In this document: positions 1 to 64,000 of the stretch, piece by piece | Position numbering within the stretch: position 1 is the first letter of the stretch | Layout of the letters: the number at the start of each line of letters is the position of its first letter | Source of the DNA: Coriobacteriaceae bacterium | Lineage (GTDB): Bacteria; Actinomycetota; Coriobacteriia; Coriobacteriales; Atopobiaceae | DNA length: 64,000 nt | Direction: 5' to 3' | Assembly: GCA_003862195.1 (NCBI GenBank) | Contig: QOUO01000009.1 | Coordinates: forward strand, 21 to 64,020 | Notes under the pieces: model-generated | Database searches by the model: none | What the model was told of the DNA's origin: nothing | The model's input: only the letters and a program-made list of their open reading frames with translations | Position numbers and translations under genes: made by a program

Positions 1-243
1 CTGGCGGAGCAGCTGCGCGACGGCCTGGTGGCCCTGGGATACGAGCCGTACGGCCACTCGGCCTCCAACCAGCAGTTCTTTGCGGTCACGGCCGAGCAGC
101 AGGCCGCCTTTGAGCAGGCCGTGGGCTGCGAGACGTTCTACGTGCTGGACGACGGCCGCCGCGTCGTGCGCTTTGTCACCTCATGGGCGAACGAGGAGCA
201 GGACGTCCGCGACCTCCTGGCCCTGGCAAGGCAGATCGCCTAG
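1..243 (+). CDS. threonine aldolase / beta-eliminating lyase family protein, C-terminal fragment (5' end outside window)
   Basis: Frame open from base 1 to TAG 241-243. Tail RRVVRFVTSWANEEQDVRDLL resembles PLP-dependent threonine aldolase C-termini (recognised by eye). Confidence 0.45.
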   Translation: MAEQLRDGLVALGYEPYGHSASNQQFFAVTAEQQAAFEQAVGCETFYVLDDGRRVVRFVTSWANEEQDVRDLLALARQIA

Positions 244-3017
244 GCCGCGGCCGAGGTCGAAGCGTCGGTCGTGGTCGCGGTCGAGCTTGTGGCCATAGTG
301 GAAGCCGAGCCCGAGCTCGCGGCTGTCGACTTCTGCGCGGCGGCCGCCACGAGCTTGGCGTAAGCCTTGCGCCCAGCCTTGGTGAGCGACGCGCCGTCGG
401 ACGAGAAGTACGCGTCGTGCCCGGCGGACGCCTTGTACCAGTCCACGACCGTCACGTTCTTGCGGCCCTTGGCCGCCGCCTTGATCGCAGCGTTGTTCGC
501 CTTGGCGTACGCGGCCTGCGAGCGACCCGTCACCACATAGACCGTCACCTTTGATCCGATGGCGTCCAGGAGCTTGGCGATGTCCCTCTCGTCAAACGGG
601 GAGCCGTCGTCCGGGTCCACCACCACGACGTCGCCCGCCGTACCGGCCTTTACGTAGGCCTTCCAGCTCTTGGCGCAGGCGTCCGCGTCGCGACCGGACG
701 CGCAGTCGATCATGGCCTGCGGCATGAGGGCGCTGAGCTCCTTGGACGCGGCGGACGTGGTCGCGTCGCCCAGCACCACGGCGCTGTACGTGGTGTTCTG
801 GCGCGTTGGCTTGACGTAGCCCGTGGTCTTGACGATGAGGTCGATCAGGTTCTGGGCGTACTGCGGGCGCAGGTGCGTGCCGTCGTCCCAGAACCAGTCG
901 TCGTGCCCGGACGAGTAGGAGTACCAGTCGATCACGCCCACGCTCTTGTGCGCGTCGGCAAAGCTCTTGAGCAGGCTGTTGTTTGCGTCGCACCAGGCCT
1001 TGGGCACACGGTCGTTCACAAACCACAGCTTGCGCTTGGTGCCCACGGCCTTGTAGATGGCGTCGAGGTCGCTCTGTGTGATGGCACCGTTTGACCCGAT
1101 GGAGAAGATTACCGTGTCGCCCACGACGCCCTTGGCGCTGTACGACTTGTACACGTCGAGCGCGGCCGAGGCCTGCCGTCCCACCTTGGCGTCGATGATC
1201 CCGTACGGGAAGGCCGCGTTGAAGGCGTCCTTTGCGCCGAGCGAGACGGAGTCGCCGATCATCACCACGTCGTACGTGCCGGACGTGAGCGGCTTGAGGA
1301 GCGTGGCCGAGCTCACGCGCTGCGCGCCGGGGGCGCCTCCCACGGCCGCCTGCGCGGGCACGAGCGCGAGGCCCAGCACCGCCACCAGGCACACGGCAGC
1401 CGGCAGCACCGCGCGCGGCGTGCGCGCGAGCGCGTGGCCCAGCGCGGCCAGGCGGCCCTGCGGGGCGGCGTCACGCTGGCGCTCGCGGGGGTTGCGGGCG
1501 GCGCCACGCGGGGCAGCGGCCCGACCGGACGTGCGAGGCGTGGCCTCGCGACGCATCGGGCGAGAAGGACGGCCCTCCCCCTGGCGACCCGCCGCGAACT
1601 CCGCGCGAGTCTCGGCTGCGGCCCTGGCCGCAGCCGCCGGTGTGACGGGCTTGGCGAGCGCGCGGAACCACTGCGCCACGCTCCCCTTGCGCAGCGGCTC
1701 CTCAACCAGGCGGTAGCTGAGCTCCGCCACCACGAGCACGAGCGCGAGCTCGAGCACGACCTGCCACGCGGGCAGCGCCGTGGTGGCGTTGCGCGGCTGC
1801 AGCAGCTCCACGATGGGATAGTGCCAGACGTAGATCGCAAACGAGCGCGAGCCCACCCACGCGAGCGGCTTGACGGAAAGCACGCGCTCCGTCACGGTGC
1901 CGTGGGGCACCAGGGCCGCGATGGCCACGGCGCTGATGGCCGAGCACAGCAGGATGCCGCCGTAGTACGAGAAGGACGAGTACCCCTCGGTCGTGACCAT
2001 CAGCCAGAGCAGGGCCACCACGGAGCCCGCGGCCGCAAGCTCCGCCACCGGGCGCCGCCACGAGGGGCCGCCCTGCACGGACGCCTGGCTCTTCTCGCCA
2101 AACGGCCACACGAACGCGAGCAGGCTGCCCAACAGCAGGCTCTGACAGCGGGCGTCCGTGCCGTAGTAGGCGCGCGACGGGTCCGCCTGCGGCACGTAGA
2201 GCTTCGCCATCACGACGGCGGAGGCGATGGTGCCCAGCGCGAGGCCAGCCACGATTGCGGGGTGCCCGCCCAGCCGCGCGGCGATTGCCTGGGCACGGGG
2301 GCTGCGGACGGTGCCGCGCGCGGGGTCGCCGCGGGTGCCGCGTGCCTGCGCGCGCGTGCGCGAGGCCCTCATGGCGAGCAGCAGCACGACGGGCCACACG
2401 AGGTAGAACTGGAACTCGATCGCGAGCGACCAGAAGTGCGTGAGGGGCGAGGGCGCGCCCGCCGCCGCGAAGTACGACTCGTGCCGCAGGATCTTGGCCC
2501 AGTTGAGGAACATGAGGAGCGCTGGCACGATGTCCGGGCGCATCTTGGTGAGCAGCTGGTGGTTGAAGGCCGTGCAGACCGCAGCCGTCACGATAACGAA
2601 GGCGATGCACGTGGGCAGCAGGCGCTTGATGCGGCGCAGCCAGTAGGAGCCGAGGCGGATGGTGCCCGAGCGCGACAGCTCGGAGAGCAGCCCCGCCGTC
2701 GCAAGGTAGCCGGAAAGCACGAAGAGCACGGTCACGCCCAGCAGCCCGCCGCCGCACCAGCTGAGGCCCATGTGATAGAAGACGACGCCCAGCGCACAGA
2801 TGGCTCGCAGGCCGTCGAGCGACGTCACGTAGCGCTTGCCCGACGCCGGGTGCTCCGGCTGGCGCTGCTGCGCCGGACGCTGCGGCGGCTGCGACCGCGC
2901 CGGACGCTGCGACTGTTGCGGACGCCTTGCCTGCTGCCTCGGCCTTGCCGAAGCGGCAAGGCGCGCCTCCCCGTTGGGTTGCGCCGGCCTGCCCTGCCTC
3001 GTGCTTCCGCCCGCCAT
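240..3017 (-). CDS. acyltransferase-3 (OafA/YrhL-like) membrane O-acyltransferase fused to two C-terminal SGNH/GDSL-like domains
   Basis: 925-aa ORF. LDGLRAICALGVVFYHM signature with multiple hydrophobic segments. C-terminal MIGDSVSLG domain is followed by a second degenerate copy (VLGDATTS). Confidence 0.8.
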   Translation of the reverse strand: MAGGSTRQGRPAQPNGEARLAASARPRQQARRPQQSQRPARSQPPQRPAQQRQPEHPASGKRYVTSLDGLRAICALGVVFYHMGLSWCGGGLLGVTVLFVLSGYLATAGLLSELSRSGTIRLGSYWLRRIKRLLPTCIAFVIVTAAVCTAFNHQLLTKMRPDIVPALLMFLNWAKILRHESYFAAAGAPSPLTHFWSLAIEFQFYLVWPVVLLLAMRASRTRAQARGTRGDPARGTVRSPRAQAIAARLGGHPAIVAGLALGTIASAVVMAKLYVPQADPSRAYYGTDARCQSLLLGSLLAFVWPFGEKSQASVQGGPSWRRPVAELAAAGSVVALLWLMVTTEGYSSFSYYGGILLCSAISAVAIAALVPHGTVTERVLSVKPLAWVGSRSFAIYVWHYPIVELLQPRNATTALPAWQVVLELALVLVVAELSYRLVEEPLRKGSVAQWFRALAKPVTPAAAARAAAETRAEFAAGRQGEGRPSRPMRREATPRTSGRAAAPRGAARNPRERQRDAAPQGRLAALGHALARTPRAVLPAAVCLVAVLGLALVPAQAAVGGAPGAQRVSSATLLKPLTSGTYDVVMIGDSVSLGAKDAFNAAFPYGIIDAKVGRQASAALDVYKSYSAKGVVGDTVIFSIGSNGAITQSDLDAIYKAVGTKRKLWFVNDRVPKAWCDANNSLLKSFADAHKSVGVIDWYSYSSGHDDWFWDDGTHLRPQYAQNLIDLIVKTTGYVKPTRQNTTYSAVVLGDATTSAASKELSALMPQAMIDCASGRDADACAKSWKAYVKAGTAGDVVVVDPDDGSPFDERDIAKLLDAIGSKVTVYVVTGRSQAAYAKANNAAIKAAAKGRKNVTVVDWYKASAGHDAYFSSDGASLTKAGRKAYAKLVAAAAQKSTAASSGSASTMATSSTATTTDASTSAAA
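1558..1570 (+). repeat. 13-mer repeat copy GGGCGAGAAGGAC
   Basis: Exact. Antisense inside the acyltransferase CDS. Confidence 0.95.
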
Positions 3018-3083
3018 GTGCCTACCTTCGCGTCACGCGCATGCAACTATCCACATACCATAAAACGAAGACATTCTAGCAGT

Positions 3084-3723
3084 CTAGTGGGCGCAATCCA
3101 GCAGGTCAGACGCGTTATGTGGAACAAGTTTCATGCAAAACGGCTCGCGCATGGCGCATGTGAGCACCGCATCGCCCAAAAGTCGCGATTGCAGCTCCCA
3201 CCCCTCGAGCACCTCCGGGTGCTTGCGGGGGTCCACGGCGAGCCCCGTGCCCATGGCCTTGAGGATGGCCTCGCGACGGGTCCAGGCGCGCGCGTAGGCG
3301 ATGCGTCCCTCGCGCGTGCTGCCGTCGCCTATGGCCGCGAGCTCGTCAGCGTCGTAGTACTTACGGGCCAGGAGTTCCTCCACGTGGCGGTAGCGGCCGG
3401 GAACCTCCTCCACGTCCACGCCGACGGCGGGTCCTCCCACGGAGCCCATGGCCAGCACCACGAGGCCGGCGTCGTTGGAGAGGTTGAACTCCGGCGCACC
3501 CGAAACGCTCGGCTTGCCGTACTCGCCCAGCGTGAGGTCCTCGTCCGCGCGCACGCCCAGCAGGTACCGCGCCAGCAGGCCCGTGCCCAGCGCCTCGAGC
3601 CGGCGCGCCTCGGGACCCATGTTCGCGCGCTCGCGATAGCGCGGTGCGATGACCTTTCTGCAGGCATCCTCGAGCCCCGCCAGCGTGGCGGTCTCGAGCA
3701 CGTGCACCACGACCTTCTCCACC
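3084..3723 (-). CDS. 4'-phosphopantetheinyl transferase (Sfp-type)
   Basis: GKPSVSGAPEFNLSNDAG, GVDVEEV and WTRREAILKAMG blocks. Start set at GTG 3723, preceded by a GAGGGGG SD. The longer ORF-track start overlaps the upstream gene. Confidence 0.7.
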
Positions 3724-3733
3724 GTCTGCCCCC

Positions 3734-4252
3734 TCACGCGAGCGGAATGTCGCGCATCCAGCCCCAGCGCGGCTCCGCCGTCACACCGTACGCCTCGTAC
3801 CAGAGCGCGAGCGGAACCGTGCGCACGCCGCGGTCCGCGCTGTCCATCACCATGCCGTCGCCCACGTAGAGTGCCACGTGCCCGTGGCGGAGCGCCGCGG
3901 GACTGTACGGGCAGCTGGGGACCGCCACGATCATGCCCACGCGCAGCTCGCCGGGATCGCTCAGCTTGCAGTGGCGCTCGTAGAGCTCGCGGGCGTCGCC
4001 CGCCTCGCGTCCCAGGCCGGACCACACGAAGACGTCCTCCACCCACGCGGCGCACGAGTCCGCCGCCGTCCACGGCATGCCCTTGGCGTGCGCGACCACG
4101 CTGCGCTGCCCGCGCGTCGCGTCCATCAGGCGCTCGGGCTCATGACCAGACGTCACGTTCAGCCGGCGCGCCTCGAGTCCGCGGTCGGCAAGGACGGCGT
4201 CCAGCCGTCGCACGCGCGGGTCCACAGGCCGGACCTCGTCGACGCGGGACAT
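3734..4252 (-). CDS. NlpC/P60 (C40)-like cysteine peptidase family protein
   Basis: Candidate Cys (DSCAAWV) and His (HGHVALYVGDGMVMDS) blocks. ATG 4252 chosen because the ORF-track GTG 4267 lies next to the 13-mer repeat. Confidence 0.5.
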   Translation of the reverse strand: MSRVDEVRPVDPRVRRLDAVLADRGLEARRLNVTSGHEPERLMDATRGQRSVVAHAKGMPWTAADSCAAWVEDVFVWSGLGREAGDARELYERHCKLSDPGELRVGMIVAVPSCPYSPAALRHGHVALYVGDGMVMDSADRGVRTVPLALWYEAYGVTAEPRWGWMRDIPLA

Positions 4253-4265
4253 GCTCTTCTCGCCC
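4253..4265 (-). repeat. 13-mer repeat copy GGGCGAGAAGAGC
   Basis: Exact. Abuts ATG 4252 of the NlpC/P60 gene, in sense orientation. Confidence 0.95.
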
Positions 4266-4270
4266 ACGTG

Positions 4271-4471
4271 CTAGCGGTAGCGCTTGGCGACCTCGATGAA
4301 GGCCGCCTTGCCGTCGACGTAGTCCTTGAAGGCGATCGTGGGATCCTGCCCGTGGAAGCTCGCGCACAGCCCGCACTGGTCGCAGTCCGCGATGCACGGG
4401 TACGTCTCCTTTATGTACCACAGGCGGTCCATGCGAGAAGAGCCCTCGATGCTGGGCGGTTCCTTTGCCAT
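4271..4471 (-). CDS. small Cys-rich hypothetical protein (66 aa)
   Basis: ATG 4471 with GGGGAGG SD about 10 nt upstream. YPCIADCDQCGLC cysteine cluster. The upstream part of the track ORF overlaps the ABC ATPase gene. Confidence 0.5.
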   Translation of the reverse strand: MAKEPPSIEGSSRMDRLWYIKETYPCIADCDQCGLCASFHGQDPTIAFKDYVDGKAAFIEVAKRYR

Positions 4472-4487
4472 GGGTGCGACGCCTCCC

Positions 4488-5246
<759 letters not shown>

Positions 5247-5288
5247 TGCCTGCTCCATTCGAAAGATTGTGCCTGGGACGCGTCGGCG

Positions 5289-6140
5289 CTAGACGGGGTT
5301 CTCCTGCGCGCGCGTGACGACCTTGGTGCCGCTCTGGCGCGCCATGCGCACCGCGAGCTCGTTGATTGCGTAGTTGATGAGGATGTAGATGATCGCCACC
5401 ACGAAGTACACGGAGACGAGCGAGTCGTAGTTGCTGATGAGGACCCTCGCGTTCTGCAGGAGGTCCGGGAAGCTCACGACGTACGCGACGGACGTGTCCT
5501 TCACGACGACGACCAGCTGCGAGATGAGCGACGGGATGACGTAGCGGATGGCCTGCGGCAGGATGATCTTGCGCAGCACCTTGCCCTCGGTCATGCCCAG
5601 CGAGAGCGCGGCCTCGCGCTGGCCCTTGGGCACGGCGTTGACGCCCGCGCGGAAGACCTCCGCGAGCACGCCCGACGCCGTGAGCGAGATGGGCAGCGTC
5701 AGCATCCAGAACGCGGGCATCTTTATGCCGTAGCTGGGGATGACCAGGAAGAAGAAGTAGATCAGCAGCAGCGACGGGATGCCCCTGAAGAAGTTGATGA
5801 TCACGCGGAAGATGCCGCTCACGACGCGGTTCTTGCTGATGCGGCCGAACATGAACAGGATGCCCAGCGCCAGCGCGATGACGCCGGCCGTGACGGCGAC
5901 CTCCGCCGTGCCCGCGAGGCCCTGGAGCAGGAAGCGCCAGGTGCTCCACTGGCCAAAGAAGTACCAGTAGCTCGCGTCGAACTGCCCCATCTGGTATAGC
6001 CTGAGCACGACCCACACGAGAATCGCCGCAATGGCGATGGACGAGATGATGGTGCCGACGAGGATCTTCCGCTTGGTCTTTGGTCCCGGTGCCTCGAAGA
6101 GCGCATCGCGCATCGAGACGCTTCCTGACGACGCGCTCAT
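5289..6140 (-). CDS. amino-acid ABC transporter permease
   Basis: Polytopic membrane protein with an EAA-like loop (EAALSLGMTEGKVLRKIILPQA). ATGA overlap with the upstream permease gene. Confidence 0.85.
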   Translation of the reverse strand: MSASSGSVSMRDALFEAPGPKTKRKILVGTIISSIAIAAILVWVVLRLYQMGQFDASYWYFFGQWSTWRFLLQGLAGTAEVAVTAGVIALALGILFMFGRISKNRVVSGIFRVIINFFRGIPSLLLIYFFFLVIPSYGIKMPAFWMLTLPISLTASGVLAEVFRAGVNAVPKGQREAALSLGMTEGKVLRKIILPQAIRYVIPSLISQLVVVVKDTSVAYVVSFPDLLQNARVLISNYDSLVSVYFVVAIIYILINYAINELAVRMARQSGTKVVTRAQENPV

Positions 6141-6796
6141 CTGAGGATCCTCACTCTCTTGTCGATGGCGTTACCCGCAAGGCCGATGAGGAACGCGGTT
6201 CCCGCGTAGAGAAGGGCGGACACCGCGAACGGCAGGATTCCGCCCACGGACATCGTGTTGATGTACGAGACGAGCCCCGTGAGCTCCTGCGGGTTGAGCG
6301 GCACCTGCGAGCCGATGGCCGTGGTGAGCATGACGGCGACCAGCAGGTTGGTCATGGGCAGCACGGCCGATCGCAGCGCCTGCGGGATGACGACCTGCCT
6401 CAGGATCTGGCCAAAGCTGAGCCCCAGCGAGCGCGCCGCCTCGATCTGGCCAACGCCGATCGTGTTGATGCCGCTCATGAAGTTCTCGGACCCAAACGAC
6501 GCGGCGACCAGGATCGTGGTCACGATGACGCAGGTCATCTCGTTCCACACGATCCCCAGGTACGGGAAGGCGTAGTAGAAGATGATAAGAAGAGAAATCG
6601 TGGCGACGTTCCTGAACACCTGCACGTAGAAGTCACCAAGCCGGCGCAGAGGCGAGATGGGACACACACGCGCGATCGTGACCAGGAGCGCCAGGACCAT
6701 CGCCCCCACAAACGAGACGACGGTCATCTCGAGCGTCGCGGCGTACGCCTTCACGTACATACCGCCATACGTCGAGAAGAGCTGCTGTAAGCTCAT
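6137..6796 (-). CDS. amino-acid ABC transporter permease
   Basis: EAARSLGLSFGQILRQVVIPQA loop. ATG 6796 preceded by a GGGAGGTG SD. Confidence 0.85.
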   Translation of the reverse strand: MSLQQLFSTYGGMYVKAYAATLEMTVVSFVGAMVLALLVTIARVCPISPLRRLGDFYVQVFRNVATISLLIIFYYAFPYLGIVWNEMTCVIVTTILVAASFGSENFMSGINTIGVGQIEAARSLGLSFGQILRQVVIPQALRSAVLPMTNLLVAVMLTTAIGSQVPLNPQELTGLVSYINTMSVGGILPFAVSALLYAGTAFLIGLAGNAIDKRVRILR

Positions 6797-6935
6797 GCAC
6801 ACCTCCCGCAATAAGCGCGGAGGCCACCGTGCGTGCACGGAGGCCTCCTCGTAGCACTAGTCTGACTGTACCCTCATGCGGCGCGCGGCAACGCACCATC
6901 ATCAGTGTTGGAACAGTCACGAAACGTGGTCGTCC

Positions 6936-7925
6936 CTAGTCCTCGATCGCGGGCGGCTTCGGGGCGGTCTTCTGGCCGATGCGGTCGCCCAGGCAGACCT
7001 TCCAGAGCTTCTCCCACACGCCGTCGTCCTCGACCTGCTGCAGCCAGGCGTTCACGAACTTTGCGGCGTCGGAGTCCTTGGGCAGGCCGATGCCGTAGTT
7101 GTCCTTCGGGCCGATGAGCTGCTTGAGCAGGCGGTACTTGCCTGGGTGCGAGATCATGGAGCCCATCTGCATGGTCTGGTCGATGATGTAGGCGTCAACG
7201 CGGTGCTGCTCGAGGGCGGCGCGCGCCTCCTCGTCGGTCTTGTACTGCTTCTGGACCGCCTTGGGCACCTCCTCCTTCACGATGCTCGGGCCGGTGGAGC
7301 CGGACTGGACGGCGACCTTCTTGCCCGCGAGGTCGTCCACGGTCTTGATGTCCGTGTTCGAGGCGAGCACGAGGATGCCCTGGCGCGAGGTGAAGTACGG
7401 ACCCGCGAAGTCGATCAGCTTCTTGCGGTCATCGTTGATGCTGTACGTCGCGAAGACGGCGTCGACCTGGTCGTTCTGCAGCACGGACTCGCGCGTGTCG
7501 GACGTGACCTGCGTGAGCTCGGTCTTGGAGGAATCGCCCAGGATGTAGGCGGCGAGCAGCTGCGAGAGGCCTGCGTCGAAGCCGCGGAGCTTGTTGTCCT
7601 TCTCGTCCAGATAGCTGAAGAGCTCGGAGGTTTGGACGCCGCCGACGCGGAGCTTGCCGGCCTTCTTGACCTTGGACGCCCAGGTGTTCGCGCTGATGGT
7701 CGCGTCGTCGGCCTGCTTGGTGCTCTGCTTTATCAGCTTGTCGTACGCGTCCTGGTCCAGCTTGCCGGACGTCTTGGACGAGGAGGACGAGCTGCTGGAA
7801 GAGGAGCTGGAGCCGTTGGAGCCGCCGCATGCGGCGAGGCCGAGCGCCGCCGCCCCGCCAAAGCCAAGCGCGAGGGCCTGGCGCCTGCTGAACATTGCCT
7901 TGTCAAGGGGATTCTGGATTGCCAT
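6936..7925 (-). CDS. amino-acid ABC transporter substrate-binding lipoprotein
   Basis: Signal peptide with lipobox (GLAACGGS) then a Ser-rich linker. Type-3 SBP-like body. ATG 7925. Confidence 0.8.
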   Translation of the reverse strand: MAIQNPLDKAMFSRRQALALGFGGAAALGLAACGGSNGSSSSSSSSSSSSKTSGKLDQDAYDKLIKQSTKQADDATISANTWASKVKKAGKLRVGGVQTSELFSYLDEKDNKLRGFDAGLSQLLAAYILGDSSKTELTQVTSDTRESVLQNDQVDAVFATYSINDDRKKLIDFAGPYFTSRQGILVLASNTDIKTVDDLAGKKVAVQSGSTGPSIVKEEVPKAVQKQYKTDEEARAALEQHRVDAYIIDQTMQMGSMISHPGKYRLLKQLIGPKDNYGIGLPKDSDAAKFVNAWLQQVEDDGVWEKLWKVCLGDRIGQKTAPKPPAIED

Positions 7926-8019
7926 GTGGGTTCCTTCCTTTGGGATTCCCTCCGCCCGGTCCCTCCCAAGGTGCCGGGCAACGCACCTGCGCGGACGGCC
8001 CGCGCGACTTTGGTTGAAT

Positions 8020-8047
8020 CCTAGCTGTTTGCTAGGAAATATGTCAA
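8020..8047 (-). promoter_or_regulatory. putative promoter/operator of the amino-acid ABC operon
   Basis: Minus strand reads TTGACA (8047-8042), then 18 nt, then TAGGAT. The spacer contains the perfect palindrome CCTAGC-AAACA-GCTAGG (8020-8036). Confidence 0.3.
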
Positions 8048-8280
8048 CCTCGACCACGCCCCGCCAAAAGGCTGCTTTGAGCTGCCGCTCAGCGCGCTAA
8101 CAGGTTCCTTCTACCCAGATTTGGCACGGTTCTTGCATATGCCGTTTGCCATAGGCGGTTATCGGCACCGCCGATAGCACTGGTGACGGACCCGTGGCGA
8201 CAGCTGCCGTTCAGGCACCGCCGCGGCCCCGGAACTACAATGCAAAGGTCAAACGTGCTGTTCGTAAGGGGTTCAACCAC

Positions 8281-10638
8281 ATGCAGGGAACAGAGAAGTC
8301 GGCGGTCTTCTGTCCGCTGATACTTGGGTGTCTTGTCGCGCTCGTGCTCGTCACGCTCGGCTATGTCGTGCTCGACGGCGCGCTCCTCGCGCGTGCGTCC
8401 GCATCGGGCGAGAAGAACGGCTCCCCCGTGCGGCGGGCCCTTCGGCACGTGAGGCCCAGCGTGATCCTCTGGTCCCTCCCCTACCTGGGCATCCTCACCT
8501 TCCTCTATATATGGTGCGCCCGCGGGCTCTACTCCGGCGCCACGGGCTCGCTCGACGTGCCGCTCCGCGCCACGCTCGCCTGCGCCGCCGTCACGCTGCC
8601 GCACCTGCGCATCGTCTCCCTCGTGCGGAGCCGCCTGGGCGAGCGCGCCGCCTTCTGGGTGGGGCTCGTCGCGAACGTCGCCCTCATGGCGGTCGCCGTC
8701 AACTTCGCGCGCATCGCCCTCGAGTGCCCCTGGAACGCCGACTGGCAGGACATCGCCCTGCAGTTCGTGGCCATCGAGTACGTGATCGTCCTTCTCGGCT
8801 TCCTCACGCTCTTCTTCCTCTTCCAGTGTCGCGGCGGTGCCGTGGCCGTGGGCGTCCTGCTCATGCTCGTGCTGGGCATCGCGCAGTACTTCGTCTTCCT
8901 CTTCAAGGACGCCAACATCACGCCCGCCGACCTGCAGGCCATCGGCACCGCTGCCGAGGTCAGCGGCGGATACGTCTTCACGATCACGGCCGCCGTGGCC
9001 AAGGCGCTCGGCTACGCGGCGGCGGGCGTCGCCTGCGCCGCCTACCTCGCGCCGCTCGAGCTCCCCGCACGCGAGGCCGCTACCGAGCCCGTCCAGGCAC
9101 CGCGCCACGCCGCTCCCACCGCCATGCCAGACGACAAGGGCACGGGCAAGGGCGCCGGCTCTGCCATCGGGCGCGCCCTCGAGCGCCCAGCCACCAGGCG
9201 CACGGCGCTCGGCCTCCTCAGCATGGGCGGCCTCGCGGCCTTCGTGACGATCCCCGGCTACGGGGCGGACTTTGGGGTCAGCCTCAACCACTGGAACTCG
9301 ATGTACAGCACTTCTCGCCAGGGCTTCTTCCCCTGCTTCGTGAAGGAGTTCCAGGCCCGCCTCATCCCCGTGCCCGCCAACTACAACGAGCAGGACGCCA
9401 AGTCGGTCGAGAAGGACCTGGTGTCCCAGTACGCAAAGCGCCTCGGAACGGGCGCATCCTCTGACTCGGGCACCGCGCGCAAGGCGGCCGTGGCCCAGTT
9501 CAAGAAGAAGCGGCCGACCGTGGTCGTGATCATGAACGAGTCGTTCTCGGACCTCTCCGTGTACAAGAGCATCAGCGCCGCCGGCTACGCGGGCCCCACG
9601 TTCGTGAAGACGGGCCTCACCAACGCGCTGCTGCGCGGCGACTCCTACACCTCCATCTTTGGCGGCGGCACCTGCAACTCGGAGTTCGAGGCGCTGTGCG
9701 GCGTCAACCTGCACTACCTGGGCGCCAACAAGTACCCCTACACGCAGTGGGACTTCACCAAGGTGCCGTGCATGCCGCGCCAGTTTGCGGCCCTCGGCTA
9801 CAAGACGTACGCCATCCATCCCAACGAGGCCACCAACTGGGACCGCAAGCGCGTGTACGAGCAGATGGGCTTCGACAGGTTCTACTCCATCACGGACTTC
9901 GTGGGCGCCCAGACCTACCACAACGGCTACGTGAGCGACCGTGCCACGTACCAGAAGATCCTCACCCTGCTCAAGAGGGGCTCCACGCCGGAGTTCATCC
10001 ACACCGTCACGATGCAGAACCACGGGCCCTTCACCACGGGCACCATCCCCACGGCGGACGAGCTCGACTACGAGCCCGAGGGCGCCAGCGCCTCCGATAA
10101 CTTCATGCTGAACGAGTACCTGTCCTGCGCCACGGAGTCCGACCGCGCCATCGAGTGGTTCCTGGGCGAGGTCGGCAAGCTCGACCGTCCCGTGGCGGTG
10201 CTCTTCTTTGGCGACCACCAGCCCAAGCCCGCGAGCCCCTACGCGACCCTGGGATACGAGGACGAGTCCTCCATCCAGATCGCGGAGCGCATGTACCACA
10301 CAACGTACTTCATGTGGGCCAACTACGACGTGGCCGGCAGCGACCAGACGAGCGAGACCGAGGACCTGCCCGTGAGCGCCCTGGGAGACGAGCTCATGTA
10401 CCGCATCGGCGCGCCCATCAGCCGGCGCCAGAAGGCCAACCTCGCCTCCCGCAAGAGCCTGCCCATACTGAGCCTCATCGGCTACCAGGACGCCAAGGGC
10501 AACTGGCACGAGTTCACGGACGCGGACGACGAGACCATCGCCTCGCCCAGCCAGACCAAGAACGCCAGCGCGGCCAGGCACATGGACAGCATGATGGCCT
10601 ACGTCAACTACCTCAGGTTCGGCAGCATCGTCAACTAG
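8281..10638 (+). CDS. LTA synthase / sulfatase-family membrane protein (LtaS/MdoB-like)
   Basis: N-terminal multi-TM region plus an extracellular alkaline-phosphatase-superfamily domain (VVVIMNESFSDL, FFGDHQP). ATG 8281 chosen. Confidence 0.75.
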   Translation: MQGTEKSAVFCPLILGCLVALVLVTLGYVVLDGALLARASASGEKNGSPVRRALRHVRPSVILWSLPYLGILTFLYIWCARGLYSGATGSLDVPLRATLACAAVTLPHLRIVSLVRSRLGERAAFWVGLVANVALMAVAVNFARIALECPWNADWQDIALQFVAIEYVIVLLGFLTLFFLFQCRGGAVAVGVLLMLVLGIAQYFVFLFKDANITPADLQAIGTAAEVSGGYVFTITAAVAKALGYAAAGVACAAYLAPLELPAREAATEPVQAPRHAAPTAMPDDKGTGKGAGSAIGRALERPATRRTALGLLSMGGLAAFVTIPGYGADFGVSLNHWNSMYSTSRQGFFPCFVKEFQARLIPVPANYNEQDAKSVEKDLVSQYAKRLGTGASSDSGTARKAAVAQFKKKRPTVVVIMNESFSDLSVYKSISAAGYAGPTFVKTGLTNALLRGDSYTSIFGGGTCNSEFEALCGVNLHYLGANKYPYTQWDFTKVPCMPRQFAALGYKTYAIHPNEATNWDRKRVYEQMGFDRFYSITDFVGAQTYHNGYVSDRATYQKILTLLKRGSTPEFIHTVTMQNHGPFTTGTIPTADELDYEPEGASASDNFMLNEYLSCATESDRAIEWFLGEVGKLDRPVAVLFFGDHQPKPASPYATLGYEDESSIQIAERMYHTTYFMWANYDVAGSDQTSETEDLPVSALGDELMYRIGAPISRRQKANLASRKSLPILSLIGYQDAKGNWHEFTDADDETIASPSQTKNASAARHMDSMMAYVNYLRFGSIVN
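8406..8418 (+). repeat. 13-mer repeat copy GGGCGAGAAGAAC
   Basis: Exact. Sense in the LtaS-like CDS, read as G-E-K-N. Confidence 0.95.
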
Positions 10639-10649
10639 GGCCGGCTCGG

Positions 10650-11339
10650 CTAGGGCCGCCACACGTCCGCGGCAAGGCGCATGCGGCTCCCGTCGCGCTC
10701 GAGCACGCCGTCGTCCTCCATGCGTCCCAGCTCGCGCGACATCGCGCTCCTGTTGGCGCCTATGAACTGCGCGAGCGCCGTCTGCGACATGGGCACGCGC
10801 GCCCAGCCCTCCGCATCCGTGGGCTGCTCGCGCAGGAACACGATCAGGCGGTCGCGCAGGCTCTTCTGCCCCAGGATCCTGACCTTGCGGTTGAGGAACA
10901 CGCTCTGCGTCGACACGATGCGCAGCAGGTTGCCCAGGAGCCTCACCTCGGGCCCCGTTGGCGACTCCGCCTCCCAGAGCGGCCGCACGTCCAGCAGCAC
11001 TACCTCTGACCTGCACATCGCCACGAGCTCGATGGGGCTCGACTCCACCTCCGCGCAGGCGAAGGCCGCACCAAAGACGTCGCCCACCGTGAAGCGCCTC
11101 ACGCTCACGTGGTCGTAGCGCTCGCTGTCGAACGAGCCCTCCACCTCGCCTGACATGGGGATTCCCACCAGGCGGAACGGCTCGCCAAACGGCTGGATCA
11201 CGTCATCGCGCTCGAAGGTGTGGCACCGGCCCCTCATCAGGCCGAGCATGCGCGGGATCTCCTCGCGCGCGATCCCCCTAAAGAGCGGCCCCGCCGCCAG
11301 CGTGTCGATGCAGTGCTCGTAGCGCCTCCGCGCGTCCAT
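10650..11339 (-). CDS. Crp/Fnr family transcriptional regulator
   Basis: cNMP-binding-like N-terminus (LFRGIAREEI) and C-terminal HTH (SQTALAQFIGANRSAMSRELGRMEDDGVL). ATG 11339 chosen. Confidence 0.8.
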   Translation of the reverse strand: MDARRRYEHCIDTLAAGPLFRGIAREEIPRMLGLMRGRCHTFERDDVIQPFGEPFRLVGIPMSGEVEGSFDSERYDHVSVRRFTVGDVFGAAFACAEVESSPIELVAMCRSEVVLLDVRPLWEAESPTGPEVRLLGNLLRIVSTQSVFLNRKVRILGQKSLRDRLIVFLREQPTDAEGWARVPMSQTALAQFIGANRSAMSRELGRMEDDGVLERDGSRMRLAADVWRP

Positions 11340-11375
11340 CCTGCCTCCAGCCCGCGCCGCCAAGGACGGCGCCAC

Positions 11376-11388
11376 GTTCTTCTCGCCC
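11376..11388 (-). repeat. 13-mer repeat copy GGGCGAGAAGAAC
   Basis: Exact. Sense, in the 5' leader of the Crp-family gene. Confidence 0.95.
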
Positions 11389-11626
11389 GCGTGAGCCGCC
11401 CGCGGCTACATCCTGATTGCACCAAAACGTTGCCATTGCAACACCTCGAATGTAGCCGTAGCGGAACAAAAGCGCAAGCCGCGTCATGGGTACATTACGC
11501 ATTGGTAAGCCGCACGCCCGGCGCCGCGGGACGCCCGCTCGGGAGCACTAGACTTTCCACGTCGCCGTCGCGACGCACACGATCAAGGCTGGCCCGTCCG
11601 GCGGGCCGAGGCAGAAAAGAGGGCCC

Positions 11627-12415
11627 ATGCAGGGCAACAAGAATATGGACGAGAAGAACGAGGGTCTTGGCTCGGAGCCGCGGGCCCAGGTGCCCGTGTA
11701 CCAGCGCGGACCCGTCATCATGCGCGGCAAGATGGTGCCCAAGGACACCACGAACCAGCACCTCCTGACCCCCAGCGCGGACACGTCGTGGCTGCACACT
11801 GACCCGTGGCGCGTGCTGCGCATCCAGGCGGAGTTCGTGGACGGCTTTGGCGCACTGGCGGAGATCGGCCCCGCCGTGACGATCTTTGGCTCGGCCCGGA
11901 CCAGTCGCGACGACCCCTACTACGTGGCCGCGCGCAAATGCGGGCAGCTGGTGGCGCAGCAGGGCGTCGCTGTCATCACAGGCGGCGGGCCCGGCATCAT
12001 GGAGGCCGCGAACCGCGGCGCCACGGAGATGGGCGGCAGCTCCGTGGGCCTGGGCATCGAGCTCCCCCACGAGCAGGCGCTCAACGAGTGGGTCAACCTG
12101 GGCATGAACTTCCGCTACTTCTTCGTGCGCAAGACCATGTTCATGAAGTACTCGTCGGGCTCGATCATCTTCCCGGGCGGCTTTGGCACCCTGGACGAGG
12201 CCTTTGAGGAGCTTACGCTGGTGCAGACGGGCAAGTCGCCCAAGGTGCCCATCGCGCTGTTTGGCCGCAGCTACTGGGAGGGGCTGTTCGACTGGCTGCG
12301 CGACTCCATGCTGGCCGACGGCAACATCTCCGCCGAGGACCTGAAGCTGTTCAAGATCACGGACGACCCCGTGGAGGCCGCGAGCATCGCGCTGAGCCAG
12401 CTCGAGGGCGCGTAG
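11627..12415 (+). CDS. LOG family (TIGR00730) nucleotide 5'-monophosphate nucleosidase
   Basis: GGGPGIMEAANRGA and PGGFGTLDE motifs. AAAAGAGGG SD region upstream of the ATG. Confidence 0.85.
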   Translation: MQGNKNMDEKNEGLGSEPRAQVPVYQRGPVIMRGKMVPKDTTNQHLLTPSADTSWLHTDPWRVLRIQAEFVDGFGALAEIGPAVTIFGSARTSRDDPYYVAARKCGQLVAQQGVAVITGGGPGIMEAANRGATEMGGSSVGLGIELPHEQALNEWVNLGMNFRYFFVRKTMFMKYSSGSIIFPGGFGTLDEAFEELTLVQTGKSPKVPIALFGRSYWEGLFDWLRDSMLADGNISAEDLKLFKITDDPVEAASIALSQLEGA

Positions 12416-12440
12416 GGCGGAATGACGCGAAGCAAACGCC

Positions 12441-12490
12441 AGGGCGGCATCGCAAAACGTGATTTGCGATGCCGCCCTCTTTTGCATTTG
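12441..12490. terminator. intrinsic terminator (bidirectional position)
   Basis: Perfect 16-bp stem AGGGCGGCATCGCAAA / TTTGCGATGCCGCCCT with a 6-nt loop, followed by CTTTTGCATTTG. Confidence 0.75.
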
Positions 12491-12556
12491 CGCAGGTAAT
12501 CAGCATGAGACACCAAATCGCACATCGCGTTTTGCAATCTTGGGCCACCACCCGTG

Positions 12557-12796
12557 TCAGCCTCGCTCGGTCACGACAACGTGGACGCTGCCGTCATACG
12601 GCACACCGTCAAACGTCACGTGCACCTTCGCACGGCCGCAACCGAACTCCTCGCGCACGTCCCATGGGAAGGGCGCGTACGCACCGCCTGGACGGTCCGT
12701 CGCGCATATGGTCGCATCGTACTCGTATCGCTTGCGCACGGTTGCCTCATTTTTTCCGATAAAGTCGAGAACGATGCTAAACGGCAGGTGATGCAC
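12557..12796 (-). CDS. DUF1905-like small protein
   Basis: 79 aa. APFPWDVREEFGCGRAKVHVTFDGVPYDGSV resembles the DUF1905 core. Last gene of the low-GC islet. Confidence 0.45.
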   Translation of the reverse strand: MHHLPFSIVLDFIGKNEATVRKRYEYDATICATDRPGGAYAPFPWDVREEFGCGRAKVHVTFDGVPYDGSVHVVVTERG

Positions 12797-12801
12797 ACGT
12801 T

Positions 12802-13077
12802 CTAGACATAGAATGTGATGTCACCATCGAAATACTCCGACCAGTAGTCGCATATCGTTCTATGGTTTAACGCTATGAAGCTCATTACATACGAAAGTTC
12901 GTGCTTGCTCAGGCCACTTCCGTTACTCGCGAGTTGACAGCCACCAGAACGCGTCAGCCAAATCTTCGTTCCGTTCCGCGTAGGTTTCCCACGAGAGACA
13001 TGAACATGCACCGGCTCGCCATTTTCAGCTGTCCAAAAATATATAGTGAACCCTCTGAACGAAAAGAGCTTAGGCAT
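12802..13077 (-). CDS. DUF4160-like protein
   Basis: MPKLFSFRGFTIYFWTAENGEPVHVHVSRG matches the DUF4160 N-terminal pattern. Low-GC. 8-nt overlap with the upstream gene. Confidence 0.6.
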   Translation of the reverse strand: MPKLFSFRGFTIYFWTAENGEPVHVHVSRGKPTRNGTKIWLTRSGGCQLASNGSGLSKHELSYVMSFIALNHRTICDYWSEYFDGDITFYV

Positions 13078-13330
13078 ACGACTGCGATTCCTCGTAAGCT
13101 AGGTGCATGATGAGAGGTGCATTATCGTGCACGAACTGGTCAAGGTCAGAAAGCTCCTTCTCCGTAAACCCCTCTACACCAGTCCATTCATATGAAGGCA
13201 AAATGCATCTCGCCGAGTCGAAGCCACCTTCGACTGGCCGTTCCACGGAAACCTTCACGGTATTGTCGGGCAGGATGTTCGAGAACGCGACCACCGTCCC
13301 GTCGCGCAGCTCAGCATAATCAAAATACAT
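13070..13330 (-). CDS. hypothetical protein (86 aa), partner of the DUF4160-like gene
   Basis: ATG 13330 preceded by a GGGGAGG SD. Low-GC. No family recognised. Confidence 0.5.
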   Translation of the reverse strand: MYFDYAELRDGTVVAFSNILPDNTVKVSVERPVEGGFDSARCILPSYEWTGVEGFTEKELSDLDQFVHDNAPLIMHLAYEESQSYA

Positions 13331-13488
13331 GTGTGCCTCCCCTCGATGGAATCATACCCACGAGACGCGACCGCGCCAAGATGCGTTTTGTTCGCGGCTA
13401 ACATTGCACGACACGACAGATTCTTCCGAGATACCAAATCCGTTTCTGGAAGACCCATCGTTTTGCAAACCCGCAGGTAGACGAGTTG

Positions 13489-13523
13489 ACCCCCGGATAC
13501 CAGAAACTTTTCTGGAATCCGGG
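13489..13523. terminator. hairpin downstream of the ROK gene / islet boundary
   Basis: CCCCCGGATACCAGA ... TCTGGAATCCGGGGG, a 15-bp stem with one mismatch. Confidence 0.4.
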
Positions 13524-13591
13524 GGCCTCAATCGCGATGTCGGTCGCCATGCAGCGCCAACCGGGGACGCTGCCGTCAGCCGCAGCGGCGT

Positions 13592-14467
13592 CTACACCAG
13601 AAGCGACGCACCCACGAGGCCGGCGTCCTCCCCGCACGTCGCCTCGCAGAAGAGCAGCGCGTCCGGGTCGAGCACGTAGCCCTTCGCCTTCTGGTACACC
13701 TGGTCGAGAAACGCGGGGTTCTTGAGCGCGACCGAGCCGCCAAAGACGAAGACGTCCGGGTCCACAACCGCGTTGATGTTGTTGACGCCGCGCGCAAGGC
13801 ACTCCGCCGCATGGTCAATCACGGCCAGCGCGTCCGCGTTGCCGGCGTCTGCCAGCGCGAACACCGCGGGCGCCGTCACCTCGCGACCCATGCGCTCGCT
13901 CGCCATGCGCGCGATGGCCGTGCCCGAGCTCTGGTCCTCCAGCGCGCCGGGGTTCATGCCCGGGCGCGCCACCGGCGCGTCGCACACGATCATGTTGAAG
14001 ACCTCGGTCGCGAGCGAGTGCGCCCCGCCCACGATCTTGCCGTCCTGCACGTACGCGGCGCCCACGCCCGTCGAGACGGTGATGTACACCACGGACGAGA
14101 AGTTCCTGCCCGCGCCCACGAGGGCCTCTGCCAGCCCCGCAACGTTGGCGTCGTTGTTGAGGTGACACGGGTGGTCGCAGCGCCTCCGGAAGAAGTCGGC
14201 CACAGGGAAGCCCTCCCAGCCGGGGAGGTTGGGCGGGGTCAGGATCTGGCCCTTCTCGAAGTCGAGCGGCCCGGGGCAGCCGATGCCGATGCCCTCGTAG
14301 TCGAGCCCCCACCCCTCGATGGCGTCCACGAGCCTGCCGAGGTTCTCCTCGGGACCCGCGCTGTGCACGTTGGGGAAGGCCGTCCTCTTGAGGATGTTGC
14401 ACTTCTCGTCCAGGGCGGCCACGCGAAGCTGCGTCCCGCCGATGTCGATGCCGATGCGCACGGTCAT
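13592..14467 (-). CDS. ROK family sugar kinase
   Basis: IGIDIGGTQLRVAAL N-terminal ATPase motif and a ROK body. GAGAGGAG SD. Confidence 0.8.
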   Translation of the reverse strand: MTVRIGIDIGGTQLRVAALDEKCNILKRTAFPNVHSAGPEENLGRLVDAIEGWGLDYEGIGIGCPGPLDFEKGQILTPPNLPGWEGFPVADFFRRRCDHPCHLNNDANVAGLAEALVGAGRNFSSVVYITVSTGVGAAYVQDGKIVGGAHSLATEVFNMIVCDAPVARPGMNPGALEDQSSGTAIARMASERMGREVTAPAVFALADAGNADALAVIDHAAECLARGVNNINAVVDPDVFVFGGSVALKNPAFLDQVYQKAKGYVLDPDALLFCEATCGEDAGLVGASLLV

Positions 14468-14509
14468 GGTGCGCTCCTCTCGTCAAATCGTTGCCACGCC
14501 CGCGCGACG

Positions 14510-15493
14510 CTAGCCCTCCGGCCAGCTCACGACGAGCTCCATGTCGCCCTCGAAGTCGAGGTCGCCGGAGCCGGCCGGCGCCACAAAGTGGGAGCCGAGC
14601 CTCAGGTCCCAGCTGCCCGCCGGCGTCGTGACCTTGCCGCCCTCGCCGTGCACCACGGACACGCACACGAAGTCGTGCGTCTGCGGCACGCGCGCCGGGG
14701 AGCCTTCGGCCACGCGCACGCGCTCCACCTCGAAGTTGGGGCACGTTCCCAGCACGGTCACGCCGTCCTTCTCGGGCGCCGTGACGTCGCCGCTCTTGGG
14801 GAGCGGCAGGCTGAAGTCGACCACGTCGAGCGTCTGCGGAATGTGCAGCTCGCGCTTGGTGCCGTCCGCCTGGACGCGGTCGTAGTCGTACACGCGGTAC
14901 GTGACGTCGCTCGACTGCTGGGTCTCGAGCACCACGGTGCCCGCCTGGATGGCGTGGATGGTGCCCGGCTCGATCATGAAGAAGTCGCCGCGCTTGATGG
15001 GCACGCTGTACAGGAGGTCGTCCCAGCGACCCTCCTCCACCATCTTGGCAAACTCCGCGCGGTCGTGCGCGCGCTGGCCGACCACGATCGTGGCGCCTGG
15101 CTTGCAGTCCAGCACGTACCAGCACTCGCGCTTGCCCAGGCTGCCGTTCTCGTGCTCGGCGGCGTAGGCGTCGTCCGGGTGCACCTGCACGGAGAGGTTC
15201 TGGCGCGCGTCCAGGATCTTGATGAGCAGCGGGAAGCGGTCGCCCTTGGCGTCGCCAAAAAGCTCGTGCTCGTCCTGCCACAGCTCGCTCAGGGTGCGGC
15301 CGTCGTACGGGCCGCCCTCGATGGTGCAGTCGCCGTTGGGGTGCGCGCTGATGGCCCAGCACTCCCCCACGTCGCCGTCGGGGATGTCATAGCCGTACTC
15401 GTCGTGCAGGTAGCGGCCGCCCCAGATCTTGTTGTGGAACACCGGCTTCGGGAAGAGGAGCGGCTGAGCCCCCGTGGCCTCGTTCTTCTCCAT
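14510..15493 (-). CDS. manA: mannose-6-phosphate isomerase, class I
   Basis: FPLLIKILDARQNLSVQVHPDD and ECWYVL motifs. ATG 15493 chosen. Confidence 0.8.
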   Translation of the reverse strand: MEKNEATGAQPLLFPKPVFHNKIWGGRYLHDEYGYDIPDGDVGECWAISAHPNGDCTIEGGPYDGRTLSELWQDEHELFGDAKGDRFPLLIKILDARQNLSVQVHPDDAYAAEHENGSLGKRECWYVLDCKPGATIVVGQRAHDRAEFAKMVEEGRWDDLLYSVPIKRGDFFMIEPGTIHAIQAGTVVLETQQSSDVTYRVYDYDRVQADGTKRELHIPQTLDVVDFSLPLPKSGDVTAPEKDGVTVLGTCPNFEVERVRVAEGSPARVPQTHDFVCVSVVHGEGGKVTTPAGSWDLRLGSHFVAPAGSGDLDFEGDMELVVSWPEG

Positions 15494-15688
15494 TGATGGT
15501 CCTTTCCGTCGCGGGACGCGGCGCGCGCCGGTCCCTCGCCTTTGTCTGATGGTATCATCCGCGATTCCGCCGCCTCCCACAACGCATTTCCAGATGCGTA
15601 GGAGAGAAGAACACGGGCGCCCAGCTGGTGGACGCCCGTGTTCGGAGGTTCTTCCTGGTGGGAGGCGCGGTGCCTTGCCGGCGAAGCG

Positions 15689-16039
15689 CTACTTCTGCGC
15701 GGCCGCGAGCTTCTGGTAGACGTCCACGAGGTCCTCGGCCATGATGCGGACGGTCTCCGCCTGCATCAGCTGGTCCTCGGCGTGCACCAGGAGCAGCGGC
15801 ACCTTGGTGGAGCCCATCTTCTGGGCGTCCTCCTGCAGGAGTCCCATGTGGACCTTGTGGCCCTCGAGGTAGGTCTGCTTCCCCTCCTCGATGAGGGACT
15901 TGGCCGTCTCGAAGTCACCGGCCTTGGCCTTCTGGATCGCGTCGATGAAGTTCGACTTCGCACAACCAACGGTCGAGATGATCTGGAAGCAGGCCTCCTC
16001 CATGTCGGGCTCCTGCTGCTCGTCCTTCTCCTCTGCCAT
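15689..16039 (-). CDS. PTS lactose/cellobiose family EIIA component
   Basis: 116 aa, helical EIIA-Lac/Cel pattern (IISTVGCAKSNFIDAIQKAKAGDFETAKSLIEEG...HMGLLQ). Confidence 0.8.
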   Translation of the reverse strand: MAEEKDEQQEPDMEEACFQIISTVGCAKSNFIDAIQKAKAGDFETAKSLIEEGKQTYLEGHKVHMGLLQEDAQKMGSTKVPLLLVHAEDQLMQAETVRIMAEDLVDVYQKLAAAQK

Positions 16040-16042
16040 GTA

Positions 16043-16348
16043 CTAGCCCTCCTCGATGGCCTTCTGGGCGTCGGCCAGGATCTTCTTGGCGTTCATGCGG
16101 CCGTAGTCGGCCATCGCGATGACGCGCACGGGGGTCTTGCCCTCCGCCGCCTCCTTGGCGTCGCCCAGTGCGTACTTGATCTGGGGACCGAGCATGAGGA
16201 CGTCGTAGTCCTTCACGTCGTCCAGCGCGGGGCCGAGCGGCTCGGCGTCGATCGTGGCGTCGATGCCCTGTGCCTGGGCCTCCTTGCGCATCTTCTGGAC
16301 GAGCAGGCTCGTGGACATACCGGCGTTGCAGGCAAGCAGGATCTTCAT
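16043..16348 (-). CDS. PTS lactose/cellobiose family EIIB component
   Basis: MKILLACNAGMSTSLLV with the catalytic Cys. ATG 16348 has an AAAGGAA SD 9 nt upstream. Confidence 0.85.
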   Translation of the reverse strand: MKILLACNAGMSTSLLVQKMRKEAQAQGIDATIDAEPLGPALDDVKDYDVLMLGPQIKYALGDAKEAAEGKTPVRVIAMADYGRMNAKKILADAQKAIEEG

Positions 16349-16490
16349 GTCTACCATTTCCTTTCTTGGAACGGCGGGGCCTTCTTCGGCTCCCATATCA
16401 CACGTTAGGACAAATGGGGGGGTGAGGCACCCCGTGACACCGCCACGAGGTGCCTCACAAAGGGGGAATGGGAAGTCGACGTCAGGAACG

Positions 16491-17987
16491 CTAGGCGGTC
16501 TGAGCCGCTGCCTTTGCATCCGCGTCCTTCTCGGCCTGCTCGGCGAGCTCCATCTGCTTCTTCTGAGCGCGCTCGGAGACCTTCATGAACGGCAGGTAGA
16601 TGAGCATGCCGAGTGCGAACTCGATGACCTGCCAGATGATGGCCACGACGCCGGCGGTGCCACCGCCAACGGCGAGGAAGCCGGAGATGAAGACCGGGGT
16701 CGTCCAGGGAACCATGACGACGCAGGGAGCGAGGATGTGGGCGCAGGTGAGGGCGTAGGTGAGGCCGATGAACAGATCGGGGATGAGGACGAACGGGATC
16801 ATGAGCGGCAGGTTGTAGACGATCGGGTAGCCGTAGATGACAGGCTCGTTGATGTTGAAGATGCCAGGCAGGACGGCAAGCTTTGCGATGTCCTTGGAGG
16901 CCTTGCTCTTGGAGAACAGGAAGGTGTCGGCGAGGAGCATCAGGGTGCAGCCGGAGCCGCCGATGAGGGCGAAGGTATTGATGATCTGCATGTTCATGTA
17001 GTGATCGGCAGGAATGGTCTGGCCGGCGGCGTACATGGCCATGTTCTCGGTGATGAGGATGGTGAGGATAGGCTCAGCAAGGACGCCAGAGATCGTGGAC
17101 TGGTGAATGCCGAGGCAGAAGAGCAGGTTGGCGAGCGTGTAGACCAGGATGATGAACCAAGGACCGGCGTTCACGAAGCCCTTGAGGGGCGCGGCGATGC
17201 AGGTGTTGATGAGCGTCATGAGGTCGGTCGCCCAGAGGGCGTGGAGAAGTGCGGCGACGACGCCGAAGATGGTCAGCGTGATGAGCATCGGGAACATGGT
17301 GTTGAACGTGTCAGCGACCGCGGGCGGGATGCCCTCGCCGAGGTTCACGCGCAGCTTCTCGTTGTTGGACAGCTTGATGAAGATGGTGGTGGCGACAAGG
17401 CCGATGATGATGGCGCCGAACAGGCCGTTGGTGCCGGTGTAGGTCTTGGAGAAGGCGCCGGAGACGTTGTCGGAGCCGACGCTGGTGAGCTGGTAGCCCT
17501 TGGGGGCGACCTTCTTGGCGATGGTGTCGTACTTGACAGTCTTGGTCTTGGTGGTGTCAGAGGTGCTGGTGTAGGTGAGCTCGGTGATGTCGGAGATGCT
17601 TGCGGTGGCGCTGCTCAGGGTCTGCGGCATCATGATGCAGAGCGCTGCGATGCCGACAACGACGCACGCGATGGCGTTCTTGAAGCGCTTGTTGCGTGCC
17701 AGGCAGTAGCCGATGATGCCGGCGAGCATGATGGTCGCGACGTTCAGCGTGCCCTGGGTGATCGCGTTGCCCCAGTACTGGGCGTTCGCCAGTGCGTCGC
17801 CCGTCAGGAACAGCGGGAAGACGACGTTGTTAATCAGGACGGCAATGCCTGCCAGAATGTAGATCGGCATGACCGTGGCAAAGCCATCGCGCAGCGAACG
17901 CAGGTGAACCTGGTTGCCGATCTTGGCGGAGACTTCTGAGAACTTGTCTAGGAAGCTCTGCTTCTCCTCTGCTACTTCTTCTGCCAT
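16491..17987 (-). CDS. PTS cellobiose-type EIIC permease
   Basis: Polytopic membrane protein with an EIIC-Lac/Cel N-terminus (FLDKFSEVSAKIGNQVHLRSLRDGF). GAGGAGGAA SD before ATG 17987. Confidence 0.85.
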   Translation of the reverse strand: MAEEVAEEKQSFLDKFSEVSAKIGNQVHLRSLRDGFATVMPIYILAGIAVLINNVVFPLFLTGDALANAQYWGNAITQGTLNVATIMLAGIIGYCLARNKRFKNAIACVVVGIAALCIMMPQTLSSATASISDITELTYTSTSDTTKTKTVKYDTIAKKVAPKGYQLTSVGSDNVSGAFSKTYTGTNGLFGAIIIGLVATTIFIKLSNNEKLRVNLGEGIPPAVADTFNTMFPMLITLTIFGVVAALLHALWATDLMTLINTCIAAPLKGFVNAGPWFIILVYTLANLLFCLGIHQSTISGVLAEPILTILITENMAMYAAGQTIPADHYMNMQIINTFALIGGSGCTLMLLADTFLFSKSKASKDIAKLAVLPGIFNINEPVIYGYPIVYNLPLMIPFVLIPDLFIGLTYALTCAHILAPCVVMVPWTTPVFISGFLAVGGGTAGVVAIIWQVIEFALGMLIYLPFMKVSERAQKKQMELAEQAEKDADAKAAAQTA

Positions 17988-18057
17988 GATTCCTCCTCGC
18001 GGGGAAGCTCCCGCATATTCACAGGCACGGGACGCCTTGCCCATGCCTTACTACCTA

Positions 18058-19482
18058 CTAGGACTCGAAGATCGTGTGGGTAGTCGCGACTCGACGCAGC
18101 CAGTCCGCGCTCTTCTTGTAGTGGCGGCTGTAGTTGTCGTCGAGGTTGACCTCCACGAATCCGTAGCGGTTCTTGAAGGCGTTCGACCAGGACCAGTTGT
18201 CGATGACCGCCCAGTAGTGGTAGCCACGGCACTTCGCGCCGTCCTGGATTGCCTTCGCGATCCACTTCAGGTGGTCGCGCACGAACTCGACGCGGTAGTC
18301 GTCCTGGATCGTGCCGGTGGCGTCCTTGCTGGCGTTCTCGCCCTGGATGCCGATGCCGTTCTCGGAGACGTACCACTCGAGGTCGGGGTAGTTCTCCTTC
18401 ATGGTCATCGCGAAGTCGCAGATGCCCTTGGGGTAGATCTCCCAGCCGCGGCTCTTGTTCATCACTGCGTCGGGCCAGACATACTCCTCCGCGAACACGG
18501 GGTTGCCGAACTCGTCCGTCTTCTTGGACGGGGCCTGCACCCTGGCCGGGTGGTAGTAGTTGAAGCCAAGCCAGTCGACGGGACCCTGCTTGATGACCTC
18601 CGCGTCGCCGGGACGCTGGCCAAGGTCGATCTTGGCGCGGTCGAGGTCGTCCAGGATGTCCTGGGGGAACTCGCCCTTCGTCACGAGGTCGAGCCACCAG
18701 CGGTTGTCGACGCCGTCGACCACGCGAACCGCCTCGAGGTCTGCCTCGCTCGGGTTCTCCTTGGTGTAGGGCGGCGTGAAGCAGTTGATGAGGCCGATCT
18801 TGGCGTCCTTGCGTACGGTGCCCGCGGCCTGCGCGAGCCTGAACTCGTGCACCGCGAGGGAGTGCGCCAGCGAGATGCCGTACTGCACGCGGCGCGCCTC
18901 GGCGAAGTCGTGATGGAACGGGTACCACACGGCGTTGGTGAAGCGCTGCTGCGGCTCCACGATCGGCTCGTTGAAGGTGAACCAGTTCTTGATCTCCTGG
19001 CCAAACTCGTCGAAGGCCGCGCGGGCGTAGTTGGCGTACGCCTCGATGACCTCGCGGTTCTCCCAGCCTCCACGGTCGAACAGGTAGGACGGCATGTCAA
19101 AGTGGTACAGGTTCACGAAGACGTCGATGCCGGCAGCCTTGAAGGCCGAGAAGAGCGCGTGGTAATAGTCGGCACCCGCCTGGTTGAGCTTGCCGTTCTT
19201 GTCCATGAGGCGGCTCCACTGGATGGAGGTCCTCACGGAGTCGAGGCCGAGGTCCTTGAAGATCTTGATGTCCTCGTCGCGACGGCGCGTGAAGTCGTTG
19301 CCGGCGTAGGAGCCCACGAGGTTGTAGAAGCCCGTGATGTCCTCGTTGCTCCAGCGGTCCCAAAGGTTCGGCAGCTTGCCGTAGGCCTGCCAGGCACCCT
19401 CCGTCTGGGGGCCGGACATGGCCGCACCCAGGAAGAAGTCCTTAGGAAGCTGGGTCGGAAGCTCTTCTCCGCTCATCTTCAT
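18058..19482 (-). CDS. 6-phospho-beta-glucosidase (glycoside hydrolase family 1)
   Basis: GH1 blocks FLGAAMSGPQTEGAW, TFNEP and YVSENG. Start ATG 19482 (GTG 19485 and ATG 19476 are alternatives). Confidence 0.85.
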   Translation of the reverse strand: MKMSGEELPTQLPKDFFLGAAMSGPQTEGAWQAYGKLPNLWDRWSNEDITGFYNLVGSYAGNDFTRRRDEDIKIFKDLGLDSVRTSIQWSRLMDKNGKLNQAGADYYHALFSAFKAAGIDVFVNLYHFDMPSYLFDRGGWENREVIEAYANYARAAFDEFGQEIKNWFTFNEPIVEPQQRFTNAVWYPFHHDFAEARRVQYGISLAHSLAVHEFRLAQAAGTVRKDAKIGLINCFTPPYTKENPSEADLEAVRVVDGVDNRWWLDLVTKGEFPQDILDDLDRAKIDLGQRPGDAEVIKQGPVDWLGFNYYHPARVQAPSKKTDEFGNPVFAEEYVWPDAVMNKSRGWEIYPKGICDFAMTMKENYPDLEWYVSENGIGIQGENASKDATGTIQDDYRVEFVRDHLKWIAKAIQDGAKCRGYHYWAVIDNWSWSNAFKNRYGFVEVNLDDNYSRHYKKSADWLRRVATTHTIFES

Positions 19483-19515
19483 CACTTCCCCTTCTGTCGT
19501 TTGCTCGCGTATTAA

Positions 19516-19530
19516 TTGACATGTCTTTTA
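19516..19530. promoter_or_regulatory. putative GntR/HutC operator, site 1
   Basis: TTGACATGTCTTTTA in the AT-rich divergent region. It shares the core GACATGTCTT with site 2. Confidence 0.45.
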
Positions 19531-19633
19531 TCACGTCAATCTATGTCTTCCATAAATCCTACACGGGAACGATTTTTACGCAAGACCCGTTTTTGGAAAC
19601 AGGCCGAGCGGTATATATATGTCCTTGAGCGGT

Positions 19634-19649
19634 AAAAGACATGTCTTCT
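19634..19649. promoter_or_regulatory. putative GntR/HutC operator, site 2
   Basis: Perfect 12-bp palindrome AAGACATGTCTT (19636-19647), 40 bp upstream of the GntR gene start. Confidence 0.45.
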
Positions 19650-19685
19650 GCTATACTTTATGTTGCTAGTCGAAGGGAGCAGGGC

Positions 19686-20411
19686 ATGCTGAAGTACGAA
19701 GCGGTGATCAACGACATCACCGACAAGATTGCGTCGGGCGTCTACAAGCCAAACGACAAGATCCCGACCACGATGGAGCTCTGCGACCAGTACGGCGTGA
19801 GCAAGATCACCATCAAGAAGGCCATGAACGAGCTCGAGAACCGCGGGCTCGTGGCGCGGCGGCGCGGCTCGGGCACCTTTGTTAAGAGCCTGACGCCGTC
19901 CAACCTGCCCACGAACGAGTTCATGAGCAAGTCCGCACAGATGCAGGGCTTCACGCGCGAGCACGACAACCGCGAGGGGGGCACCGTCAGCTCCGTGGTG
20001 TACGAGTTCACCGTGGAGCACCCGGACGCCGAGGTGGCCAAGAAGCTCTCCATCAACCCGGACGAGTTTGTGTACCGCATCTGCCGCGTGCGCTGCCTCG
20101 ACGGCGTGCCCCTGGTGATCGAGCACACGTGGATGCCCATCAACCTCATCCCCGACCTGAGGATGAAGAACCTTGAGGGCTCGATCTACGGCTACATAGA
20201 GGACACGCTCAAGCTCAAGATCTCGAGCGCGCACCGCGCGATCAGGGCGGTCATCGTTCCCGACGACGAGCTGGAGAAGCTCGATGTACCCAAGGGGAGC
20301 CCGGCCCTCGAGGTGAACCAGGTGGGCTTTCTGGACGACGGCGTCGCCTTCGAGTATTCGGTTTCGCGCCACGTGCGGGACTACACGTTCTTCTCGGTGT
20401 CGACGCACTAG
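19686..20411 (+). CDS. GntR family (HutC/UTRA-type) transcriptional regulator
   Basis: N-terminal wHTH (IPTTMELCDQYGVSKITIKKAMNELENRGLV) and a UTRA-like C-terminus. Confidence 0.85.
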   Translation: MLKYEAVINDITDKIASGVYKPNDKIPTTMELCDQYGVSKITIKKAMNELENRGLVARRRGSGTFVKSLTPSNLPTNEFMSKSAQMQGFTREHDNREGGTVSSVVYEFTVEHPDAEVAKKLSINPDEFVYRICRVRCLDGVPLVIEHTWMPINLIPDLRMKNLEGSIYGYIEDTLKLKISSAHRAIRAVIVPDDELEKLDVPKGSPALEVNQVGFLDDGVAFEYSVSRHVRDYTFFSVSTH

Positions 20412-20423
20412 GGTGCGGGGCTG

Positions 20424-21641
20424 CTACGCGAGCGGCGTCATCTGCCTGGGAAGGCCGCCGTCGAGCGCGATGGGCTCCGCCGGCCCCACGAGCGGGCGCA
20501 CGTAGCGCTCGAACTCAGCGGTGACGCCCATACCATCGGGCGCAATCCACGCGCTCGGGACGGGCTTGACCTGGTTGGCGACCTCGCTCACGTCCACGGT
20601 GCGGTAGCGCACGGCGTAGGGGTCGTCCTGCGTGCGCTCGAGCGAGCACATGATGCCCGTGGCGCCCTCGAGCGCCTCGCGCACGCCCATGCGCCCCAGC
20701 TCGAAGGCCTCGTCCAGGTCGGTCTTGCTGGCACAGTGGCTGCCGCAGCGCTGCAGCGTGGAGAGCTCCACCGCGCGCGTCTTGCAGCCCAGGCGCGCCT
20801 TCACGAGCGCGGCGAGGTAGCGGCTCGCGCCGGAGAGCTGCGCCAGGTGGCCAAACTCGTCCGTGCCGGTGCCGGGGGCGACGGTGCCCTCCGCCACGAG
20901 GCGCCCGTCCGGGGTGCGCACCCCCTCCGACGTCGCGACCACGACGGTGTTCTTCTCGGCGAGAAGTGCCTCGATCCTTGCTATGAGCGCGTCGGCCTCG
21001 ATGGGGACCTCGGGCAGGAGCACGAGGTCCGGGTGGGCGAGGCAGGCCGAACCCGCGAGCCAGCCGGCGTCGCGGCCCATGATCTCCACGAAGGTGACGC
21101 TCTTGAGGTCGTACACGTCCGCGTCGCGCGCGACCTCGCTCACGGCCGTCGCCACGAGGCGGGCGGCGCTGCCGTAGCCGGGCGTGTGGTCAATCTGCAC
21201 GAGGTCGTTGTCGATGGTCTTGGGCACGCCCACGAAGCGGACGTCGCTCCCCTCCCGGGCACCGTAGCGCGCGAGCTTGGCGATGGTGTCCATAGAGTCG
21301 TTACCGCCGATGTAGAGCACGGCCGAGACGCCCGCGGCCTCGACGCGCTCGAGCGCGCGGGCGAAGAACTCCGGGTCGGCCTCGGGATCGGGCAGCTTGA
21401 AGCGGCAGCTGCCCAGCCAGCTGGCGGGCGTGTCGCGCAGGAGCCGGAGCGCGTCCTCGTTGGGGACGGCCTCCGCGAGGTCCACGGTGCGACCGTCGAG
21501 GAAGCCCTGGATGCCGAAGCGCATGCCGACGGGACGCACGTTCTTCTCGCCCGCGCCCGCTATGACGCCGGCGAGGCTCGCGTTGATGGCGCAGGTGGGG
21601 CCGCCCGACTGTCCGACGAGGATGCGCTTCTGCTGGGACAT
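20424..21641 (-). CDS. pfp: 6-phosphofructokinase, pyrophosphate-dependent type (PFK group III-like)
   Basis: ILVGQSGGPTCAINASLAG and IGGNDSMDT, PKTIDNDL motifs. AGGAGAG SD. Confidence 0.8.
   Translation of the reverse strand: MSQQKRILVGQSGGPTCAINASLAGVIAGAGEKNVRPVGMRFGIQGFLDGRTVDLAEAVPNEDALRLLRDTPASWLGSCRFKLPDPEADPEFFARALERVEAAGVSAVLYIGGNDSMDTIAKLARYGAREGSDVRFVGVPKTIDNDLVQIDHTPGYGSAARLVATAVSEVARDADVYDLKSVTFVEIMGRDAGWLAGSACLAHPDLVLLPEVPIEADALIARIEALLAEKNTVVVATSEGVRTPDGRLVAEGTVAPGTGTDEFGHLAQLSGASRYLAALVKARLGCKTRAVELSTLQRCGSHCASKTDLDEAFELGRMGVREALEGATGIMCSLERTQDDPYAVRYRTVDVSEVANQVKPVPSAWIAPDGMGVTAEFERYVRPLVGPAEPIALDGGLPRQMTPLA
21540..21552 (-). repeat. 13-mer repeat copy GGGCGAGAAGAAC
   Basis: Exact. 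Sense in pfp, read as G-E-K-N. Confidence 0.95.
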
Positions 21642-21784
21642 GACTCTCCTAACGTTGTGGTTGGCACGAGTATAGCGCGGCGGGGGCGGCGGCCGTCGGC
21701 TGGCGGCGCGCGTTGGCGCGCGGCCGAAGTGGGTAGAAGGCAGGTAACTTATGGTGGCCGCGGGAGCGGCGGTTTGGAGGAAGC

Positions 21785-22354
21785 ATGCTGAAGGACGTGA
21801 AGGTTGGCCCGTACCTGGCGCCGATGCCGGTGCTGATGATCGCGACGTACGACGACGATGGCACCGTCGACGTGATGAACATGGCGTGGGGCGGCATCTG
21901 CGACACGGACAAGGTGGCGCTCAACATTGGAGCGCGGCACAAGACGTCCAAGAACATCGCCAAGCGCAAGGCGTTCACGATCTCCGTGGCCGACGAGGCG
22001 CACGTGCGCGAGGCAGACTACTTTGGCATCGCCTCGGGCAACACCGTGGCAGACAAGTTCGAGCGCAGCGGCCTCACCGCGAGGAAGAGCTCGCGCGTGG
22101 ACGCGCCGGTGATCGAGGAGTTCCCGCTGACGCTGGAGTGCGAGGTCGTGGAGGACGACGAGGTCGTGAGCGGGCACCGCGTGGTCGGCAAGATCGTGGG
22201 CGTTCTGGCGGACGACTCCGTGCTGGACGCGGACGGCAAGCCCGACATCTCCAAGCTGCGCCCGCTGACGTTTGACACGTTCCACAGCGGCTACTACGCG
22301 CTGGGCGAGAAGGTCGGCCAGGCGTGGAGCGACGGCAAGGCGCTGGGCGAGTAG
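21785..22354 (+). CDS. flavin reductase-like FMN-binding split-barrel protein
   Basis: PVLMIATYDDDGTVDVMNMAWGG pattern. GGAGGAAGC SD directly upstream. Confidence 0.7.
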   Translation: MLKDVKVGPYLAPMPVLMIATYDDDGTVDVMNMAWGGICDTDKVALNIGARHKTSKNIAKRKAFTISVADEAHVREADYFGIASGNTVADKFERSGLTARKSSRVDAPVIEEFPLTLECEVVEDDEVVSGHRVVGKIVGVLADDSVLDADGKPDISKLRPLTFDTFHSGYYALGEKVGQAWSDGKALGE

Positions 22355-22378
22355 GCCCCGCCGCGGGCCGGGCTGCCC

Positions 22379-22924
22379 CTACCGGATGGATGCCCCCAGC
22401 TCGCGGGCCTGCGGCACGTCCGTGACGGCAGACGCGTCCAGGTCGTCCGTGTGGAGCAGCACGGCGGTGCCCAGGTTGCGCCAGCCCATGCGGAGCATGA
22501 GGTAGTCGAAGTGCGCCAGCAGCTGCGCGGGATGCGCGCCGCCCGCCGCAACCAGGAGCGCTCCCGAGCGGCCGTTGCCGTGGAGCTCGTCCGGATCGCA
22601 CTCCGCGAGCGCCCAGAGCCGGTCGAACGCGTTCTTGAGCAGGCCGCTGTACGACCAGAAGAAGAGCGGCGTCGCGAGCACCACCACGTCGCAGGCGCGG
22701 TACGCCGCGTACACGCGCGCCATGTCGTCGCGCTGCGTGCAGGGGTGGGCCGGGTCCGCCCCGCCGTGCAGGCAGCCCACGCAGCAGTGGATGTCAAGAT
22801 CGCGCAGGTCAAGCACCTCGACGGAGTTGCCCGCGCCGCGCGCGCCGGCGCAGAACGAGTCGATCATCCTCTGGGTAAAGCCACGCGGGCGAGAAGAGCC
22901 GTTCAACACCAGTATGCGCGCCAT
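22379..22924 (-). CDS. flavodoxin-like NADPH-dependent FMN reductase family protein
   Basis: MARILVLNGSSRPRGFT N-terminus and LATPLFFWSYSGLLKNAFDRL. Start lies 1 nt after the DeoR stop. Confidence 0.7.
   Translation of the reverse strand: MARILVLNGSSRPRGFTQRMIDSFCAGARGAGNSVEVLDLRDLDIHCCVGCLHGGADPAHPCTQRDDMARVYAAYRACDVVVLATPLFFWSYSGLLKNAFDRLWALAECDPDELHGNGRSGALLVAAGGAHPAQLLAHFDYLMLRMGWRNLGTAVLLHTDDLDASAVTDVPQARELGASIR
22887..22899 (+). repeat. 13-mer repeat copy GGGCGAGAAGAGC
   Basis: Exact. Antisense in the flavodoxin-like CDS. Confidence 0.95.
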
Positions 22925-22925
22925 G

Positions 22926-23722
22926 CTACCTCCCGGGTTCGCCGTCCTCGACAGGCCCATTGTCGCCGATGCCGGCTGCGTCCGCCACCACGACGCCCTC
23001 GCGGCCTCGCCACTGCGCGGGGACGTCGCCCGCGGTCACGAGCGTGGCGGCCTCGAGCGGCGCGTACGTGATGAGGCTGCGCTTGCCCAGCTTGCTCGCG
23101 TCCGCCAGCACGTAGGGGCGGGCGCAGCGCGCGAGCGCGGCGGACTTGACGGCCGCCTCGCCGCGGTCCTGCACCGTGAAGCCCGCCTCGGCCGTGACGC
23201 CGTTGGTGCCCCAGAAGCCGAGCGTGAAGTTGTAGCGCGCGATGGCCTCCGTCGTGTCCGGGCCGCTCAGGGCCTTGGTCGCGTCCACGAGCTCGCCGCC
23301 GAGCACGATCACGCGCAGGCCCTTGGCCGCAAGCACGAGCGCCGTCGACACTGAGTTGGTGGCAAACGCCGCGCGCGTGGGCGCGAGCAGGGACGCGAGC
23401 GCCTCGACCGTGGAGCCCGCGTCCAGGTACACGAAGTCGTCCGGACCCACGAGCGTGGCCGCGAGCCGGCAGATCGCGTCCTTCTCGCCCGCGTGGAGGC
23501 CATAGCGGTCGGGCAGCGTGAGGTCGCGCGTGAGGTGCGCGCGCTCCAGCGCCATGGCGCCGCCGTGGACCTTCACCAGGCGGTGCGCCTCGTGAAGGCG
23601 GTCGAGGTCGCGGCGGATGGTGGATTCCGACGTGCCGAGCTCGGTCGCGAGGTCGGACACCGTCGCGACGCCGCGCTCCCCCACCAGCGCCGCGATGCGC
23701 GCCTGGCGCTCGTGCGCGAGCA
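22926..23722 (-). CDS. DeoR family transcriptional regulator
   Basis: HTH VSDLATELGTSESTIRRDLDRL plus a DeoR C-terminal sensor domain. GTG 23722 directly abuts the TAG of the upstream oxidoreductase. Confidence 0.8.
23478..23490 (-). repeat. 13-mer repeat copy GGGCGAGAAGGAC
   Basis: Exact. Sense in the DeoR CDS, read as G-E-K-D. Confidence 0.95.
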
Positions 23723-24850
23723 CTAGCGCTCCTCGGGGTAGACCACGCCCCAGCTGCGGCGCACCTTGGTCATGACGTCCATCACGTCGGAGGCGTAGCC
23801 CAGCAGGGCCGCCTTGCTCGCGTCGCCGGCCACGGCGGACTCGAGGTCGGCCATCTCGTAGCAGAGCGCGTAGCCCTCCACGCCGGCGCGGACCTCCTCG
23901 CGGTGGCCGTCGGCCGTCCAGACGATGGTCGCCCGGTCCGCGCGCGGGTAGTCCATAACCTCGATGTAGCAGCGGTCGAAGCTGAGGACCGCGCGCTTGG
24001 GCTGCTTGGAGTGGAGCGTGAGGCTCACCACGCCCAGCTGGCCCTGCGCGTTGCGGCACACGATGCCGCCGGCCTCGTCCACGCCAGTCTTAGCGAGGTT
24101 GCCCAGGCTCACGACCTCGGTGGGCGCGCCGTCCATGAAGAGCCGCATGAGCGAGAGCGCGTACACGCCGATGTCGAGCATGGCGCCGCCCGCGAGGTTG
24201 ATGTTATAGAAGCGGTTGGTGAGGTCGCCGTACTCCTTGTAGCTGCCAAAGTTGAGCTGCGCCAGGTTCATGCGGCCAAACTCGCCGGCGCGCACGCGGC
24301 GCAGGAGCTCCTGGTAGAGGGGCATGTGCAGGATCGTGGTGGCGTCCATCAGCACCACGTGGTTGCGGCTGGCAAGCTCGCGCGCCTCCGCAAGCTCCTC
24401 GGAGTTGAGGGTGATGCTCTTCTCGCACAGGACGTTCTTGCCGGCCGCCAGGGCGCCGCGCAGGTAGCGGATGTGCGTGTTGTGCGGCGTGGTGATGTAG
24501 ACGGCGTCCACGGCGGGGTCCGCATAGAGCTCCTCCGCGCTCTGGTACACGCGCTCGACGCCGTAGCGCTGGGCAAACGCCTCCGCCTTGGAGCGCGTGC
24601 GGTTGGCCACGCCGTGGATGCGGCGGCCGGCCAGCGCCATGGACTGCGCCATCTGGTTGGCGATCACGCCGCAGCCGATGACGGCCCACGTGAGCTGTGG
24701 CGCCGTAAAGACGTCCGTCGGAAACGGCTGGTCTGCCACGGCGGCAAACGCCTCGCTCGCTGCCACGGCCGCGTCGCGCGGACCCGGTGCCGCGTCCTTC
24801 TTGCCTGCGTTGACCTGCGGCGTTGCCGCCTGCTGCGTAGCCTCTGACAT
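23723..24850 (-). CDS. Gfo/Idh/MocA family oxidoreductase
   Basis: Rossmann VIGCGVIANQ and NVLCEKS (EKP-like) motif. ATG 24850 chosen. Confidence 0.8.
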   Translation of the reverse strand: MSEATQQAATPQVNAGKKDAAPGPRDAAVAASEAFAAVADQPFPTDVFTAPQLTWAVIGCGVIANQMAQSMALAGRRIHGVANRTRSKAEAFAQRYGVERVYQSAEELYADPAVDAVYITTPHNTHIRYLRGALAAGKNVLCEKSITLNSEELAEARELASRNHVVLMDATTILHMPLYQELLRRVRAGEFGRMNLAQLNFGSYKEYGDLTNRFYNINLAGGAMLDIGVYALSLMRLFMDGAPTEVVSLGNLAKTGVDEAGGIVCRNAQGQLGVVSLTLHSKQPKRAVLSFDRCYIEVMDYPRADRATIVWTADGHREEVRAGVEGYALCYEMADLESAVAGDASKAALLGYASDVMDVMTKVRRSWGVVYPEER

Positions 24851-24961
24851 GGCTCCGCCCTTCTGGCGCACCTGTGCGCCTCTGCTCGATAGTGCTCGAA
24901 ACTGCTCTCCACTGCTTAGTATTGCGCGTTTTTGCACATTTGCAAGCATTTTCGCGCAAAC

Positions 24962-24974
24962 GGGCGAGAAGAAC
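24962..24974 (+). repeat. 13-mer repeat copy GGGCGAGAAGAAC
   Basis: Exact. Divergent intergenic region, about 77 nt upstream of esterase ATG 25051. Confidence 0.95.
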
Positions 24975-25050
24975 ATCCCGCGTGGCCCTACGCCTCGGCC
25001 GGCGACGCTAGCATGGTGGCTGAAAGACGCCGCCGGGGATGGGAGTGGCC

Positions 25051-25734
25051 ATGCTACAGCTCGACGTGGACGGGACCGAAGTAATCCTCTGGACGCCGGA
25101 GCCGGCGCCCGCGGAGGCGCTGCCCGTCGTCTACCTGCACGAGTTCAAGGGCGACGGCCGCGACGTGTGGGAGGCGTGCCAGACGCTGGGCTGCCCGCCG
25201 TTCGCGCTCGCCGTCATACCCACGCCCGACTGGGATGACGCGCTCAGCCCCTGGCCCGCACCGCCGACGTTCAAGGGCGCGCAGCCCTACGCGGGCGAGG
25301 CCACGGCGCAGCTCGACTCCCTCACCGGCCGCGTGATGCCCGCCGTCGAAGAGGCGCTGCAACCGGCGCGGCCGTCCCTCTCCGCGCTTGCGGGCTATTC
25401 CCTTGCGGGTCTCTTTGCGGCGTGGGCGCCGTTCGTGACGGACGCGTTCCCACGCGTGGCGTCCGTCTCCGGCTCGCTCTGGTACCCGGACTTCGCGGAG
25501 TTCGCCCGCGCGCACGAGCCGGCGTCCACCCTGGAGCGCGCGTACTTCTCCGTTGGTGACCGCGAGGCCAAGACCCGCAACGCCTACCTGCGCACGGTGG
25601 AGGACCGCACGCGCGAGGTCGAGCGCACGATCGCGGCGCGCGGCGTCCAGACCACCTTCGAGCTCAACCCCGGCAACCACTTCACCGACGAGGCGGGACG
25701 CACGGCACGGGGCATCGCCTGGCTGCTCTCCTGA
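25051..25734 (+). CDS. alpha/beta hydrolase (putative esterase family)
   Basis: GYSLAG nucleophile elbow. GGGAG SD 5 nt before ATG 25051. Confidence 0.65.
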   Translation: MLQLDVDGTEVILWTPEPAPAEALPVVYLHEFKGDGRDVWEACQTLGCPPFALAVIPTPDWDDALSPWPAPPTFKGAQPYAGEATAQLDSLTGRVMPAVEEALQPARPSLSALAGYSLAGLFAAWAPFVTDAFPRVASVSGSLWYPDFAEFARAHEPASTLERAYFSVGDREAKTRNAYLRTVEDRTREVERTIAARGVQTTFELNPGNHFTDEAGRTARGIAWLLS

Positions 25735-25891
25735 GGCTGACTGCCCCGTGGCAGCCCCGCCCTCGCAATCTTGGGCAAGCGGTGCGACCCGTGTTAAATC
25801 CCGTTTGCGCGGCGCCATGCCACTGCCGCACCCGCGGGCGGCTGCTAGACTCTTCCCACCACACCACGCAGCCGGAAGGAAGGCCAAAGCC

Positions 25892-26470
25892 GTGACCACC
25901 AACGCAAGCAGCGCGCCCCTCGTGAGGCCCGCCACGCCCGCGGACGCGGACGCCGTCATCGCGTTCTACGACGACCTGATCGACGAGATCGGCAGCCTCC
26001 CCACGGCCCCCAACTGGGAGAAGGGCGTCTATCCCACCCACGACTACCTGCGCGAGTGCATCGCCGCTGGCGAGTTCTTCGTGGCAGAGCTGCCGGACGC
26101 CCCGGCCCCTGCGGACGAGAAGGGCACTCCCCGCCTAGCCGGCGCCTGCCTGCTGCGCCTGGGACAGGACGAGGAGTACGACCGCATCCCCTGGAAGGTA
26201 GCTGCAAGCCCGGACCAGATCCTGGTCGTGCACCTGATCGCGAGCGCCACCTGGGCGGCCGGCCGCGGCGTCGGGCGCGCGCTCCTGGACCACGCCTGCG
26301 ACGAGGCCCGCCGCCACGGCTGCACCGTCGTGCGCCTGGACACGCTCACCACCAACACGCCGGCCCAGCACCTGTACGAGCGCTACGGCTTCGACCGCCT
26401 GGGCAACTTCGACCTCACCTACCCCACCACGGGCACGATGCCCCTCGTCATCTACGAACTCGGGGTGTAG
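25892..26470 (+). CDS. GNAT family N-acetyltransferase
   Basis: AAGRGVGRALL acetyl-CoA loop and HLYERYGF. GTG 25892 after a GGAAGGAAGG SD. Confidence 0.75.
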   Translation: MTTNASSAPLVRPATPADADAVIAFYDDLIDEIGSLPTAPNWEKGVYPTHDYLRECIAAGEFFVAELPDAPAPADEKGTPRLAGACLLRLGQDEEYDRIPWKVAASPDQILVVHLIASATWAAGRGVGRALLDHACDEARRHGCTVVRLDTLTTNTPAQHLYERYGFDRLGNFDLTYPTTGTMPLVIYELGV

Positions 26471-26689
26471 GAGCGGGCCTTGCGGGCCACGGTTTGGCCC
26501 CAAAGCCCAGTGTTCAGGAACCAATGCCGCCATGGCACCGCCGCAGCCGCAAAAGTCCCTCAGATATGCACGTCTTCCTGCGGAATGTTACAATTCACCC
26601 AGGCATTTACCCGTCGGCGGGAATTTTTGCACCACCTACCGACAAGTCGAAGCCAGATGAATGTGTACTCGATAGGAGGACATCCACAT

Positions 26690-28222
26690 ATGAAGCGAGA
26701 AGTCATCACCCTCAAGAGCAAGGCCCTGGGCAAGGATGCCCACGTCATCGTCTACGGCGAGAAGGGCTACCCCATCGTCGCGTTCCAGACTCAGGACAAG
26801 AAGGCGACCGAGCTCGAGGACGAGGGCATGGTCGACACGCTGGCCGAGTACCTCGACGGCGGAAAGGTCCAGCTCTTCTCGGTCGATAACTTTGACGAGG
26901 ACAGCTGGTCCAAGCTCGACGGCGACAACGCCGAGCGCGCCCAGCGCCAGGAGGCCTACTTCCGCTTCGTGACGGACGAGCTGCTGCCCCGCGTGCACGA
27001 GGTCAACGGCTCCAACCTGCGCCCGATCGCGTTTGGCTGCTCCATGGGCGCCGTCCACGCCGCGATCGCGCTGTTCCGCCGCCCGGACCTCTTCCAGGGC
27101 TGCATGGCGCTTTCCGGCATCTACCACTCCGGCTACTTCTTTGGCGACTGGATGGACTCCACGCTGTACGACAACGACCTGCTGGCCTTTCTGCCCAACA
27201 TGCCCGAGGACCACCCCTACGTCCAGACCTACCGCAACCGCTCGATCCTGTTCTGCTGCGGCCAGGGCGAGGGCGACGAGTTTGCGCAGGACGAGCGCCT
27301 GGTGGGCGAGCAGCTCACGCGCCTGGGCGTCGACCACTGGTGCGACTACTGGGGCGCGGACGTCACGCACGACTGGTACTGGTGGAAGAAGCAGATGACG
27401 TACTTCCTGCCCTTCGTCCTGGAGGACGTGCAGAAGGAGGTTGCAAAGGAGCCCGTCGCGCCGTACGTTGCGCCGGCAAAGTCCGCCAAGCCCGCAGCCA
27501 AGGCAAAGGCAGCCGAGAAGGTCGAGGCTCCCAAGGCAGCAGCCAAGCCTGCTGCCGCGGCAAAGCCCGCGAAGCCGGCAGCCAAGCCCGCCGCAAAGGC
27601 AACCGCAAAGAAGGCCGAGCCCAAGGCCGCTCCTGCCGCCAAGTCCGCTGCTGCTCCCAAGGCCACCGCGAAGAAGGCCGCCCCTGCCAAGAAGGCGGAG
27701 CCCGCAGCCAAGGCCGCTCCCGTGAAGAAGGCCGCAACCAAGCCCGCCGCCAAGGCCGCTCCCGCAAAGCCGGCCGCGACCAAGAAGGCCGAGCCCAAGG
27801 CCGCCGCACCTGTTAAGAAGGCGGCTCCTGCCAAGAAGGCTCCCGCAGCCCCCAAGGCCGCTGCCGTGAAGGCAGAGCCCAAGGCGGCCGAGAAGGCCAC
27901 CTCCGCACCTGCCGCCAAGAAGCCTGCAGCCAAGGCAACCACGGCAAAGCCTGCCGCCAAGCCCGCTGCAGCCAAGCCTGCCGCAAAGGCAACCGCAACC
28001 AAGGCTGCCACCAAGCCGGCTGCTAAGGCACCTGCCAAGAAGGCCGAGCCCGCCAAGGCCGAGGCGCCCAAGGCCACCGCAGCCAAGAAGCCGGCCGATG
28101 CCCACAAGGCAACCGCAAAGCCCGCCGCCACCAAGGCGACCGTCGCAAAGGCAACTGCCACCAAGGCTGCTTCCAAGACCACCAAGACCAGCGTGAGGTC
28201 CTCCCGCAAGAAGACCCGCTAG
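26690..28222 (+). CDS. esterase-family protein with a roughly 210-aa Lys/Ala/Pro-rich histone-H1-like C-terminal tail
   Basis: AGGAGGA SD before ATG 26690. GCSMG nucleophile elbow. From about aa 300 on, AAKPAAKA-type low-complexity repeats. Confidence 0.8.
   Translation: MKREVITLKSKALGKDAHVIVYGEKGYPIVAFQTQDKKATELEDEGMVDTLAEYLDGGKVQLFSVDNFDEDSWSKLDGDNAERAQRQEAYFRFVTDELLPRVHEVNGSNLRPIAFGCSMGAVHAAIALFRRPDLFQGCMALSGIYHSGYFFGDWMDSTLYDNDLLAFLPNMPEDHPYVQTYRNRSILFCCGQGEGDEFAQDERLVGEQLTRLGVDHWCDYWGADVTHDWYWWKKQMTYFLPFVLEDVQKEVAKEPVAPYVAPAKSAKPAAKAKAAEKVEAPKAAAKPAAAAKPAKPAAKPAAKATAKKAEPKAAPAAKSAAAPKATAKKAAPAKKAEPAAKAAPVKKAATKPAAKAAPAKPAATKKAEPKAAAPVKKAAPAKKAPAAPKAAAVKAEPKAAEKATSAPAAKKPAAKATTAKPAAKPAAAKPAAKATATKAATKPAAKAPAKKAEPAKAEAPKATAAKKPADAHKATAKPAATKATVAKATATKAASKTTKTSVRSSRKKTR
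27440..28200 (+). repeat. coding low-complexity repeat (AKP/PAAK units)
   Basis: Reiterated GCC-AAG-CCN-GCN codon pattern. Translates as KPAAKAAPAKPAATKKAEPK and similar units. Confidence 0.8.
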
Positions 28223-28255
28223 TCCGCAATCCGCGGTAGCAAGCAAGATCTGTTC

Positions 28256-28302
28256 CGAGCCCCACGCCTCGTCCAAAGGCGCGGGGCTCGTTCTTCTCGC
28301 CC
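28256..28302 (+). terminator. putative intrinsic terminator whose pyrimidine tail is a 13-mer repeat copy
   Basis: Stem CGAGCCCCACGCC / GGCGCGGGGCTCG (one mismatch) with a 9-nt loop, followed by TTCTTCTCGCCC. Confidence 0.5.
28290..28302 (-). repeat. 13-mer repeat copy GGGCGAGAAGAAC
   Basis: Exact. Intergenic, immediately after the terminator hairpin. Confidence 0.95.
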
Positions 28303-28324
28303 GCAGTATCACCTGGCGCGGCAC

Positions 28325-28337
28325 GTCCTTCTCGCCC
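28325..28337 (-). repeat. 13-mer repeat copy GGGCGAGAAGGAC
   Basis: Exact. Intergenic, a direct repeat 35 nt from the copy at 28290. Confidence 0.95.
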
Positions 28338-28444
28338 GCGTCCCTTCTTTCCGCCAGGTCACACGCCCGCAACGCGGCACTGCTATCATCGTCGCAACCG
28401 CCTCGCGCGGAGCGACCGCCAGACAACCGCCAGATTGGAGCAGC

Positions 28445-29653
28445 GTGAACTTCGTATTTGTATCGCCGCAGTTCCCCCACACGTACTGGCAGTTCTGCGA
28501 CCGCCTGCACAGGAACGGCGCCAACGTCCTGGGCATTGGCGACACGCCGTACGACCAGCTTGACCAGCGCCTCAAGGACGCGCTCACGGAGTACTACTGG
28601 GTGCCGAACCTGGGCGACTACGCCAGCGTCTTCAAGGCGGTCGCGTTCTTTAGCTACAAGTACGGCAAGGTCGACTGGATCGAGTCGAACAACGAGTACT
28701 GGCTCGCGCAGGACGCGGCGCTGCGCACGGACTTCAACGTCACCACGGGCCCCGGGCGCGAGCGGATGCTCTCGCTCCAGAGCAAGGCGGACATGAAGCT
28801 GGGCTACGCGCGGGCCGGCGTCGCGACGGCGCGGCAGGTGCGGCTCACCACGCTGGAGGACGCGCTGCGCTTTGTGGAGGGCGAGGGCGGCGTGGGCTGG
28901 CCCGTGTTCGCAAAGCCGGAGCGCGGCGTGGGGTCGGCCGGCGCGCAAAAGGTATGTGACAGGCGGGGGCTCGAGGCGCTGCTCGCGCGCATGGATGGCA
29001 CCCCCTACGTGCTCGAGGAGTACGTGACGGGCGACATCTGCAGCTACGACGCCATACTCGACTCGCGCGGCCTGCCACTTTTCGAGAACATGGAGGAGTT
29101 CCCGCCCTCCATGGCGCGCATCGCCAAGGAGGGGCTCGACCTCTGGTACTGCTCGCTCCCCACCGTCGACCCGATCCTGCGGCAGCTGGGTCGCGCCACG
29201 GCGTTTGCCATGGGGCTCAGGAGCCGCTTCGTGCACCTGGAGTTCTTCCGGCTCGACCGTGACCGGCCGGGCCTGGGCGCCAAGGGCGACTACGTGGGAC
29301 TCGAGGTCAACAGCCGCCCGCCCGGGGGCTACACGCCGGACATGATGAACTTTGCCCACTCCACGGACGTCTACCAAATCTGGGCGGACATGGTGACCTG
29401 CGACCGCCGCGTGGTGCCGGAGTCCCAGGACCGCTACTTTTGCGTGTACGCCGGCCGGCGCGACGGCCACGCCTACGCCCACTCGCACCAGGACGTGCTC
29501 GCGCGCTACGGCGACGCCATCGTCATGTGCGAGCGCATGCCCGACGCGCTCTCCAACGACATGGGCAACCAGATGTACACGGCCCGCTTCAAGACGGCGA
29601 GCGAGAAGGACGACTTCGTGCGCTTTGTGCAGGAGCGCGCGCAGCAAGGCTAG
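28445..29653 (+). CDS. ATP-grasp domain protein (carboxylate-amine ligase-like)
   Basis: 402 aa. Central ATP-grasp fold blocks (WPVFAKPERGVGSAG, YVLEEYVTGD, FVHLEFF). GTG 28445 with a GGAG SD. Confidence 0.7.
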   Translation: MNFVFVSPQFPHTYWQFCDRLHRNGANVLGIGDTPYDQLDQRLKDALTEYYWVPNLGDYASVFKAVAFFSYKYGKVDWIESNNEYWLAQDAALRTDFNVTTGPGRERMLSLQSKADMKLGYARAGVATARQVRLTTLEDALRFVEGEGGVGWPVFAKPERGVGSAGAQKVCDRRGLEALLARMDGTPYVLEEYVTGDICSYDAILDSRGLPLFENMEEFPPSMARIAKEGLDLWYCSLPTVDPILRQLGRATAFAMGLRSRFVHLEFFRLDRDRPGLGAKGDYVGLEVNSRPPGGYTPDMMNFAHSTDVYQIWADMVTCDRRVVPESQDRYFCVYAGRRDGHAYAHSHQDVLARYGDAIVMCERMPDALSNDMGNQMYTARFKTASEKDDFVRFVQERAQQG

Positions 29654-29710
29654 GCCGGCAGACGACCGCAACACGAACCGGGCCACGGCCCACGGACGCA
29701 AGGAGGAACC

Positions 29711-30187
29711 ATGCAGGTACGTCGCGCGGAGGAGAAGGACATCCCCAAGATCATGGACCTGCTGGTCCAGGTGTGCAACGTCCACGCGGACGGCAGGCCC
29801 GACCTCTTTATCCACGGCGCCACCAAGTACACGGCCGACGAGCTTGCCCGGATGGTCCACGACGACGAGCGGCCGATCTTTGTGGCGGACGGTGGCCCCA
29901 ACGAGGGCGTGCTGGGCTACGCGTTCTGTGTGCGCAAGGACTGGGGCGGCAACAACACCCCGGACATCACGATGCTCTACATCGACGACATCTGCGTGGA
30001 CGAGCAGGCCCGCGGCAGGCACGTGGGAACCGCGATCTACAACCACGTGATCGACTTCGCGCGCCGCGAGGGCTTCCACAACGTCACGCTCAACGTCTGG
30101 AGCTGCAACCCCACCGCGCAGAAGTTCTACCAGGCCATGGGCATGGTGCCCCAGAAGGTCACGATGGAGCAGGTCCTCGACCAGTAA
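29711..30187 (+). CDS. GNAT family N-acetyltransferase
   Basis: ARGRHVGTAIY loop and KFYQAMGM. AAGGAGGAA SD. Confidence 0.8.
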   Translation: MQVRRAEEKDIPKIMDLLVQVCNVHADGRPDLFIHGATKYTADELARMVHDDERPIFVADGGPNEGVLGYAFCVRKDWGGNNTPDITMLYIDDICVDEQARGRHVGTAIYNHVIDFARREGFHNVTLNVWSCNPTAQKFYQAMGMVPQKVTMEQVLDQ

Positions 30188-30232
30188 CCAAAGTAGCTAA
30201 GGCCAGGAAGAACGCCCAGGGGGAGAAGGACA

Positions 30233-30619
30233 CTAGGCCTTCCTGGGACGGTGACCCTTCATGGTCGCCTCGAGCATGGTGTGCAGCGCCTCGCGCACGT
30301 TTGGGGCGAGGCGCACGTACATCTGCAGGTACTGCTCCTCGGTCGCGCGAATCTCGTAGTCGCGCCCGCGCGTGCCGGCGGGCTCGCCCTCGTACCCCAG
30401 GATGTCGTTGGGCGTGCAGCGCAGCAGCCGCGCGAGGTTCAGAACGTGGTCGGCACCCATCTCCACGCGGCCCGTCTCCCACGAGCTGACGGCCTTGGGG
30501 CTCACGCCGAGCGTATCCGCAATCTGCCGCTGGCTCATGCCGGCGGCATCCCTGCACGCACGCAGGTTGTTCTGGTGCCTTGCGCCTTTGGCTTTAGCAC
30601 TGTCGACGCTGTCGCTCAC
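30233..30619 (-). CDS. XRE family helix-turn-helix transcriptional regulator
   Basis: LRACRDAAGMSQRQIADTLGVSPKAVSSWETG HTH. GTG 30619 after an AGGGGAGGGG SD. The longer track ORF runs into the AT-rich promoter region. Confidence 0.7.
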   Translation of the reverse strand: MSDSVDSAKAKGARHQNNLRACRDAAGMSQRQIADTLGVSPKAVSSWETGRVEMGADHVLNLARLLRCTPNDILGYEGEPAGTRGRDYEIRATEEQYLQMYVRLAPNVREALHTMLEATMKGHRPRKA

Positions 30620-30883
30620 GGGTGCCGACGCCCCTCCCCTCGAGCTCCGTGCATGGAAACGGTCCGAGCAGCGTGCCTCGTCCTTCTCCCAGAACGAAGC
30701 CCTGGTCTCGCAGAACGAGTGCTGTTTCACGAATCCTATTCTCAAGAGACGCGAGCGCCGCACGTCTAGCGTCGCTAGCTTCAAAAGCAAATAAAACCTA
30801 GAATCTATTCTCACGAGACATATGGCTGCCAAGTCTCGTGCAGAATCCACTGCCATCCATCCCGACGCACGAAGGGAACCGCC

Positions 30884-31096
30884 ATGAGCACCAACGGAGC
30901 CGACGAGCGACCGTTCAACGAGCCCAAGCCGGAGGACATATTCCTCCTCCAGGACGACGGCAGGGTCGTCACCTACACGGAGCTGTGCGAGCTCGCGGGC
31001 GAGCGGCCCGAGTCCGAGGCCGACCTCGACTGGGTCATGGTGGACCAGAACGCCATACCGTTCATGCTGGACCTGCCCAAGAAGCAGAAGGAGTAG
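30884..31096 (+). CDS. hypothetical acidic protein (70 aa)
   Basis: ATG with a GAAGGGAA SD. Divergent from the XRE gene. No family recognised. Confidence 0.4.
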   Translation: MSTNGADERPFNEPKPEDIFLLQDDGRVVTYTELCELAGERPESEADLDWVMVDQNAIPFMLDLPKKQKE

Positions 31097-31182
31097 CCGC
31101 TAGCGGCGCCGTTTCCCGCGGCGCCGGCGCCGCAACGCGGCCGGCGGCCTGGCCCACGGCCCGCCCCATGCAAAGGCTTCGT

Positions 31183-31195
31183 GTTCTTCTCGCCC
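31183..31195 (-). repeat. 13-mer repeat copy GGGCGAGAAGAAC
   Basis: Exact. Intergenic, upstream of the lysR-family gene. Confidence 0.95.
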
Positions 31196-31277
31196 CGTGA
31201 CGCATCGCCGGGGCGTGGTTGGCTATCGTTTTTGACTATTACCAACCATGCACGCAACGCAACACGGGAGGCCGCGC

Positions 31278-32252
31278 ATGCAGCTCCAACAGCTCCGCTA
31301 CGTCATAGCGATCGCCGAGATGGGTTCCATGAACTCCGTAGCGCGCAAGCTCTTCATATCGCAGTCGAGCCTGTCCGTCGCCGTGAAGGAGCTCGAGGGC
31401 GAGCTTGGCATCAGGATCTTCAACCGCTCGAGCAAGGGCATCAGCCTCACCTCGGACGGGGTGGAGTTCCTGGGCTACGCGCGCCAGGTGGTCGAGCAGG
31501 CGGACCTGCTGCGCGAGCACTACACGGAGCGCAACTCGTCGCAGCGGCGGATGTCCGTCTCCACGCAGCACTACGCGTTTGCCGTGCGCGCGTTCATCAG
31601 CTTCCTGCAGAGCTGGAGCGACCGCTCGTGCGACTTCAGCCTGCACGAGACGCGCACGAGCGAGATCATCGACGACGTGCGCACGTTCCGGAGCGACATC
31701 GGCATCCTCTACCTGAGCCACTACAACGAGACCGTGATCCGCCGCCGCCTGGAAGAGGGCTCGCTCGTGTTCACGTCGCTCTTCAAGGCGCGGCCGCACG
31801 CCTTTGTGCGCGACGGCCACCCGCTGGCGTCCAAGCCCTCCGTCACGGTGGACGACCTGGCCGGCTACATGCGCTACGACTTTGAGCAGGGGCCCGAGGG
31901 CTCGCTCTACCTCTCCGAGGAGCCGCTGAGCGAGCTGGCCCACACGCGCCGCGTGACCGTGAGCGACCGCGCCACCATGACGGGCATCCTCAGCCACTGC
32001 GACGGCTACCTCATCTCCACGGGCGTGCGCTCGGACGAGATGTTCAACGGCATCACGTCCGTCCCCATCGAGACCGACGAGGTCATGAACGTGGGCTACA
32101 TCGTGCACAGCCAGCGCCGCCTGAGCGAGCTCGCGCGCGCCTACGTCCGCGAGCTTGAGAAGCTCATCGTGAGCTTTGACGAGCCCGAGGACATCGTGCC
32201 CAGCCGCGCCGCGCTCAAGGGCGTGGGCGCCATCGGTCAGGACGCGCGCTAG
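31278..32252 (+). CDS. LysR family transcriptional regulator
   Basis: MQLQQLRYVIAIAEMGSMNSVARKLFISQSSLS HTH. GGGAGG SD. Confidence 0.85.
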   Translation: MQLQQLRYVIAIAEMGSMNSVARKLFISQSSLSVAVKELEGELGIRIFNRSSKGISLTSDGVEFLGYARQVVEQADLLREHYTERNSSQRRMSVSTQHYAFAVRAFISFLQSWSDRSCDFSLHETRTSEIIDDVRTFRSDIGILYLSHYNETVIRRRLEEGSLVFTSLFKARPHAFVRDGHPLASKPSVTVDDLAGYMRYDFEQGPEGSLYLSEEPLSELAHTRRVTVSDRATMTGILSHCDGYLISTGVRSDEMFNGITSVPIETDEVMNVGYIVHSQRRLSELARAYVRELEKLIVSFDEPEDIVPSRAALKGVGAIGQDAR

Positions 32253-33371
32253 GTGCCGGGCGAGAAGGACGCGGCGCCCGTGGCCGCGGGCGTGGGCCAG
32301 GGTGCAGCCGGAGCCGCCGGCGCCGACCCGTTTGCCCCGCTCGAGCTTGGCCGCCGCGGCGGCACTGGCAGCGCCCGCCTGCGTCTGCGCAACCGCTTTG
32401 TGCTCGCACCCATGGCGAGCGCCCGCGCGGAGACCGATGGCAGCGTGAGCGAGCGGCTGGTCGACCACTACGCCGAGCGCGCGGCCGGCGGGTACTGGGG
32501 CCTGGTCGAGTGCGGCCACCACTTCGTGAGCGCGGACGGCAGGGCCACAGCGCGCCAGGCTGGCATCGCGAGCGACGACTGCGTGGACGGACTCGCACGC
32601 GAGGCCGCGGCCGTGCACCAGCACGACACACCCGTGTTCGTGCAGATAAGCCACGCCGGCTCGGCCACGAGCTGGTGCCTCACGCGGGAGCAGGCGCTAT
32701 CCCCCAGCGGCATCAACTGCCCGGGCGCCAAGGTGGGCCACCCCCTCCCCCGTCCCATGGACGCGGACGACATCGCCCGCGTGGTGGAGGCCTTTGGCCA
32801 GGCAGCCCGTCGCGCGCGCCTGGCCGGCTTCGACGGCGTGGAGCTCCACGCTGCCCACGGCTACCTGCTGGACCAGTTCCTCTCGCCCCTCACCAACCAC
32901 CGCATGGACGCCTACGGCGGCCCGCTCGAGAACCGCCTCCGCATCACGCTCGAGGCGCTCGACGCTGTGCGCGCGGAGGCCGCAGGCATGGTCGTCTCCG
33001 TCCGGCTCGGCGGCTGCGACTACCTGCCGGGCGGCACTACCGTGGCGGACGCGTGCGAAGCGGCCGTCCTTCTCGCCCGGCATGGCGCAGACATGATCTC
33101 CGTCTCCGGCGGGATGTGCTACTACACGCGGCGGAACACGCTGGAGCCGGGCTGGTTCGCGGGCGTGTCGACCCCCGTGCGGCAGGCGCTCGCCGCGGCG
33201 GGGCTCGACGCACCGGTCATGCTCGCGGGCGGCATCCGCAGCGTGGACGACGCGCGTCGGCTCATGGCGCGGGGCGCATGCGGCCTCGTGGGCATCGGGC
33301 GGCCAGCTCTCAACAACCCGCGCTGGGCGCGGCGCAACCTCAAGCCACCCGCAAGCCAGTCCGCGCACTAG
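32253..33371 (+). CDS. NADH:flavin oxidoreductase (Old Yellow Enzyme family)
   Basis: PFAPLELG...LRNRFVLAPM, VQISHAGS and ELHAAHGYLLDQFLSP blocks. Start uncertain (GTG 32253, 32280 or 32292). Confidence 0.75.
   Translation: MPGEKDAAPVAAGVGQGAAGAAGADPFAPLELGRRGGTGSARLRLRNRFVLAPMASARAETDGSVSERLVDHYAERAAGGYWGLVECGHHFVSADGRATARQAGIASDDCVDGLAREAAAVHQHDTPVFVQISHAGSATSWCLTREQALSPSGINCPGAKVGHPLPRPMDADDIARVVEAFGQAARRARLAGFDGVELHAAHGYLLDQFLSPLTNHRMDAYGGPLENRLRITLEALDAVRAEAAGMVVSVRLGGCDYLPGGTTVADACEAAVLLARHGADMISVSGGMCYYTRRNTLEPGWFAGVSTPVRQALAAAGLDAPVMLAGGIRSVDDARRLMARGACGLVGIGRPALNNPRWARRNLKPPASQSAH
32258..32270 (+). repeat. 13-mer repeat copy GGGCGAGAAGGAC
   Basis: Exact. At the LysR/OYE gene junction, in sense orientation. 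Confidence 0.95.
33066..33078 (-). repeat. 13-mer repeat copy GGGCGAGAAGGAC
   Basis: Exact. Antisense in the OYE CDS (read V-L-L-A). Confidence 0.95.
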
Positions 33372-33478
33372 CCGTCGAGCGAGAAGGACCGCAACCCCAG
33401 CCGCAAGACAACCGCTAACATGGAAGGCCCGCGGGGCAGCGGCCCCGCACCCGCACCCAAACCAGAAAGTTGCAACGC

Positions 33479-36121
33479 ATGTCAGACAGCATGAGACCGG
33501 ACGAGGTTCCCGAGGTAGACGTGGCCGTGGCGGACGAGGGTCCCAACGGCCAGGGGTCGCTGGGCAGGCTCGTACCCTGGCCCGACGACGAGAGCTACGC
33601 CAACATCGACCCAGAGGACGCGCTCGAGCTCTTCCTGGGCTGGGTGGAGTCGCGCGGCATCACGCTGTGGGACCACCAGGAGGAGGCACTCCTGGACATC
33701 GCCTCCGGCGACCACGTGATCCTGGGCACGCCCACGGGCTCCGGCAAGTCCATGGTCGCACTGGGCATGTGCTTCATCTCCATCTGCACGGATCGCCGCG
33801 CCTACTACACCGCGCCCATAAAGGCCCTGGTGAGCGAGAAGTTCTTCAACCTCGTGGAGCTCTTCGGCCGCGAGAACGTAGGTATGATCACGGGCGACGT
33901 AACGCTCAATGCCGACGCGCCGGTCATCTGCTGCACGGCCGAGATTCTGGCCAACCAGGCGCTGCGCGAGGGCGCCAATGCCGACGTGGGCTGCGTCGCG
34001 ATGGACGAGTTCCACTACTATGGCGACCGCGACCGCGGCTGGGCCTGGCAGGTGCCCCTGCTCACGCTGCCGCACGCGCAGTTCCTACTCATGAGCGCCA
34101 CCCTGGGCGACACCACGGACATCGCGGCGTCGCTCGAGCGCATGACGGAGCGCCCCGTTGACACGATCGCCAACGCGCCGCGCCCCGTCCCCCTCACGTA
34201 CCGCTACGTGGACACCGCGCTCGAGCAGACCGTCAAGATCGCGCTGGACGCGGGCGAGGCGCCGCTCTACATCGTGCACTTCTCCCAGGAGGCCGCCGTC
34301 AAGAGCGCATCGGCCCTCGCGAGCTTTGGCGTGTCCAGCAAGGAGCAGCGCGCCCGCATCAAGGAGGCCATCGCGGGCACGCGCTTCACCACCACGTTTG
34401 GCAAGACGCTCCGCCGCCTGCTGCTCACGGGCGTGGGCGTGCACCACGCCGGCATGCTGCCGCGCTACCGCCTTCTGGTGGAGAAGCTCGCGCAACAGGG
34501 GCTGCTGCCCGTCATCTGCGGCACGGACACCCTGGGCGTGGGCATCAACGTGCCCATCCACACCGTCATCCTCACGGCGCTGTCCAAGTTCGACGGCCGC
34601 CGCATGCGCCACCTCAACGCGCGCGAGTTCCACCAGATCGCCGGGCGCGCTGGCCGCGCGGGCTTCGATACTGAGGGCGTCGTGATCGCGGAAGCCACGG
34701 AGTACGACATCGAGAACGCGCGCGCCCTGGCCAAGGCCGGCGGCGACCCCAAGAAGGCCCGCAAGATCAAGACCAAGCAGCCTCCCAAGGGCTTCGTGGG
34801 CTGGAAGGAGGCCACGTTCCAGAAGCTGATCGAGGCGGAGCCGGAAAAGCTGCGCCCGCGCATGCGTGTGAGCCACTCCATGGTGCTGGCCGAGGTCGAG
34901 CAGGGCGGGGACGCCTTCGCGCGCGTGCACCAGCTGATTGCGGATTCCGCCCAGCCGGACGACGAGAAGCTCCGCCTGGACACCCGCGCCAACGAGGTGT
35001 TCGCGACCCTGATGGACGCGGGCGTCGTCGTGCGCGACGTGGCCGAGGACGGCACGGCCTCCTACTCCGCCACGGTCGACCTGCCGGAGGACTTCGCGCT
35101 CGACCAGCCGCTCTCCCCCTTCCTGCTCGCGGCGCTCGAGCTGCTCGACCCCCAGAGCGATACCTACGCCCTCGACCTCATCTCCATGGTGGAGTCCACG
35201 CTCGAGGACCCGCCCCAGATCCTGCGCGCGCTCGAGCGCCAGGCGCGCGACGTCGCGATGGCCCAGATGAAGGCCGACGGCGTCGAGTACGACGAGAGGA
35301 TCGAGCGCATCCAGGACGTGACCTATCCCAAGCCGCTGGAGGAGCTGCTCTCCGCGGCGTTCGAGCGCTACTGCGAGAAGGTCCCCTGGGCGCGCGACTA
35401 CGAGCTCAGCTGCAAGTCCATCCTGCGCGACATGGTCGAGACGGCCTCGGACTTCAAGGGCTACGTGCAGCGCTGCGGCATCGCACGCTCCGAGGGCCTG
35501 CTGCTGCGCTACCTGTCCGACGCCTACCGCGTGCTCTCGCGCACCGTGCCGGAGGACAAGCTGGACGACCGCCTGCGCGACATCGTCGCGTGGCTCGGCC
35601 TCGTCGTGCGCACCGTCGACTCCAGCCTCGTGGACGAGTGGTCTGCCGCCGGCACCGCCGCGCCCGACGCCCCCGCCGCGCCCACGGACGCGCACGAGGT
35701 CGTGCACGACCGCCGCGGCCTCACGCTGCTGGTCAGGAACGCGCTCTTCTCGCGCGTGCGCCTTGCCGCCATTGGCGACACGGAGCGCCTCGGCGCGATC
35801 GACGCGGACTGGGGCTGGCGCCAGGCGCGCTGGTCGCAGGCGCTCGACGCCTACCGCGAGGCCCACGACGACATCCTCTTGGACGCGGACGCCCGCTCCT
35901 CCGCCTTCCTCTCCATCGACGAGTCGGACGAGAAGGGCGACTCCCATGGCCGCCACGTCTGGCATGTGCGCCAGATGTTCCACGACCCGGACGACGACCG
36001 CGACTTTGGCATCTCCGCCGACGTGGACCTCGACGCCACGCAGGAGGAGGGCGAGGCCGTGTTCAGCCGCTACCAGGTGGGCTTTGCGGAGGACCTGCAG
36101 GCGAGCGAGGCCGGCGCGTAG
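33479..36121 (+). CDS. Ski2-like DEAD/DEAH-box helicase with a long C-terminal (DUF3516-like) domain
   Basis: Walker A GTPTGSGKS, DEFH box, SATLG, HHAGMLP. About 880 aa. Confidence 0.8.
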   Translation: MSDSMRPDEVPEVDVAVADEGPNGQGSLGRLVPWPDDESYANIDPEDALELFLGWVESRGITLWDHQEEALLDIASGDHVILGTPTGSGKSMVALGMCFISICTDRRAYYTAPIKALVSEKFFNLVELFGRENVGMITGDVTLNADAPVICCTAEILANQALREGANADVGCVAMDEFHYYGDRDRGWAWQVPLLTLPHAQFLLMSATLGDTTDIAASLERMTERPVDTIANAPRPVPLTYRYVDTALEQTVKIALDAGEAPLYIVHFSQEAAVKSASALASFGVSSKEQRARIKEAIAGTRFTTTFGKTLRRLLLTGVGVHHAGMLPRYRLLVEKLAQQGLLPVICGTDTLGVGINVPIHTVILTALSKFDGRRMRHLNAREFHQIAGRAGRAGFDTEGVVIAEATEYDIENARALAKAGGDPKKARKIKTKQPPKGFVGWKEATFQKLIEAEPEKLRPRMRVSHSMVLAEVEQGGDAFARVHQLIADSAQPDDEKLRLDTRANEVFATLMDAGVVVRDVAEDGTASYSATVDLPEDFALDQPLSPFLLAALELLDPQSDTYALDLISMVESTLEDPPQILRALERQARDVAMAQMKADGVEYDERIERIQDVTYPKPLEELLSAAFERYCEKVPWARDYELSCKSILRDMVETASDFKGYVQRCGIARSEGLLLRYLSDAYRVLSRTVPEDKLDDRLRDIVAWLGLVVRTVDSSLVDEWSAAGTAAPDAPAAPTDAHEVVHDRRGLTLLVRNALFSRVRLAAIGDTERLGAIDADWGWRQARWSQALDAYREAHDDILLDADARSSAFLSIDESDEKGDSHGRHVWHVRQMFHDPDDDRDFGISADVDLDATQEEGEAVFSRYQVGFAEDLQASEAGA

Positions 36122-36173
36122 CCGCACCTGGTCGTACCAGGCCCGCGGCGCCCAGCGTCACCGTCGCGCAACC

Positions 36174-36389
36174 GGTTCCCATGTGCCACGCATGGATACC
36201 GTGAAAACGCGACGCAAGGATTCCGTTTCCCATGCGTTTGGGCCGACGGTTCCCTTGCGCCACGCATGGGAACCGGACGAAAAACGGCCGTTTTCGGCCC
36301 AAACGCAAGGATTCTGCCCTTGCCGACGCATGGATTCCGGAACCCTTGCGTGCAAAAAACGCGGTTCCCATGCGTCATGCATGGGAACC
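36174..36389. repeat. array of imperfect palindromic units built from the arm GGTTCCCATGCG / CGCATGGGAACC
   Basis: Full units at 36174-36200, 36248-36274 and 36363-36389 (the last is a perfect 11-bp stem). Extra solitary arms near 36226, 36326 and 36339. Convergent intergenic region. Confidence 0.7.
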
Positions 36390-36444
36390 GCCCATCAATC
36401 GCTTCTCTATTCCTCAGACACCGCTGCCGCGGCCCATCGTGCCC

Positions 36445-36657
36445 CTAATGCACGAGCCCGATGCCTCGCAGGATCCCCCAAATCAGACCCACGCCCAGCA
36501 CCAGCAGCACGGGCAGCGTCAGAAGACCCAGGAGCACAAGGCCCACGACCAGGAAGCCATACAGCAGCCATCCCAGAACGCGGAGCCCAAACCCTATGAG
36601 CTTGATCATGAGCCACAGGAACCCCGCGGCCACCAGGCAGCTCATCAGACTGGCCAT
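36445..36657 (-). CDS. small hydrophobic membrane protein (70 aa)
   Basis: GGAGGTG SD before ATG 36657. Two or three predicted TM helices. Confidence 0.55.
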   Translation of the reverse strand: MASLMSCLVAAGFLWLMIKLIGFGLRVLGWLLYGFLVVGLVLLGLLTLPVLLVLGVGLIWGILRGIGLVH

Positions 36658-36836
36658 CCCTCACACCTCCAAGTCACGCGGACGGCACCGTGCCGCCCAC
36701 TGCGAAAGAGATACCCATTCTACAGGGCCGCCAACGCCATCCGCACGCGCGCGCCAATCCACCACAACGCCCCCATTCGCCCCAGCCGGCGGCTTGCGCT
36801 AGCATTGGTCCGTAAAACACGCGAATGGAGGACACG

Positions 36837-37187
36837 ATGGACCAGAACGACAGGGCACTCGTCGACAAGCTCAAGGCCGAGCTCGCGCAGCAGGGCCGCA
36901 AGACCGCCTTTGCGGAGGACGCCGCGCCTGCAGCGCCCAACGCGACCGATGCCGCGGCAACCGCGCAGGTCACGAGCTCGTCCGACCCCACGGCCAACCT
37001 CAATGCGCAGGCTTCCGCGGGCGAGAAGGACGCGGCCTCGGAGGCTGACTTCCTCTCGGCCATGAACGCCTTCCGCCGGGCCAAAGCCTCGGGCGACCAC
37101 GACGCCATCGCGGCCGCGGAGCGTCACCTGCAGGAGGTCGTCCGCCAGGAGATGCGCGACGTCGAGGGCTGCGAGGAGGCCAGGTAG
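36837..37187 (+). CDS. hypothetical protein
   Basis: ATG 36837 is 4 nt after a GGAGGA SD. Ala-rich, acidic. No family recognised. Confidence 0.45.
   Translation: MDQNDRALVDKLKAELAQQGRKTAFAEDAAPAAPNATDAAATAQVTSSSDPTANLNAQASAGEKDAASEADFLSAMNAFRRAKASGDHDAIAAAERHLQEVVRQEMRDVEGCEEAR
37019..37031 (+). repeat. 13-mer repeat copy GGGCGAGAAGGAC
   Basis: Exact. Sense in a hypothetical CDS, read as G-E-K-D. Confidence 0.95.
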
Positions 37188-37199
37188 CCGTAGCCGCTC

Positions 37200-38003
37200 C
37201 TAGTGGCAGCCGCAGCCCTCGCCGTGCTCGTGGTCGCCGTGCCCGCAGCCGCCATGCCCGCCGTGGCCGCAGCCATCGCCATGCTCGTGGCCGCCACAGG
37301 TCACGCCGTCAAACTGCGGCAGCGTGCCCGCCAGGAAGGCCCGCATGGCCTCGTCCGCGGAGCCCTCCGCGCCCGGGTACACCTTGATGCCGGCACCCGC
37401 GAGCGCGTTCATGGCGCCGCCGCCGATGCCGCCGCAAATCAGCACGTCGACGCCGCCCTGGGCGAGCAGCCCCGCGAGCGCGCCGTGCGAGACGCCGTTC
37501 GAGCCCACCACGGAGGACGAGGTCACCTTGCCGGCCTCCACGTCGTACACCTTGAACTGCTCGGTCCTTCCAAAGTGCTGGAAGACCTGTCCGTCCTGAT
37601 AGGTAACCGCAACCCTCATGATCTTCTCCCCTTTGTCCTGGGGCCAGCCGCGCAGGGGGTTCGCGGCGGCGGGATGGAACTCGACGTCCCCACCGCTCAC
37701 CACAAGGCGCTTCCCGTTCACCACGGCGTCGGCAAGCTTGTGCCTTGCCTGCTCGTAGATCCCGGCAACCGTGGCGCGCGCCACGCCCATCGCCTGGGCG
37801 GCGTCCGCCTGGCTCGCACCCTCGAGGTCGATCAGCCGCACGGACTCGAGCTCGTCCAGCGTGAGCGTGACCGTGGCCTCGGCGTTGGAGCCCGCGCCCT
37901 CCGGCGCAAACCCCACGTACTCCGGCATCAGCCCCACGTACCTGACCTTCTTGCGGCGTCCCGCCATCTGGTCATCCAATCTCGCGTGTTCTATTTCTGA
38001 CAT
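37200..38003 (-). CDS. DUF134 (UPF0251) HTH domain fused in frame to a NifB/NifX-type (Nitro_FeMo-Co) domain and a His/Cys/Gly-rich tail
   Basis: RRKKVRYVG...LTLDELESVRLIDLEG...MGVARATV (DUF134). MRVAVTYQDGQVFQHFGRTEQFKVY...VLICGGIGGGA (NifX-like). Tail CGGHEHGDGCGHGGHGGCGHGDHEHGEGCGCH. Possible starts ATG 38003 or 37967, and an internal ATG 37619. Confidence 0.7.
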   Translation of the reverse strand: MSEIEHARLDDQMAGRRKKVRYVGLMPEYVGFAPEGAGSNAEATVTLTLDELESVRLIDLEGASQADAAQAMGVARATVAGIYEQARHKLADAVVNGKRLVVSGGDVEFHPAAANPLRGWPQDKGEKIMRVAVTYQDGQVFQHFGRTEQFKVYDVEAGKVTSSSVVGSNGVSHGALAGLLAQGGVDVLICGGIGGGAMNALAGAGIKVYPGAEGSADEAMRAFLAGTLPQFDGVTCGGHEHGDGCGHGGHGGCGHGDHEHGEGCGCH

Positions 38004-38133
38004 ATGTCAGAAATAGATAGTACACCTCCAGTCGCCCAGCGCAAGGGGGATTCGGGACGGGCGCCCGTCTGACGGCCGCCCTTGGCTCGGGGTCTCATCC
38101 AGTACGCCCGTCCTTCTCCCCCGGGGAGCCTCG

Positions 38134-38988
38134 TCACCCGCGGTCGTCGTAGCCAGCCTCGCGGCGCACAAAGGTGCCGGCGTCGATCTCGTCAAAGGCC
38201 TGCACCAGCTCGTCGTCCGTGTTCATCACGATGGGGCCAAGCCACGCGATGGGCTCGCCCAGGCGGACGGAGCTCATCAGGAGCACCTCCGCCGGCTCGT
38301 CGCCCGCCTGGAGCCGCACCTGGTCGCCCTCGCCCACGCGCGCCGCGGTCTTCGTGCCCACGTGGGTGCCGCTCACCGTCGCCTCGCCCTGCAAGGTGAA
38401 GAGCATGACGGAGCGCTCGCCGGGCACGTCGAGGGTCACGTCCGCGTGCGGGTCCAGGTGGATGTCGTAGTAGTCGAGCGGCAGGTATCTGCCCTCAAAG
38501 CCGTGGGCCTCGCCGTAGTGGCCGGCCAGAAGGCGCAGCGTGGCGCCACCCAGGTCAAACTCCTGGATCTGGTCGCGCGTGATGCCGTGGTAGAACGGCG
38601 GCGCGGTCATCTTGTCCTTGGCGGGAAGGTTCAGCCACAGCTGCACGCCCAGGAAGCGCCGCGCGCGGCCCGGCATCTCGGAGTGGAACGCGCCCGAGCC
38701 CGCCGTGAGCCACTGGGCCTCGCCGTCCGTCACGGTCGCCTTGGTGCCCAGGTGGTCCTGGTGCACCATGGTGCCCTGCGCAACGTACGTCACGGTCTCG
38801 ATGCCGCGGTGCGGGTGCATGGGGAAGCCCGCCATGTAGTCGTCCGGGTTGGTCGAGTCAAACGAGTCGAGCATGAGGAACGGGTCCCACTCGCGCGCGG
38901 TCCAGTTGCCCAGCACGCGCGTGAGCTTGACGCCCGCGCCGTCCTGCGCGGGAACGCCCTCTACGGTCTTGGTCACCTTGCGAAGCAT
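38134..38988 (-). CDS. pirin family protein
   Basis: FPMHPHRGIETVTYV cupin motif. Confidence 0.85.
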   Translation of the reverse strand: MLRKVTKTVEGVPAQDGAGVKLTRVLGNWTAREWDPFLMLDSFDSTNPDDYMAGFPMHPHRGIETVTYVAQGTMVHQDHLGTKATVTDGEAQWLTAGSGAFHSEMPGRARRFLGVQLWLNLPAKDKMTAPPFYHGITRDQIQEFDLGGATLRLLAGHYGEAHGFEGRYLPLDYYDIHLDPHADVTLDVPGERSVMLFTLQGEATVSGTHVGTKTAARVGEGDQVRLQAGDEPAEVLLMSSVRLGEPIAWLGPIVMNTDDELVQAFDEIDAGTFVRREAGYDDRG

Positions 38989-39048
38989 GTCTGCCTCCTT
39001 TTATAGAATCATCAACATAAAAGCTTTTACTGACGAGAAGAACGCGCC

Positions 39049-39504
39049 CTACCGGTTGGCGTCCCTATACGCACGAATCAGCCTCGCCATCGTGCGCTGG
39101 TCATCCGGGCCCCACGCCGCAAGGCGCTCGTGAAGCGCCTGGTAGTTGGTGGGGCACACGGCCCGTGCCAGGCCCTCCCCCGCAGGCGTCAGGCTCACGA
39201 TGGCGCGGCGCCCGTCCGCAGGGTCCCTCCCGCGCACAACGAGCCCGCGCTCCCGCAGGTGGCGGATCACCACGGGGATGGTCCCGTCGCTGCTGAGGAC
39301 GCTCTCGCGCAGCTCGCCCACGGTGAGCGGCCCCTTGCGGAGCAGCGCCTCCAGCACCGCAAACTGCGTGGTCGTCAGGCCGTGCTCGCGCGCGACGGCC
39401 GCCGTCTGCCGGTCAAGGTCCTGCACCAGCCGATGCAGGCCGATCACCAGCTGCGACTCGGTCAGGCTCATCCCGGCCGCGGTCTTGCCCTTGCCTTCCG
39501 TCAC
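39049..39504 (-). CDS. MarR family transcriptional regulator
   Basis: LTTTQFAVLEALLRKGPLTVGELRE wHTH. GTG 39504 after a GGAGGGGG SD. Confidence 0.8.
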   Translation of the reverse strand: MTEGKGKTAAGMSLTESQLVIGLHRLVQDLDRQTAAVAREHGLTTTQFAVLEALLRKGPLTVGELRESVLSSDGTIPVVIRHLRERGLVVRGRDPADGRRAIVSLTPAGEGLARAVCPTNYQALHERLAAWGPDDQRTMARLIRAYRDANR

Positions 39505-39723
39505 GATGCGCCCCCTCCAAAGGTCGTCGTTCTTCTCCCTTGCGTTGCTTTTACCTCTACGTAGAGGTTTTTATACGTTACTAGCGCACTACCAATTTCC
39601 TCCACAACCGCCTGGCGCGACGCACGCGCCCCTCCGCCGCCCAAAGTGGGAAACTAGCCACAGGACCAGGCCCGCCGGGCCGATACTGCCCGCCGTGCCC
39701 GCAACGCCAGCCAAGGGAGGACG

Positions 39724-40576
39724 CATGCGAGAAGGACGCCTCAACCTCTTGATGTCGCTGTTTGCCGTGTTCAACGACAACGACCGCGACGACACCTCCT
39801 ATGCGCTGGCGCGCTACTTTCTGCAGAACTTTGACCGGCTGGACCAGCTCAACATCTACGACGTGATGGACTCGTGCTACGTGTCGCGCTCCGGCGTCAG
39901 GCGCTTCTGCCAGTCCATCGGGTTCGAGAACTTTAGCGAGATCAAGGCCAGCAGCGGCGAGTGGGAGCTCTTCCGCCACTACTTCCTGACCTACCCCAGG
40001 CTGGAGGGGTCGGGCACGCACGAGCTCCGCCGCGACCTCGACGCGCTCTACGGCCAGATCGACGGGCTCATGCGCACGCGCGAGGTGGACGTGGTGCTGG
40101 ACGCGCTGCACCGCTGCGACCAGGTGGTGCTCTTCTCGGCGGACTCGTCCAGCATGAGCCTGGTGGAGTTCCAGCGCGCCATGGCGGTGGAGGGCAGGAT
40201 CGTGCAGCTGATAACCGAGTCGAGCCCGGCGGCGGACGCGGTGCGCGAGCTGGGCCCCAACGACCTGCTGCTGACGGTCTCGACCTCGGGCGCCTTCGTG
40301 CGCAGGCAGGAGTCGCAGGTGCGGGACTCGGGTGCGTTCAAGGTCTACGTCACCGCGACGCAGGCGCCGGAGCTCGCGCGGCTGTTCGACACCACGCTGC
40401 TCATGGCGCAAAGCGTGCGGGACCCCAGCCCCCTGCACCGGCTGTACGCCTCGTACGGCGTGGCGTACCTCTTCGACCGGCTGCTTTCTGCCTACGCGCA
40501 CCGCTACGACCCGCAGCTCGCGCCAGGTGGCACGCCGACTCAGACGGACGGAGGCCACGCGCCCGCCGACGCCTAG
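39724..40576 (+). CDS. MurR/RpiR family transcriptional regulator (HTH + SIS)
   Basis: YDVMDSCYVSRSGVRRFCQSIGFENFSE HTH_6-like and a SIS-like C-terminus. GGAGGA SD before ATG 39724. Confidence 0.65.
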
Positions 40577-40692
40577 CAGCCGCGGCCGGTCCCCGTGGTT
40601 CAAAAGCTGGAGCGTTCCATTTGTTGAACCACCCGCGACGCCCCGTCTGCCATACCGTACAGGTGCAGGCAGGAGGCGTCGGAAGGACTGAC

Positions 40693-41379
40693 ATGCAAAC
40701 CGCAACCACGTTGGCAAACCCCATGAGCATCAAGGGCTACCTGGACAGCATCTACGTGGACGACCCCAACCGCATCCTCCTCAAGCTCAACTACATGGGC
40801 GAGAAGATCAGCGGCCTCGTGTCGCGCGTCGACCATGACGCGCACGCACGGAGCGACGCGGACCACGACTACGTGACGCTCGACGTGCCGGCCGAGCAGC
40901 GTGGGAAGCTCTTCTCCCCCACCGCGGGCAGGCTGGTCTCACCCGAGCACGCGCGCCAGAACGAGTCCGCGCGCGCTGCCCAGGGACGCTGCGTGTGCAT
41001 CCGCCCCACCTACGGCATGCTGTACGCGCCGGTGACGGGCCGCATCACTGCGCAGCTGCCCTCGCACAACGCCATCGGCATCATGACCTTTGATGGTGTG
41101 CAGATCCTGCTGACGGTGGGCAACGCCCCGCAGCGCTACCAGGGCAAGGCGTTCAGGCAGCTGGCGTGGCAGAACGACTCGGTCCACATGGGCGACCCGC
41201 TGGTGGCGTGGGACCGCCGCGCGCTGCGCGACGAGGGCCAGGACGACCTGGTGGTCATGACCGTGACGAACCCCGACGACCTGGCCTCCGTCACCCCGCT
41301 GCAGCCGCGTGTGCCGTGGGCAACCAGGGTGCGCCCCGAGGCGCAGGTCATGCGCGTGGAGTTTCCTGACGAGGGGTAG
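40693..41379 (+). CDS. PTS EIIA(Glc)-like domain protein with a degenerate active site
   Basis: YAPVTGRITAQLPSHNAIGIMTFDGVQILLTVGNAP...GDPLVAWD...VVMTVTN aligns by eye to the EIIA-Glc core. The phospho-acceptor HxG position reads TVG. Confidence 0.6.
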   Translation: MQTATTLANPMSIKGYLDSIYVDDPNRILLKLNYMGEKISGLVSRVDHDAHARSDADHDYVTLDVPAEQRGKLFSPTAGRLVSPEHARQNESARAAQGRCVCIRPTYGMLYAPVTGRITAQLPSHNAIGIMTFDGVQILLTVGNAPQRYQGKAFRQLAWQNDSVHMGDPLVAWDRRALRDEGQDDLVVMTVTNPDDLASVTPLQPRVPWATRVRPEAQVMRVEFPDEG

Positions 41380-41394
41380 CGACCCCCGCACCTC

Positions 41395-42180
41395 CTACCA
41401 GCGGAGCGAGAGGCACGTGATGGAGCCGTCGATCTTCTCGAACTCCGTCATCTCGACCTCGATGATCTTGTAGCCCCAGGCCTCGAGCTGCGCCTTGACG
41501 CGCGGGTAGCCCTTAGCCATGACCACGTAGTCGTTGATGCGCACGCAGTCGGCGCCATAGGCCTCCTCGTCGGGCACCTCGAAGAGGTTGAACTGGCCGC
41601 GGTGGTAGGCGGGCTTGGTCTTGAACTCGCCGCTCACGAGCAGGTTGCCGTCCTCGACGTAGGTGCCACCGGTCTTGAGGTGCAGGATGTGCTCGACGGG
41701 CACCTGCTCGGAGGTGTAGCCCCACTCGGCCAGGAAGCCGGCAAACTGGCGGTAGCCCTCGTCGTTGGTGCGCTGCGAGTGGCCAACGTAGTAGTGGTCG
41801 TCGACCATCATGACGTCGCCGCCCTCGAGCGTGCCGGGGTCAGTGATGACCTTGATCTGGTCGTCAGTAAAGAACTCGTGCAGCGTGGGAAGCATGAGCG
41901 CGGCCTCCTCGCGGCGGGTCGGCGCGCCGGGGCGGTCGGAGATCGCGCCCTTGGGCGTGATGACGGCCGTGTCCTCCACGAAGACGGAATCGGGGTAGTC
42001 CTCAAGCGCGGGCAGGACCGTGACCTCGAGGCCGGCCTGCTTGAGGGCCTCGACGTACTGGTCGTGCTGCTCCATGGCCTTCTCGTAGATGGGCTTGCCC
42101 TTGTTGGTGAAGTCGGCGATGCCGTCGATTACCGAGTGGGACGGGCGACGGACGATTGCGTGGGTGAAGTTTGCTGCCAT
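41395..42180 (-). CDS. dimethylarginine dimethylaminohydrolase / amidinotransferase superfamily protein
   Basis: Pentein-fold pattern with a C-terminal catalytic-Cys block GSITCLSLRW. ATG 42180 chosen. Confidence 0.65.
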   Translation of the reverse strand: MAANFTHAIVRRPSHSVIDGIADFTNKGKPIYEKAMEQHDQYVEALKQAGLEVTVLPALEDYPDSVFVEDTAVITPKGAISDRPGAPTRREEAALMLPTLHEFFTDDQIKVITDPGTLEGGDVMMVDDHYYVGHSQRTNDEGYRQFAGFLAEWGYTSEQVPVEHILHLKTGGTYVEDGNLLVSGEFKTKPAYHRGQFNLFEVPDEEAYGADCVRINDYVVMAKGYPRVKAQLEAWGYKIIEVEMTEFEKIDGSITCLSLRW

Positions 42181-42253
42181 GGTGGAACCCCTTTCCGTTG
42201 CTGTGACGTTGGCACCGGGCCTCCGGGCGTACGGGACGTCCTTCTCCCCCGCG

Positions 42254-43555
42254 CTACGCCAGGTCGCGGTAGTGGAAGCTCTTCTCGCCCGAGGCGTACG
42301 GCGCCACAATGTCGCCGTGGCTCACAAGGCGGTACTTGTACGTGACCAGGCCGTCCAGCCCCACGGGGCCGCGCGCGTGCAGCTTGCCCGTGCTGATGCC
42401 CACCTCGGCGCCAAAGCCGTAGCGGAAGCCGTCGGCAAAGCGGGTGGAGCAGTTGCGGTACACGCCCGCAGAGTCGACCATCTGCATGAAGTACTCGGCC
42501 GCCGCGTCGTCCGTCGTGATGATGGCGTCCGTGTGGTGCGAGCCGTAGCGGTTGATGTGGTCCACGGCCTCGCGCACGCCGTCCACGACCTTGCAGCTCA
42601 TGACGTAGTCGCCGTACTCCGTGCTGAACTCGTCGTCGGACATGGGCTCCACAGTGGGGATGCCCTCCACGTGGGCGAGAAGTTCGCACACCTCGGCCGT
42701 GCCGCGGAGGCGTGCGCCGCGCTCCGCCAGGCCCCGGGCCGCCTTGGGCAGGAACTCCGCCGCGATGGAGCGGTCCACCAGCAGCGTCTCGGCCGCGTTG
42801 CACACGGCGGGATACTGGGTCTTGGCGTCCACCAGCACGCGCACGGCCATGTCCTGGTCCGCCGCGGCGTCCACGTACACGTGGCAGACGCCCGAGGAGT
42901 GGCCCATGACGGGGATCTTGGTGTGCTCCATGATGTAGCGCACAAACTTGTTGGAGCCGCGGGGAATCAGCAGATCAACGTCCTGGTCGCACTGCAGCAG
43001 CTCGTCAATTTCGCTGTGGAGCTCCGCCTGCAGCAGGCAGCCGGCGGGAAGGCCCGCCTCCACCACGGCCTCGTGGATCACGTCGAACAGCACGCGGTTG
43101 GTGTTGGCAGTCTCGCGCCCGCCCTTGAGCACGGCGCAGTTGCCGCTCTTGACGCAGAGCGAGCTGATCTGGACCAGCGCGTCAGGGCGCGCCTCGAAGA
43201 TGACGCCGATCACGCCGATGGGGCAGGTCACGCGCTTGAGCTCGAGCCCGGCGTCCAGCTCGCGGTCGAGGAGCACGCGTCCCACTGGGTCGGGAAGACC
43301 CACCAGCTGGCGCAGGCCCGCCACGCCGTCGCGCAACTTGCCCTCGTCGTAGCGCAGCCGCTTCTGGACGGTCTGTGCCACGCCGGCCTCTGCCGCGGCG
43401 GCCATGTCCTTCTCGTTTGCCGCAAAGATCTGGTCCTTGTGCGCCTCGAGCGCCTGCGCCACCAGCTCGAGCGCATGGTTGCGCTGCTCGATGGAAGAGG
43501 CGGCCATGGCCGGCGCCTCGAGCTTCATCTGGTGGACCTGCTCGCGAATGTCCAT
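42254..43555 (-). CDS. proA: glutamate-5-semialdehyde dehydrogenase (gamma-glutamyl phosphate reductase)
   Basis: IGVIFEARPDALVQISSLCVKSGNCAVLKGG and the family-typical C-terminus. ATG 43555 chosen. Confidence 0.85.
   Translation of the reverse strand: MDIREQVHQMKLEAPAMAASSIEQRNHALELVAQALEAHKDQIFAANEKDMAAAAEAGVAQTVQKRLRYDEGKLRDGVAGLRQLVGLPDPVGRVLLDRELDAGLELKRVTCPIGVIGVIFEARPDALVQISSLCVKSGNCAVLKGGRETANTNRVLFDVIHEAVVEAGLPAGCLLQAELHSEIDELLQCDQDVDLLIPRGSNKFVRYIMEHTKIPVMGHSSGVCHVYVDAAADQDMAVRVLVDAKTQYPAVCNAAETLLVDRSIAAEFLPKAARGLAERGARLRGTAEVCELLAHVEGIPTVEPMSDDEFSTEYGDYVMSCKVVDGVREAVDHINRYGSHHTDAIITTDDAAAEYFMQMVDSAGVYRNCSTRFADGFRYGFGAEVGISTGKLHARGPVGLDGLVTYKYRLVSHGDIVAPYASGEKSFHYRDLA
42278..42290 (-). 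repeat. 13-mer repeat copy GGGCGAGAAGAGC
   Basis: Exact. Sense in proA, read as G-E-K-S. Confidence 0.95.
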
Positions 43556-43721
43556 GTGGGCTCCTATCGGGGTATGTACGCGGGCCCGGGGGCCGGCGCT
43601 GGTGGTTGGGGGTATTGGGTAGAAGTCTACCCGACTGCCCCGCGCGCGATAACCTCGGGTAGAATCTACGTAGCTCGGCCGCGTGCCGGGCCACCGGACG
43701 TCCCCCACGCAAGGAGTGAAC

Positions 43722-44309
43722 ATGGCCAGGCTCAAGTACGAAACCGCGCGCTTCGAGGCATCGTACGGGACCATCGCGCAGCTGCCCGAGCCCACCGCGC
43801 CCGAGGTGTCGTTTGTGGGACGCTCCAACGTGGGAAAGTCGTCGCTGCTCAACAAGCTCATCGGCCGCAAGTCGCTCGCCAAGGTGTCAAGCCAGCCGGG
43901 CAAGACCGCCAACATCAACTTTTTTGACGTGGACGGCGTGCGCTTTGTGGACCTGCCCGGCTACGGCTTCGCCAAGGTGTCGCAGGCGGAAAAGCAGCGC
44001 TGGGCCAACCTCATAAGCGGCTACTTCGAGCAGGAGCGCAGCTTCAACCTGGTGGTCTCGCTCGTGGACATCCGCCACGACGCGCAGCAGCTCGACCGCG
44101 ACATGCTGGCCTACCTGACCGAGGCGGACCTCCCCTACGTGGTGGCGCTCACCAAGGCCGACAAGCTCAGCCGCAGCAAGCAGGCGCAGCAGAAGGCCGC
44201 GCTCGCGCGCCAGTTTGGCATCGACCCCGGCCGCATGCTCGTGACGTCGTCCCAGTCCGGCCAGGGCATCCAGGAGCTCCGCAAGATGATCGAGGACGCC
44301 TGCCTGTAA
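43722..44309 (+). CDS. engB: ribosome biogenesis GTP-binding protein YihA/YsxC
   Basis: GRSNVGKSSLLN G1, DLPGYG G3, TKADK G4. AAGGAG SD. Confidence 0.85.
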   Translation: MARLKYETARFEASYGTIAQLPEPTAPEVSFVGRSNVGKSSLLNKLIGRKSLAKVSSQPGKTANINFFDVDGVRFVDLPGYGFAKVSQAEKQRWANLISGYFEQERSFNLVVSLVDIRHDAQQLDRDMLAYLTEADLPYVVALTKADKLSRSKQAQQKAALARQFGIDPGRMLVTSSQSGQGIQELRKMIEDACL

Positions 44310-44310
44310 G

Positions 44311-45546
44311 CTACGAGCCCAGGACGTCGTGCACGTCGCACACCACGATGCGGTCCACCTTGGCGACCGGCTCCCAGCGGTAGCCCGCGGCCGCGGACTC
44401 GAAGCACAGGTACAGCTTGCCGCCATAGAGGTCCATCTCCTCAAGCATGGGCGGCAGCACGAACGTGGCCCAGGACTGGTCGTTGCGCAGGTCGTGGCTC
44501 CACGCGCCGCCGCCCCACCACATGACGCGCAGGCGGCTGTCGCGGCTGCCCCACGACTGCGAGAGCAGGCAGAGGTCGCCCACGATGCCCATGCCCTGGA
44601 CCTGGCCGTTGATGAGCGCGCCGTCCACGGGGTCGAGGATGTCGCCGCTGGTCTTGGCGACCCGCTTGGCGAGGTGCTTGAGCACGCGCGACTTGCGCAC
44701 GTTGATCATGCCGAGCTCGTCCACGTCCCAGCCCTGCTCCGCCTCGAGTGCGCCGTCGTTGCGGATGCGCTGGATCTCGCCCAGGACCTCGTCCTTGTCG
44801 GCCTCGCGCAGGCCGCCGTCGGACTCGATGTCGAAGGCCTGTATGGTCGTACGCGACTTGCGCGCGCCGGTGAAGTCGCCCACGTACAGCCTGCCGGAAT
44901 AGACCGTCAGGAACGACGCGTGGTTGAGCGTGCGAACGGGGTAGGTGCGCTCGATGCGGCACGGGGCCTTGGCCCGGGAGTCGTCGTACTTCTCCCATGC
45001 GCTGAGCTCGATCGAACTCACGGTGGCGCAGCCGTTCTTGCCCTCCTGGTAGCCGCATATCCACAGGCGGTGGTGGCGCGCGTCGTACGCGAGGCCGCCG
45101 ACGTGCGGCTTGCCGCTGAGCACGATCACGCCGTCGAGCCGGCGGGTCTTGCGGCTAATGCGATAGATCACGGAGTTGTGCGCGTGGGCGCGGCAGTACG
45201 CGGACACGAGCAGGTACTTTCCCGCGACGCAGACGCCCTGCGGCGTCATGGTCGTGCAGCTGCACAGGTTGTTGTCCGCGTCCAGGGTGCGCGTGATCTT
45301 GAGGCCGGGTATCACGTAGCTTTCGCGCGCGATCTTGGCGGCGCTGGCGGTGCCGCTCGCGCCCACGCCGTAGTTGCGGAGCACGGTGCGGAAGTCCTCC
45401 TCGGAGAAGACGGCGTCGGCGTTGGTACCGTCCGCGCTCGAGGTGGGGCCCGTCGGCAGCGGATGCGCCATGCCGTACGCAAAGAAGCAGCACGCCGCCA
45501 CAAAAAGGGCGCACAGCACCTTTGGCCACGTTCTTCTCGCCCGCAT
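44311..45546 (-). CDS. hypothetical exported protein
   Basis: Arg-rich N-terminus plus a hydrophobic signal/anchor (WPKVLCALFVAACCFFAYG). No family recognised. Confidence 0.55.
   Translation of the reverse strand: MRARRTWPKVLCALFVAACCFFAYGMAHPLPTGPTSSADGTNADAVFSEEDFRTVLRNYGVGASGTASAAKIARESYVIPGLKITRTLDADNNLCSCTTMTPQGVCVAGKYLLVSAYCRAHAHNSVIYRISRKTRRLDGVIVLSGKPHVGGLAYDARHHRLWICGYQEGKNGCATVSSIELSAWEKYDDSRAKAPCRIERTYPVRTLNHASFLTVYSGRLYVGDFTGARKSRTTIQAFDIESDGGLREADKDEVLGEIQRIRNDGALEAEQGWDVDELGMINVRKSRVLKHLAKRVAKTSGDILDPVDGALINGQVQGMGIVGDLCLLSQSWGSRDSRLRVMWWGGGAWSHDLRNDQSWATFVLPPMLEEMDLYGGKLYLCFESAAAGYRWEPVAKVDRIVVCDVHDVLGS
45530..45542 (-). repeat. 13-mer repeat copy GGGCGAGAAGAAC
   Basis: Exact. 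Sense, covering codons 2-6 of the exported-protein gene in a different frame (R-A-R-R-T). Confidence 0.95.
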
Positions 45547-45819
45547 TTCGCCCCCTCACGCACATCGACAACGTGCAACCGTAGCACGCGTGACGGCCAC
45601 GGCTGCCGCGTCTGCGGAGCCGCTCCAACTCGCCACAACCCTGCATTATCTGGCGGGTCGCCGCGCGGCGGTTGAACCGTAAGCGCCAGTGCACGCAACT
45701 GTAACGGAATCGTCAGCTTGCTGCATACGCAGGTAAGCGCCCCGTCGGGTGCGCCTAGGGCGCCGTGGGGCGTGGAATCATGTAAGTGGAACGTAACCCA
45801 GTGAGGATGGGAGGTCACC

Positions 45820-45954
45820 ATGTCAGCAACGACGCTCAACCGTCAGACCAGCGGATTCCTTCGCGGCCTCGGCATGGTCGCCGGATACGGGGGCCTGAGC
45901 ATCCTGGGAGCGGCCCTCGCGGTCGTGGCCCTGGCAGCGCTCGCGGCGCTGTAG
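45820..45954 (+). CDS. unannotated 44-aa hydrophobic peptide
   Basis: ATG 45820 is 6 nt after GGGAGG. Translates MSATTLNRQTSGFLRGLGMVAGYGGLSILGAALAVVALAALAAL. Followed by a strong terminator. Below the ORF-track length cutoff. Confidence 0.45.
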   Translation: MSATTLNRQTSGFLRGLGMVAGYGGLSILGAALAVVALAALAAL

Positions 45955-46000
45955 CGGACCGGCAACCCAACCACACAACAAGCCTATCGGAACCCCCGCG

Positions 46001-46043
46001 CCCGCCCCGCGCCCCTACCTCGCGCGGGGCGGGATTCTGTTTC
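46001..46043 (+). terminator. intrinsic terminator
   Basis: Perfect 12-bp GC stem CCCGCCCCGCGC / GCGCGGGGCGGG with a 9-nt loop and tail ATTCTGTTTC. Confidence 0.65.
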
Positions 46044-46095
46044 GGGGCCGTCCGCGCCCAACCCGGGAGATTTTTCGCCACCCGTGCACGCAATC

Positions 46096-46269
46096 GGGGT
46101 TTGAGGGTGTTTCGATCTCGCCTCAGAGGCTCACACGGCTTGCCAAAGCCGCCGTCGGGTCCCCCAAAGCACACTCAAACCCTCCTCCTGTCCATTTGGA
46201 GGGGATTGAGGGCGCTTCGAACGCGTCCGCAAGGCGAGGCGACGCCTCCAAAGTACACTCAAACCCCCC
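46096..46269. repeat. tandem pair of MITE-like units bounded by inverted GGGGTTTGAG / CTCAAACCCC ends
   Basis: Unit A 46096-46185 and unit B 46198-46269 share both arms. GTGCACGC sits 4-5 nt outside each end (46084-46091 and 46275-46282). Confidence 0.55.
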
Positions 46270-46464
46270 TTCCGGTGCACGCGGGCCAGTAAAACTTCCG
46301 CCGCACCACCGGCCCCCGCCCGCCGCGCCAACCAGCCCGCCTCCGGAAGCGCCACATGCCAGCCGTGCACCAGCCACTAGGATGTATGAAATCAGAAACT
46401 AATTGCATCCATCTGCCACAGGCTGGCAACAACCGCAGCTTAAGGCCACAAGGTGAGGAGTCGC

Positions 46465-48408
46465 ATGCCGCAGGCATCCACGCAGCAAACGTCCGCAAAC
46501 ACGCAACCGTCTGAGGCCGGCCGCGAGGAGCGCCTCAGGTACTCGCGCCTCCTCGCGCAGCGCTTCCCCAACCGCCGCGCCGCCATGAGCGAGATCATCA
46601 ACCTTCGCACCATCCTGTCGCTCCCGCGCGGCACGGACCACTTCATCAGCGACGTCCACGGCGAGTACGAGGCCTTCCAGCACATCCTCAACAACTGCTC
46701 CGGCGTCATCCGCGAGCAGATCCGCGTCATCTTCACGCCCGAGCTCGACGCCCACCAGCAGGCCGACCTCCGCACCCTCGTCTACTATCCGCGCGAGAAG
46801 ATCGAGCGCACGCGGCTGGACGGGGCCCTCGACCGCCAGTGGTACCTCGACAACCTGTATCGCCTGGTCAGGCTCGCGCGCTGGATCGCCGGCAAGTACA
46901 CGCGCTCCAAGGTGCGCAAGGCCATGCCCGCCGAGTACGCCTACATCATGGACGAGCTCATGCACGCCACGCGCGACGAGGAGAAGGTCCGCCACGCCTA
47001 CCACCAGTCGATCCTCGAGTCCGTGGTGGACACCGGCGCGGCCGACGACTTCATCGAGGCGCTCGCGAACCTCATCAAGCGGCTCGCCGTCGACCGCCTC
47101 CACGTGGTGGGCGACGTCTTCGACCGCGGCGCGCACGCGGACAAGGTCATGCACACCATCGAGCACCACCCCTCCGTGGACGTGGAGTGGGGCAACCACG
47201 ACGCCGCCTGGATGGGCGCCGCCTGCGGCTCGCTCGCATGCATCTGCTCGGTCGTGCGCACCTGCGTGCGCTACGGCACGCTCGCCGCCATCGAGAGCGG
47301 CTACGGCATCAGCCTGCGCGAGCTCGCGCTCTTCGCGGGCGCCACCTACAGCGCCGACGACGCCATCCCGCCCTTCGAGAAGGCCATCGACGTCATGCTC
47401 TTCAAGGTCGAGGGTCAGACCTACCGCCGCCACCCGGACTGGCTCCGCGCCAACGAGCGCGTCCTCCTCGACAAGATGGACCTCGACCGTGGCACCGTAC
47501 GCATCGGCAATCGCGACTGGCCGCTCGCCACGCGCGACTTCCCCACCATCGACACCGCTGACCCCTTCGCGCTCTCCGCGGGCGAGAAGGACGTGCTCCA
47601 GGGGCTCGCGGCCGCCTTCCGCGACGCGGACCGCCTCCATCGGCACGTCGCGTTCCTGTACGAGGAGGGCTCCATCTACCGCGTGTGCGACGGCAACCTG
47701 CTCCTTCACGGCTGCGTCCCGCTACGCGAGGACGGCTCGCTCCAGGACGTGATGTGCGACGGCACGCCGCTCAGCGGCAGGGCCTACCTGGACTTTTGCG
47801 ACCGCATGGCGCGTCGCGCCTGGACCCGCGGCGACCAGGACGCCCTCGACTGGATGTACTACCTCTGGTGTGGCGCGCACTCCCCGCTCTCCGGCCGCGT
47901 CGTCAAGACGTTCGAGCGCGCCTTCGTGAGCGACCGCGCCGCCTGGGCGGAGCCGCGCGACCCCTACTTCGACCTCGCCAACCGCGCGGACGTGTGCGAG
48001 AAGATCCTGGCGGAGTTCGGCCTCACGGGCCCGGAGTGCCGCATCATCAACGGCCACACGCCCGTGCGCGCCGCCGCGGGAGAGAGCCCCGTGCGCGCGG
48101 GTGGGCGCCGCATCATCATCGACGGCGGCTTCTGCGAGGCATACCACGAGAAGTGCGGCATCGCCGGCTACACGCTCGTCTCGGGCTCGCACGACCTGCG
48201 CATCAAGGCGCACCGTCCCTTCCTGGGCATCGAGGCCGCACTGGACGACAACGCGGACATCATGAGCGAAAGCGACGTCATCCGCCGCTACGACCACCAG
48301 GTCCTCGTGGGCGAGACGGACCGCGGCCGCGAGCTCCGCCGCCAGATCGCGGACCTGGAGGACCTGCTTGCCGCCTTCCTTGACGGCAGCATCCCCGAGC
48401 ACCTGTAG
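46465..48408 (+). CDS. fbp: fructose-1,6-bisphosphatase, class 3
   Basis: About 650 aa with HFISDVHGEYEAFQHILNN and a metallophosphoesterase-like core typical of Firmicutes-type FBPase III. GTGAGGAG SD before ATG 46465. Confidence 0.8.
   Translation: MPQASTQQTSANTQPSEAGREERLRYSRLLAQRFPNRRAAMSEIINLRTILSLPRGTDHFISDVHGEYEAFQHILNNCSGVIREQIRVIFTPELDAHQQADLRTLVYYPREKIERTRLDGALDRQWYLDNLYRLVRLARWIAGKYTRSKVRKAMPAEYAYIMDELMHATRDEEKVRHAYHQSILESVVDTGAADDFIEALANLIKRLAVDRLHVVGDVFDRGAHADKVMHTIEHHPSVDVEWGNHDAAWMGAACGSLACICSVVRTCVRYGTLAAIESGYGISLRELALFAGATYSADDAIPPFEKAIDVMLFKVEGQTYRRHPDWLRANERVLLDKMDLDRGTVRIGNRDWPLATRDFPTIDTADPFALSAGEKDVLQGLAAAFRDADRLHRHVAFLYEEGSIYRVCDGNLLLHGCVPLREDGSLQDVMCDGTPLSGRAYLDFCDRMARRAWTRGDQDALDWMYYLWCGAHSPLSGRVVKTFERAFVSDRAAWAEPRDPYFDLANRADVCEKILAEFGLTGPECRIINGHTPVRAAAGESPVRAGGRRIIIDGGFCEAYHEKCGIAGYTLVSGSHDLRIKAHRPFLGIEAALDDNADIMSESDVIRRYDHQVLVGETDRGRELRRQIADLEDLLAAFLDGSIPEHL
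47580..47592 (+). repeat. 13-mer repeat copy GGGCGAGAAGGAC
   Basis: Exact. Sense in fbp, read as G-E-K-D. Confidence 0.95.
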
Positions 48409-48476
48409 CGGCGCCCGGGGATGCCCGCCCGCAGGCGCGCCTTGCGCCCGCGGGTCTTAACTTGTATGTCTTGCAG

Positions 48477-51101
48477 CTACCTGACGGCCACGACCTTGTA
48501 GCCCGCGTCCGCGACGGCCTTCTCGAGCTTCTTGTTGCTCACGAGCGGGCCCGCGTCCAGGGTGGCGTTCTTGTCCTCCAGCGAGACGTGCACGTTCTTG
48601 ACGCCGCGCACGCCCTCGAGCGCCTCGGTCACGTGCGCCACGCAGTGCTCGCACATCATGCCCTCGATGTCCAGCGTCTTGCTTGCCATATCCGTACTTC
48701 CTTCCGTATCTGCCGCGGCATCCTCCGCCGCGACGCCTTCCGTCACCTTCGCACGCGTCGCGCTCGCGGCGCCTGCGGTCTTGCCACTTGGCTTCCACGC
48801 GAAGAGTCTCAGCGCGTTGGAGACCACGAACACGGAGCTGAAGCCCATGGCCGCCGCGCCCACCATCGGGTTGAGCGTGATGCCCACCGGCGTGAGCACG
48901 CCCATGGCCACGGGGATGCAGATGGCGTTGTAGAACAGCGCCCAGAACAGGTTCTGCCTGATGTCGCGCATGGTCGCGCGGGAAAGCTCGATGGCGGTCG
49001 CCACGTCCGCCGGGTCGGAGTGCATGAGCACCACGTCCGCGGAGCTGATGGCCACGTCCGTGCCGGCGCCGATGGCGATGCCCACGTCGGCGCGGGCCAG
49101 GGCCGGTGCGTCGTTGATGCCGTCGCCCACCATGGCCACCTTGTGGCCGGCGCGCTGGAGCTCGTGCACCTTCTGCTCCTTCTGGTCGGGCAGCACGCCC
49201 GCCACGACCTCGTCCACGCCCACCTGGTCGGCGATGACCTGGGCGGTCTTGGGCTGGTCGCCCGTGAGCATGATCGTGCGGACGCCCATCTGGCGCAGGC
49301 GCGCCACGGCGTCGGCGGAGGTCGCCTTCACCACGTCCGCCACGCCCAGGAGGCCAAGCGCCTTGCCGTCACGGGCAAAGAAGAGCGGCGTCTTCGCGGC
49401 CGCGGCGAGCGTGTCCGCCGTGCCGGCGAGCTCGCCCAGGTCCACGCCCTCCTCGGACATGAGGCGCGCGTTGCCCGCCAGGGCGCGCTTGCCGTCGACA
49501 ACGGCCCTGATGCCGCCACCGGCCACCTGGGTGAAGTCCGTGACCGTGGCGTCAGCGGCAACGCCGTCGCCCACGTAGTCGCAGACCGCCTGGGCCAGCG
49601 GGTGCTCGCTCTTGCGCTCGAGCGCCGCGGCCACGTAGAGCAGGTCCTTCTCGCCCGCGCCAGAAGCGGTCGCAACGTCGGTCACCTTTGGCTTGCCTTC
49701 CGTGACGGTGCCCGTCTTGTCGAGCACGACGGTGTCAAGGGAACCGGCAGTCTCTAGCGAGTCCGCGCTCTTGATGAGGATGCCCACCTTGGCGCCGCGC
49801 TCCGTGCCCACCATGATGGCCGTGGGCGTGGCGAGGCCCAGCGCGCAGGGGCAGCTGATGACCAGCACGGAGACCGCGTGGTTGAAGGCCACGGCAAAGT
49901 TGGCCGGGTCGAGAAACGCGACCCACGCCACCAGCGTCACGGCCGCGATCGCCATGACCACGGGCACGAACACGCCCGCGATGCGGTCGGCCTGGCGCTC
50001 GATGGGCGCCTTTGAGTTGGTGGCCTCGTCCACCAGGCGGATGATGTTCGCGAGCGTGGTGTCGCCGCCGACGGCGGTGGCCTCCATCTTGAACCAGCCG
50101 CGCTCGGACACCGTGGCGCCCGTCACGCGGTCGCCCACGCCCTTCTCCGCGGGAACGGGCTCGCCCGTGATGGCGGACTCGTCCACGGAGGCCTGACCCT
50201 CGCGCACGACGCCGTCGACGGGGACGGACTCGCCCGCACGCACCACCAGGACGTCGCCCACGCGCACGTCCGTGGTGGGGACGGTCTGCTCCTGGCCGTC
50301 GCGCACGACCGTGGCGGTCTTGGGCGCCAGGTTCATGAGGGCGGATATCGAGCTGGTGGTCTTGCCCTTGGCGCGCGCCTCGAAGTACTTGCCGAGGGTG
50401 ATGAGCACGAGGATCGTGCCGGCGGAATCGAAGAACAGGCTGTTCATCATCGCGCTGTGGGCCGCGGCCATGTCCATGCGGCCAAGGGCCGCGGCCATCT
50501 GATAGATGCCCACCACGCTGTAGCCAAAGCTCGCCGCCGAGCCGATGGCGATGAGCGAGTCCATGTTGGGCGCGAGGTGGAAGAGCGACTTGAAGCCGCG
50601 CACGAAGTAGCCGCGGTTGACGAAGATGACGCACATGGCCAGCATGAGCTGCGTCACGGCGGAGGCCATCATGCCCTGCATGCCCGCGAGGCCGGGGACC
50701 TCGGGCCAACCGAGCATCGGGCCCATCGCAAGGTAGAAGAGGGGGACGCCAAACACGAGCGACCACACGAGCTGGCGCTGCTTGGCGAGCACCGCCTTCT
50801 TGGCACTTACCTGCGGGTCCACGAACTCCGGCTCGGCCTTGCCGGCGACGGAAGCCGCCTGGCTGCGCGGCTTAGCGCCGTAGCCCGCCTTGTCGATCGC
50901 CTTGACGACGGCCTCCACGGTCTTGGGGTTTCCGTCGTACTCGAGCTCCATCGAGTTCTTGAGCAGGTTCACGTTTGCGGCGGACACGCCCTTGACGGCG
51001 GCCGCCGACTTCTGCACGCGGGCCTCGCAGGCCGCGCACGTCATGCCCGTGATGTCGAAGGTCTCCTTCGACGGGGCGGTTGCGGTACCCAAGCTTTTCA
51101 C
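48477..51101 (-). CDS. copA: copper-translocating P1B-type ATPase with N-terminal and C-terminal HMA domains
   Basis: GMTCAACE N-terminal HMA, CPC TM motif, [14 protein letters not shown]-terminal extra HMA ([20 protein letters not shown]...). Confidence 0.9.
49644..49656 (-). repeat. 13-mer repeat copy GGGCGAGAAGGAC
   Basis: Exact. Sense in copA, read as G-E-K-D. Confidence 0.95.
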
Positions 51102-51114
51102 CTCCCGGCGGCGC

Positions 51115-51543
51115 CTACGCGCCGAACTTCTTGAGCAGGTCCATGATCTCGTCCACGACCTCCGTGTCGCCCTGCTGGATGCGCTCGACCACGCAGGTGT
51201 GCAGGTGGTCCTTCATGATGATGCGGCTCACGGCCTTGATGGCGCTTTCCGCCGCGGCGAGCTGCGTGAGCACGTCGCCGCAGTAGCGGCCGTCCTCCAC
51301 CATGCTCTTGACGCCGTTGAGCTGGCCGATCGCGCGGTTGAGGCGGCGGGTCACGTCGCGCTGCAGCTCTTCGGAGCGCGGCGTGTGCTTGTAGGCCACG
51401 CCGTCGGCGTCGGCGCCGGTGCCGCCCGAGCACGCCGGGCAGCCCGGCGTCACGTCCTTCTCGCCCTGCGTTGTGGCTGCCTTTGCCTCGGCCTCTGCCA
51501 CGACCTTGGGCTCCTGCGTCAGCTCCGCCATGATGACCTCCAA
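51115..51543 (-). CDS. csoR: CsoR family metal-sensing transcriptional repressor
   Basis: [35 protein letters not shown]...HLHTC core, with an N-terminal extension of about 55 aa. Confidence 0.85.
51454..51466 (-). repeat. 13-mer repeat copy GGGCGAGAAGGAC
   Basis: Exact. Sense in the csoR N-terminal extension, read as G-E-K-D. Confidence 0.95.
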
Positions 51544-51590
51544 ACACGCCGCGACACGCGGCGGACGATGTTGCCTCGCAAGCCCCTTTG

Positions 51591-51606
51591 ATACCCCGTG
51601 GGGGTT
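51591..51606. promoter_or_regulatory. CsoR-type operator, site 1
   Basis: ATACCCC-GTG-GGGGTT, a GC-tract pseudo-palindrome of the kind bound by CsoR repressors. Confidence 0.55.
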
Positions 51607-51617
51607 TGCTGTCGCCT

Positions 51618-51646
51618 AAGCTATACCCCTAAAGGGTATTTGTCAA
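51618..51646 (-). promoter_or_regulatory. csoR-copA promoter with the CsoR operator (site 2) in its spacer
   Basis: Minus strand reads TTGACA (51646-51641), a 17-nt spacer, then TAGCTT (51623-51618). The spacer is the palindrome ATACCC-TTTAG-GGGTAT (51623-51639). Confidence 0.6.
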
Positions 51647-51788
51647 AGCGAGAAGAACGGGTGCATCGCGCGCGACACATCCCCTTCACATCGGGCCCAC
51701 ACGCGGCCGCCGCCCCGCGCGCCGGGGGCGCGCCGCGCCGCCAGCCCCTATAATCAGTGCAATCGACAAGGCATCCCAAGGAGCATGC

Positions 51789-53885
51789 ATGGCTTTTCTC
51801 CCCGTCAACAGGCAGGACATGGCAGAGCGCGGCTGGGACCAGTGCGACTTCGTGTTTGTGTGCGGAGACGCGTACGTGGATCACTCGTCGTTTGGCATGG
51901 CCATCATCACGCGCACGCTCGAGGCGCACGGCTACAAGGTGGGCGTGATCTGCCAGCCGGATTGGCGCGACGAGAAGAGCGTGCAGGTCCTTGGCGAGCC
52001 GCGCCTGGCGTTTCTGGTATCGAGCGGCAACATGGACTCCATGGTCAACCACTACACGGTGGCCAAGCGCCGCCGCAGCGAGGACTTCTACTCCCCCGGC
52101 GGCAAGATGGGCCTGCGCCCGGACCACGCCACCGTGGTGTACTCCAACCTCATCCGCAGGGTCTACCGCCACGTGCCCATCGTGCTGGGCGGGATCGAGG
52201 CGTCGCTGCGCCGCCTTGCCCACTACGACTACTGGTCAAACTCGCTCAAGCGCTCGATCCTCCTGGACAGCGGCGCCGACCTGCTGATATACGGCATGGG
52301 CGAGCGCTCCGTTGTCGAGGTGGCGGACGCGCTGGACTCCGGCCTCCCCGTGGACCAGGTCACGTGGATCCACGGCACCGTGTACCGCACGCGCACGACG
52401 GAGGACGTGGACCGGCCGCTCGCGCTCCCCACTTGGGAGCAGATGCGCGCGGACAAGCTCGAGTACGCCCGCAGCTTTGGCATCCAAAGCAGGAACCTCG
52501 ACCCGTTTAGCGCGCGCACGCTGGTGGAGGAATACCCCCACGGCGTATACGTGGTGCAGAACCCGCCGACCATGCCGCTCACCACGGAGCAGATGGACGA
52601 GACGTACGAGCTCCCGTACGAGCGCACCTACCACCCCATGTACGAGGCCGCCGGCGGCGTCCCCGCCATCAAGGAGGTCAAGTTCTCCATCGCCAACAAC
52701 CGCGGCTGCCTGGGGCAGTGCAGCTTCTGCGCGCTCAACTTCCACGAGGGCCGCATCATCCAGAGCCGCAGCCACGCCTCCATCCTGCGCGAGGCGCGCC
52801 TCATGACGCAGGACCCGGACTTCAAGGGCTACATAAGCGACCTTTCCGGCCCCACGGCAGACTTCCGCATCCCCGCTTGCGCCAAGCAGCTCAAGAGCGG
52901 CGCGTGCCCCAACCGCCGCTGCCTGGCGCCCGAGCCCTGCCCCAACCTGCGCGTCACGCACGAGGACCTGGTCCAGCTCCTGCGCGAGCTCCGCGCCATC
53001 CCCGGCATCAAGAAGGTCTTCATCCGCAGCGGCATCCGCTTTGACTACGCCATGCTCGACCACGACCACACCTTCATAAAGGAGCTGGCGGAGTACCACA
53101 CATCCGGCCAGCTGCGCCTGGCGCCCGAGCACATATCCGACCAGGTGCTCGAGATCATGGGCAAGCCGCACAACCACATGTACGAGGACTTCTGCAAGGA
53201 GTTCGAGAAGTACAGCCGCGCCGCCGGCAAGGAGCAGTACGTGCTGCCCTACCTCATGAGCAGCCACCCCGGCTCCACCATGCGCGAGGCCGTCAAGCTC
53301 GCGGAGTTCTGCCGCGACCTGGGCTACAACCCCGAGCAGGTGAGCGACTTCTATCCCACGCCGTCCACGGTGTCTACCTGCATCTTCTATACCGGCGTGG
53401 ACCCGCGCACCATGAAGCACGTCTACTGCCCCACCAACCCGCACGAGAAGGCCATGCAGCGCGCGCTCATCCAGTACCGCAACCCCAAGAACTACGACCT
53501 GGTGGTCGAGGCGCTGCACATCGCGCACCGCGAGGACCTCATCGGCTACGGCCCCAAGTGCCTGGTCAGGCCCGACGGCCCGTGGCACTCCAAGGAGGAT
53601 TCCAAGGGCGAGAAGAACAACGGCCACGGCGGCAGCCGCAGGCGCTCCGGCGGCAAGGGCCGTGGTGGCAACGCCGGCAACGGCGGCCGCAACCACGGCA
53701 AGTCCCAGGGACAGGGCCAGCCTCGAGGCAAGGGTCAGGGCGGCAAGGGGCCGCGCGCCAACGCAGCGGGCGGCCGCGGCGCCGGCCAGCACGCGGATGC
53801 CCAGCACAGCACGTACGCCTCACGCGGACGCCACCCCGGCAAGAGGGCGCACCGCGGCGGTAACCAGCACGGCGGCCAGCGCTAG
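51789..53885 (+). CDS. ygiQ: YgiQ family (UPF0313) radical SAM protein
   Basis: N-terminus MAFLPVNRQDMAERGWDQCDFVFVCGDAYVDH, a CxxxCxxC-type block (CLGQCSFCALNFH), and a Gly/Arg-rich basic tail. Confidence 0.85.
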   Translation: MAFLPVNRQDMAERGWDQCDFVFVCGDAYVDHSSFGMAIITRTLEAHGYKVGVICQPDWRDEKSVQVLGEPRLAFLVSSGNMDSMVNHYTVAKRRRSEDFYSPGGKMGLRPDHATVVYSNLIRRVYRHVPIVLGGIEASLRRLAHYDYWSNSLKRSILLDSGADLLIYGMGERSVVEVADALDSGLPVDQVTWIHGTVYRTRTTEDVDRPLALPTWEQMRADKLEYARSFGIQSRNLDPFSARTLVEEYPHGVYVVQNPPTMPLTTEQMDETYELPYERTYHPMYEAAGGVPAIKEVKFSIANNRGCLGQCSFCALNFHEGRIIQSRSHASILREARLMTQDPDFKGYISDLSGPTADFRIPACAKQLKSGACPNRRCLAPEPCPNLRVTHEDLVQLLRELRAIPGIKKVFIRSGIRFDYAMLDHDHTFIKELAEYHTSGQLRLAPEHISDQVLEIMGKPHNHMYEDFCKEFEKYSRAAGKEQYVLPYLMSSHPGSTMREAVKLAEFCRDLGYNPEQVSDFYPTPSTVSTCIFYTGVDPRTMKHVYCPTNPHEKAMQRALIQYRNPKNYDLVVEALHIAHREDLIGYGPKCLVRPDGPWHSKEDSKGEKNNGHGGSRRRSGGKGRGGNAGNGGRNHGKSQGQGQPRGKGQGGKGPRANAAGGRGAGQHADAQHSTYASRGRHPGKRAHRGGNQHGGQR
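53606..53618 (+). repeat. 13-mer repeat copy GGGCGAGAAGAAC
   Basis: Exact. Sense in the ygiQ tail, read as G-E-K-N. Confidence 0.95.
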
Positions 53886-53901
53886 CCGAGGGCGGCGCTG
53901 G

Positions 53902-53927
53902 CCTGGGGGCCGTACTTCTCCCCCAGG
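53902..53927. terminator. hairpin between convergent ygiQ and SAS genes
   Basis: CCTGGGGG / CCCCCAGG 8-bp stem with a 10-nt loop. Followed on the plus strand by GATGCTCTTCTCGCCC (a 13-mer repeat copy). Confidence 0.4.
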
Positions 53928-53930
53928 GAT

Positions 53931-53943
53931 GCTCTTCTCGCCC
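53931..53943 (-). repeat. 13-mer repeat copy GGGCGAGAAGAGC
   Basis: Exact. Convergent intergenic region, next to a hairpin. Confidence 0.95.
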
Positions 53944-53947
53944 GCGC

Positions 53948-54610
53948 CTACGCCCGCCTGATGGCGTCGCGCAGCGTCTGCATGTCCAGGTCCACGCTCG
54001 CGATCTCGTCCGCGCAGCGCTTCAGCTCCTGCGTCAGCAGCTCCGGGTTCTTGATCGTCTTCTTGTACTTCATCTTGTGCTCGAGCGTCGCCCAGAAGTC
54101 CGTGGCCACGGTGCGAATCTGGATCTCGCTCGAGGGAAGGAACGCGGCCGGGCCGCTCGTGAACCGCACGTTCATGTGGTAGCTCCGGTAGCCGTTGGGC
54201 TTGGGGTGCCTGATGTAGTCCTTGGTGCGGAGCACCTCCACGTTGGGCTGCTCGCCGATCCAGCGCGCCGCGGCGTACACGTCGTCCCCAAACGCACAGA
54301 TGATGCGCAGCCCCAGGATGTCCTGCACGTTCGTGGCGATGGCGTCGGCCAGGGACGCGCCGCTGCCGCCCTTGCGCGCGATCTTCTCCACCAGGCTCGC
54401 CGGGGACTTGATGCGCGACGTGTGGTACACCACGGGCTTCAGGTCGTCGGAGTCGCCCGCGGTCGCGGCAAAGCCCTCCGCCAGCCCGTCAAGCTGCGCC
54501 AGCGCCGCCTGGAGCCGCGGGTAGTCCGCGCCGTAGAACTCCTCCGGCGTCCGCCCCGCCACGATCGCGCCTCCGTTGCCGGAGCCGCCGTTGCCGTTCT
54601 GGCCGTCCAT
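53948..54610 (-). CDS. small alarmone synthetase (RelA/SpoT-domain GTP pyrophosphokinase, RelP/RelQ-like)
   Basis: ILGLRIICAF, NGYRSYHMNV and EIQIRTVATDFWATLEHK synthetase motifs. The start overlaps the kinase stop (GTGATGG). Confidence 0.8.
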   Translation of the reverse strand: MDGQNGNGGSGNGGAIVAGRTPEEFYGADYPRLQAALAQLDGLAEGFAATAGDSDDLKPVVYHTSRIKSPASLVEKIARKGGSGASLADAIATNVQDILGLRIICAFGDDVYAAARWIGEQPNVEVLRTKDYIRHPKPNGYRSYHMNVRFTSGPAAFLPSSEIQIRTVATDFWATLEHKMKYKKTIKNPELLTQELKRCADEIASVDLDMQTLRDAIRRA

Positions 54611-55920
54611 CACTTCGCATCCCCCTCACGGCGCCGTCCGCGCCGGAATCCGCCCTTCACAAAACCGGAGATCGCGTTCGCGCGCGACCTCGCCTGCGGG
54701 TCGCGCCGCGTCGGCAGCGTCACGGTCATGGTGACCCCGCTGCCGTCGGGCTTGGCCTCCGCGCGGGCCTTGCCGCCGTGGGCGCGCGCGACGGCCGCCA
54801 CCATGCTGAGCCCGATGCCAAAGCCGCCCGCCTCGTGCGTCCGCGCGCGGTCTGACTGGTAGAACCGCCCAAACCAGAGGCCGACCTCCTTGGGGTCCAC
54901 CCCCTCGGTCTCGTTGGAGACGGTCAGCTCGGCCTGGTGCAGGTGGTGCCCCTCCAGGCGCACCTCGATCTTTCCGCCCGCGACGGAGTACTTGAAGGCG
55001 TTGTCGATCAGCGCCCCCACCATGCGCTGCAGGTACTGCTCGTTGCCACGCACGTACACGTTGGGCTCCACGTCGCAGCTGAGCGGGTGGCCCTCCGTCA
55101 GCACGCGCGACTTAAACCCCTTGGCCTCGCGCTCCACCACGTCGGACAGGTTGACCATGCCGATGGTGCGCTCGTCCTCCGTCGCCGCGCGCGAAAGCAC
55201 GATGAGGCTCTCGGTGAGCCCGCTCATGACGCCCACCTGGTCCTTTATGTCGTCGATCCACTCGTTCTCGCCCACGTCCATGGCCAGCACGTCCGCGTCG
55301 GCCGAAATGATGGAGAGCGGCGTCCTCAGGTCGTGCCCCGCGTCGATCACAAACTGCCGCTGGCTCTCGTGCGCGCTCACGATCGGTCGCACGATGCGCT
55401 TCGACACCAGCATGAAGATGACCGTCACCACCACGACGCCACCCGCGTACACCATCATCTCGTCCGTCACGCTGTCGTTCAGCGCCGCGATCTGCCGGTC
55501 ACGGTCGAGAAGGACGACGGTCTTCGTCCCGTCCGCCTCGGACTGCACGCGGTAGCGGAACTTGCCCACGTAGCCGCAGTCCTGGCTGCGTGCCAGCGCC
55601 CGCTTTACCAGGGTGGCGGCCTCGCTTGAGTCAACGGTCGCAACATGGTCCAGGTTCGCGTCCTCCACGGTGCCGTCCGCGTTCACGGTCGCCATGAGGT
55701 AGCGCATCTCGTAAAAGCCCTCGATCTTGCTGCTCGAGTAGCCGGACATGTCCTTGGGCGTCTCGCCGTCGTTCTCGATGATCTGGTCGATCGCCTTGTC
55801 CGCGTCCACGTCCACCTGCGCTCGGCGCACCATGTACGTGCCCACGAACATCACGCCCAGCAGCACCACGAGCGCCGCTGCCACAAAGAGCGTCAGCTGT
55901 ATGCGGAGCCTACGCTCCAC
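54610..55920 (-). CDS. sensor histidine kinase
   Basis: Two TM segments, H-box DAGHDLRTPLS, N box, G boxes (GGFGIGLSMV). GTG 55920 overlaps the response regulator end by 11 nt. Confidence 0.85.
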   Translation of the reverse strand: MERRLRIQLTLFVAAALVVLLGVMFVGTYMVRRAQVDVDADKAIDQIIENDGETPKDMSGYSSSKIEGFYEMRYLMATVNADGTVEDANLDHVATVDSSEAATLVKRALARSQDCGYVGKFRYRVQSEADGTKTVVLLDRDRQIAALNDSVTDEMMVYAGGVVVVTVIFMLVSKRIVRPIVSAHESQRQFVIDAGHDLRTPLSIISADADVLAMDVGENEWIDDIKDQVGVMSGLTESLIVLSRAATEDERTIGMVNLSDVVEREAKGFKSRVLTEGHPLSCDVEPNVYVRGNEQYLQRMVGALIDNAFKYSVAGGKIEVRLEGHHLHQAELTVSNETEGVDPKEVGLWFGRFYQSDRARTHEAGGFGIGLSMVAAVARAHGGKARAEAKPDGSGVTMTVTLPTRRDPQARSRANAISGFVKGGFRRGRRREGDAK

Positions 55921-56596
55921 AGGACTCGACCATCCTCCAGCCGTCGTCCGCGGAGCCCTCCACCTTCACGTCCGAGCCCAGCGCCTCGAGCTTGCCGTTG
56001 AGGTAGCTGGCGTACAGCTCCACCTCGCCGTCGAGCGCCGCGCCGTCCCACACGCGGTCGCTCAGCCAGCTCGTGTCGACCTTCTTGCCGCCGGCGTGGG
56101 CGAGAAGTGCGGCCATCTGGGCCTCACGCTGGTTCACGCTGAGCGAGCCCTCGCGGGTCGAAAGCGTGGAGTCGTCCTCCCCGATCACCAGGTCGCCAAA
56201 GCACACCTTGGGCGAGGCGCCCGAGCGGTGCCGTGCGGCCGCGCGGATGCGCGCCACGAGCTCGCGGCTGTCGTACGGCTTGGTGATGTAGTCGTCCGCA
56301 CCGTCCTCCAGGCCCACGACCTTGTCGTCCACCTGCGTCTTTGCGGTCAGCAGGATCACCGGCACGTCGTTTCCCTCCGCGCGCACGCGGCGCAGCACCT
56401 CCAGCCCGTCGAGGCCGGGCATCATGATGTCAAGCACCGCAACGTCAAAGTAGCCGCCCTTGAGCGCCGAGAGCGCCGCGGGGCCGTCGTGCACGACCTC
56501 CACCGTGAGGCCGTTCTTCTCCAATATCACCTCGGTCGCGCGCGCCAGGCGCACGTTGTCCTCGGCAAGCAGAACACGCATGGGCATCCCATCCAT
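55910..56596 (-). CDS. OmpR-family response regulator
   Basis: RVLLAEDN...DIMMPGLDG receiver plus a winged-helix C-terminus. Start ATG 56596, 56587 or 56581. Confidence 0.85.
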   Translation of the reverse strand: MDGMPMRVLLAEDNVRLARATEVILEKNGLTVEVVHDGPAALSALKGGYFDVAVLDIMMPGLDGLEVLRRVRAEGNDVPVILLTAKTQVDDKVVGLEDGADDYITKPYDSRELVARIRAAARHRSGASPKVCFGDLVIGEDDSTLSTREGSLSVNQREAQMAALLAHAGGKKVDTSWLSDRVWDGAALDGEVELYASYLNGKLEALGSDVKVEGSADDGWRMVESCGA

Positions 56597-56803
56597 AATC
56601 GCAGTTGCGCGGGGCGCCGACCCCGCGTGGGCAGGCCCGCGCCCGCCGCATGGTTATGGTACCCAACCGCCCAGCGTTAACTCACTCGTGCCGCTCGCCC
56701 GCGGCATCGCCCGCGGTGGCGAGCCCGTCGGCCGCGCCAATCTCACAAAGCCGCCCAAAAGCTTGCGGCTGCCTGCAGCGGCGGCCGCACTTCTCGCCCG
56801 TGA

Positions 56804-57739
56804 CTACTTGTTGGCGTGACCCTCGATCACCATGTTCTCGAAGCGGTGCGACATGAACTCGTTTGAGAAGTTCGCGTCCACCCACTGCTCAAACTGGTTG
56901 CGGGGAGGGATGCCCTGGTCGCGCTGGGCGCGGCGCGTAAAGCACGCCAGCGTCATGAACACGTCGAGCGCAAGGTAGGCGGCAAGTACGAACACGAAGA
57001 TCACCTGGCGGCGCGTGGTGGGCTCGCCGATGAGGTCGAGCAGCCACGGCGTGATGACGGAGGACCAGATGAGGCCGATCAGCCCCCAGAAGAACAGGAA
57101 CGGCCACGACACCCACTTGGTGATGTGCCCGGGCACGGTGCTGTAGTCCCACGAGACGGCGCCCATGAACGTCTCCATGCCCCAGCCGGTTATCTGCTCA
57201 AGAAGCCCGCCCACCACCATGGACACCAGAAAGACCTCCCACCACGGGGCGTGGCGGCGCATCAGCTCGCGCGACACGAGCGTGAGCAGCACGGCGCCCA
57301 CGCCGTACAGGGGCGAGAAGGGCCCCCATACCAGGCCGTAGCGCCCCTGCGTGAGCCCCTCCGTCACGAACATCCAGACCTCTTCCAGCACGAGGCCGCC
57401 CACGGCCCCCACGATGAAGAGGATCACGACCTGGTACCACGTGATGCGCATGTGCTCCACGCGGTCGTTGCGAACGATCTTCTCGCGCTGGAATATTGCG
57501 GAAAGCTGCGCGCGCGTGAGTCGCAGCGGCTTGCCGATGAGCTTGCGGTACCCCTTGAGGCGGTAATAGAAGTCCAGCTCCTTGGCGGCGTCGCGCACGT
57601 CCTGCGGCAGCTCGCGGTCCTGCGCGGCCCATTCGATCCGCTTGCCGCGTCCCAGCCACGACACAAACCACTTGATGACAAACAGGACGCCCCTGACCAC
57701 GAGGGCAAGCAGAAGGAGGCTGACAAGGGACCAGAACAT
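56804..57739 (-). CDS. integral membrane protein (putative ABC-transporter type IV / CmpB-like family)
   Basis: Multi-TM protein. GLVWGPFSPLYGVGA block resembles PF06541-type proteins (by eye). Confidence 0.45.
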   Translation of the reverse strand: MFWSLVSLLLLALVVRGVLFVIKWFVSWLGRGKRIEWAAQDRELPQDVRDAAKELDFYYRLKGYRKLIGKPLRLTRAQLSAIFQREKIVRNDRVEHMRITWYQVVILFIVGAVGGLVLEEVWMFVTEGLTQGRYGLVWGPFSPLYGVGAVLLTLVSRELMRRHAPWWEVFLVSMVVGGLLEQITGWGMETFMGAVSWDYSTVPGHITKWVSWPFLFFWGLIGLIWSSVITPWLLDLIGEPTTRRQVIFVFVLAAYLALDVFMTLACFTRRAQRDQGIPPRNQFEQWVDANFSNEFMSHRFENMVIEGHANK

Positions 57740-57790
57740 AGGCTCAACTCCAGTGTAGGTAGCGCGCGGGCGGTGCCGCGGGGCAGGGCG

Positions 57791-58771
57791 CTAGCGCGTC
57801 TCGACGGTGCGGCGCAGGCCCACGAGGGCGAGAAGGACGCCAACCAGGGCAAGCACGCCCAGCATGAGCCAGACGTGTGCGAGGAAGGGCGCCGTCGCGG
57901 TGTACTCGGGAAGGTTGTGGTTGACCCCCAGCACGCCGGGGTCCAGGGGGAAGTTGGTGATGTAGTCCTGCAGGCGGGCGATCAGCGTGTCGAAGAACGG
58001 GATCTTGACGCCGCCCACGGGCGACTTGGACATCTCGCGCGCCACGGAATCGGTCACCTGGCTCGTGACCTGCTGCGACACCTGCCCCATGATCTTCTTG
58101 ACCGAGGTCTCGGCCTTCCACGGCAGCGTGTCGATGTCGAAGATCGTGCCAAGGGCGGAAAGCCCCCAGCGCACGATGGTGGTCTCGCGCAGCGGGCGGA
58201 TCGCGTCGGGCAGGCCAAAGAGCGTCTCGGACATGATGAGCTCGTAGATGAGGATGAACGGCGCCACGGTGAGCGCCTGCTGCGACGTGTGCACGATGGC
58301 CGAGACTCCCAGCCCCAGCATCTGCGCGGCAAACGTGATGAGGAAGAGCGTGAGGAAGTACTCCACCATGGTCGGCGCAAGGATCGCCGCCACGTCCGTT
58401 GGCCACTCGATGATGTAGGTGCTCATGGCATAGAGGATCGCCGTTTGGAGAAGTGCGTGGACGGCCTGCCACGCCACGTTCGCGAGCACGAACGAGTACG
58501 GGTTGAGGCCCGAGAACTTGTCGCGCTCGAGCACGTCGCGGGCGTCGCAGATGCAGAGGATCGAGTCGAACAGGCCCATCCAGAGGCAGCAGCACACCAC
58601 GATGAAGAAGCCGATCTTGGCGTTCTCGTAAAAGTCGAACATGCGGTAGCGGATGACCCACGACGCGAGCGAGCTGATGATGAGCGCGGACGCCGCCATC
58701 AGGAGCTCGGACTTCTTGTTGAACGACTCGCGGGCAAGCATGGCGACCTGCTCGACGAAGCTCAGACTCAT
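57791..58771 (-). CDS. ABC-2-type transporter permease
   Basis: Six hydrophobic segments. ATG 58771 overlaps the TGA of the upstream ATPase gene by 1 nt. Confidence 0.6.
   Translation of the reverse strand: MSLSFVEQVAMLARESFNKKSELLMAASALIISSLASWVIRYRMFDFYENAKIGFFIVVCCCLWMGLFDSILCICDARDVLERDKFSGLNPYSFVLANVAWQAVHALLQTAILYAMSTYIIEWPTDVAAILAPTMVEYFLTLFLITFAAQMLGLGVSAIVHTSQQALTVAPFILIYELIMSETLFGLPDAIRPLRETTIVRWGLSALGTIFDIDTLPWKAETSVKKIMGQVSQQVTSQVTDSVAREMSKSPVGGVKIPFFDTLIARLQDYITNFPLDPGVLGVNHNLPEYTATAPFLAHVWLMLGVLALVGVLLALVGLRRTVETR
57826..57838 (+). repeat. 13-mer repeat copy GGGCGAGAAGGAC
   Basis: Exact. Antisense in the ABC-2 permease CDS (read V-L-L-A). Confidence 0.95.
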
Positions 58772-60954
58772 CAGCACATGCCTCCAAGGGCGTCGGGATG
58801 GTCGCGGCGCCATTCCTCGAAGCGACGTATGAACGGGACGGGGTCCTTGTCCATGAGGGTGTATATCTCGCGCGTGGAGCGCGTGTCGAAGTACTCGAAC
58901 AGCTTGTCCGGCGTGCCGTAGAAGCAGACCTTGCCGTGCGCGAGGAAGCAGATCTTGTCGAACAGCTGGATGTTCTCGTAGTCGTGGTTGATCACGAGGC
59001 AGCTCATGCGCTCGTCGTGCACGAGGGCGTGCAGGACGGCCACGAGGTTGCCGGAGTCGCCAGGGTCGAGGCCCGAGGTGGGCTCGTCCAGCAGCAGGCC
59101 GTCGGGGTACGACAGGAGCTCGCACGCGACCGAGACGCGACGCTTTTCTCCCCCGGAGCACTTGCGGATGAGCGTCTTGCTGACGCCCGTGAGCTCGAGC
59201 TCGCGCATGACCCAGTCGATCCGCTCCTTGGCCTTGGGGCCCGGGAGGTGCTTGACGGCGCGCGCGTAGAACTCGAGCTGCTGGCGCACGCGGAGGTTCT
59301 GGTGCACGAGGTTCTGCTGCGGCACGAAGCCGAGCTCGCCCTCGAAGATGACCCGGCCCTTGGTGGGGCGCAGCGTCCCCAGGATGATGCTGCCGAGCGT
59401 GGACTTGCCACCGCCCGAGCTGCCCACGATGGCCACGAGCTCGCCACCCTTGATGGTGAGGTTGATGTCGTCCAGCACCTTCTTGCGGCCAAAGCTGCGG
59501 CTCACGTGCGAGAGCACGATGTTGCCGCCGCGCGGGCCGGCCGACGCGTCCGCGTGCGCGCCCTCCTGGAGCATGCGGTCGCACTCGTCTATCTCGTCCT
59601 GTGCGTCCTCGCGGCCCAGGCGCAGCGCCTGGGTAAAGTACTTGCGGGCGGTGTCGTAGCTCTTCTCCACGAACATGCCCGTGCCGTAGCAGAGGGCGAG
59701 CTGGAAGGCCGCGTCCGCGTTGCCGTTCTCTATCGCGAGGTCGAACCACGCCACGCCGCGCGCGACGTCCTGGTCAAGGTATTTGCCGATGAGGTAGTAG
59801 TAGCCCAGGTCCCACATGGCCGTGGTGTTGCCCGCCTGGGCGGCGCGCTCCCACCACTCGCGCATGAGGTCGTAGTTCTTGGGAACGCCGTTGCCCGCCT
59901 GGTAGCGGTTGCCAAGCGAGCGCATGGCCGTGCGGTCGCCGGCCTCGGCACGGGCCTTGAGCTGGGCGATCTCGTCCTCCGCAAGGTCCGTGTCGTCGTA
60001 GTCGCGCCCGGGGGCGGCCATTGCGTCCGAGAAGTGCCTGCCGCGCTGGCCCTGAGCGAGGGCGGGCTTCACGGCTGGCTTGGTCGCGGGAGCGGGGGCC
60101 GTTGCTGCAGCGGGCTCGGGCTCGGCCTTGGGCTCTGGCTCTTGCTCCGTCTTGGGTTCCAGCTTCGACTCCGCCGCCGGCTCCGGCTTTGCCTTGGGCT
60201 TGGGCTCAGGCTCATGCTCCGTCTCAGGCTTGGCCTGCTTTGCGGCCTTTCCCTTGGCCGACTTGGCGTCGGACCCCTTTGGCCTCATCGCGACCACGAC
60301 GGCCGCGTCCTTCTCGCCCTCGCCGGCGTTCGGGGACGCCTCCACTCTCACCACGAGGTTGGGGTACCTCTCCTCCGCCGGCTCCTCCGCGGGGACTTCC
60401 GATGCAACCGGGGAGTCCTTCTCGCCCGTCGCCTCATGGTCTTCGGGTTCGGCTTCGTCCTCGGTCGAGGCGTCATCCTCGGCCTTGTCGCCACCCTCGG
60501 CCGGAGCATCGCCCTCCGCCTCCGCATCGCCCTCGCTCAGCGCATCGTCCTTGGCCGAAACCTCGCCCTCGTCCGGCGCCTCGTCCTTGTCCGCGGGCTC
60601 CAGCTTGGTCGTGGCGTCCTTCTCGCCCAGCGCCACCTGCATCAGGCGCTCGGGAAGCACCACCTTGTCGGGATCGACGGTCTGCTCCGCCGTCTCGGGC
60701 AGGATGTACTCCAGCTCCTCGTCGGGCTCTGGTGCGTCCTTTGCCAGCGTCACGTCGGCATAGTCGATGTAGCCGGTCTGGCGGCGGTTCGCGCGGCCCC
60801 CGTCGGGAAGTCGCTTCTGGCCGTCCGCACCGGCAGACTTGGACTTGCCGCGGCCAAGGCCGAAGAGCCACCCGCGCCGCCTGGGCGCCGGTCCCTGCGG
60901 GTCGTTCTTGCCCCAAAAGACCTCTGAGTCAGTCTCTGGACGTTTGCTGCCCAT
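58771..60954 (-). CDS. ABC transporter ATP-binding protein with an N-terminal disordered region and Sel1/TPR-like repeats
   Basis: About 330 aa acidic/Pro/Lys low complexity. Sel1-like repeats (GDRTAMRSLGNRYQAGNGVPKNYDLMREWWERAAQAGN...). Walker A GSSGGGKST, CSGGEKRRV, LLLDEPTSGLD. Confidence 0.8.
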   Translation of the reverse strand: MGSKRPETDSEVFWGKNDPQGPAPRRRGWLFGLGRGKSKSAGADGQKRLPDGGRANRRQTGYIDYADVTLAKDAPEPDEELEYILPETAEQTVDPDKVVLPERLMQVALGEKDATTKLEPADKDEAPDEGEVSAKDDALSEGDAEAEGDAPAEGGDKAEDDASTEDEAEPEDHEATGEKDSPVASEVPAEEPAEERYPNLVVRVEASPNAGEGEKDAAVVVAMRPKGSDAKSAKGKAAKQAKPETEHEPEPKPKAKPEPAAESKLEPKTEQEPEPKAEPEPAAATAPAPATKPAVKPALAQGQRGRHFSDAMAAPGRDYDDTDLAEDEIAQLKARAEAGDRTAMRSLGNRYQAGNGVPKNYDLMREWWERAAQAGNTTAMWDLGYYYLIGKYLDQDVARGVAWFDLAIENGNADAAFQLALCYGTGMFVEKSYDTARKYFTQALRLGREDAQDEIDECDRMLQEGAHADASAGPRGGNIVLSHVSRSFGRKKVLDDINLTIKGGELVAIVGSSGGGKSTLGSIILGTLRPTKGRVIFEGELGFVPQQNLVHQNLRVRQQLEFYARAVKHLPGPKAKERIDWVMRELELTGVSKTLIRKCSGGEKRRVSVACELLSYPDGLLLDEPTSGLDPGDSGNLVAVLHALVHDERMSCLVINHDYENIQLFDKICFLAHGKVCFYGTPDKLFEYFDTRSTREIYTLMDKDPVPFIRRFEEWRRDHPDALGGMC
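60307..60319 (-). repeat. 13-mer repeat copy GGGCGAGAAGGAC
   Basis: Exact. Sense in the Sel1-ABC N-terminal region, read as G-E-K-D. Confidence 0.95.
60415..60427 (-). repeat. 13-mer repeat copy GGGCGAGAAGGAC
   Basis: Exact. Sense in the Sel1-ABC N-terminal region, read as G-E-K-D. Confidence 0.95.
60616..60628 (-). repeat. 13-mer repeat copy GGGCGAGAAGGAC
   Basis: Exact. Sense in the Sel1-ABC N-terminal region, read as G-E-K-D. Confidence 0.95.
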
Positions 60955-60963
60955 CAGCCTCGC

Positions 60964-61665
60964 CTAGCCAGCGATCAGCGAGACGAGGTCGCTTGCGGAT
61001 TTGAGCAGCGATATCTCGTCTTCGAGGTTCTCGTATGTGTCGTTTATGCCGGAAAGGAGCGACAGCAGCTCGTCGCGCTTGTCGTTGAGGTCGTCAAAAT
61101 GCGCGTCGCCCTGCGCCTTGACCTGCTTCTCGCAGTTCTTTGTGACGCTCTGCGCGCTGTCCAGCTCATCGAGCAGCTTGGACAGGTCCTTGGCCGAGCC
61201 CAGCTTTGACCCGTCCGTGGGGATGACCTTCTCGAGCTTGTCGCACACGGGGATGAGCGCGTCATCGCACGAGCGCTTGCCCACGGCGGCCAGCGTGCGC
61301 GCCATGCGCACGTCGTCACCTATGATCGGCAGGCGCGCGGGGATGCCCCACACCCAAAGCTGGGTCTGCTCCTGGATCTTGTCCATCGACTTGGTGAGCT
61401 TGCGCGCCGCTTTGATGGCGGAGCTGTACTTTGCCTTCTTGGCGGCGGTGGTGAGCGCCGCGTAGTCCTCGGTCACGTCCGCCGTGGCGTCCTGTATCGC
61501 AAGGTAGCTGCGACCAAGCAGGGCAAGGTATACGACGAGAAGGGCGACCACCACGGCTATGACGATGTTCCTGGTCCTATGGCTCTTCTTGGGTCCCTGC
61601 GAGGGGTCCGCCTTCACGGGAATCTCGTCGCTCGCAAGGCCCAGCTGGAAAACGCGCTTGGCCAT
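60964..61665 (-). CDS. membrane-anchored hypothetical protein
   Basis: GGAGGAGGG SD before ATG 61665. Single TM (IVIAVVVALLVVYLALL) then a helical extracytoplasmic domain. Confidence 0.5.
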   Translation of the reverse strand: MAKRVFQLGLASDEIPVKADPSQGPKKSHRTRNIVIAVVVALLVVYLALLGRSYLAIQDATADVTEDYAALTTAAKKAKYSSAIKAARKLTKSMDKIQEQTQLWVWGIPARLPIIGDDVRMARTLAAVGKRSCDDALIPVCDKLEKVIPTDGSKLGSAKDLSKLLDELDSAQSVTKNCEKQVKAQGDAHFDDLNDKRDELLSLLSGINDTYENLEDEISLLKSASDLVSLIAG

Positions 61666-61746
61666 GTACCCTCCTCCTGTCACCATCGTCCGCCGCAACG
61701 GCTTGCCCGCACCACGTGCGCGGGTGGAAGTATTCTACCCCCTAGC

Positions 61747-62601
61747 CTAGCCCTCGAGCATGAAGCGCGGCGTGCGGCCCTCGCGCGTGGCGCAGGCCAG
61801 CTCCTCCAGGGCCTTGGCCACGCCGTCCTCGTCGCAGCGGCCAATGTGGTAGCGGGCCGCCGCTGCCGCCTCCGGCGTTGCGTTGGCAACCGCCACGGAG
61901 TTGGGGACAGCGTGCATGATGGCCAGGTCGTTTTCCGCGTCGCCAAAGAAGAGCACCTCGTCCGCAGTGATGCCCATGCTGTCGAGCAGGAGCGGCAGCG
62001 CCGTGCCCTTGTTGAGGCCGTGCGGCACCACGTCGCACCAGCGGGCAACGGGCTGCACGATGTCGAACTCGGGACAGAGCTCCATGCCGCGCGCCTTGAT
62101 CTTCTCCAACACGTCCTGGCCCAGCGGGCAGGCCACCGTCGCCGCGATCAGCTTGTCCTCCGGCACGGCGTCCGCCAGCGTGGGGGCAAAGCGGAAGTCG
62201 CGTGCGTAGGGCGCCACCTCCTCCGCCGTGGCGCCGATGCACCAGGCGGGGTTGCTCGCATCCGTCTTGAACGGGTAGGCCGTCACGAAGCAGCCCTCGT
62301 AGCCGCCCACGTAGTCCGCCAGGCGCTGGAGCGCCGCGTTGTCGATGTAGCTCACGTGCTTGAGCTGGCCGTCCAGGTAGACCTTCTTGCCGTTGCTGAG
62401 GATGCCCGTCTGGAAGGCGGAGTCGCTGCCGCCAAAGAAGCGCAGCAGCTCCTGGGCGTCGCGGCCGGTGGCGGGGCCAAACTCCACGCCCGCCGCCCGC
62501 ACCTCGCGTATGGCGTCCAGCGCACGGGGGCTCACCCGCTCGCAGCCAAACGGCAGTAGCGTGTTGTCCATGTCCGTAAGGACGAGCTTGATCATGTGCA
62601 T
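61747..62601 (-). CDS. Cof-type HAD-IIB family hydrolase
   Basis: LTDMDNTLL motif I, ATGR, GDAENDLAM-like motif (GDAENDLAIM). Confidence 0.8.
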   Translation of the reverse strand: MHMIKLVLTDMDNTLLPFGCERVSPRALDAIREVRAAGVEFGPATGRDAQELLRFFGGSDSAFQTGILSNGKKVYLDGQLKHVSYIDNAALQRLADYVGGYEGCFVTAYPFKTDASNPAWCIGATAEEVAPYARDFRFAPTLADAVPEDKLIAATVACPLGQDVLEKIKARGMELCPEFDIVQPVARWCDVVPHGLNKGTALPLLLDSMGITADEVLFFGDAENDLAIMHAVPNSVAVANATPEAAAAARYHIGRCDEDGVAKALEELACATREGRTPRFMLEG

Positions 62602-62736
62602 CCTCCATCGTGTCGCTTGCGCCGCATCATGGCAAAAATCATACTATTGCACGTAAACGGGCGCGGAATCCTCTGGCAAAGTCGCATATTGGCGCAGCGG
62701 GACCGTGCGCAGCAGCTACGCAGGGAGGTCTCACAG

Positions 62737-63369
62737 GTGCTCATGCCGCAGGACAAGGCGGAACGGCTTCACTTTACCCAGTCTTATGCAGGTGGCGAGG
62801 GCGCCGCATGGGCGGAGCTCCCCTACTGGCAGTGGGACGTGGAGCAGTCCGGCTGCGGTCTCTGCTCCATGACCATGTGCGTGGACCTTCTTACGGGGCA
62901 GGAGCTGACGCCGGCGGACGTGCTGGCGCACTACCAGCGGGACGGCATGGACGAGTGCGCCAGGAGCCTGGTGGGCGGCCGCAACCTGTGCCCCAAGCTC
63001 AACAAGTACAACGAGCGCACCTTTGGCGTGCGCGCAAGCGACCTGGAGCGCAGCGTGGACGCGTTTGCGGAGGCCCTCGCGCAGGGCGACGTGATCTGGG
63101 CGTCCAGCGCGGACAGGCAGGGCACGCACCCCTGGCACTTTGCCGACGGCACGCAGCAGCCCCTGGACGAGACGGGCACGCAGCACCACCACGGGCACAT
63201 CGTGTGCATCTGGCGCCACGAGGACGGCGCCTTCCTGGTGAAGGACCCCATCGGCCCGCGCCGCCTCTGCAACAACGTGCGCTACACGGACGAGCAGATG
63301 GCGCTCTGGCTGGCAGGCAACGACCACCAGCAGTACCGCGTCACGCTCGCGTCGGGTGCCACGGCGTAA
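62737..63369 (+). CDS. papain-like (C39-like) cysteine peptidase family protein
   Basis: Candidate nucleophile SGCGLCSMTM and His HGHIVCIW. GTG 62737 is 8 nt after an AGGGAGG SD. Confidence 0.4.
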   Translation: MLMPQDKAERLHFTQSYAGGEGAAWAELPYWQWDVEQSGCGLCSMTMCVDLLTGQELTPADVLAHYQRDGMDECARSLVGGRNLCPKLNKYNERTFGVRASDLERSVDAFAEALAQGDVIWASSADRQGTHPWHFADGTQQPLDETGTQHHHGHIVCIWRHEDGAFLVKDPIGPRRLCNNVRYTDEQMALWLAGNDHQQYRVTLASGATA

Positions 63370-63378
63370 GCACGGCCG

Positions 63379-64000
63379 CTACAGGTCGCGCTTGGTCAGG
63401 ATCTCCTGTGGGATGAGCCCGCATCCCACCACCACGGCGCGCGCGTAGTCCGCCTCCTCCGGCGAGAGCCCCTCGCACACCAGCGACATGTCCGGCACGT
63501 CCAGCTTGGACTGGCCTGTTGACTCGTTGTCCTCCGGGTCCGGGAAGCGCTCCATCGCGCGGTCCACCATGAGCCTATACGCGGGCGAGAAGGACGAGAA
63601 CTTGTACTTCTCGCCCAGCTCCGCCTTGAGCTTCATCATGAGGTCCACGCCCGCGCGGTCGATGTCGCCCCAGTACAGCACCTCGACCGTGTCCGCGCCC
63701 AGCGTGTCGAGCAGGAGCGAGAGCCGGTTGTGCTCCAGCACGGGCGTGCCGCCGCCCAGCACCACGGCATGCACGCGCTCGCCCAGGATCTGCGTGCGGC
63801 CGTCCTCGTACATGAGGTCGTGAACGTCCAGGTAGGGGTCGAGGTTCTCCGTCACCAGCACGCGCATGTGCTTGCGGCGGCGCGGCGCGTGGTACACCAG
63901 GTCGCTCTTGGGCATGGGACGGCGGCGCACGATGTCCTCCATGCCCATGGCGCGCAGTAGGCGGAACCCGTCGCTCCCGTACTCGAAGAACTTCTCGTCC
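63379..64000 (-). CDS. Toprim-like (DUF2220 / JetD C-terminal-like) domain protein, 5' end probably outside window
   Basis: VLVTENLDPYL ... VVLGGGTPV ... LYWGDIDRAGVDLMMKLK pattern. The frame stays open upstream of ATG 63948 to the window edge. Confidence 0.5.
   Translation of the reverse strand, partial: DEKFFEYGSDGFRLLRAMGMEDIVRRRPMPKSDLVYHAPRRRKHMRVLVTENLDPYLDVHDLMYEDGRTQILGERVHAVVLGGGTPVLEHNRLSLLLDTLGADTVEVLYWGDIDRAGVDLMMKLKAELGEKYKFSSFSPAYRLMVDRAMERFPDPEDNESTGQSKLDVPDMSLVCEGLSPEEADYARAVVVGCGLIPQEILTKRDL
63583..63595 (+). repeat. 13-mer repeat copy GGGCGAGAAGGAC
   Basis: Exact. Antisense in the Toprim-like CDS (read S-F-S-P). Confidence 0.95.

Follow-up and report, generated by a model that had tools for sequence, protein, structure and literature searches.

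The window, that is, the whole 64-kb stretch analysed here, belongs to the chromosome of a Parafannyhessea (Atopobiaceae, Coriobacteriia, Actinomycetota; a gut/fermenter actinobacterium), which confirms the supposition that the host is a high-GC Gram-positive bacterium. Scattered through this DNA, at a spacing of about one per 2.4 kb, is the asymmetric 13-base word GGGCGAGAAG(R)(R)C, of which all exact copies are given in Table 1. The pattern GGGCGAGAAGRVC has 27 exact matches, 11 on the plus and 16 on the minus strand. A preliminary description of this DNA had listed 26 (10 plus, 16 minus); exact search recovered each of these coordinates and strands and added a GGC variant at 57311 on the plus strand that had been missed. 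The 10-nt core CGAGAAGRAC matches at 38 positions, 16 of them outside 13-mers rather than the roughly 20 estimated earlier, and all 12 core-only examples that had been cited are present, one of them at 33380 instead of 33381.

Table 1. Exact copies of the 13-base word in the 64-kb window.
Variant	Position	Strand	Context	Relatives
GGGCGAGAAGGAC	1558..1570	+	antisense within acyltransferase gene (240-3017, minus strand)	
AGC	4253..4265	-	fills 18-nt spacer of two co-directional genes; abuts ATG at 4252	
AAC	8406..8418	+	sense, frame G-E-K-N; sulfatase-family gene, N-terminal part	
AAC	11376..11388	-	sense; 36 nt upstream of called Crp-family regulator gene start	window-lineage specific
AAC	21540..21552	-	sense, G-E-K-N; PPi-phosphofructokinase (PFK) gene	gained via R>G and G>N relative to outgroups
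AGC	22887..22899	+	antisense, FMN-reductase gene (S-S-R-P)	P. umbonata-type orthologue has 2 mismatches
GAC	23478..23490	-	sense, G-E-K-D; DeoR regulator gene	
AAC	24962..24974	+	intergenic, spacer of divergent genes; 77 nt before esterase gene start	
AAC	28290..28302	-	intergenic, both flanking genes on plus strand (antisense); direct pair with 28325	
GAC	28325..28337	-	intergenic; 35 nt from 28290 copy	
AAC	31183..31195	-	intergenic; upstream of LysR-family gene, opposite strand	
GAC	32258..32270	+	sense; LysR/OYE gene boundary, 5' leader or codons 3-6	
GAC	33066..33078	-	antisense, OYE flavin oxidoreductase gene (V-L-L-A)	no mismatch in P. umbonata-type loci
GAC	37019..37031	+	sense, G-E-K-D; small ORF	orthologue has AAC variant
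AGC	42278..42290	-	sense; aldehyde-dehydrogenase-family gene, 8 codons before stop	conserved in L126 and L127
AAC	45530..45542	-	5' end of gene 44311-45546; M-R-A-R-R-T-W if start is ATG at 45546	GAC variant in L126
GAC	47580..47592	+	sense, class III FBPase gene (L-S-A-G-E-K-D-V-L)	conserved in L126 and L127
GAC	49644..49656	-	sense, Cu-ATPase gene	conserved in L126 and L127
GAC	51454..51466	-	sense, CsoR-family repressor gene, 5' region	conserved in L127, flanks ~60% identical
AAC	53606..53618	+	sense, radical-SAM protein gene, low-complexity C-terminal tail	window-lineage specific
AGC	53931..53943	-	62-nt spacer of convergent genes, beside GC hairpin	window-lineage specific
GGC	57311..57323	+	antisense, membrane-protein gene	one mismatch in L127
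GAC	57826..57838	+	antisense, ABC-2 permease gene near 3' end (V-L-L-A)	window-lineage specific
GAC	60307..60319	-	sense, ABC/Sel1 protein gene, N-terminal half	
GAC	60415..60427	-	sense, same ABC/Sel1 gene as 60307	
GAC	60616..60628	-	sense, same ABC/Sel1 gene as 60307 and 60415	
GAC	63583..63595	+	antisense, JetD_C-domain gene; inverted pair with 10-nt GGGCGAGAAG at 63606-63615 (-)	

The abundance of the word far exceeds chance. One hundred dinucleotide-preserving shuffles gave a mean of 0.03 copies and never more than one, an enrichment of about 900-fold that agrees with the earlier estimate of far less than one chance copy, and the enrichment also holds against a codon-aware null, since permuting codons within every called ORF left about 0.2 copies where 25 are observed in ORF space (~100-fold). 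The word family is the window's top k-mer at every k from 8 to 12. It holds about 23 bits of information, and none of the 33 copies of GGGCGAGAAG deviates from C at position 13. In the flanks, which are almost random (at most 0.4 bit per position), the weak preferences noted previously for CGC upstream and G(T/C)(G/C) downstream are confirmed; comparison of the flanks among the window copies revealed no common element beyond 13 nt, as had been proposed, and no AT-rich segments were seen around the copies. There was no Rfam match. The sample comprised ~70 kb from one genome and ~150 kb from relatives, mostly syntenic, and within it the word extends past the window, the 4.5 kb of DNA to its left containing two exact copies.

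We considered whether the word might be a by-product of coding, either as the preferred codons of a common peptide or as a protein motif. Fifteen sense coding copies lie in one frame, xxG GGC GAG AAG RRC, which encodes G-E-K-D/N/S, and GGC, GAG, AAG and GAC are preferred codons of this genome (76-97% usage). No other sense frame is so built, the two remaining ones needing the rare codons CGA/GAA/GGA or AGA/AGG. However, the peptide GEK[DNS] is itself over-represented about 30-fold (17 occurrences in the window against 0.54 expected), and in 15 of the 17 the coding DNA is the exact word together with the G at the wobble position just before it, a share that codon usage would put at about 25%. 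This upstream wobble position holds G in 16 of the 17 (39% expected). Moreover, some 16 copies (8 antisense and ~8 intergenic) lie outside sense coding, the codon-permuted null falls far short of the observed count, and relatives of equal codon usage have no 13-mer in 333 kb. A coding artefact is thus refuted, and the constraint on the word acts at the DNA level.

Copies are biased toward gene ends and toward one well-tolerated reading frame. Mapping on the gene calls reproduced the earlier count of 17 sense copies among 25 assignable ones and the mixture of coding and intergenic, sense and antisense sites. The claim of at least three reading frames did not hold for the 15 sense copies in their single frame; only a possible signal-peptide copy (45530) and the antisense copies provide additional frames. 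The sense bias had suggested an RNA-level signal, such as a site on mRNA for a protein, a small RNA or the ribosome, and AAGGA does occur inside the word, with five to six sense copies within ~40 nt of start codons. Spacing to the start codon nevertheless ranges from 0 to 77 nt, and therefore the word cannot be a Shine-Dalgarno site. Sense bias arises because only the GGC-GAG-AAG-GAC frame uses preferred codons, so no RNA-level role is needed to explain it. Eight copies are antisense to local genes, including the conserved one at 33066 and the intergenic pair at 28290 and 28325, and this, with the lack of an Rfam match, makes action through RNA highly improbable.

The word is also G- and purine-rich and abundant in chromosomal DNA, as might be expected of a polar chromosome-processing signal, whether Chi-like (RecBCD/AddAB) or KOPS/SRS-like (FtsK/SpoIIIE). 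GAGAAGGA within it matches the SRS of B. subtilis, GAGAAGGG, at 7 of 8 positions, with one mismatch. Such a signal should be polar, but the orientations are interleaved at 16:11, a split that results from gene orientation multiplied by sense bias and is fully accounted for by it; if skew were 85%, 16 or fewer of 27 would occur with P ~0.001. In L337, all five core copies lie on the negative-GC-skew strand, opposite to the window majority. Neither the strand counts and GC skew of the window nor the comparison with L337 revealed replication polarity. Chi and KOPS sites are 5-8 nt long and enriched only a few-fold, unlike a 13-nt word enriched ~900-fold, and we regard a polar signal as very unlikely.

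Orthologous sites in relatives show how copies persist and appear. At 16 such sites, 5 copies are identical and one more is changed only at position 11, which is degenerate, although flank identity is 75% (binomial P ~2e-5 for the conservation of copies); the conserved copies include an antisense one (33066). Copies specific to the window correspond in the orthologues to near-misses with 2-8 mismatches. At the PFK site, A-R-E-K-G-V of outgroups becomes G-E-K-G in a 93% relative and G-E-K-N in the window, and at the FBPase site E-E-x-D becomes G-E-K-D, the outgroups having L-S-P-E-E-x-D-V-L. These alignments indicate that new copies arise by point substitution, some of which alter conserved residues. 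To our knowledge, a word that is kept between species and rewrites proteins is so far known only from the DNA-uptake sequences of Neisseria and Haemophilus.

Alternatively, the word might be a functionless product of sequence-biased mutation, repair or gene conversion, as has been proposed for the cyanobacterial HIP1 octamer. The origin of copies from near-misses through point substitutions would fit, as would the over-representation of one-mismatch variants (13 beyond the allowed variants) and the different densities of sister species. The bias would, however, have to be continuous and strong for copies to outlast flank decay to 75%, and no enzyme known to us has the asymmetric 13-bp specificity that it would require. 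Nor have we found such a site among described methyltransferases and repair systems. We consider a purely mutational origin rather improbable.

The word is lineage-restricted, and its density is graded between related species. The window species has 0.38-0.47 core copies per kb; P. umbonata-type loci have 0.19-0.32, an Olsenella sp. SW781-like locus has 0.28 and a second lineage labelled P. umbonata has 0.12-0.13, with at most 0.08 elsewhere. No copy was found in Olsenella profusa, and the 333 kb lacking the 13-mer are other high-GC Atopobiaceae-like loci. Within the window, copies are missing from a lower-GC sugar/PTS segment (11389-21539) and from a 5-kb segment (37175-42258) with no counterpart in the P. 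umbonata-type locus.

This distribution bears on the possibility that the word is a high-copy site for a lineage-specific intracellular DNA-binding protein, which would bind the duplex in either orientation and have no part in uptake. The protein might organise the nucleoid, or it might belong to a defence or repair system for which the word is a 'self' mark. A binding site could be an asymmetric word of ~23 bits, conserved whichever strand is coding, without polarity and restricted to a lineage, and the empty segments would suit a mark of long-resident DNA. The depletion of accessory segments is, however, a post hoc observation, and two copies of the P. umbonata-type locus lie in a segment absent from the window. 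Intracellular binding alone also explains a steady gain by point mutation less readily than transmission bias does, and no protein family known to us requires about a thousand non-palindromic sites of 13 bp and can force amino-acid changes in conserved enzymes. Such a binding site seems unlikely, if still worth considering.

We favour, at a rough probability of 0.4, the reading that the word is an analogue of DNA-uptake sequences, possibly spread in the Parafannyhessea lineage by biased uptake plus recombination. A surface component of a DNA-uptake apparatus would prefer double-stranded DNA carrying GGGCGAGAAG-R-R-C over other DNA, and conspecific word-bearing fragments would then be imported and recombined more often, the uptake bias, receptor and competence all being putative. 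Point mutations that create or improve a copy would be over-transmitted, a molecular drive by which copies may build up wherever tolerated, between genes, at gene ends, in loops and in the Gly-Glu-Lys-Asp/Asn/Ser frame, and copies already present would withstand decay. Receptors known for DUES are type IV minor pilins of diderms, with ComP shown in Neisseriaceae and that of Pasteurellaceae only predicted to date, and any counterpart in a monoderm is hypothetical. No competence genes occur among the genes of the window, and we found no literature on competence in Coriobacteriia or Atopobiaceae, nor any on such a word in high-GC Gram-positives, consistent with the earlier statement that none had been described there.

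The resemblance to uptake sequences proposed in the preliminary description is partly supported. At the sequence level the word behaves as such a model predicts in its enrichment, in an information content like that of a 12-mer DUS, in its occurrence in both orientations with no polarity beyond that due to gene orientation, in its coding and non-coding sites with their bias to one frame and to gene ends, in its lineage restriction and varying density, in the persistence of copies beside diverging flanks, in their origin by point substitution and in its continuation past the window. About half of known DUES copies lie in terminators (bioRxiv 10.1101/2025.10.24.684340), but such a strong association was not seen for the window copies, where terminator-like sites were not above chance, without a systematic link, and only 1-3 copies lie beside hairpins.

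Among other known systems, REP/BIME/MITE-type repeats are likewise interspersed in high copy number but are longer, structured and intergenic, whereas the word is mostly genic, Rfam-negative and without shared sequence beyond 13 nt. Cyanobacterial HIP1 (GCGATCGC) is similarly hyper-abundant both inside and outside coding DNA, phylum- or lineage-specific and of debated role, but differs from the asymmetric 13-nt word as a palindromic octamer, recognised by methyltransferases (bioRxiv 10.64898/2026.06.24.733823). Chi, KOPS and SRS share with it G-richness and asymmetry, and SRS nearly a core, but are shorter, modestly enriched and strongly co-oriented with replication.

The Pasteurellaceae USS has a 9-nt core plus flanks. 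The present word lacks AT-rich flanks, differs in taxon and sequence and has a putative function; like USS, it lies mostly within genes, in frames encoding tolerated peptides. DUS and USS, too, favour one orientation within reading frames and are biased to gene termini (PMC2346458), and the frames that they occupy tend to be those of low coding cost (bioRxiv 10.1101/2025.10.24.684340). USS copies are likewise created by point mutation and reshape proteins (PMC2817400).

The DUS of Neisseriaceae is 10-12 nt long, occurs in dialects and has the minor pilin ComP as its receptor. The Parafannyhessea word is unrelated in sequence, its host is a monoderm actinobacterium, from whose group we know of no ComP-type pilin, and its role in uptake is putative; its copies are mostly coding, with few in terminators as against about half of DUES, and its density of one per 2.4 kb is about half that in Neisseria or Haemophilus. 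Both, nevertheless, are short asymmetric words of ~23 bits, hundreds-fold over-represented in both orientations and at coding and non-coding sites, lineage-specific and variable in density and sequence among related species. Both also form occasional intergenic inverted pairs as hairpins, here between convergent genes in L126, a 96% relative (2941-2971), and in both of them copies are conserved while the flanks diverge.

A search of the window with the pattern GGGCGAGAAGRVC returned 27 exact matches of the word (the asymmetric 13-mer GGGCGAGAAG-R-R-C), 11 on the plus strand and 16 on the minus strand, whereas dinucleotide-preserving shuffles of the same 64 kb gave 0.03 on average and never more than one. 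All 26 copies listed in the preliminary description were recovered at their positions and strands, and one unlisted copy, in which positions 11-13 read GGC, lies at 57311 on the plus strand. At every k from 8 to 12, the commonest k-mer of the window belongs to the word family. The further copies of the shorter core reported earlier are also present, as CGAGAAGRAC has 38 matches, 16 of which, including all twelve previous examples, fall outside the 13-mers. The description of a short, asymmetric and over-represented word was thus borne out, with an enrichment like that of DUS and USS, the DNA uptake sequences of Neisseriaceae and Pasteurellaceae.

GGGCGAGAAG occurs 33 times in the window. When aligned, all 33 have C at position 13 and 29 have a purine at position 11; at position 12, 23 have A and 7 have G. 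No flanking position exceeds 0.4 bit, and the preferences for CGC upstream and for G(T/C)(G/C) downstream are weak, as had been described. Because the flanks are near random and position 13 is invariant, the unit is an asymmetric 13-mer that holds about 23 bits and, in line with the earlier claim, is not part of a longer shared element. Gaps between copies are near random (coefficient of variation 0.88) with a few clusters, such as the pair at 28290/28325 and three copies within one gene at 60.3-60.6 kb. The word is not limited to the window, since the 4.5 kb added on the left by L336, a metagenome locus of the same species, hold two more exact copies. For the host genome our analysis covers about 70 kb, and for word-bearing relatives about 150 kb of mostly syntenic sequence.

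About 70% of the copies lie within genes, and metagenome gene calls place about eight between them. Fifteen sense copies share the single frame xxG GGC GAG AAG RRC, which encodes G-E-K-D/N/S. Called ORFs contain GEK[DNS] 17 times, whereas amino-acid frequencies predict 0.54 occurrences; 15 of the 17 are spelled by the exact 13-mer with its preceding wobble G, a spelling predicted by codon usage for only about 25%. Under the codon-aware null proposed in the preliminary description, in which codons were permuted within every ORF, about 0.2 copies were obtained versus 25 observed in ORF space. What is constrained is the DNA rather than the protein or the codons, and the possibility that the word is a codon artefact can be regarded as refuted. 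Eight copies are antisense to local genes, two of them forming the intergenic pair 28290/28325 and six lying within genes, where they read as V-L-L-A, S/P-F-S-P or S/P-S-R-P.

The excess of sense copies (17 of 25), which had been taken to hint at an RNA-level signal, is real, but no RNA role is needed to account for it. Only the frame GGC-GAG-AAG-RRC uses the preferred codons of the genome (GGC 76%, GAG 94%, AAG 97% and GAC 93%), which explains the bias; the two other sense frames require the rare codons CGA/GAA/GGA or AGA/AGG. We regard a signal acting at the RNA level as very improbable. Many copies are near the ends of genes, at N- or C-termini: in an 18-nt spacer that precedes the ATG at 4252, at 42278 (eight codons ahead of a stop), in a low-complexity tail at 53606 and, just outside the window, at codons 3-6 of a FecCD gene. 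As with DUS and USS, coding copies occupy tolerated frames and gene termini, and they reshape the proteins concerned. A role in translation start or as a Shine-Dalgarno sequence was considered for copies abutting ATG or GTG and rejected, as gene calls put the starts 0-77 nt away from them; the G(T/C)G near copies, also considered as a start signal, is the weak 3' flank of the word. A LuxR-type HTH peptide was likewise rejected as the origin of 'AGEKDVL', since FBPase, Cu-ATPase, DeoR and the other proteins concerned are unrelated to one another.

The window sequence is also found, as an exact match, on a 206-kb metagenome contig (JGI 3300022146, Ga0214872_100022), and its proteins are identical to MAG proteins labelled Coriobacteriaceae bacterium, Olsenella sp. 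and Parafannyhessea sp. The FBPase relative at 80-81% is Parafannyhessea (formerly Olsenella) umbonata, and that at 76% is Olsenella profusa. On the basis of these MAG proteins and FBPase relatives we place the host, recognized earlier as a high-GC Gram-positive bacterium, in the Atopobiaceae, class Coriobacteriia. Pfam annotation indicates an ordinary chromosomal gene set, with ABC transporters, a PTS/sugar cluster, PPi-PFK, a class III FBPase, a Cu-ATPase with CsoR, a radical-SAM enzyme, a two-component system and several regulators; it identified no competence genes within the 64-kb window. The JetD_C ORF at the window end holds an inverted pair of the word (63583 on the plus strand and 63606-63615 on the minus strand), and a Wadjet anti-plasmid system may lie directly beyond. 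An esterase-domain protein (26471-28222, plus strand; 5637-7142 in the P. umbonata-type locus L332) contains a long Ala/Lys/Pro repeat (KPAA/AAKPAAKK), which is the source of the commonest tetrapeptides of the window and differs in its array between species. The tandem CGCGAAGAAG in L332, a candidate second word, was rejected as it is an AAKPAAKK protein repeat.

For comparison with relatives, 80 metagenome loci around FBPase homologues were fetched, and loci around PFK and enolase homologues were added. Enolase proved too conserved to lead to non-syntenic parts of the same genome: with the enolase of L334, one of these loci, as the query, the best 120 matches all came from another species. 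P0441 led to the Olsenella sp. SW781-like locus. The density of GCGAGAAGRAC separates the loci cleanly (see table), and other high-GC Atopobiaceae-like loci, 333 kb in all, lack the 13-mer, as do the loci examined of O. profusa, a 74% Olsenella sp. and a low-GC 67% lineage. The comparison of relatives with other GC-rich genomes called for earlier thus shows enrichment in P. umbonata-type and SW781-like loci and absence elsewhere, and the word, like DUS and USS, is lineage-specific and common to related species. The copies in the SW781-like locus are mostly the shorter GCGAGAAGRAC, which could represent a dialect (n = 5). Matches of the 14-mer GGGCGAGAAGGACG across genome contigs were, among those listed, random single ones in all phyla and are uninformative on enrichment; those in viral contigs were single or double chance matches only and are uninformative on phages of the host. 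The SW781-like locus also has, at 11888-14776, a C5 DNA methyltransferase adjoining a MutH-domain gene, both within a patch of low GC content (0.57); they probably form a module of the restriction-modification or very-short-patch-repair-like type that was acquired.

Features of the window and density of the core in groups of metagenome loci
Feature or group	Position in window or loci	Strand	GCGAGAAGRAC copies per kb	Remarks
Copper-resistance operon	48477-51615	-		CsoR-family repressor and Cu-ATPase with two HMA domains; one conserved word copy per gene
JetD_C (Wadjet) domain ORF	63379-63999	-		Runs off window end
Window species	L121-126, L336		0.38-0.47	Two short fragments 0.15-0.23
P. umbonata-type loci	L127-129, L142, L332		0.19-0.32	Two short fragments 0-0.10
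Olsenella sp. SW781-like locus	L337		0.28	
Second lineage labelled P. umbonata	L329-331		0.12-0.13	
All other loci			<=0.08, mostly 0	

The P. umbonata-type loci are syntenic with the window from 10.4 to 58.6 kb at 71-91% nucleotide identity. At 16 alignable orthologous sites, five copies are identical, a sixth departs from the window copy at the degenerate position 11 alone and a seventh by one mismatch. Given the 75% identity of the flanks of shared copies, the probability of 13/13 identity is 0.022, and the binomial P for at least five identical copies among 16 is 2e-5. The conserved copies include one at 33066 that is antisense to the gene in which it lies. Within aligned DNA, every exact copy of the relative has a window copy at the same site, except for one GGC-variant copy in L332, and the window species has about nine copies more. 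At sites with a copy in the window only, the relative carries near-misses with 2-8 mismatches (e.g. GGGCGTGACGAGC and AAGGGAGAAGGGC). In protein alignments, the FBPase site reads L-S-P-E-E-x-D-V-L in outgroups versus L-S-A/P-G-E-K-D-V-L in the two word-bearing species, and the PFK site reads A-R-E-K/A-G-V in outgroups, G-E-K-G in a 93% relative and G-E-K-N in the window. These near-misses and alignments indicate that copies arise stepwise by point substitution, at times through non-conservative changes in conserved enzymes, and are retained once formed. Even if its function is not uptake, the word acts as a strong force: it overrides protein conservation and is kept between species, and sequence-specific machinery must therefore read it. 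We consider it unlikely that it is an intracellular high-copy protein-binding site or self mark, and less probable still that it is the by-product of a sequence-biased, HIP1-like repair or conversion process.

Because the plus strand has a negative GC skew across the window and most genes lie on the minus strand, the latter is probably the leading strand. It carries 16 of the 27 copies (59%), and 57% is predicted from gene orientation combined with the sense bias, so that co-orientation with replication does not depart from the gene-orientation expectation in this local test. Plus and minus copies are interleaved along the window, and in L337, an independent locus from another species, all five core copies are on the strand with negative GC skew, opposite to the window majority. 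Nothing in the window or L337 suggests a KOPS- or Chi-type orientation rule. The core resembles the SRS of B. subtilis (GAGAAGGG), but neither the local polarity nor the length of the word fits a polar signal of this type: Chi, KOPS and SRS have recognition lengths of 5-8 nt, whereas 13 positions are constrained here, up to the invariant last one (33/33). We judge such a signal to be quite improbable.

The longest word-free stretch (11389-21539) is a sugar/PTS cluster with a lower GC content, 0.61-0.64 (glycosyl hydrolase 1, PTS IIA/B/C, mannose-6-P isomerase and ROK). At 84-86% identity to a P. umbonata-type locus it is the best-conserved part of the comparison, and it is possibly recently exchanged DNA. 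The second longest (37032-42277) coincides with a 5-kb segment (37175-42258; DUF134/NifB-like, pirin, RpiR-family and amidinotransferase-like genes) that has no word copies and lacks a counterpart in L127, L129 and L142, which are syntenic P. umbonata-type loci. A word-free accessory segment fits, post hoc, a word that marks long-resident DNA. Counter to this, the relative has two copies in a segment absent from the window. In L332, an Ada/AlkA-like fusion gene (Methyltransf_1N, HhH-GPD and DNA_binding_1) at 17833-19128, also absent from the window, has two exact copies within or adjoining it.

Terminator-like sites in the window are at chance level and have no systematic association with the word, and only the copies at 28290 and 53931 adjoin hairpins. 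The only convincing intrinsic terminators of the window, at 12441-12478 (plus strand) and 36361-36391 (minus strand), have perfect 16- and 13-bp stems followed by T-runs; both are without the word. In L126, a 96% relative, an insert of about 85 bp (2911-2995) between convergent genes carries the hairpin-forming inverted pair GGGCGAGAAGGacggccgCCCTTCTCGCCC. At the window counterpart (44308-44310) the two genes are 1 nt apart, and the difference reflects either the gain of a bidirectional terminator or a small deletion.

The phenomenon is both real and strong. It combines extreme enrichment, asymmetry, an information content of about 23 bits, a lack of polarity at the local scale and copies wherever they are tolerated with graded lineage restriction, persistence between species and birth by point mutations that alter conserved residues. 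The uptake sequences of Neisseriaceae and Pasteurellaceae have this signature, which in them is explained by biased uptake and recombination, and for this reason we prefer an uptake-type mechanism. By analogy with these families, from which uptake bias, a receptor and competence are extrapolated, we tentatively propose that the word is a DNA-uptake-sequence analogue spread by biased uptake and recombination (probability about 0.4). A fuller version, proposed with slightly greater reserve, would make it the first DNA uptake sequence outside Proteobacteria. A Parafannyhessea clade of gut and fermenter Actinomycetota would then be naturally transformable, a putative sequence-specific receptor on its monoderm uptake apparatus would recognise GGGCGAGAAG-R-R-C, and about a thousand copies would have accumulated in the genome through biased uptake, altering conserved enzymes.

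To our knowledge, sequence-specific DNA uptake is documented in two proteobacterial families only, with the receptor known in one and only predicted in the other. We know of few genetic tools for the Coriobacteriia, a gut group. P. umbonata is cultivable, and the uptake hypothesis is therefore directly testable. If true, this independent monoderm actinobacterial case would mean that uptake specificity evolved repeatedly, would point to a new receptor type and would imply that Coriobacteriia undergo natural transformation; these bacteria may become transformable with DNA to which the word has been added. The earlier statement that such signals are undescribed in high-GC Gram-positive bacteria agrees with our full-text literature searches, which found no paper with the word in a relevant context, no description of an uptake sequence outside the two proteobacterial families (Gram-positives, Actinobacteria) and no report of competence in Coriobacteriia. 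A 2025 survey still treats DUES, the collective term for uptake sequences, as confined to these two families.

Among known systems, REP and MITE elements have a longer, structured (palindromic) unit and are essentially intergenic, whereas the word has near-random flanks and lies mostly in genes. It matches no Rfam covariance model and no tRNA or tmRNA (0 Rfam families and 0 tRNAs in the 64-kb window). It does not belong to the DUS/USS families by descent, as neither taxon nor sequence agrees, and it lacks the localisation at terminators, often in the form of inverted pairs, that is common there. It does share with DUS and USS the one favoured in-frame orientation and the preference for gene termini that have been published for them (PMC2346458).
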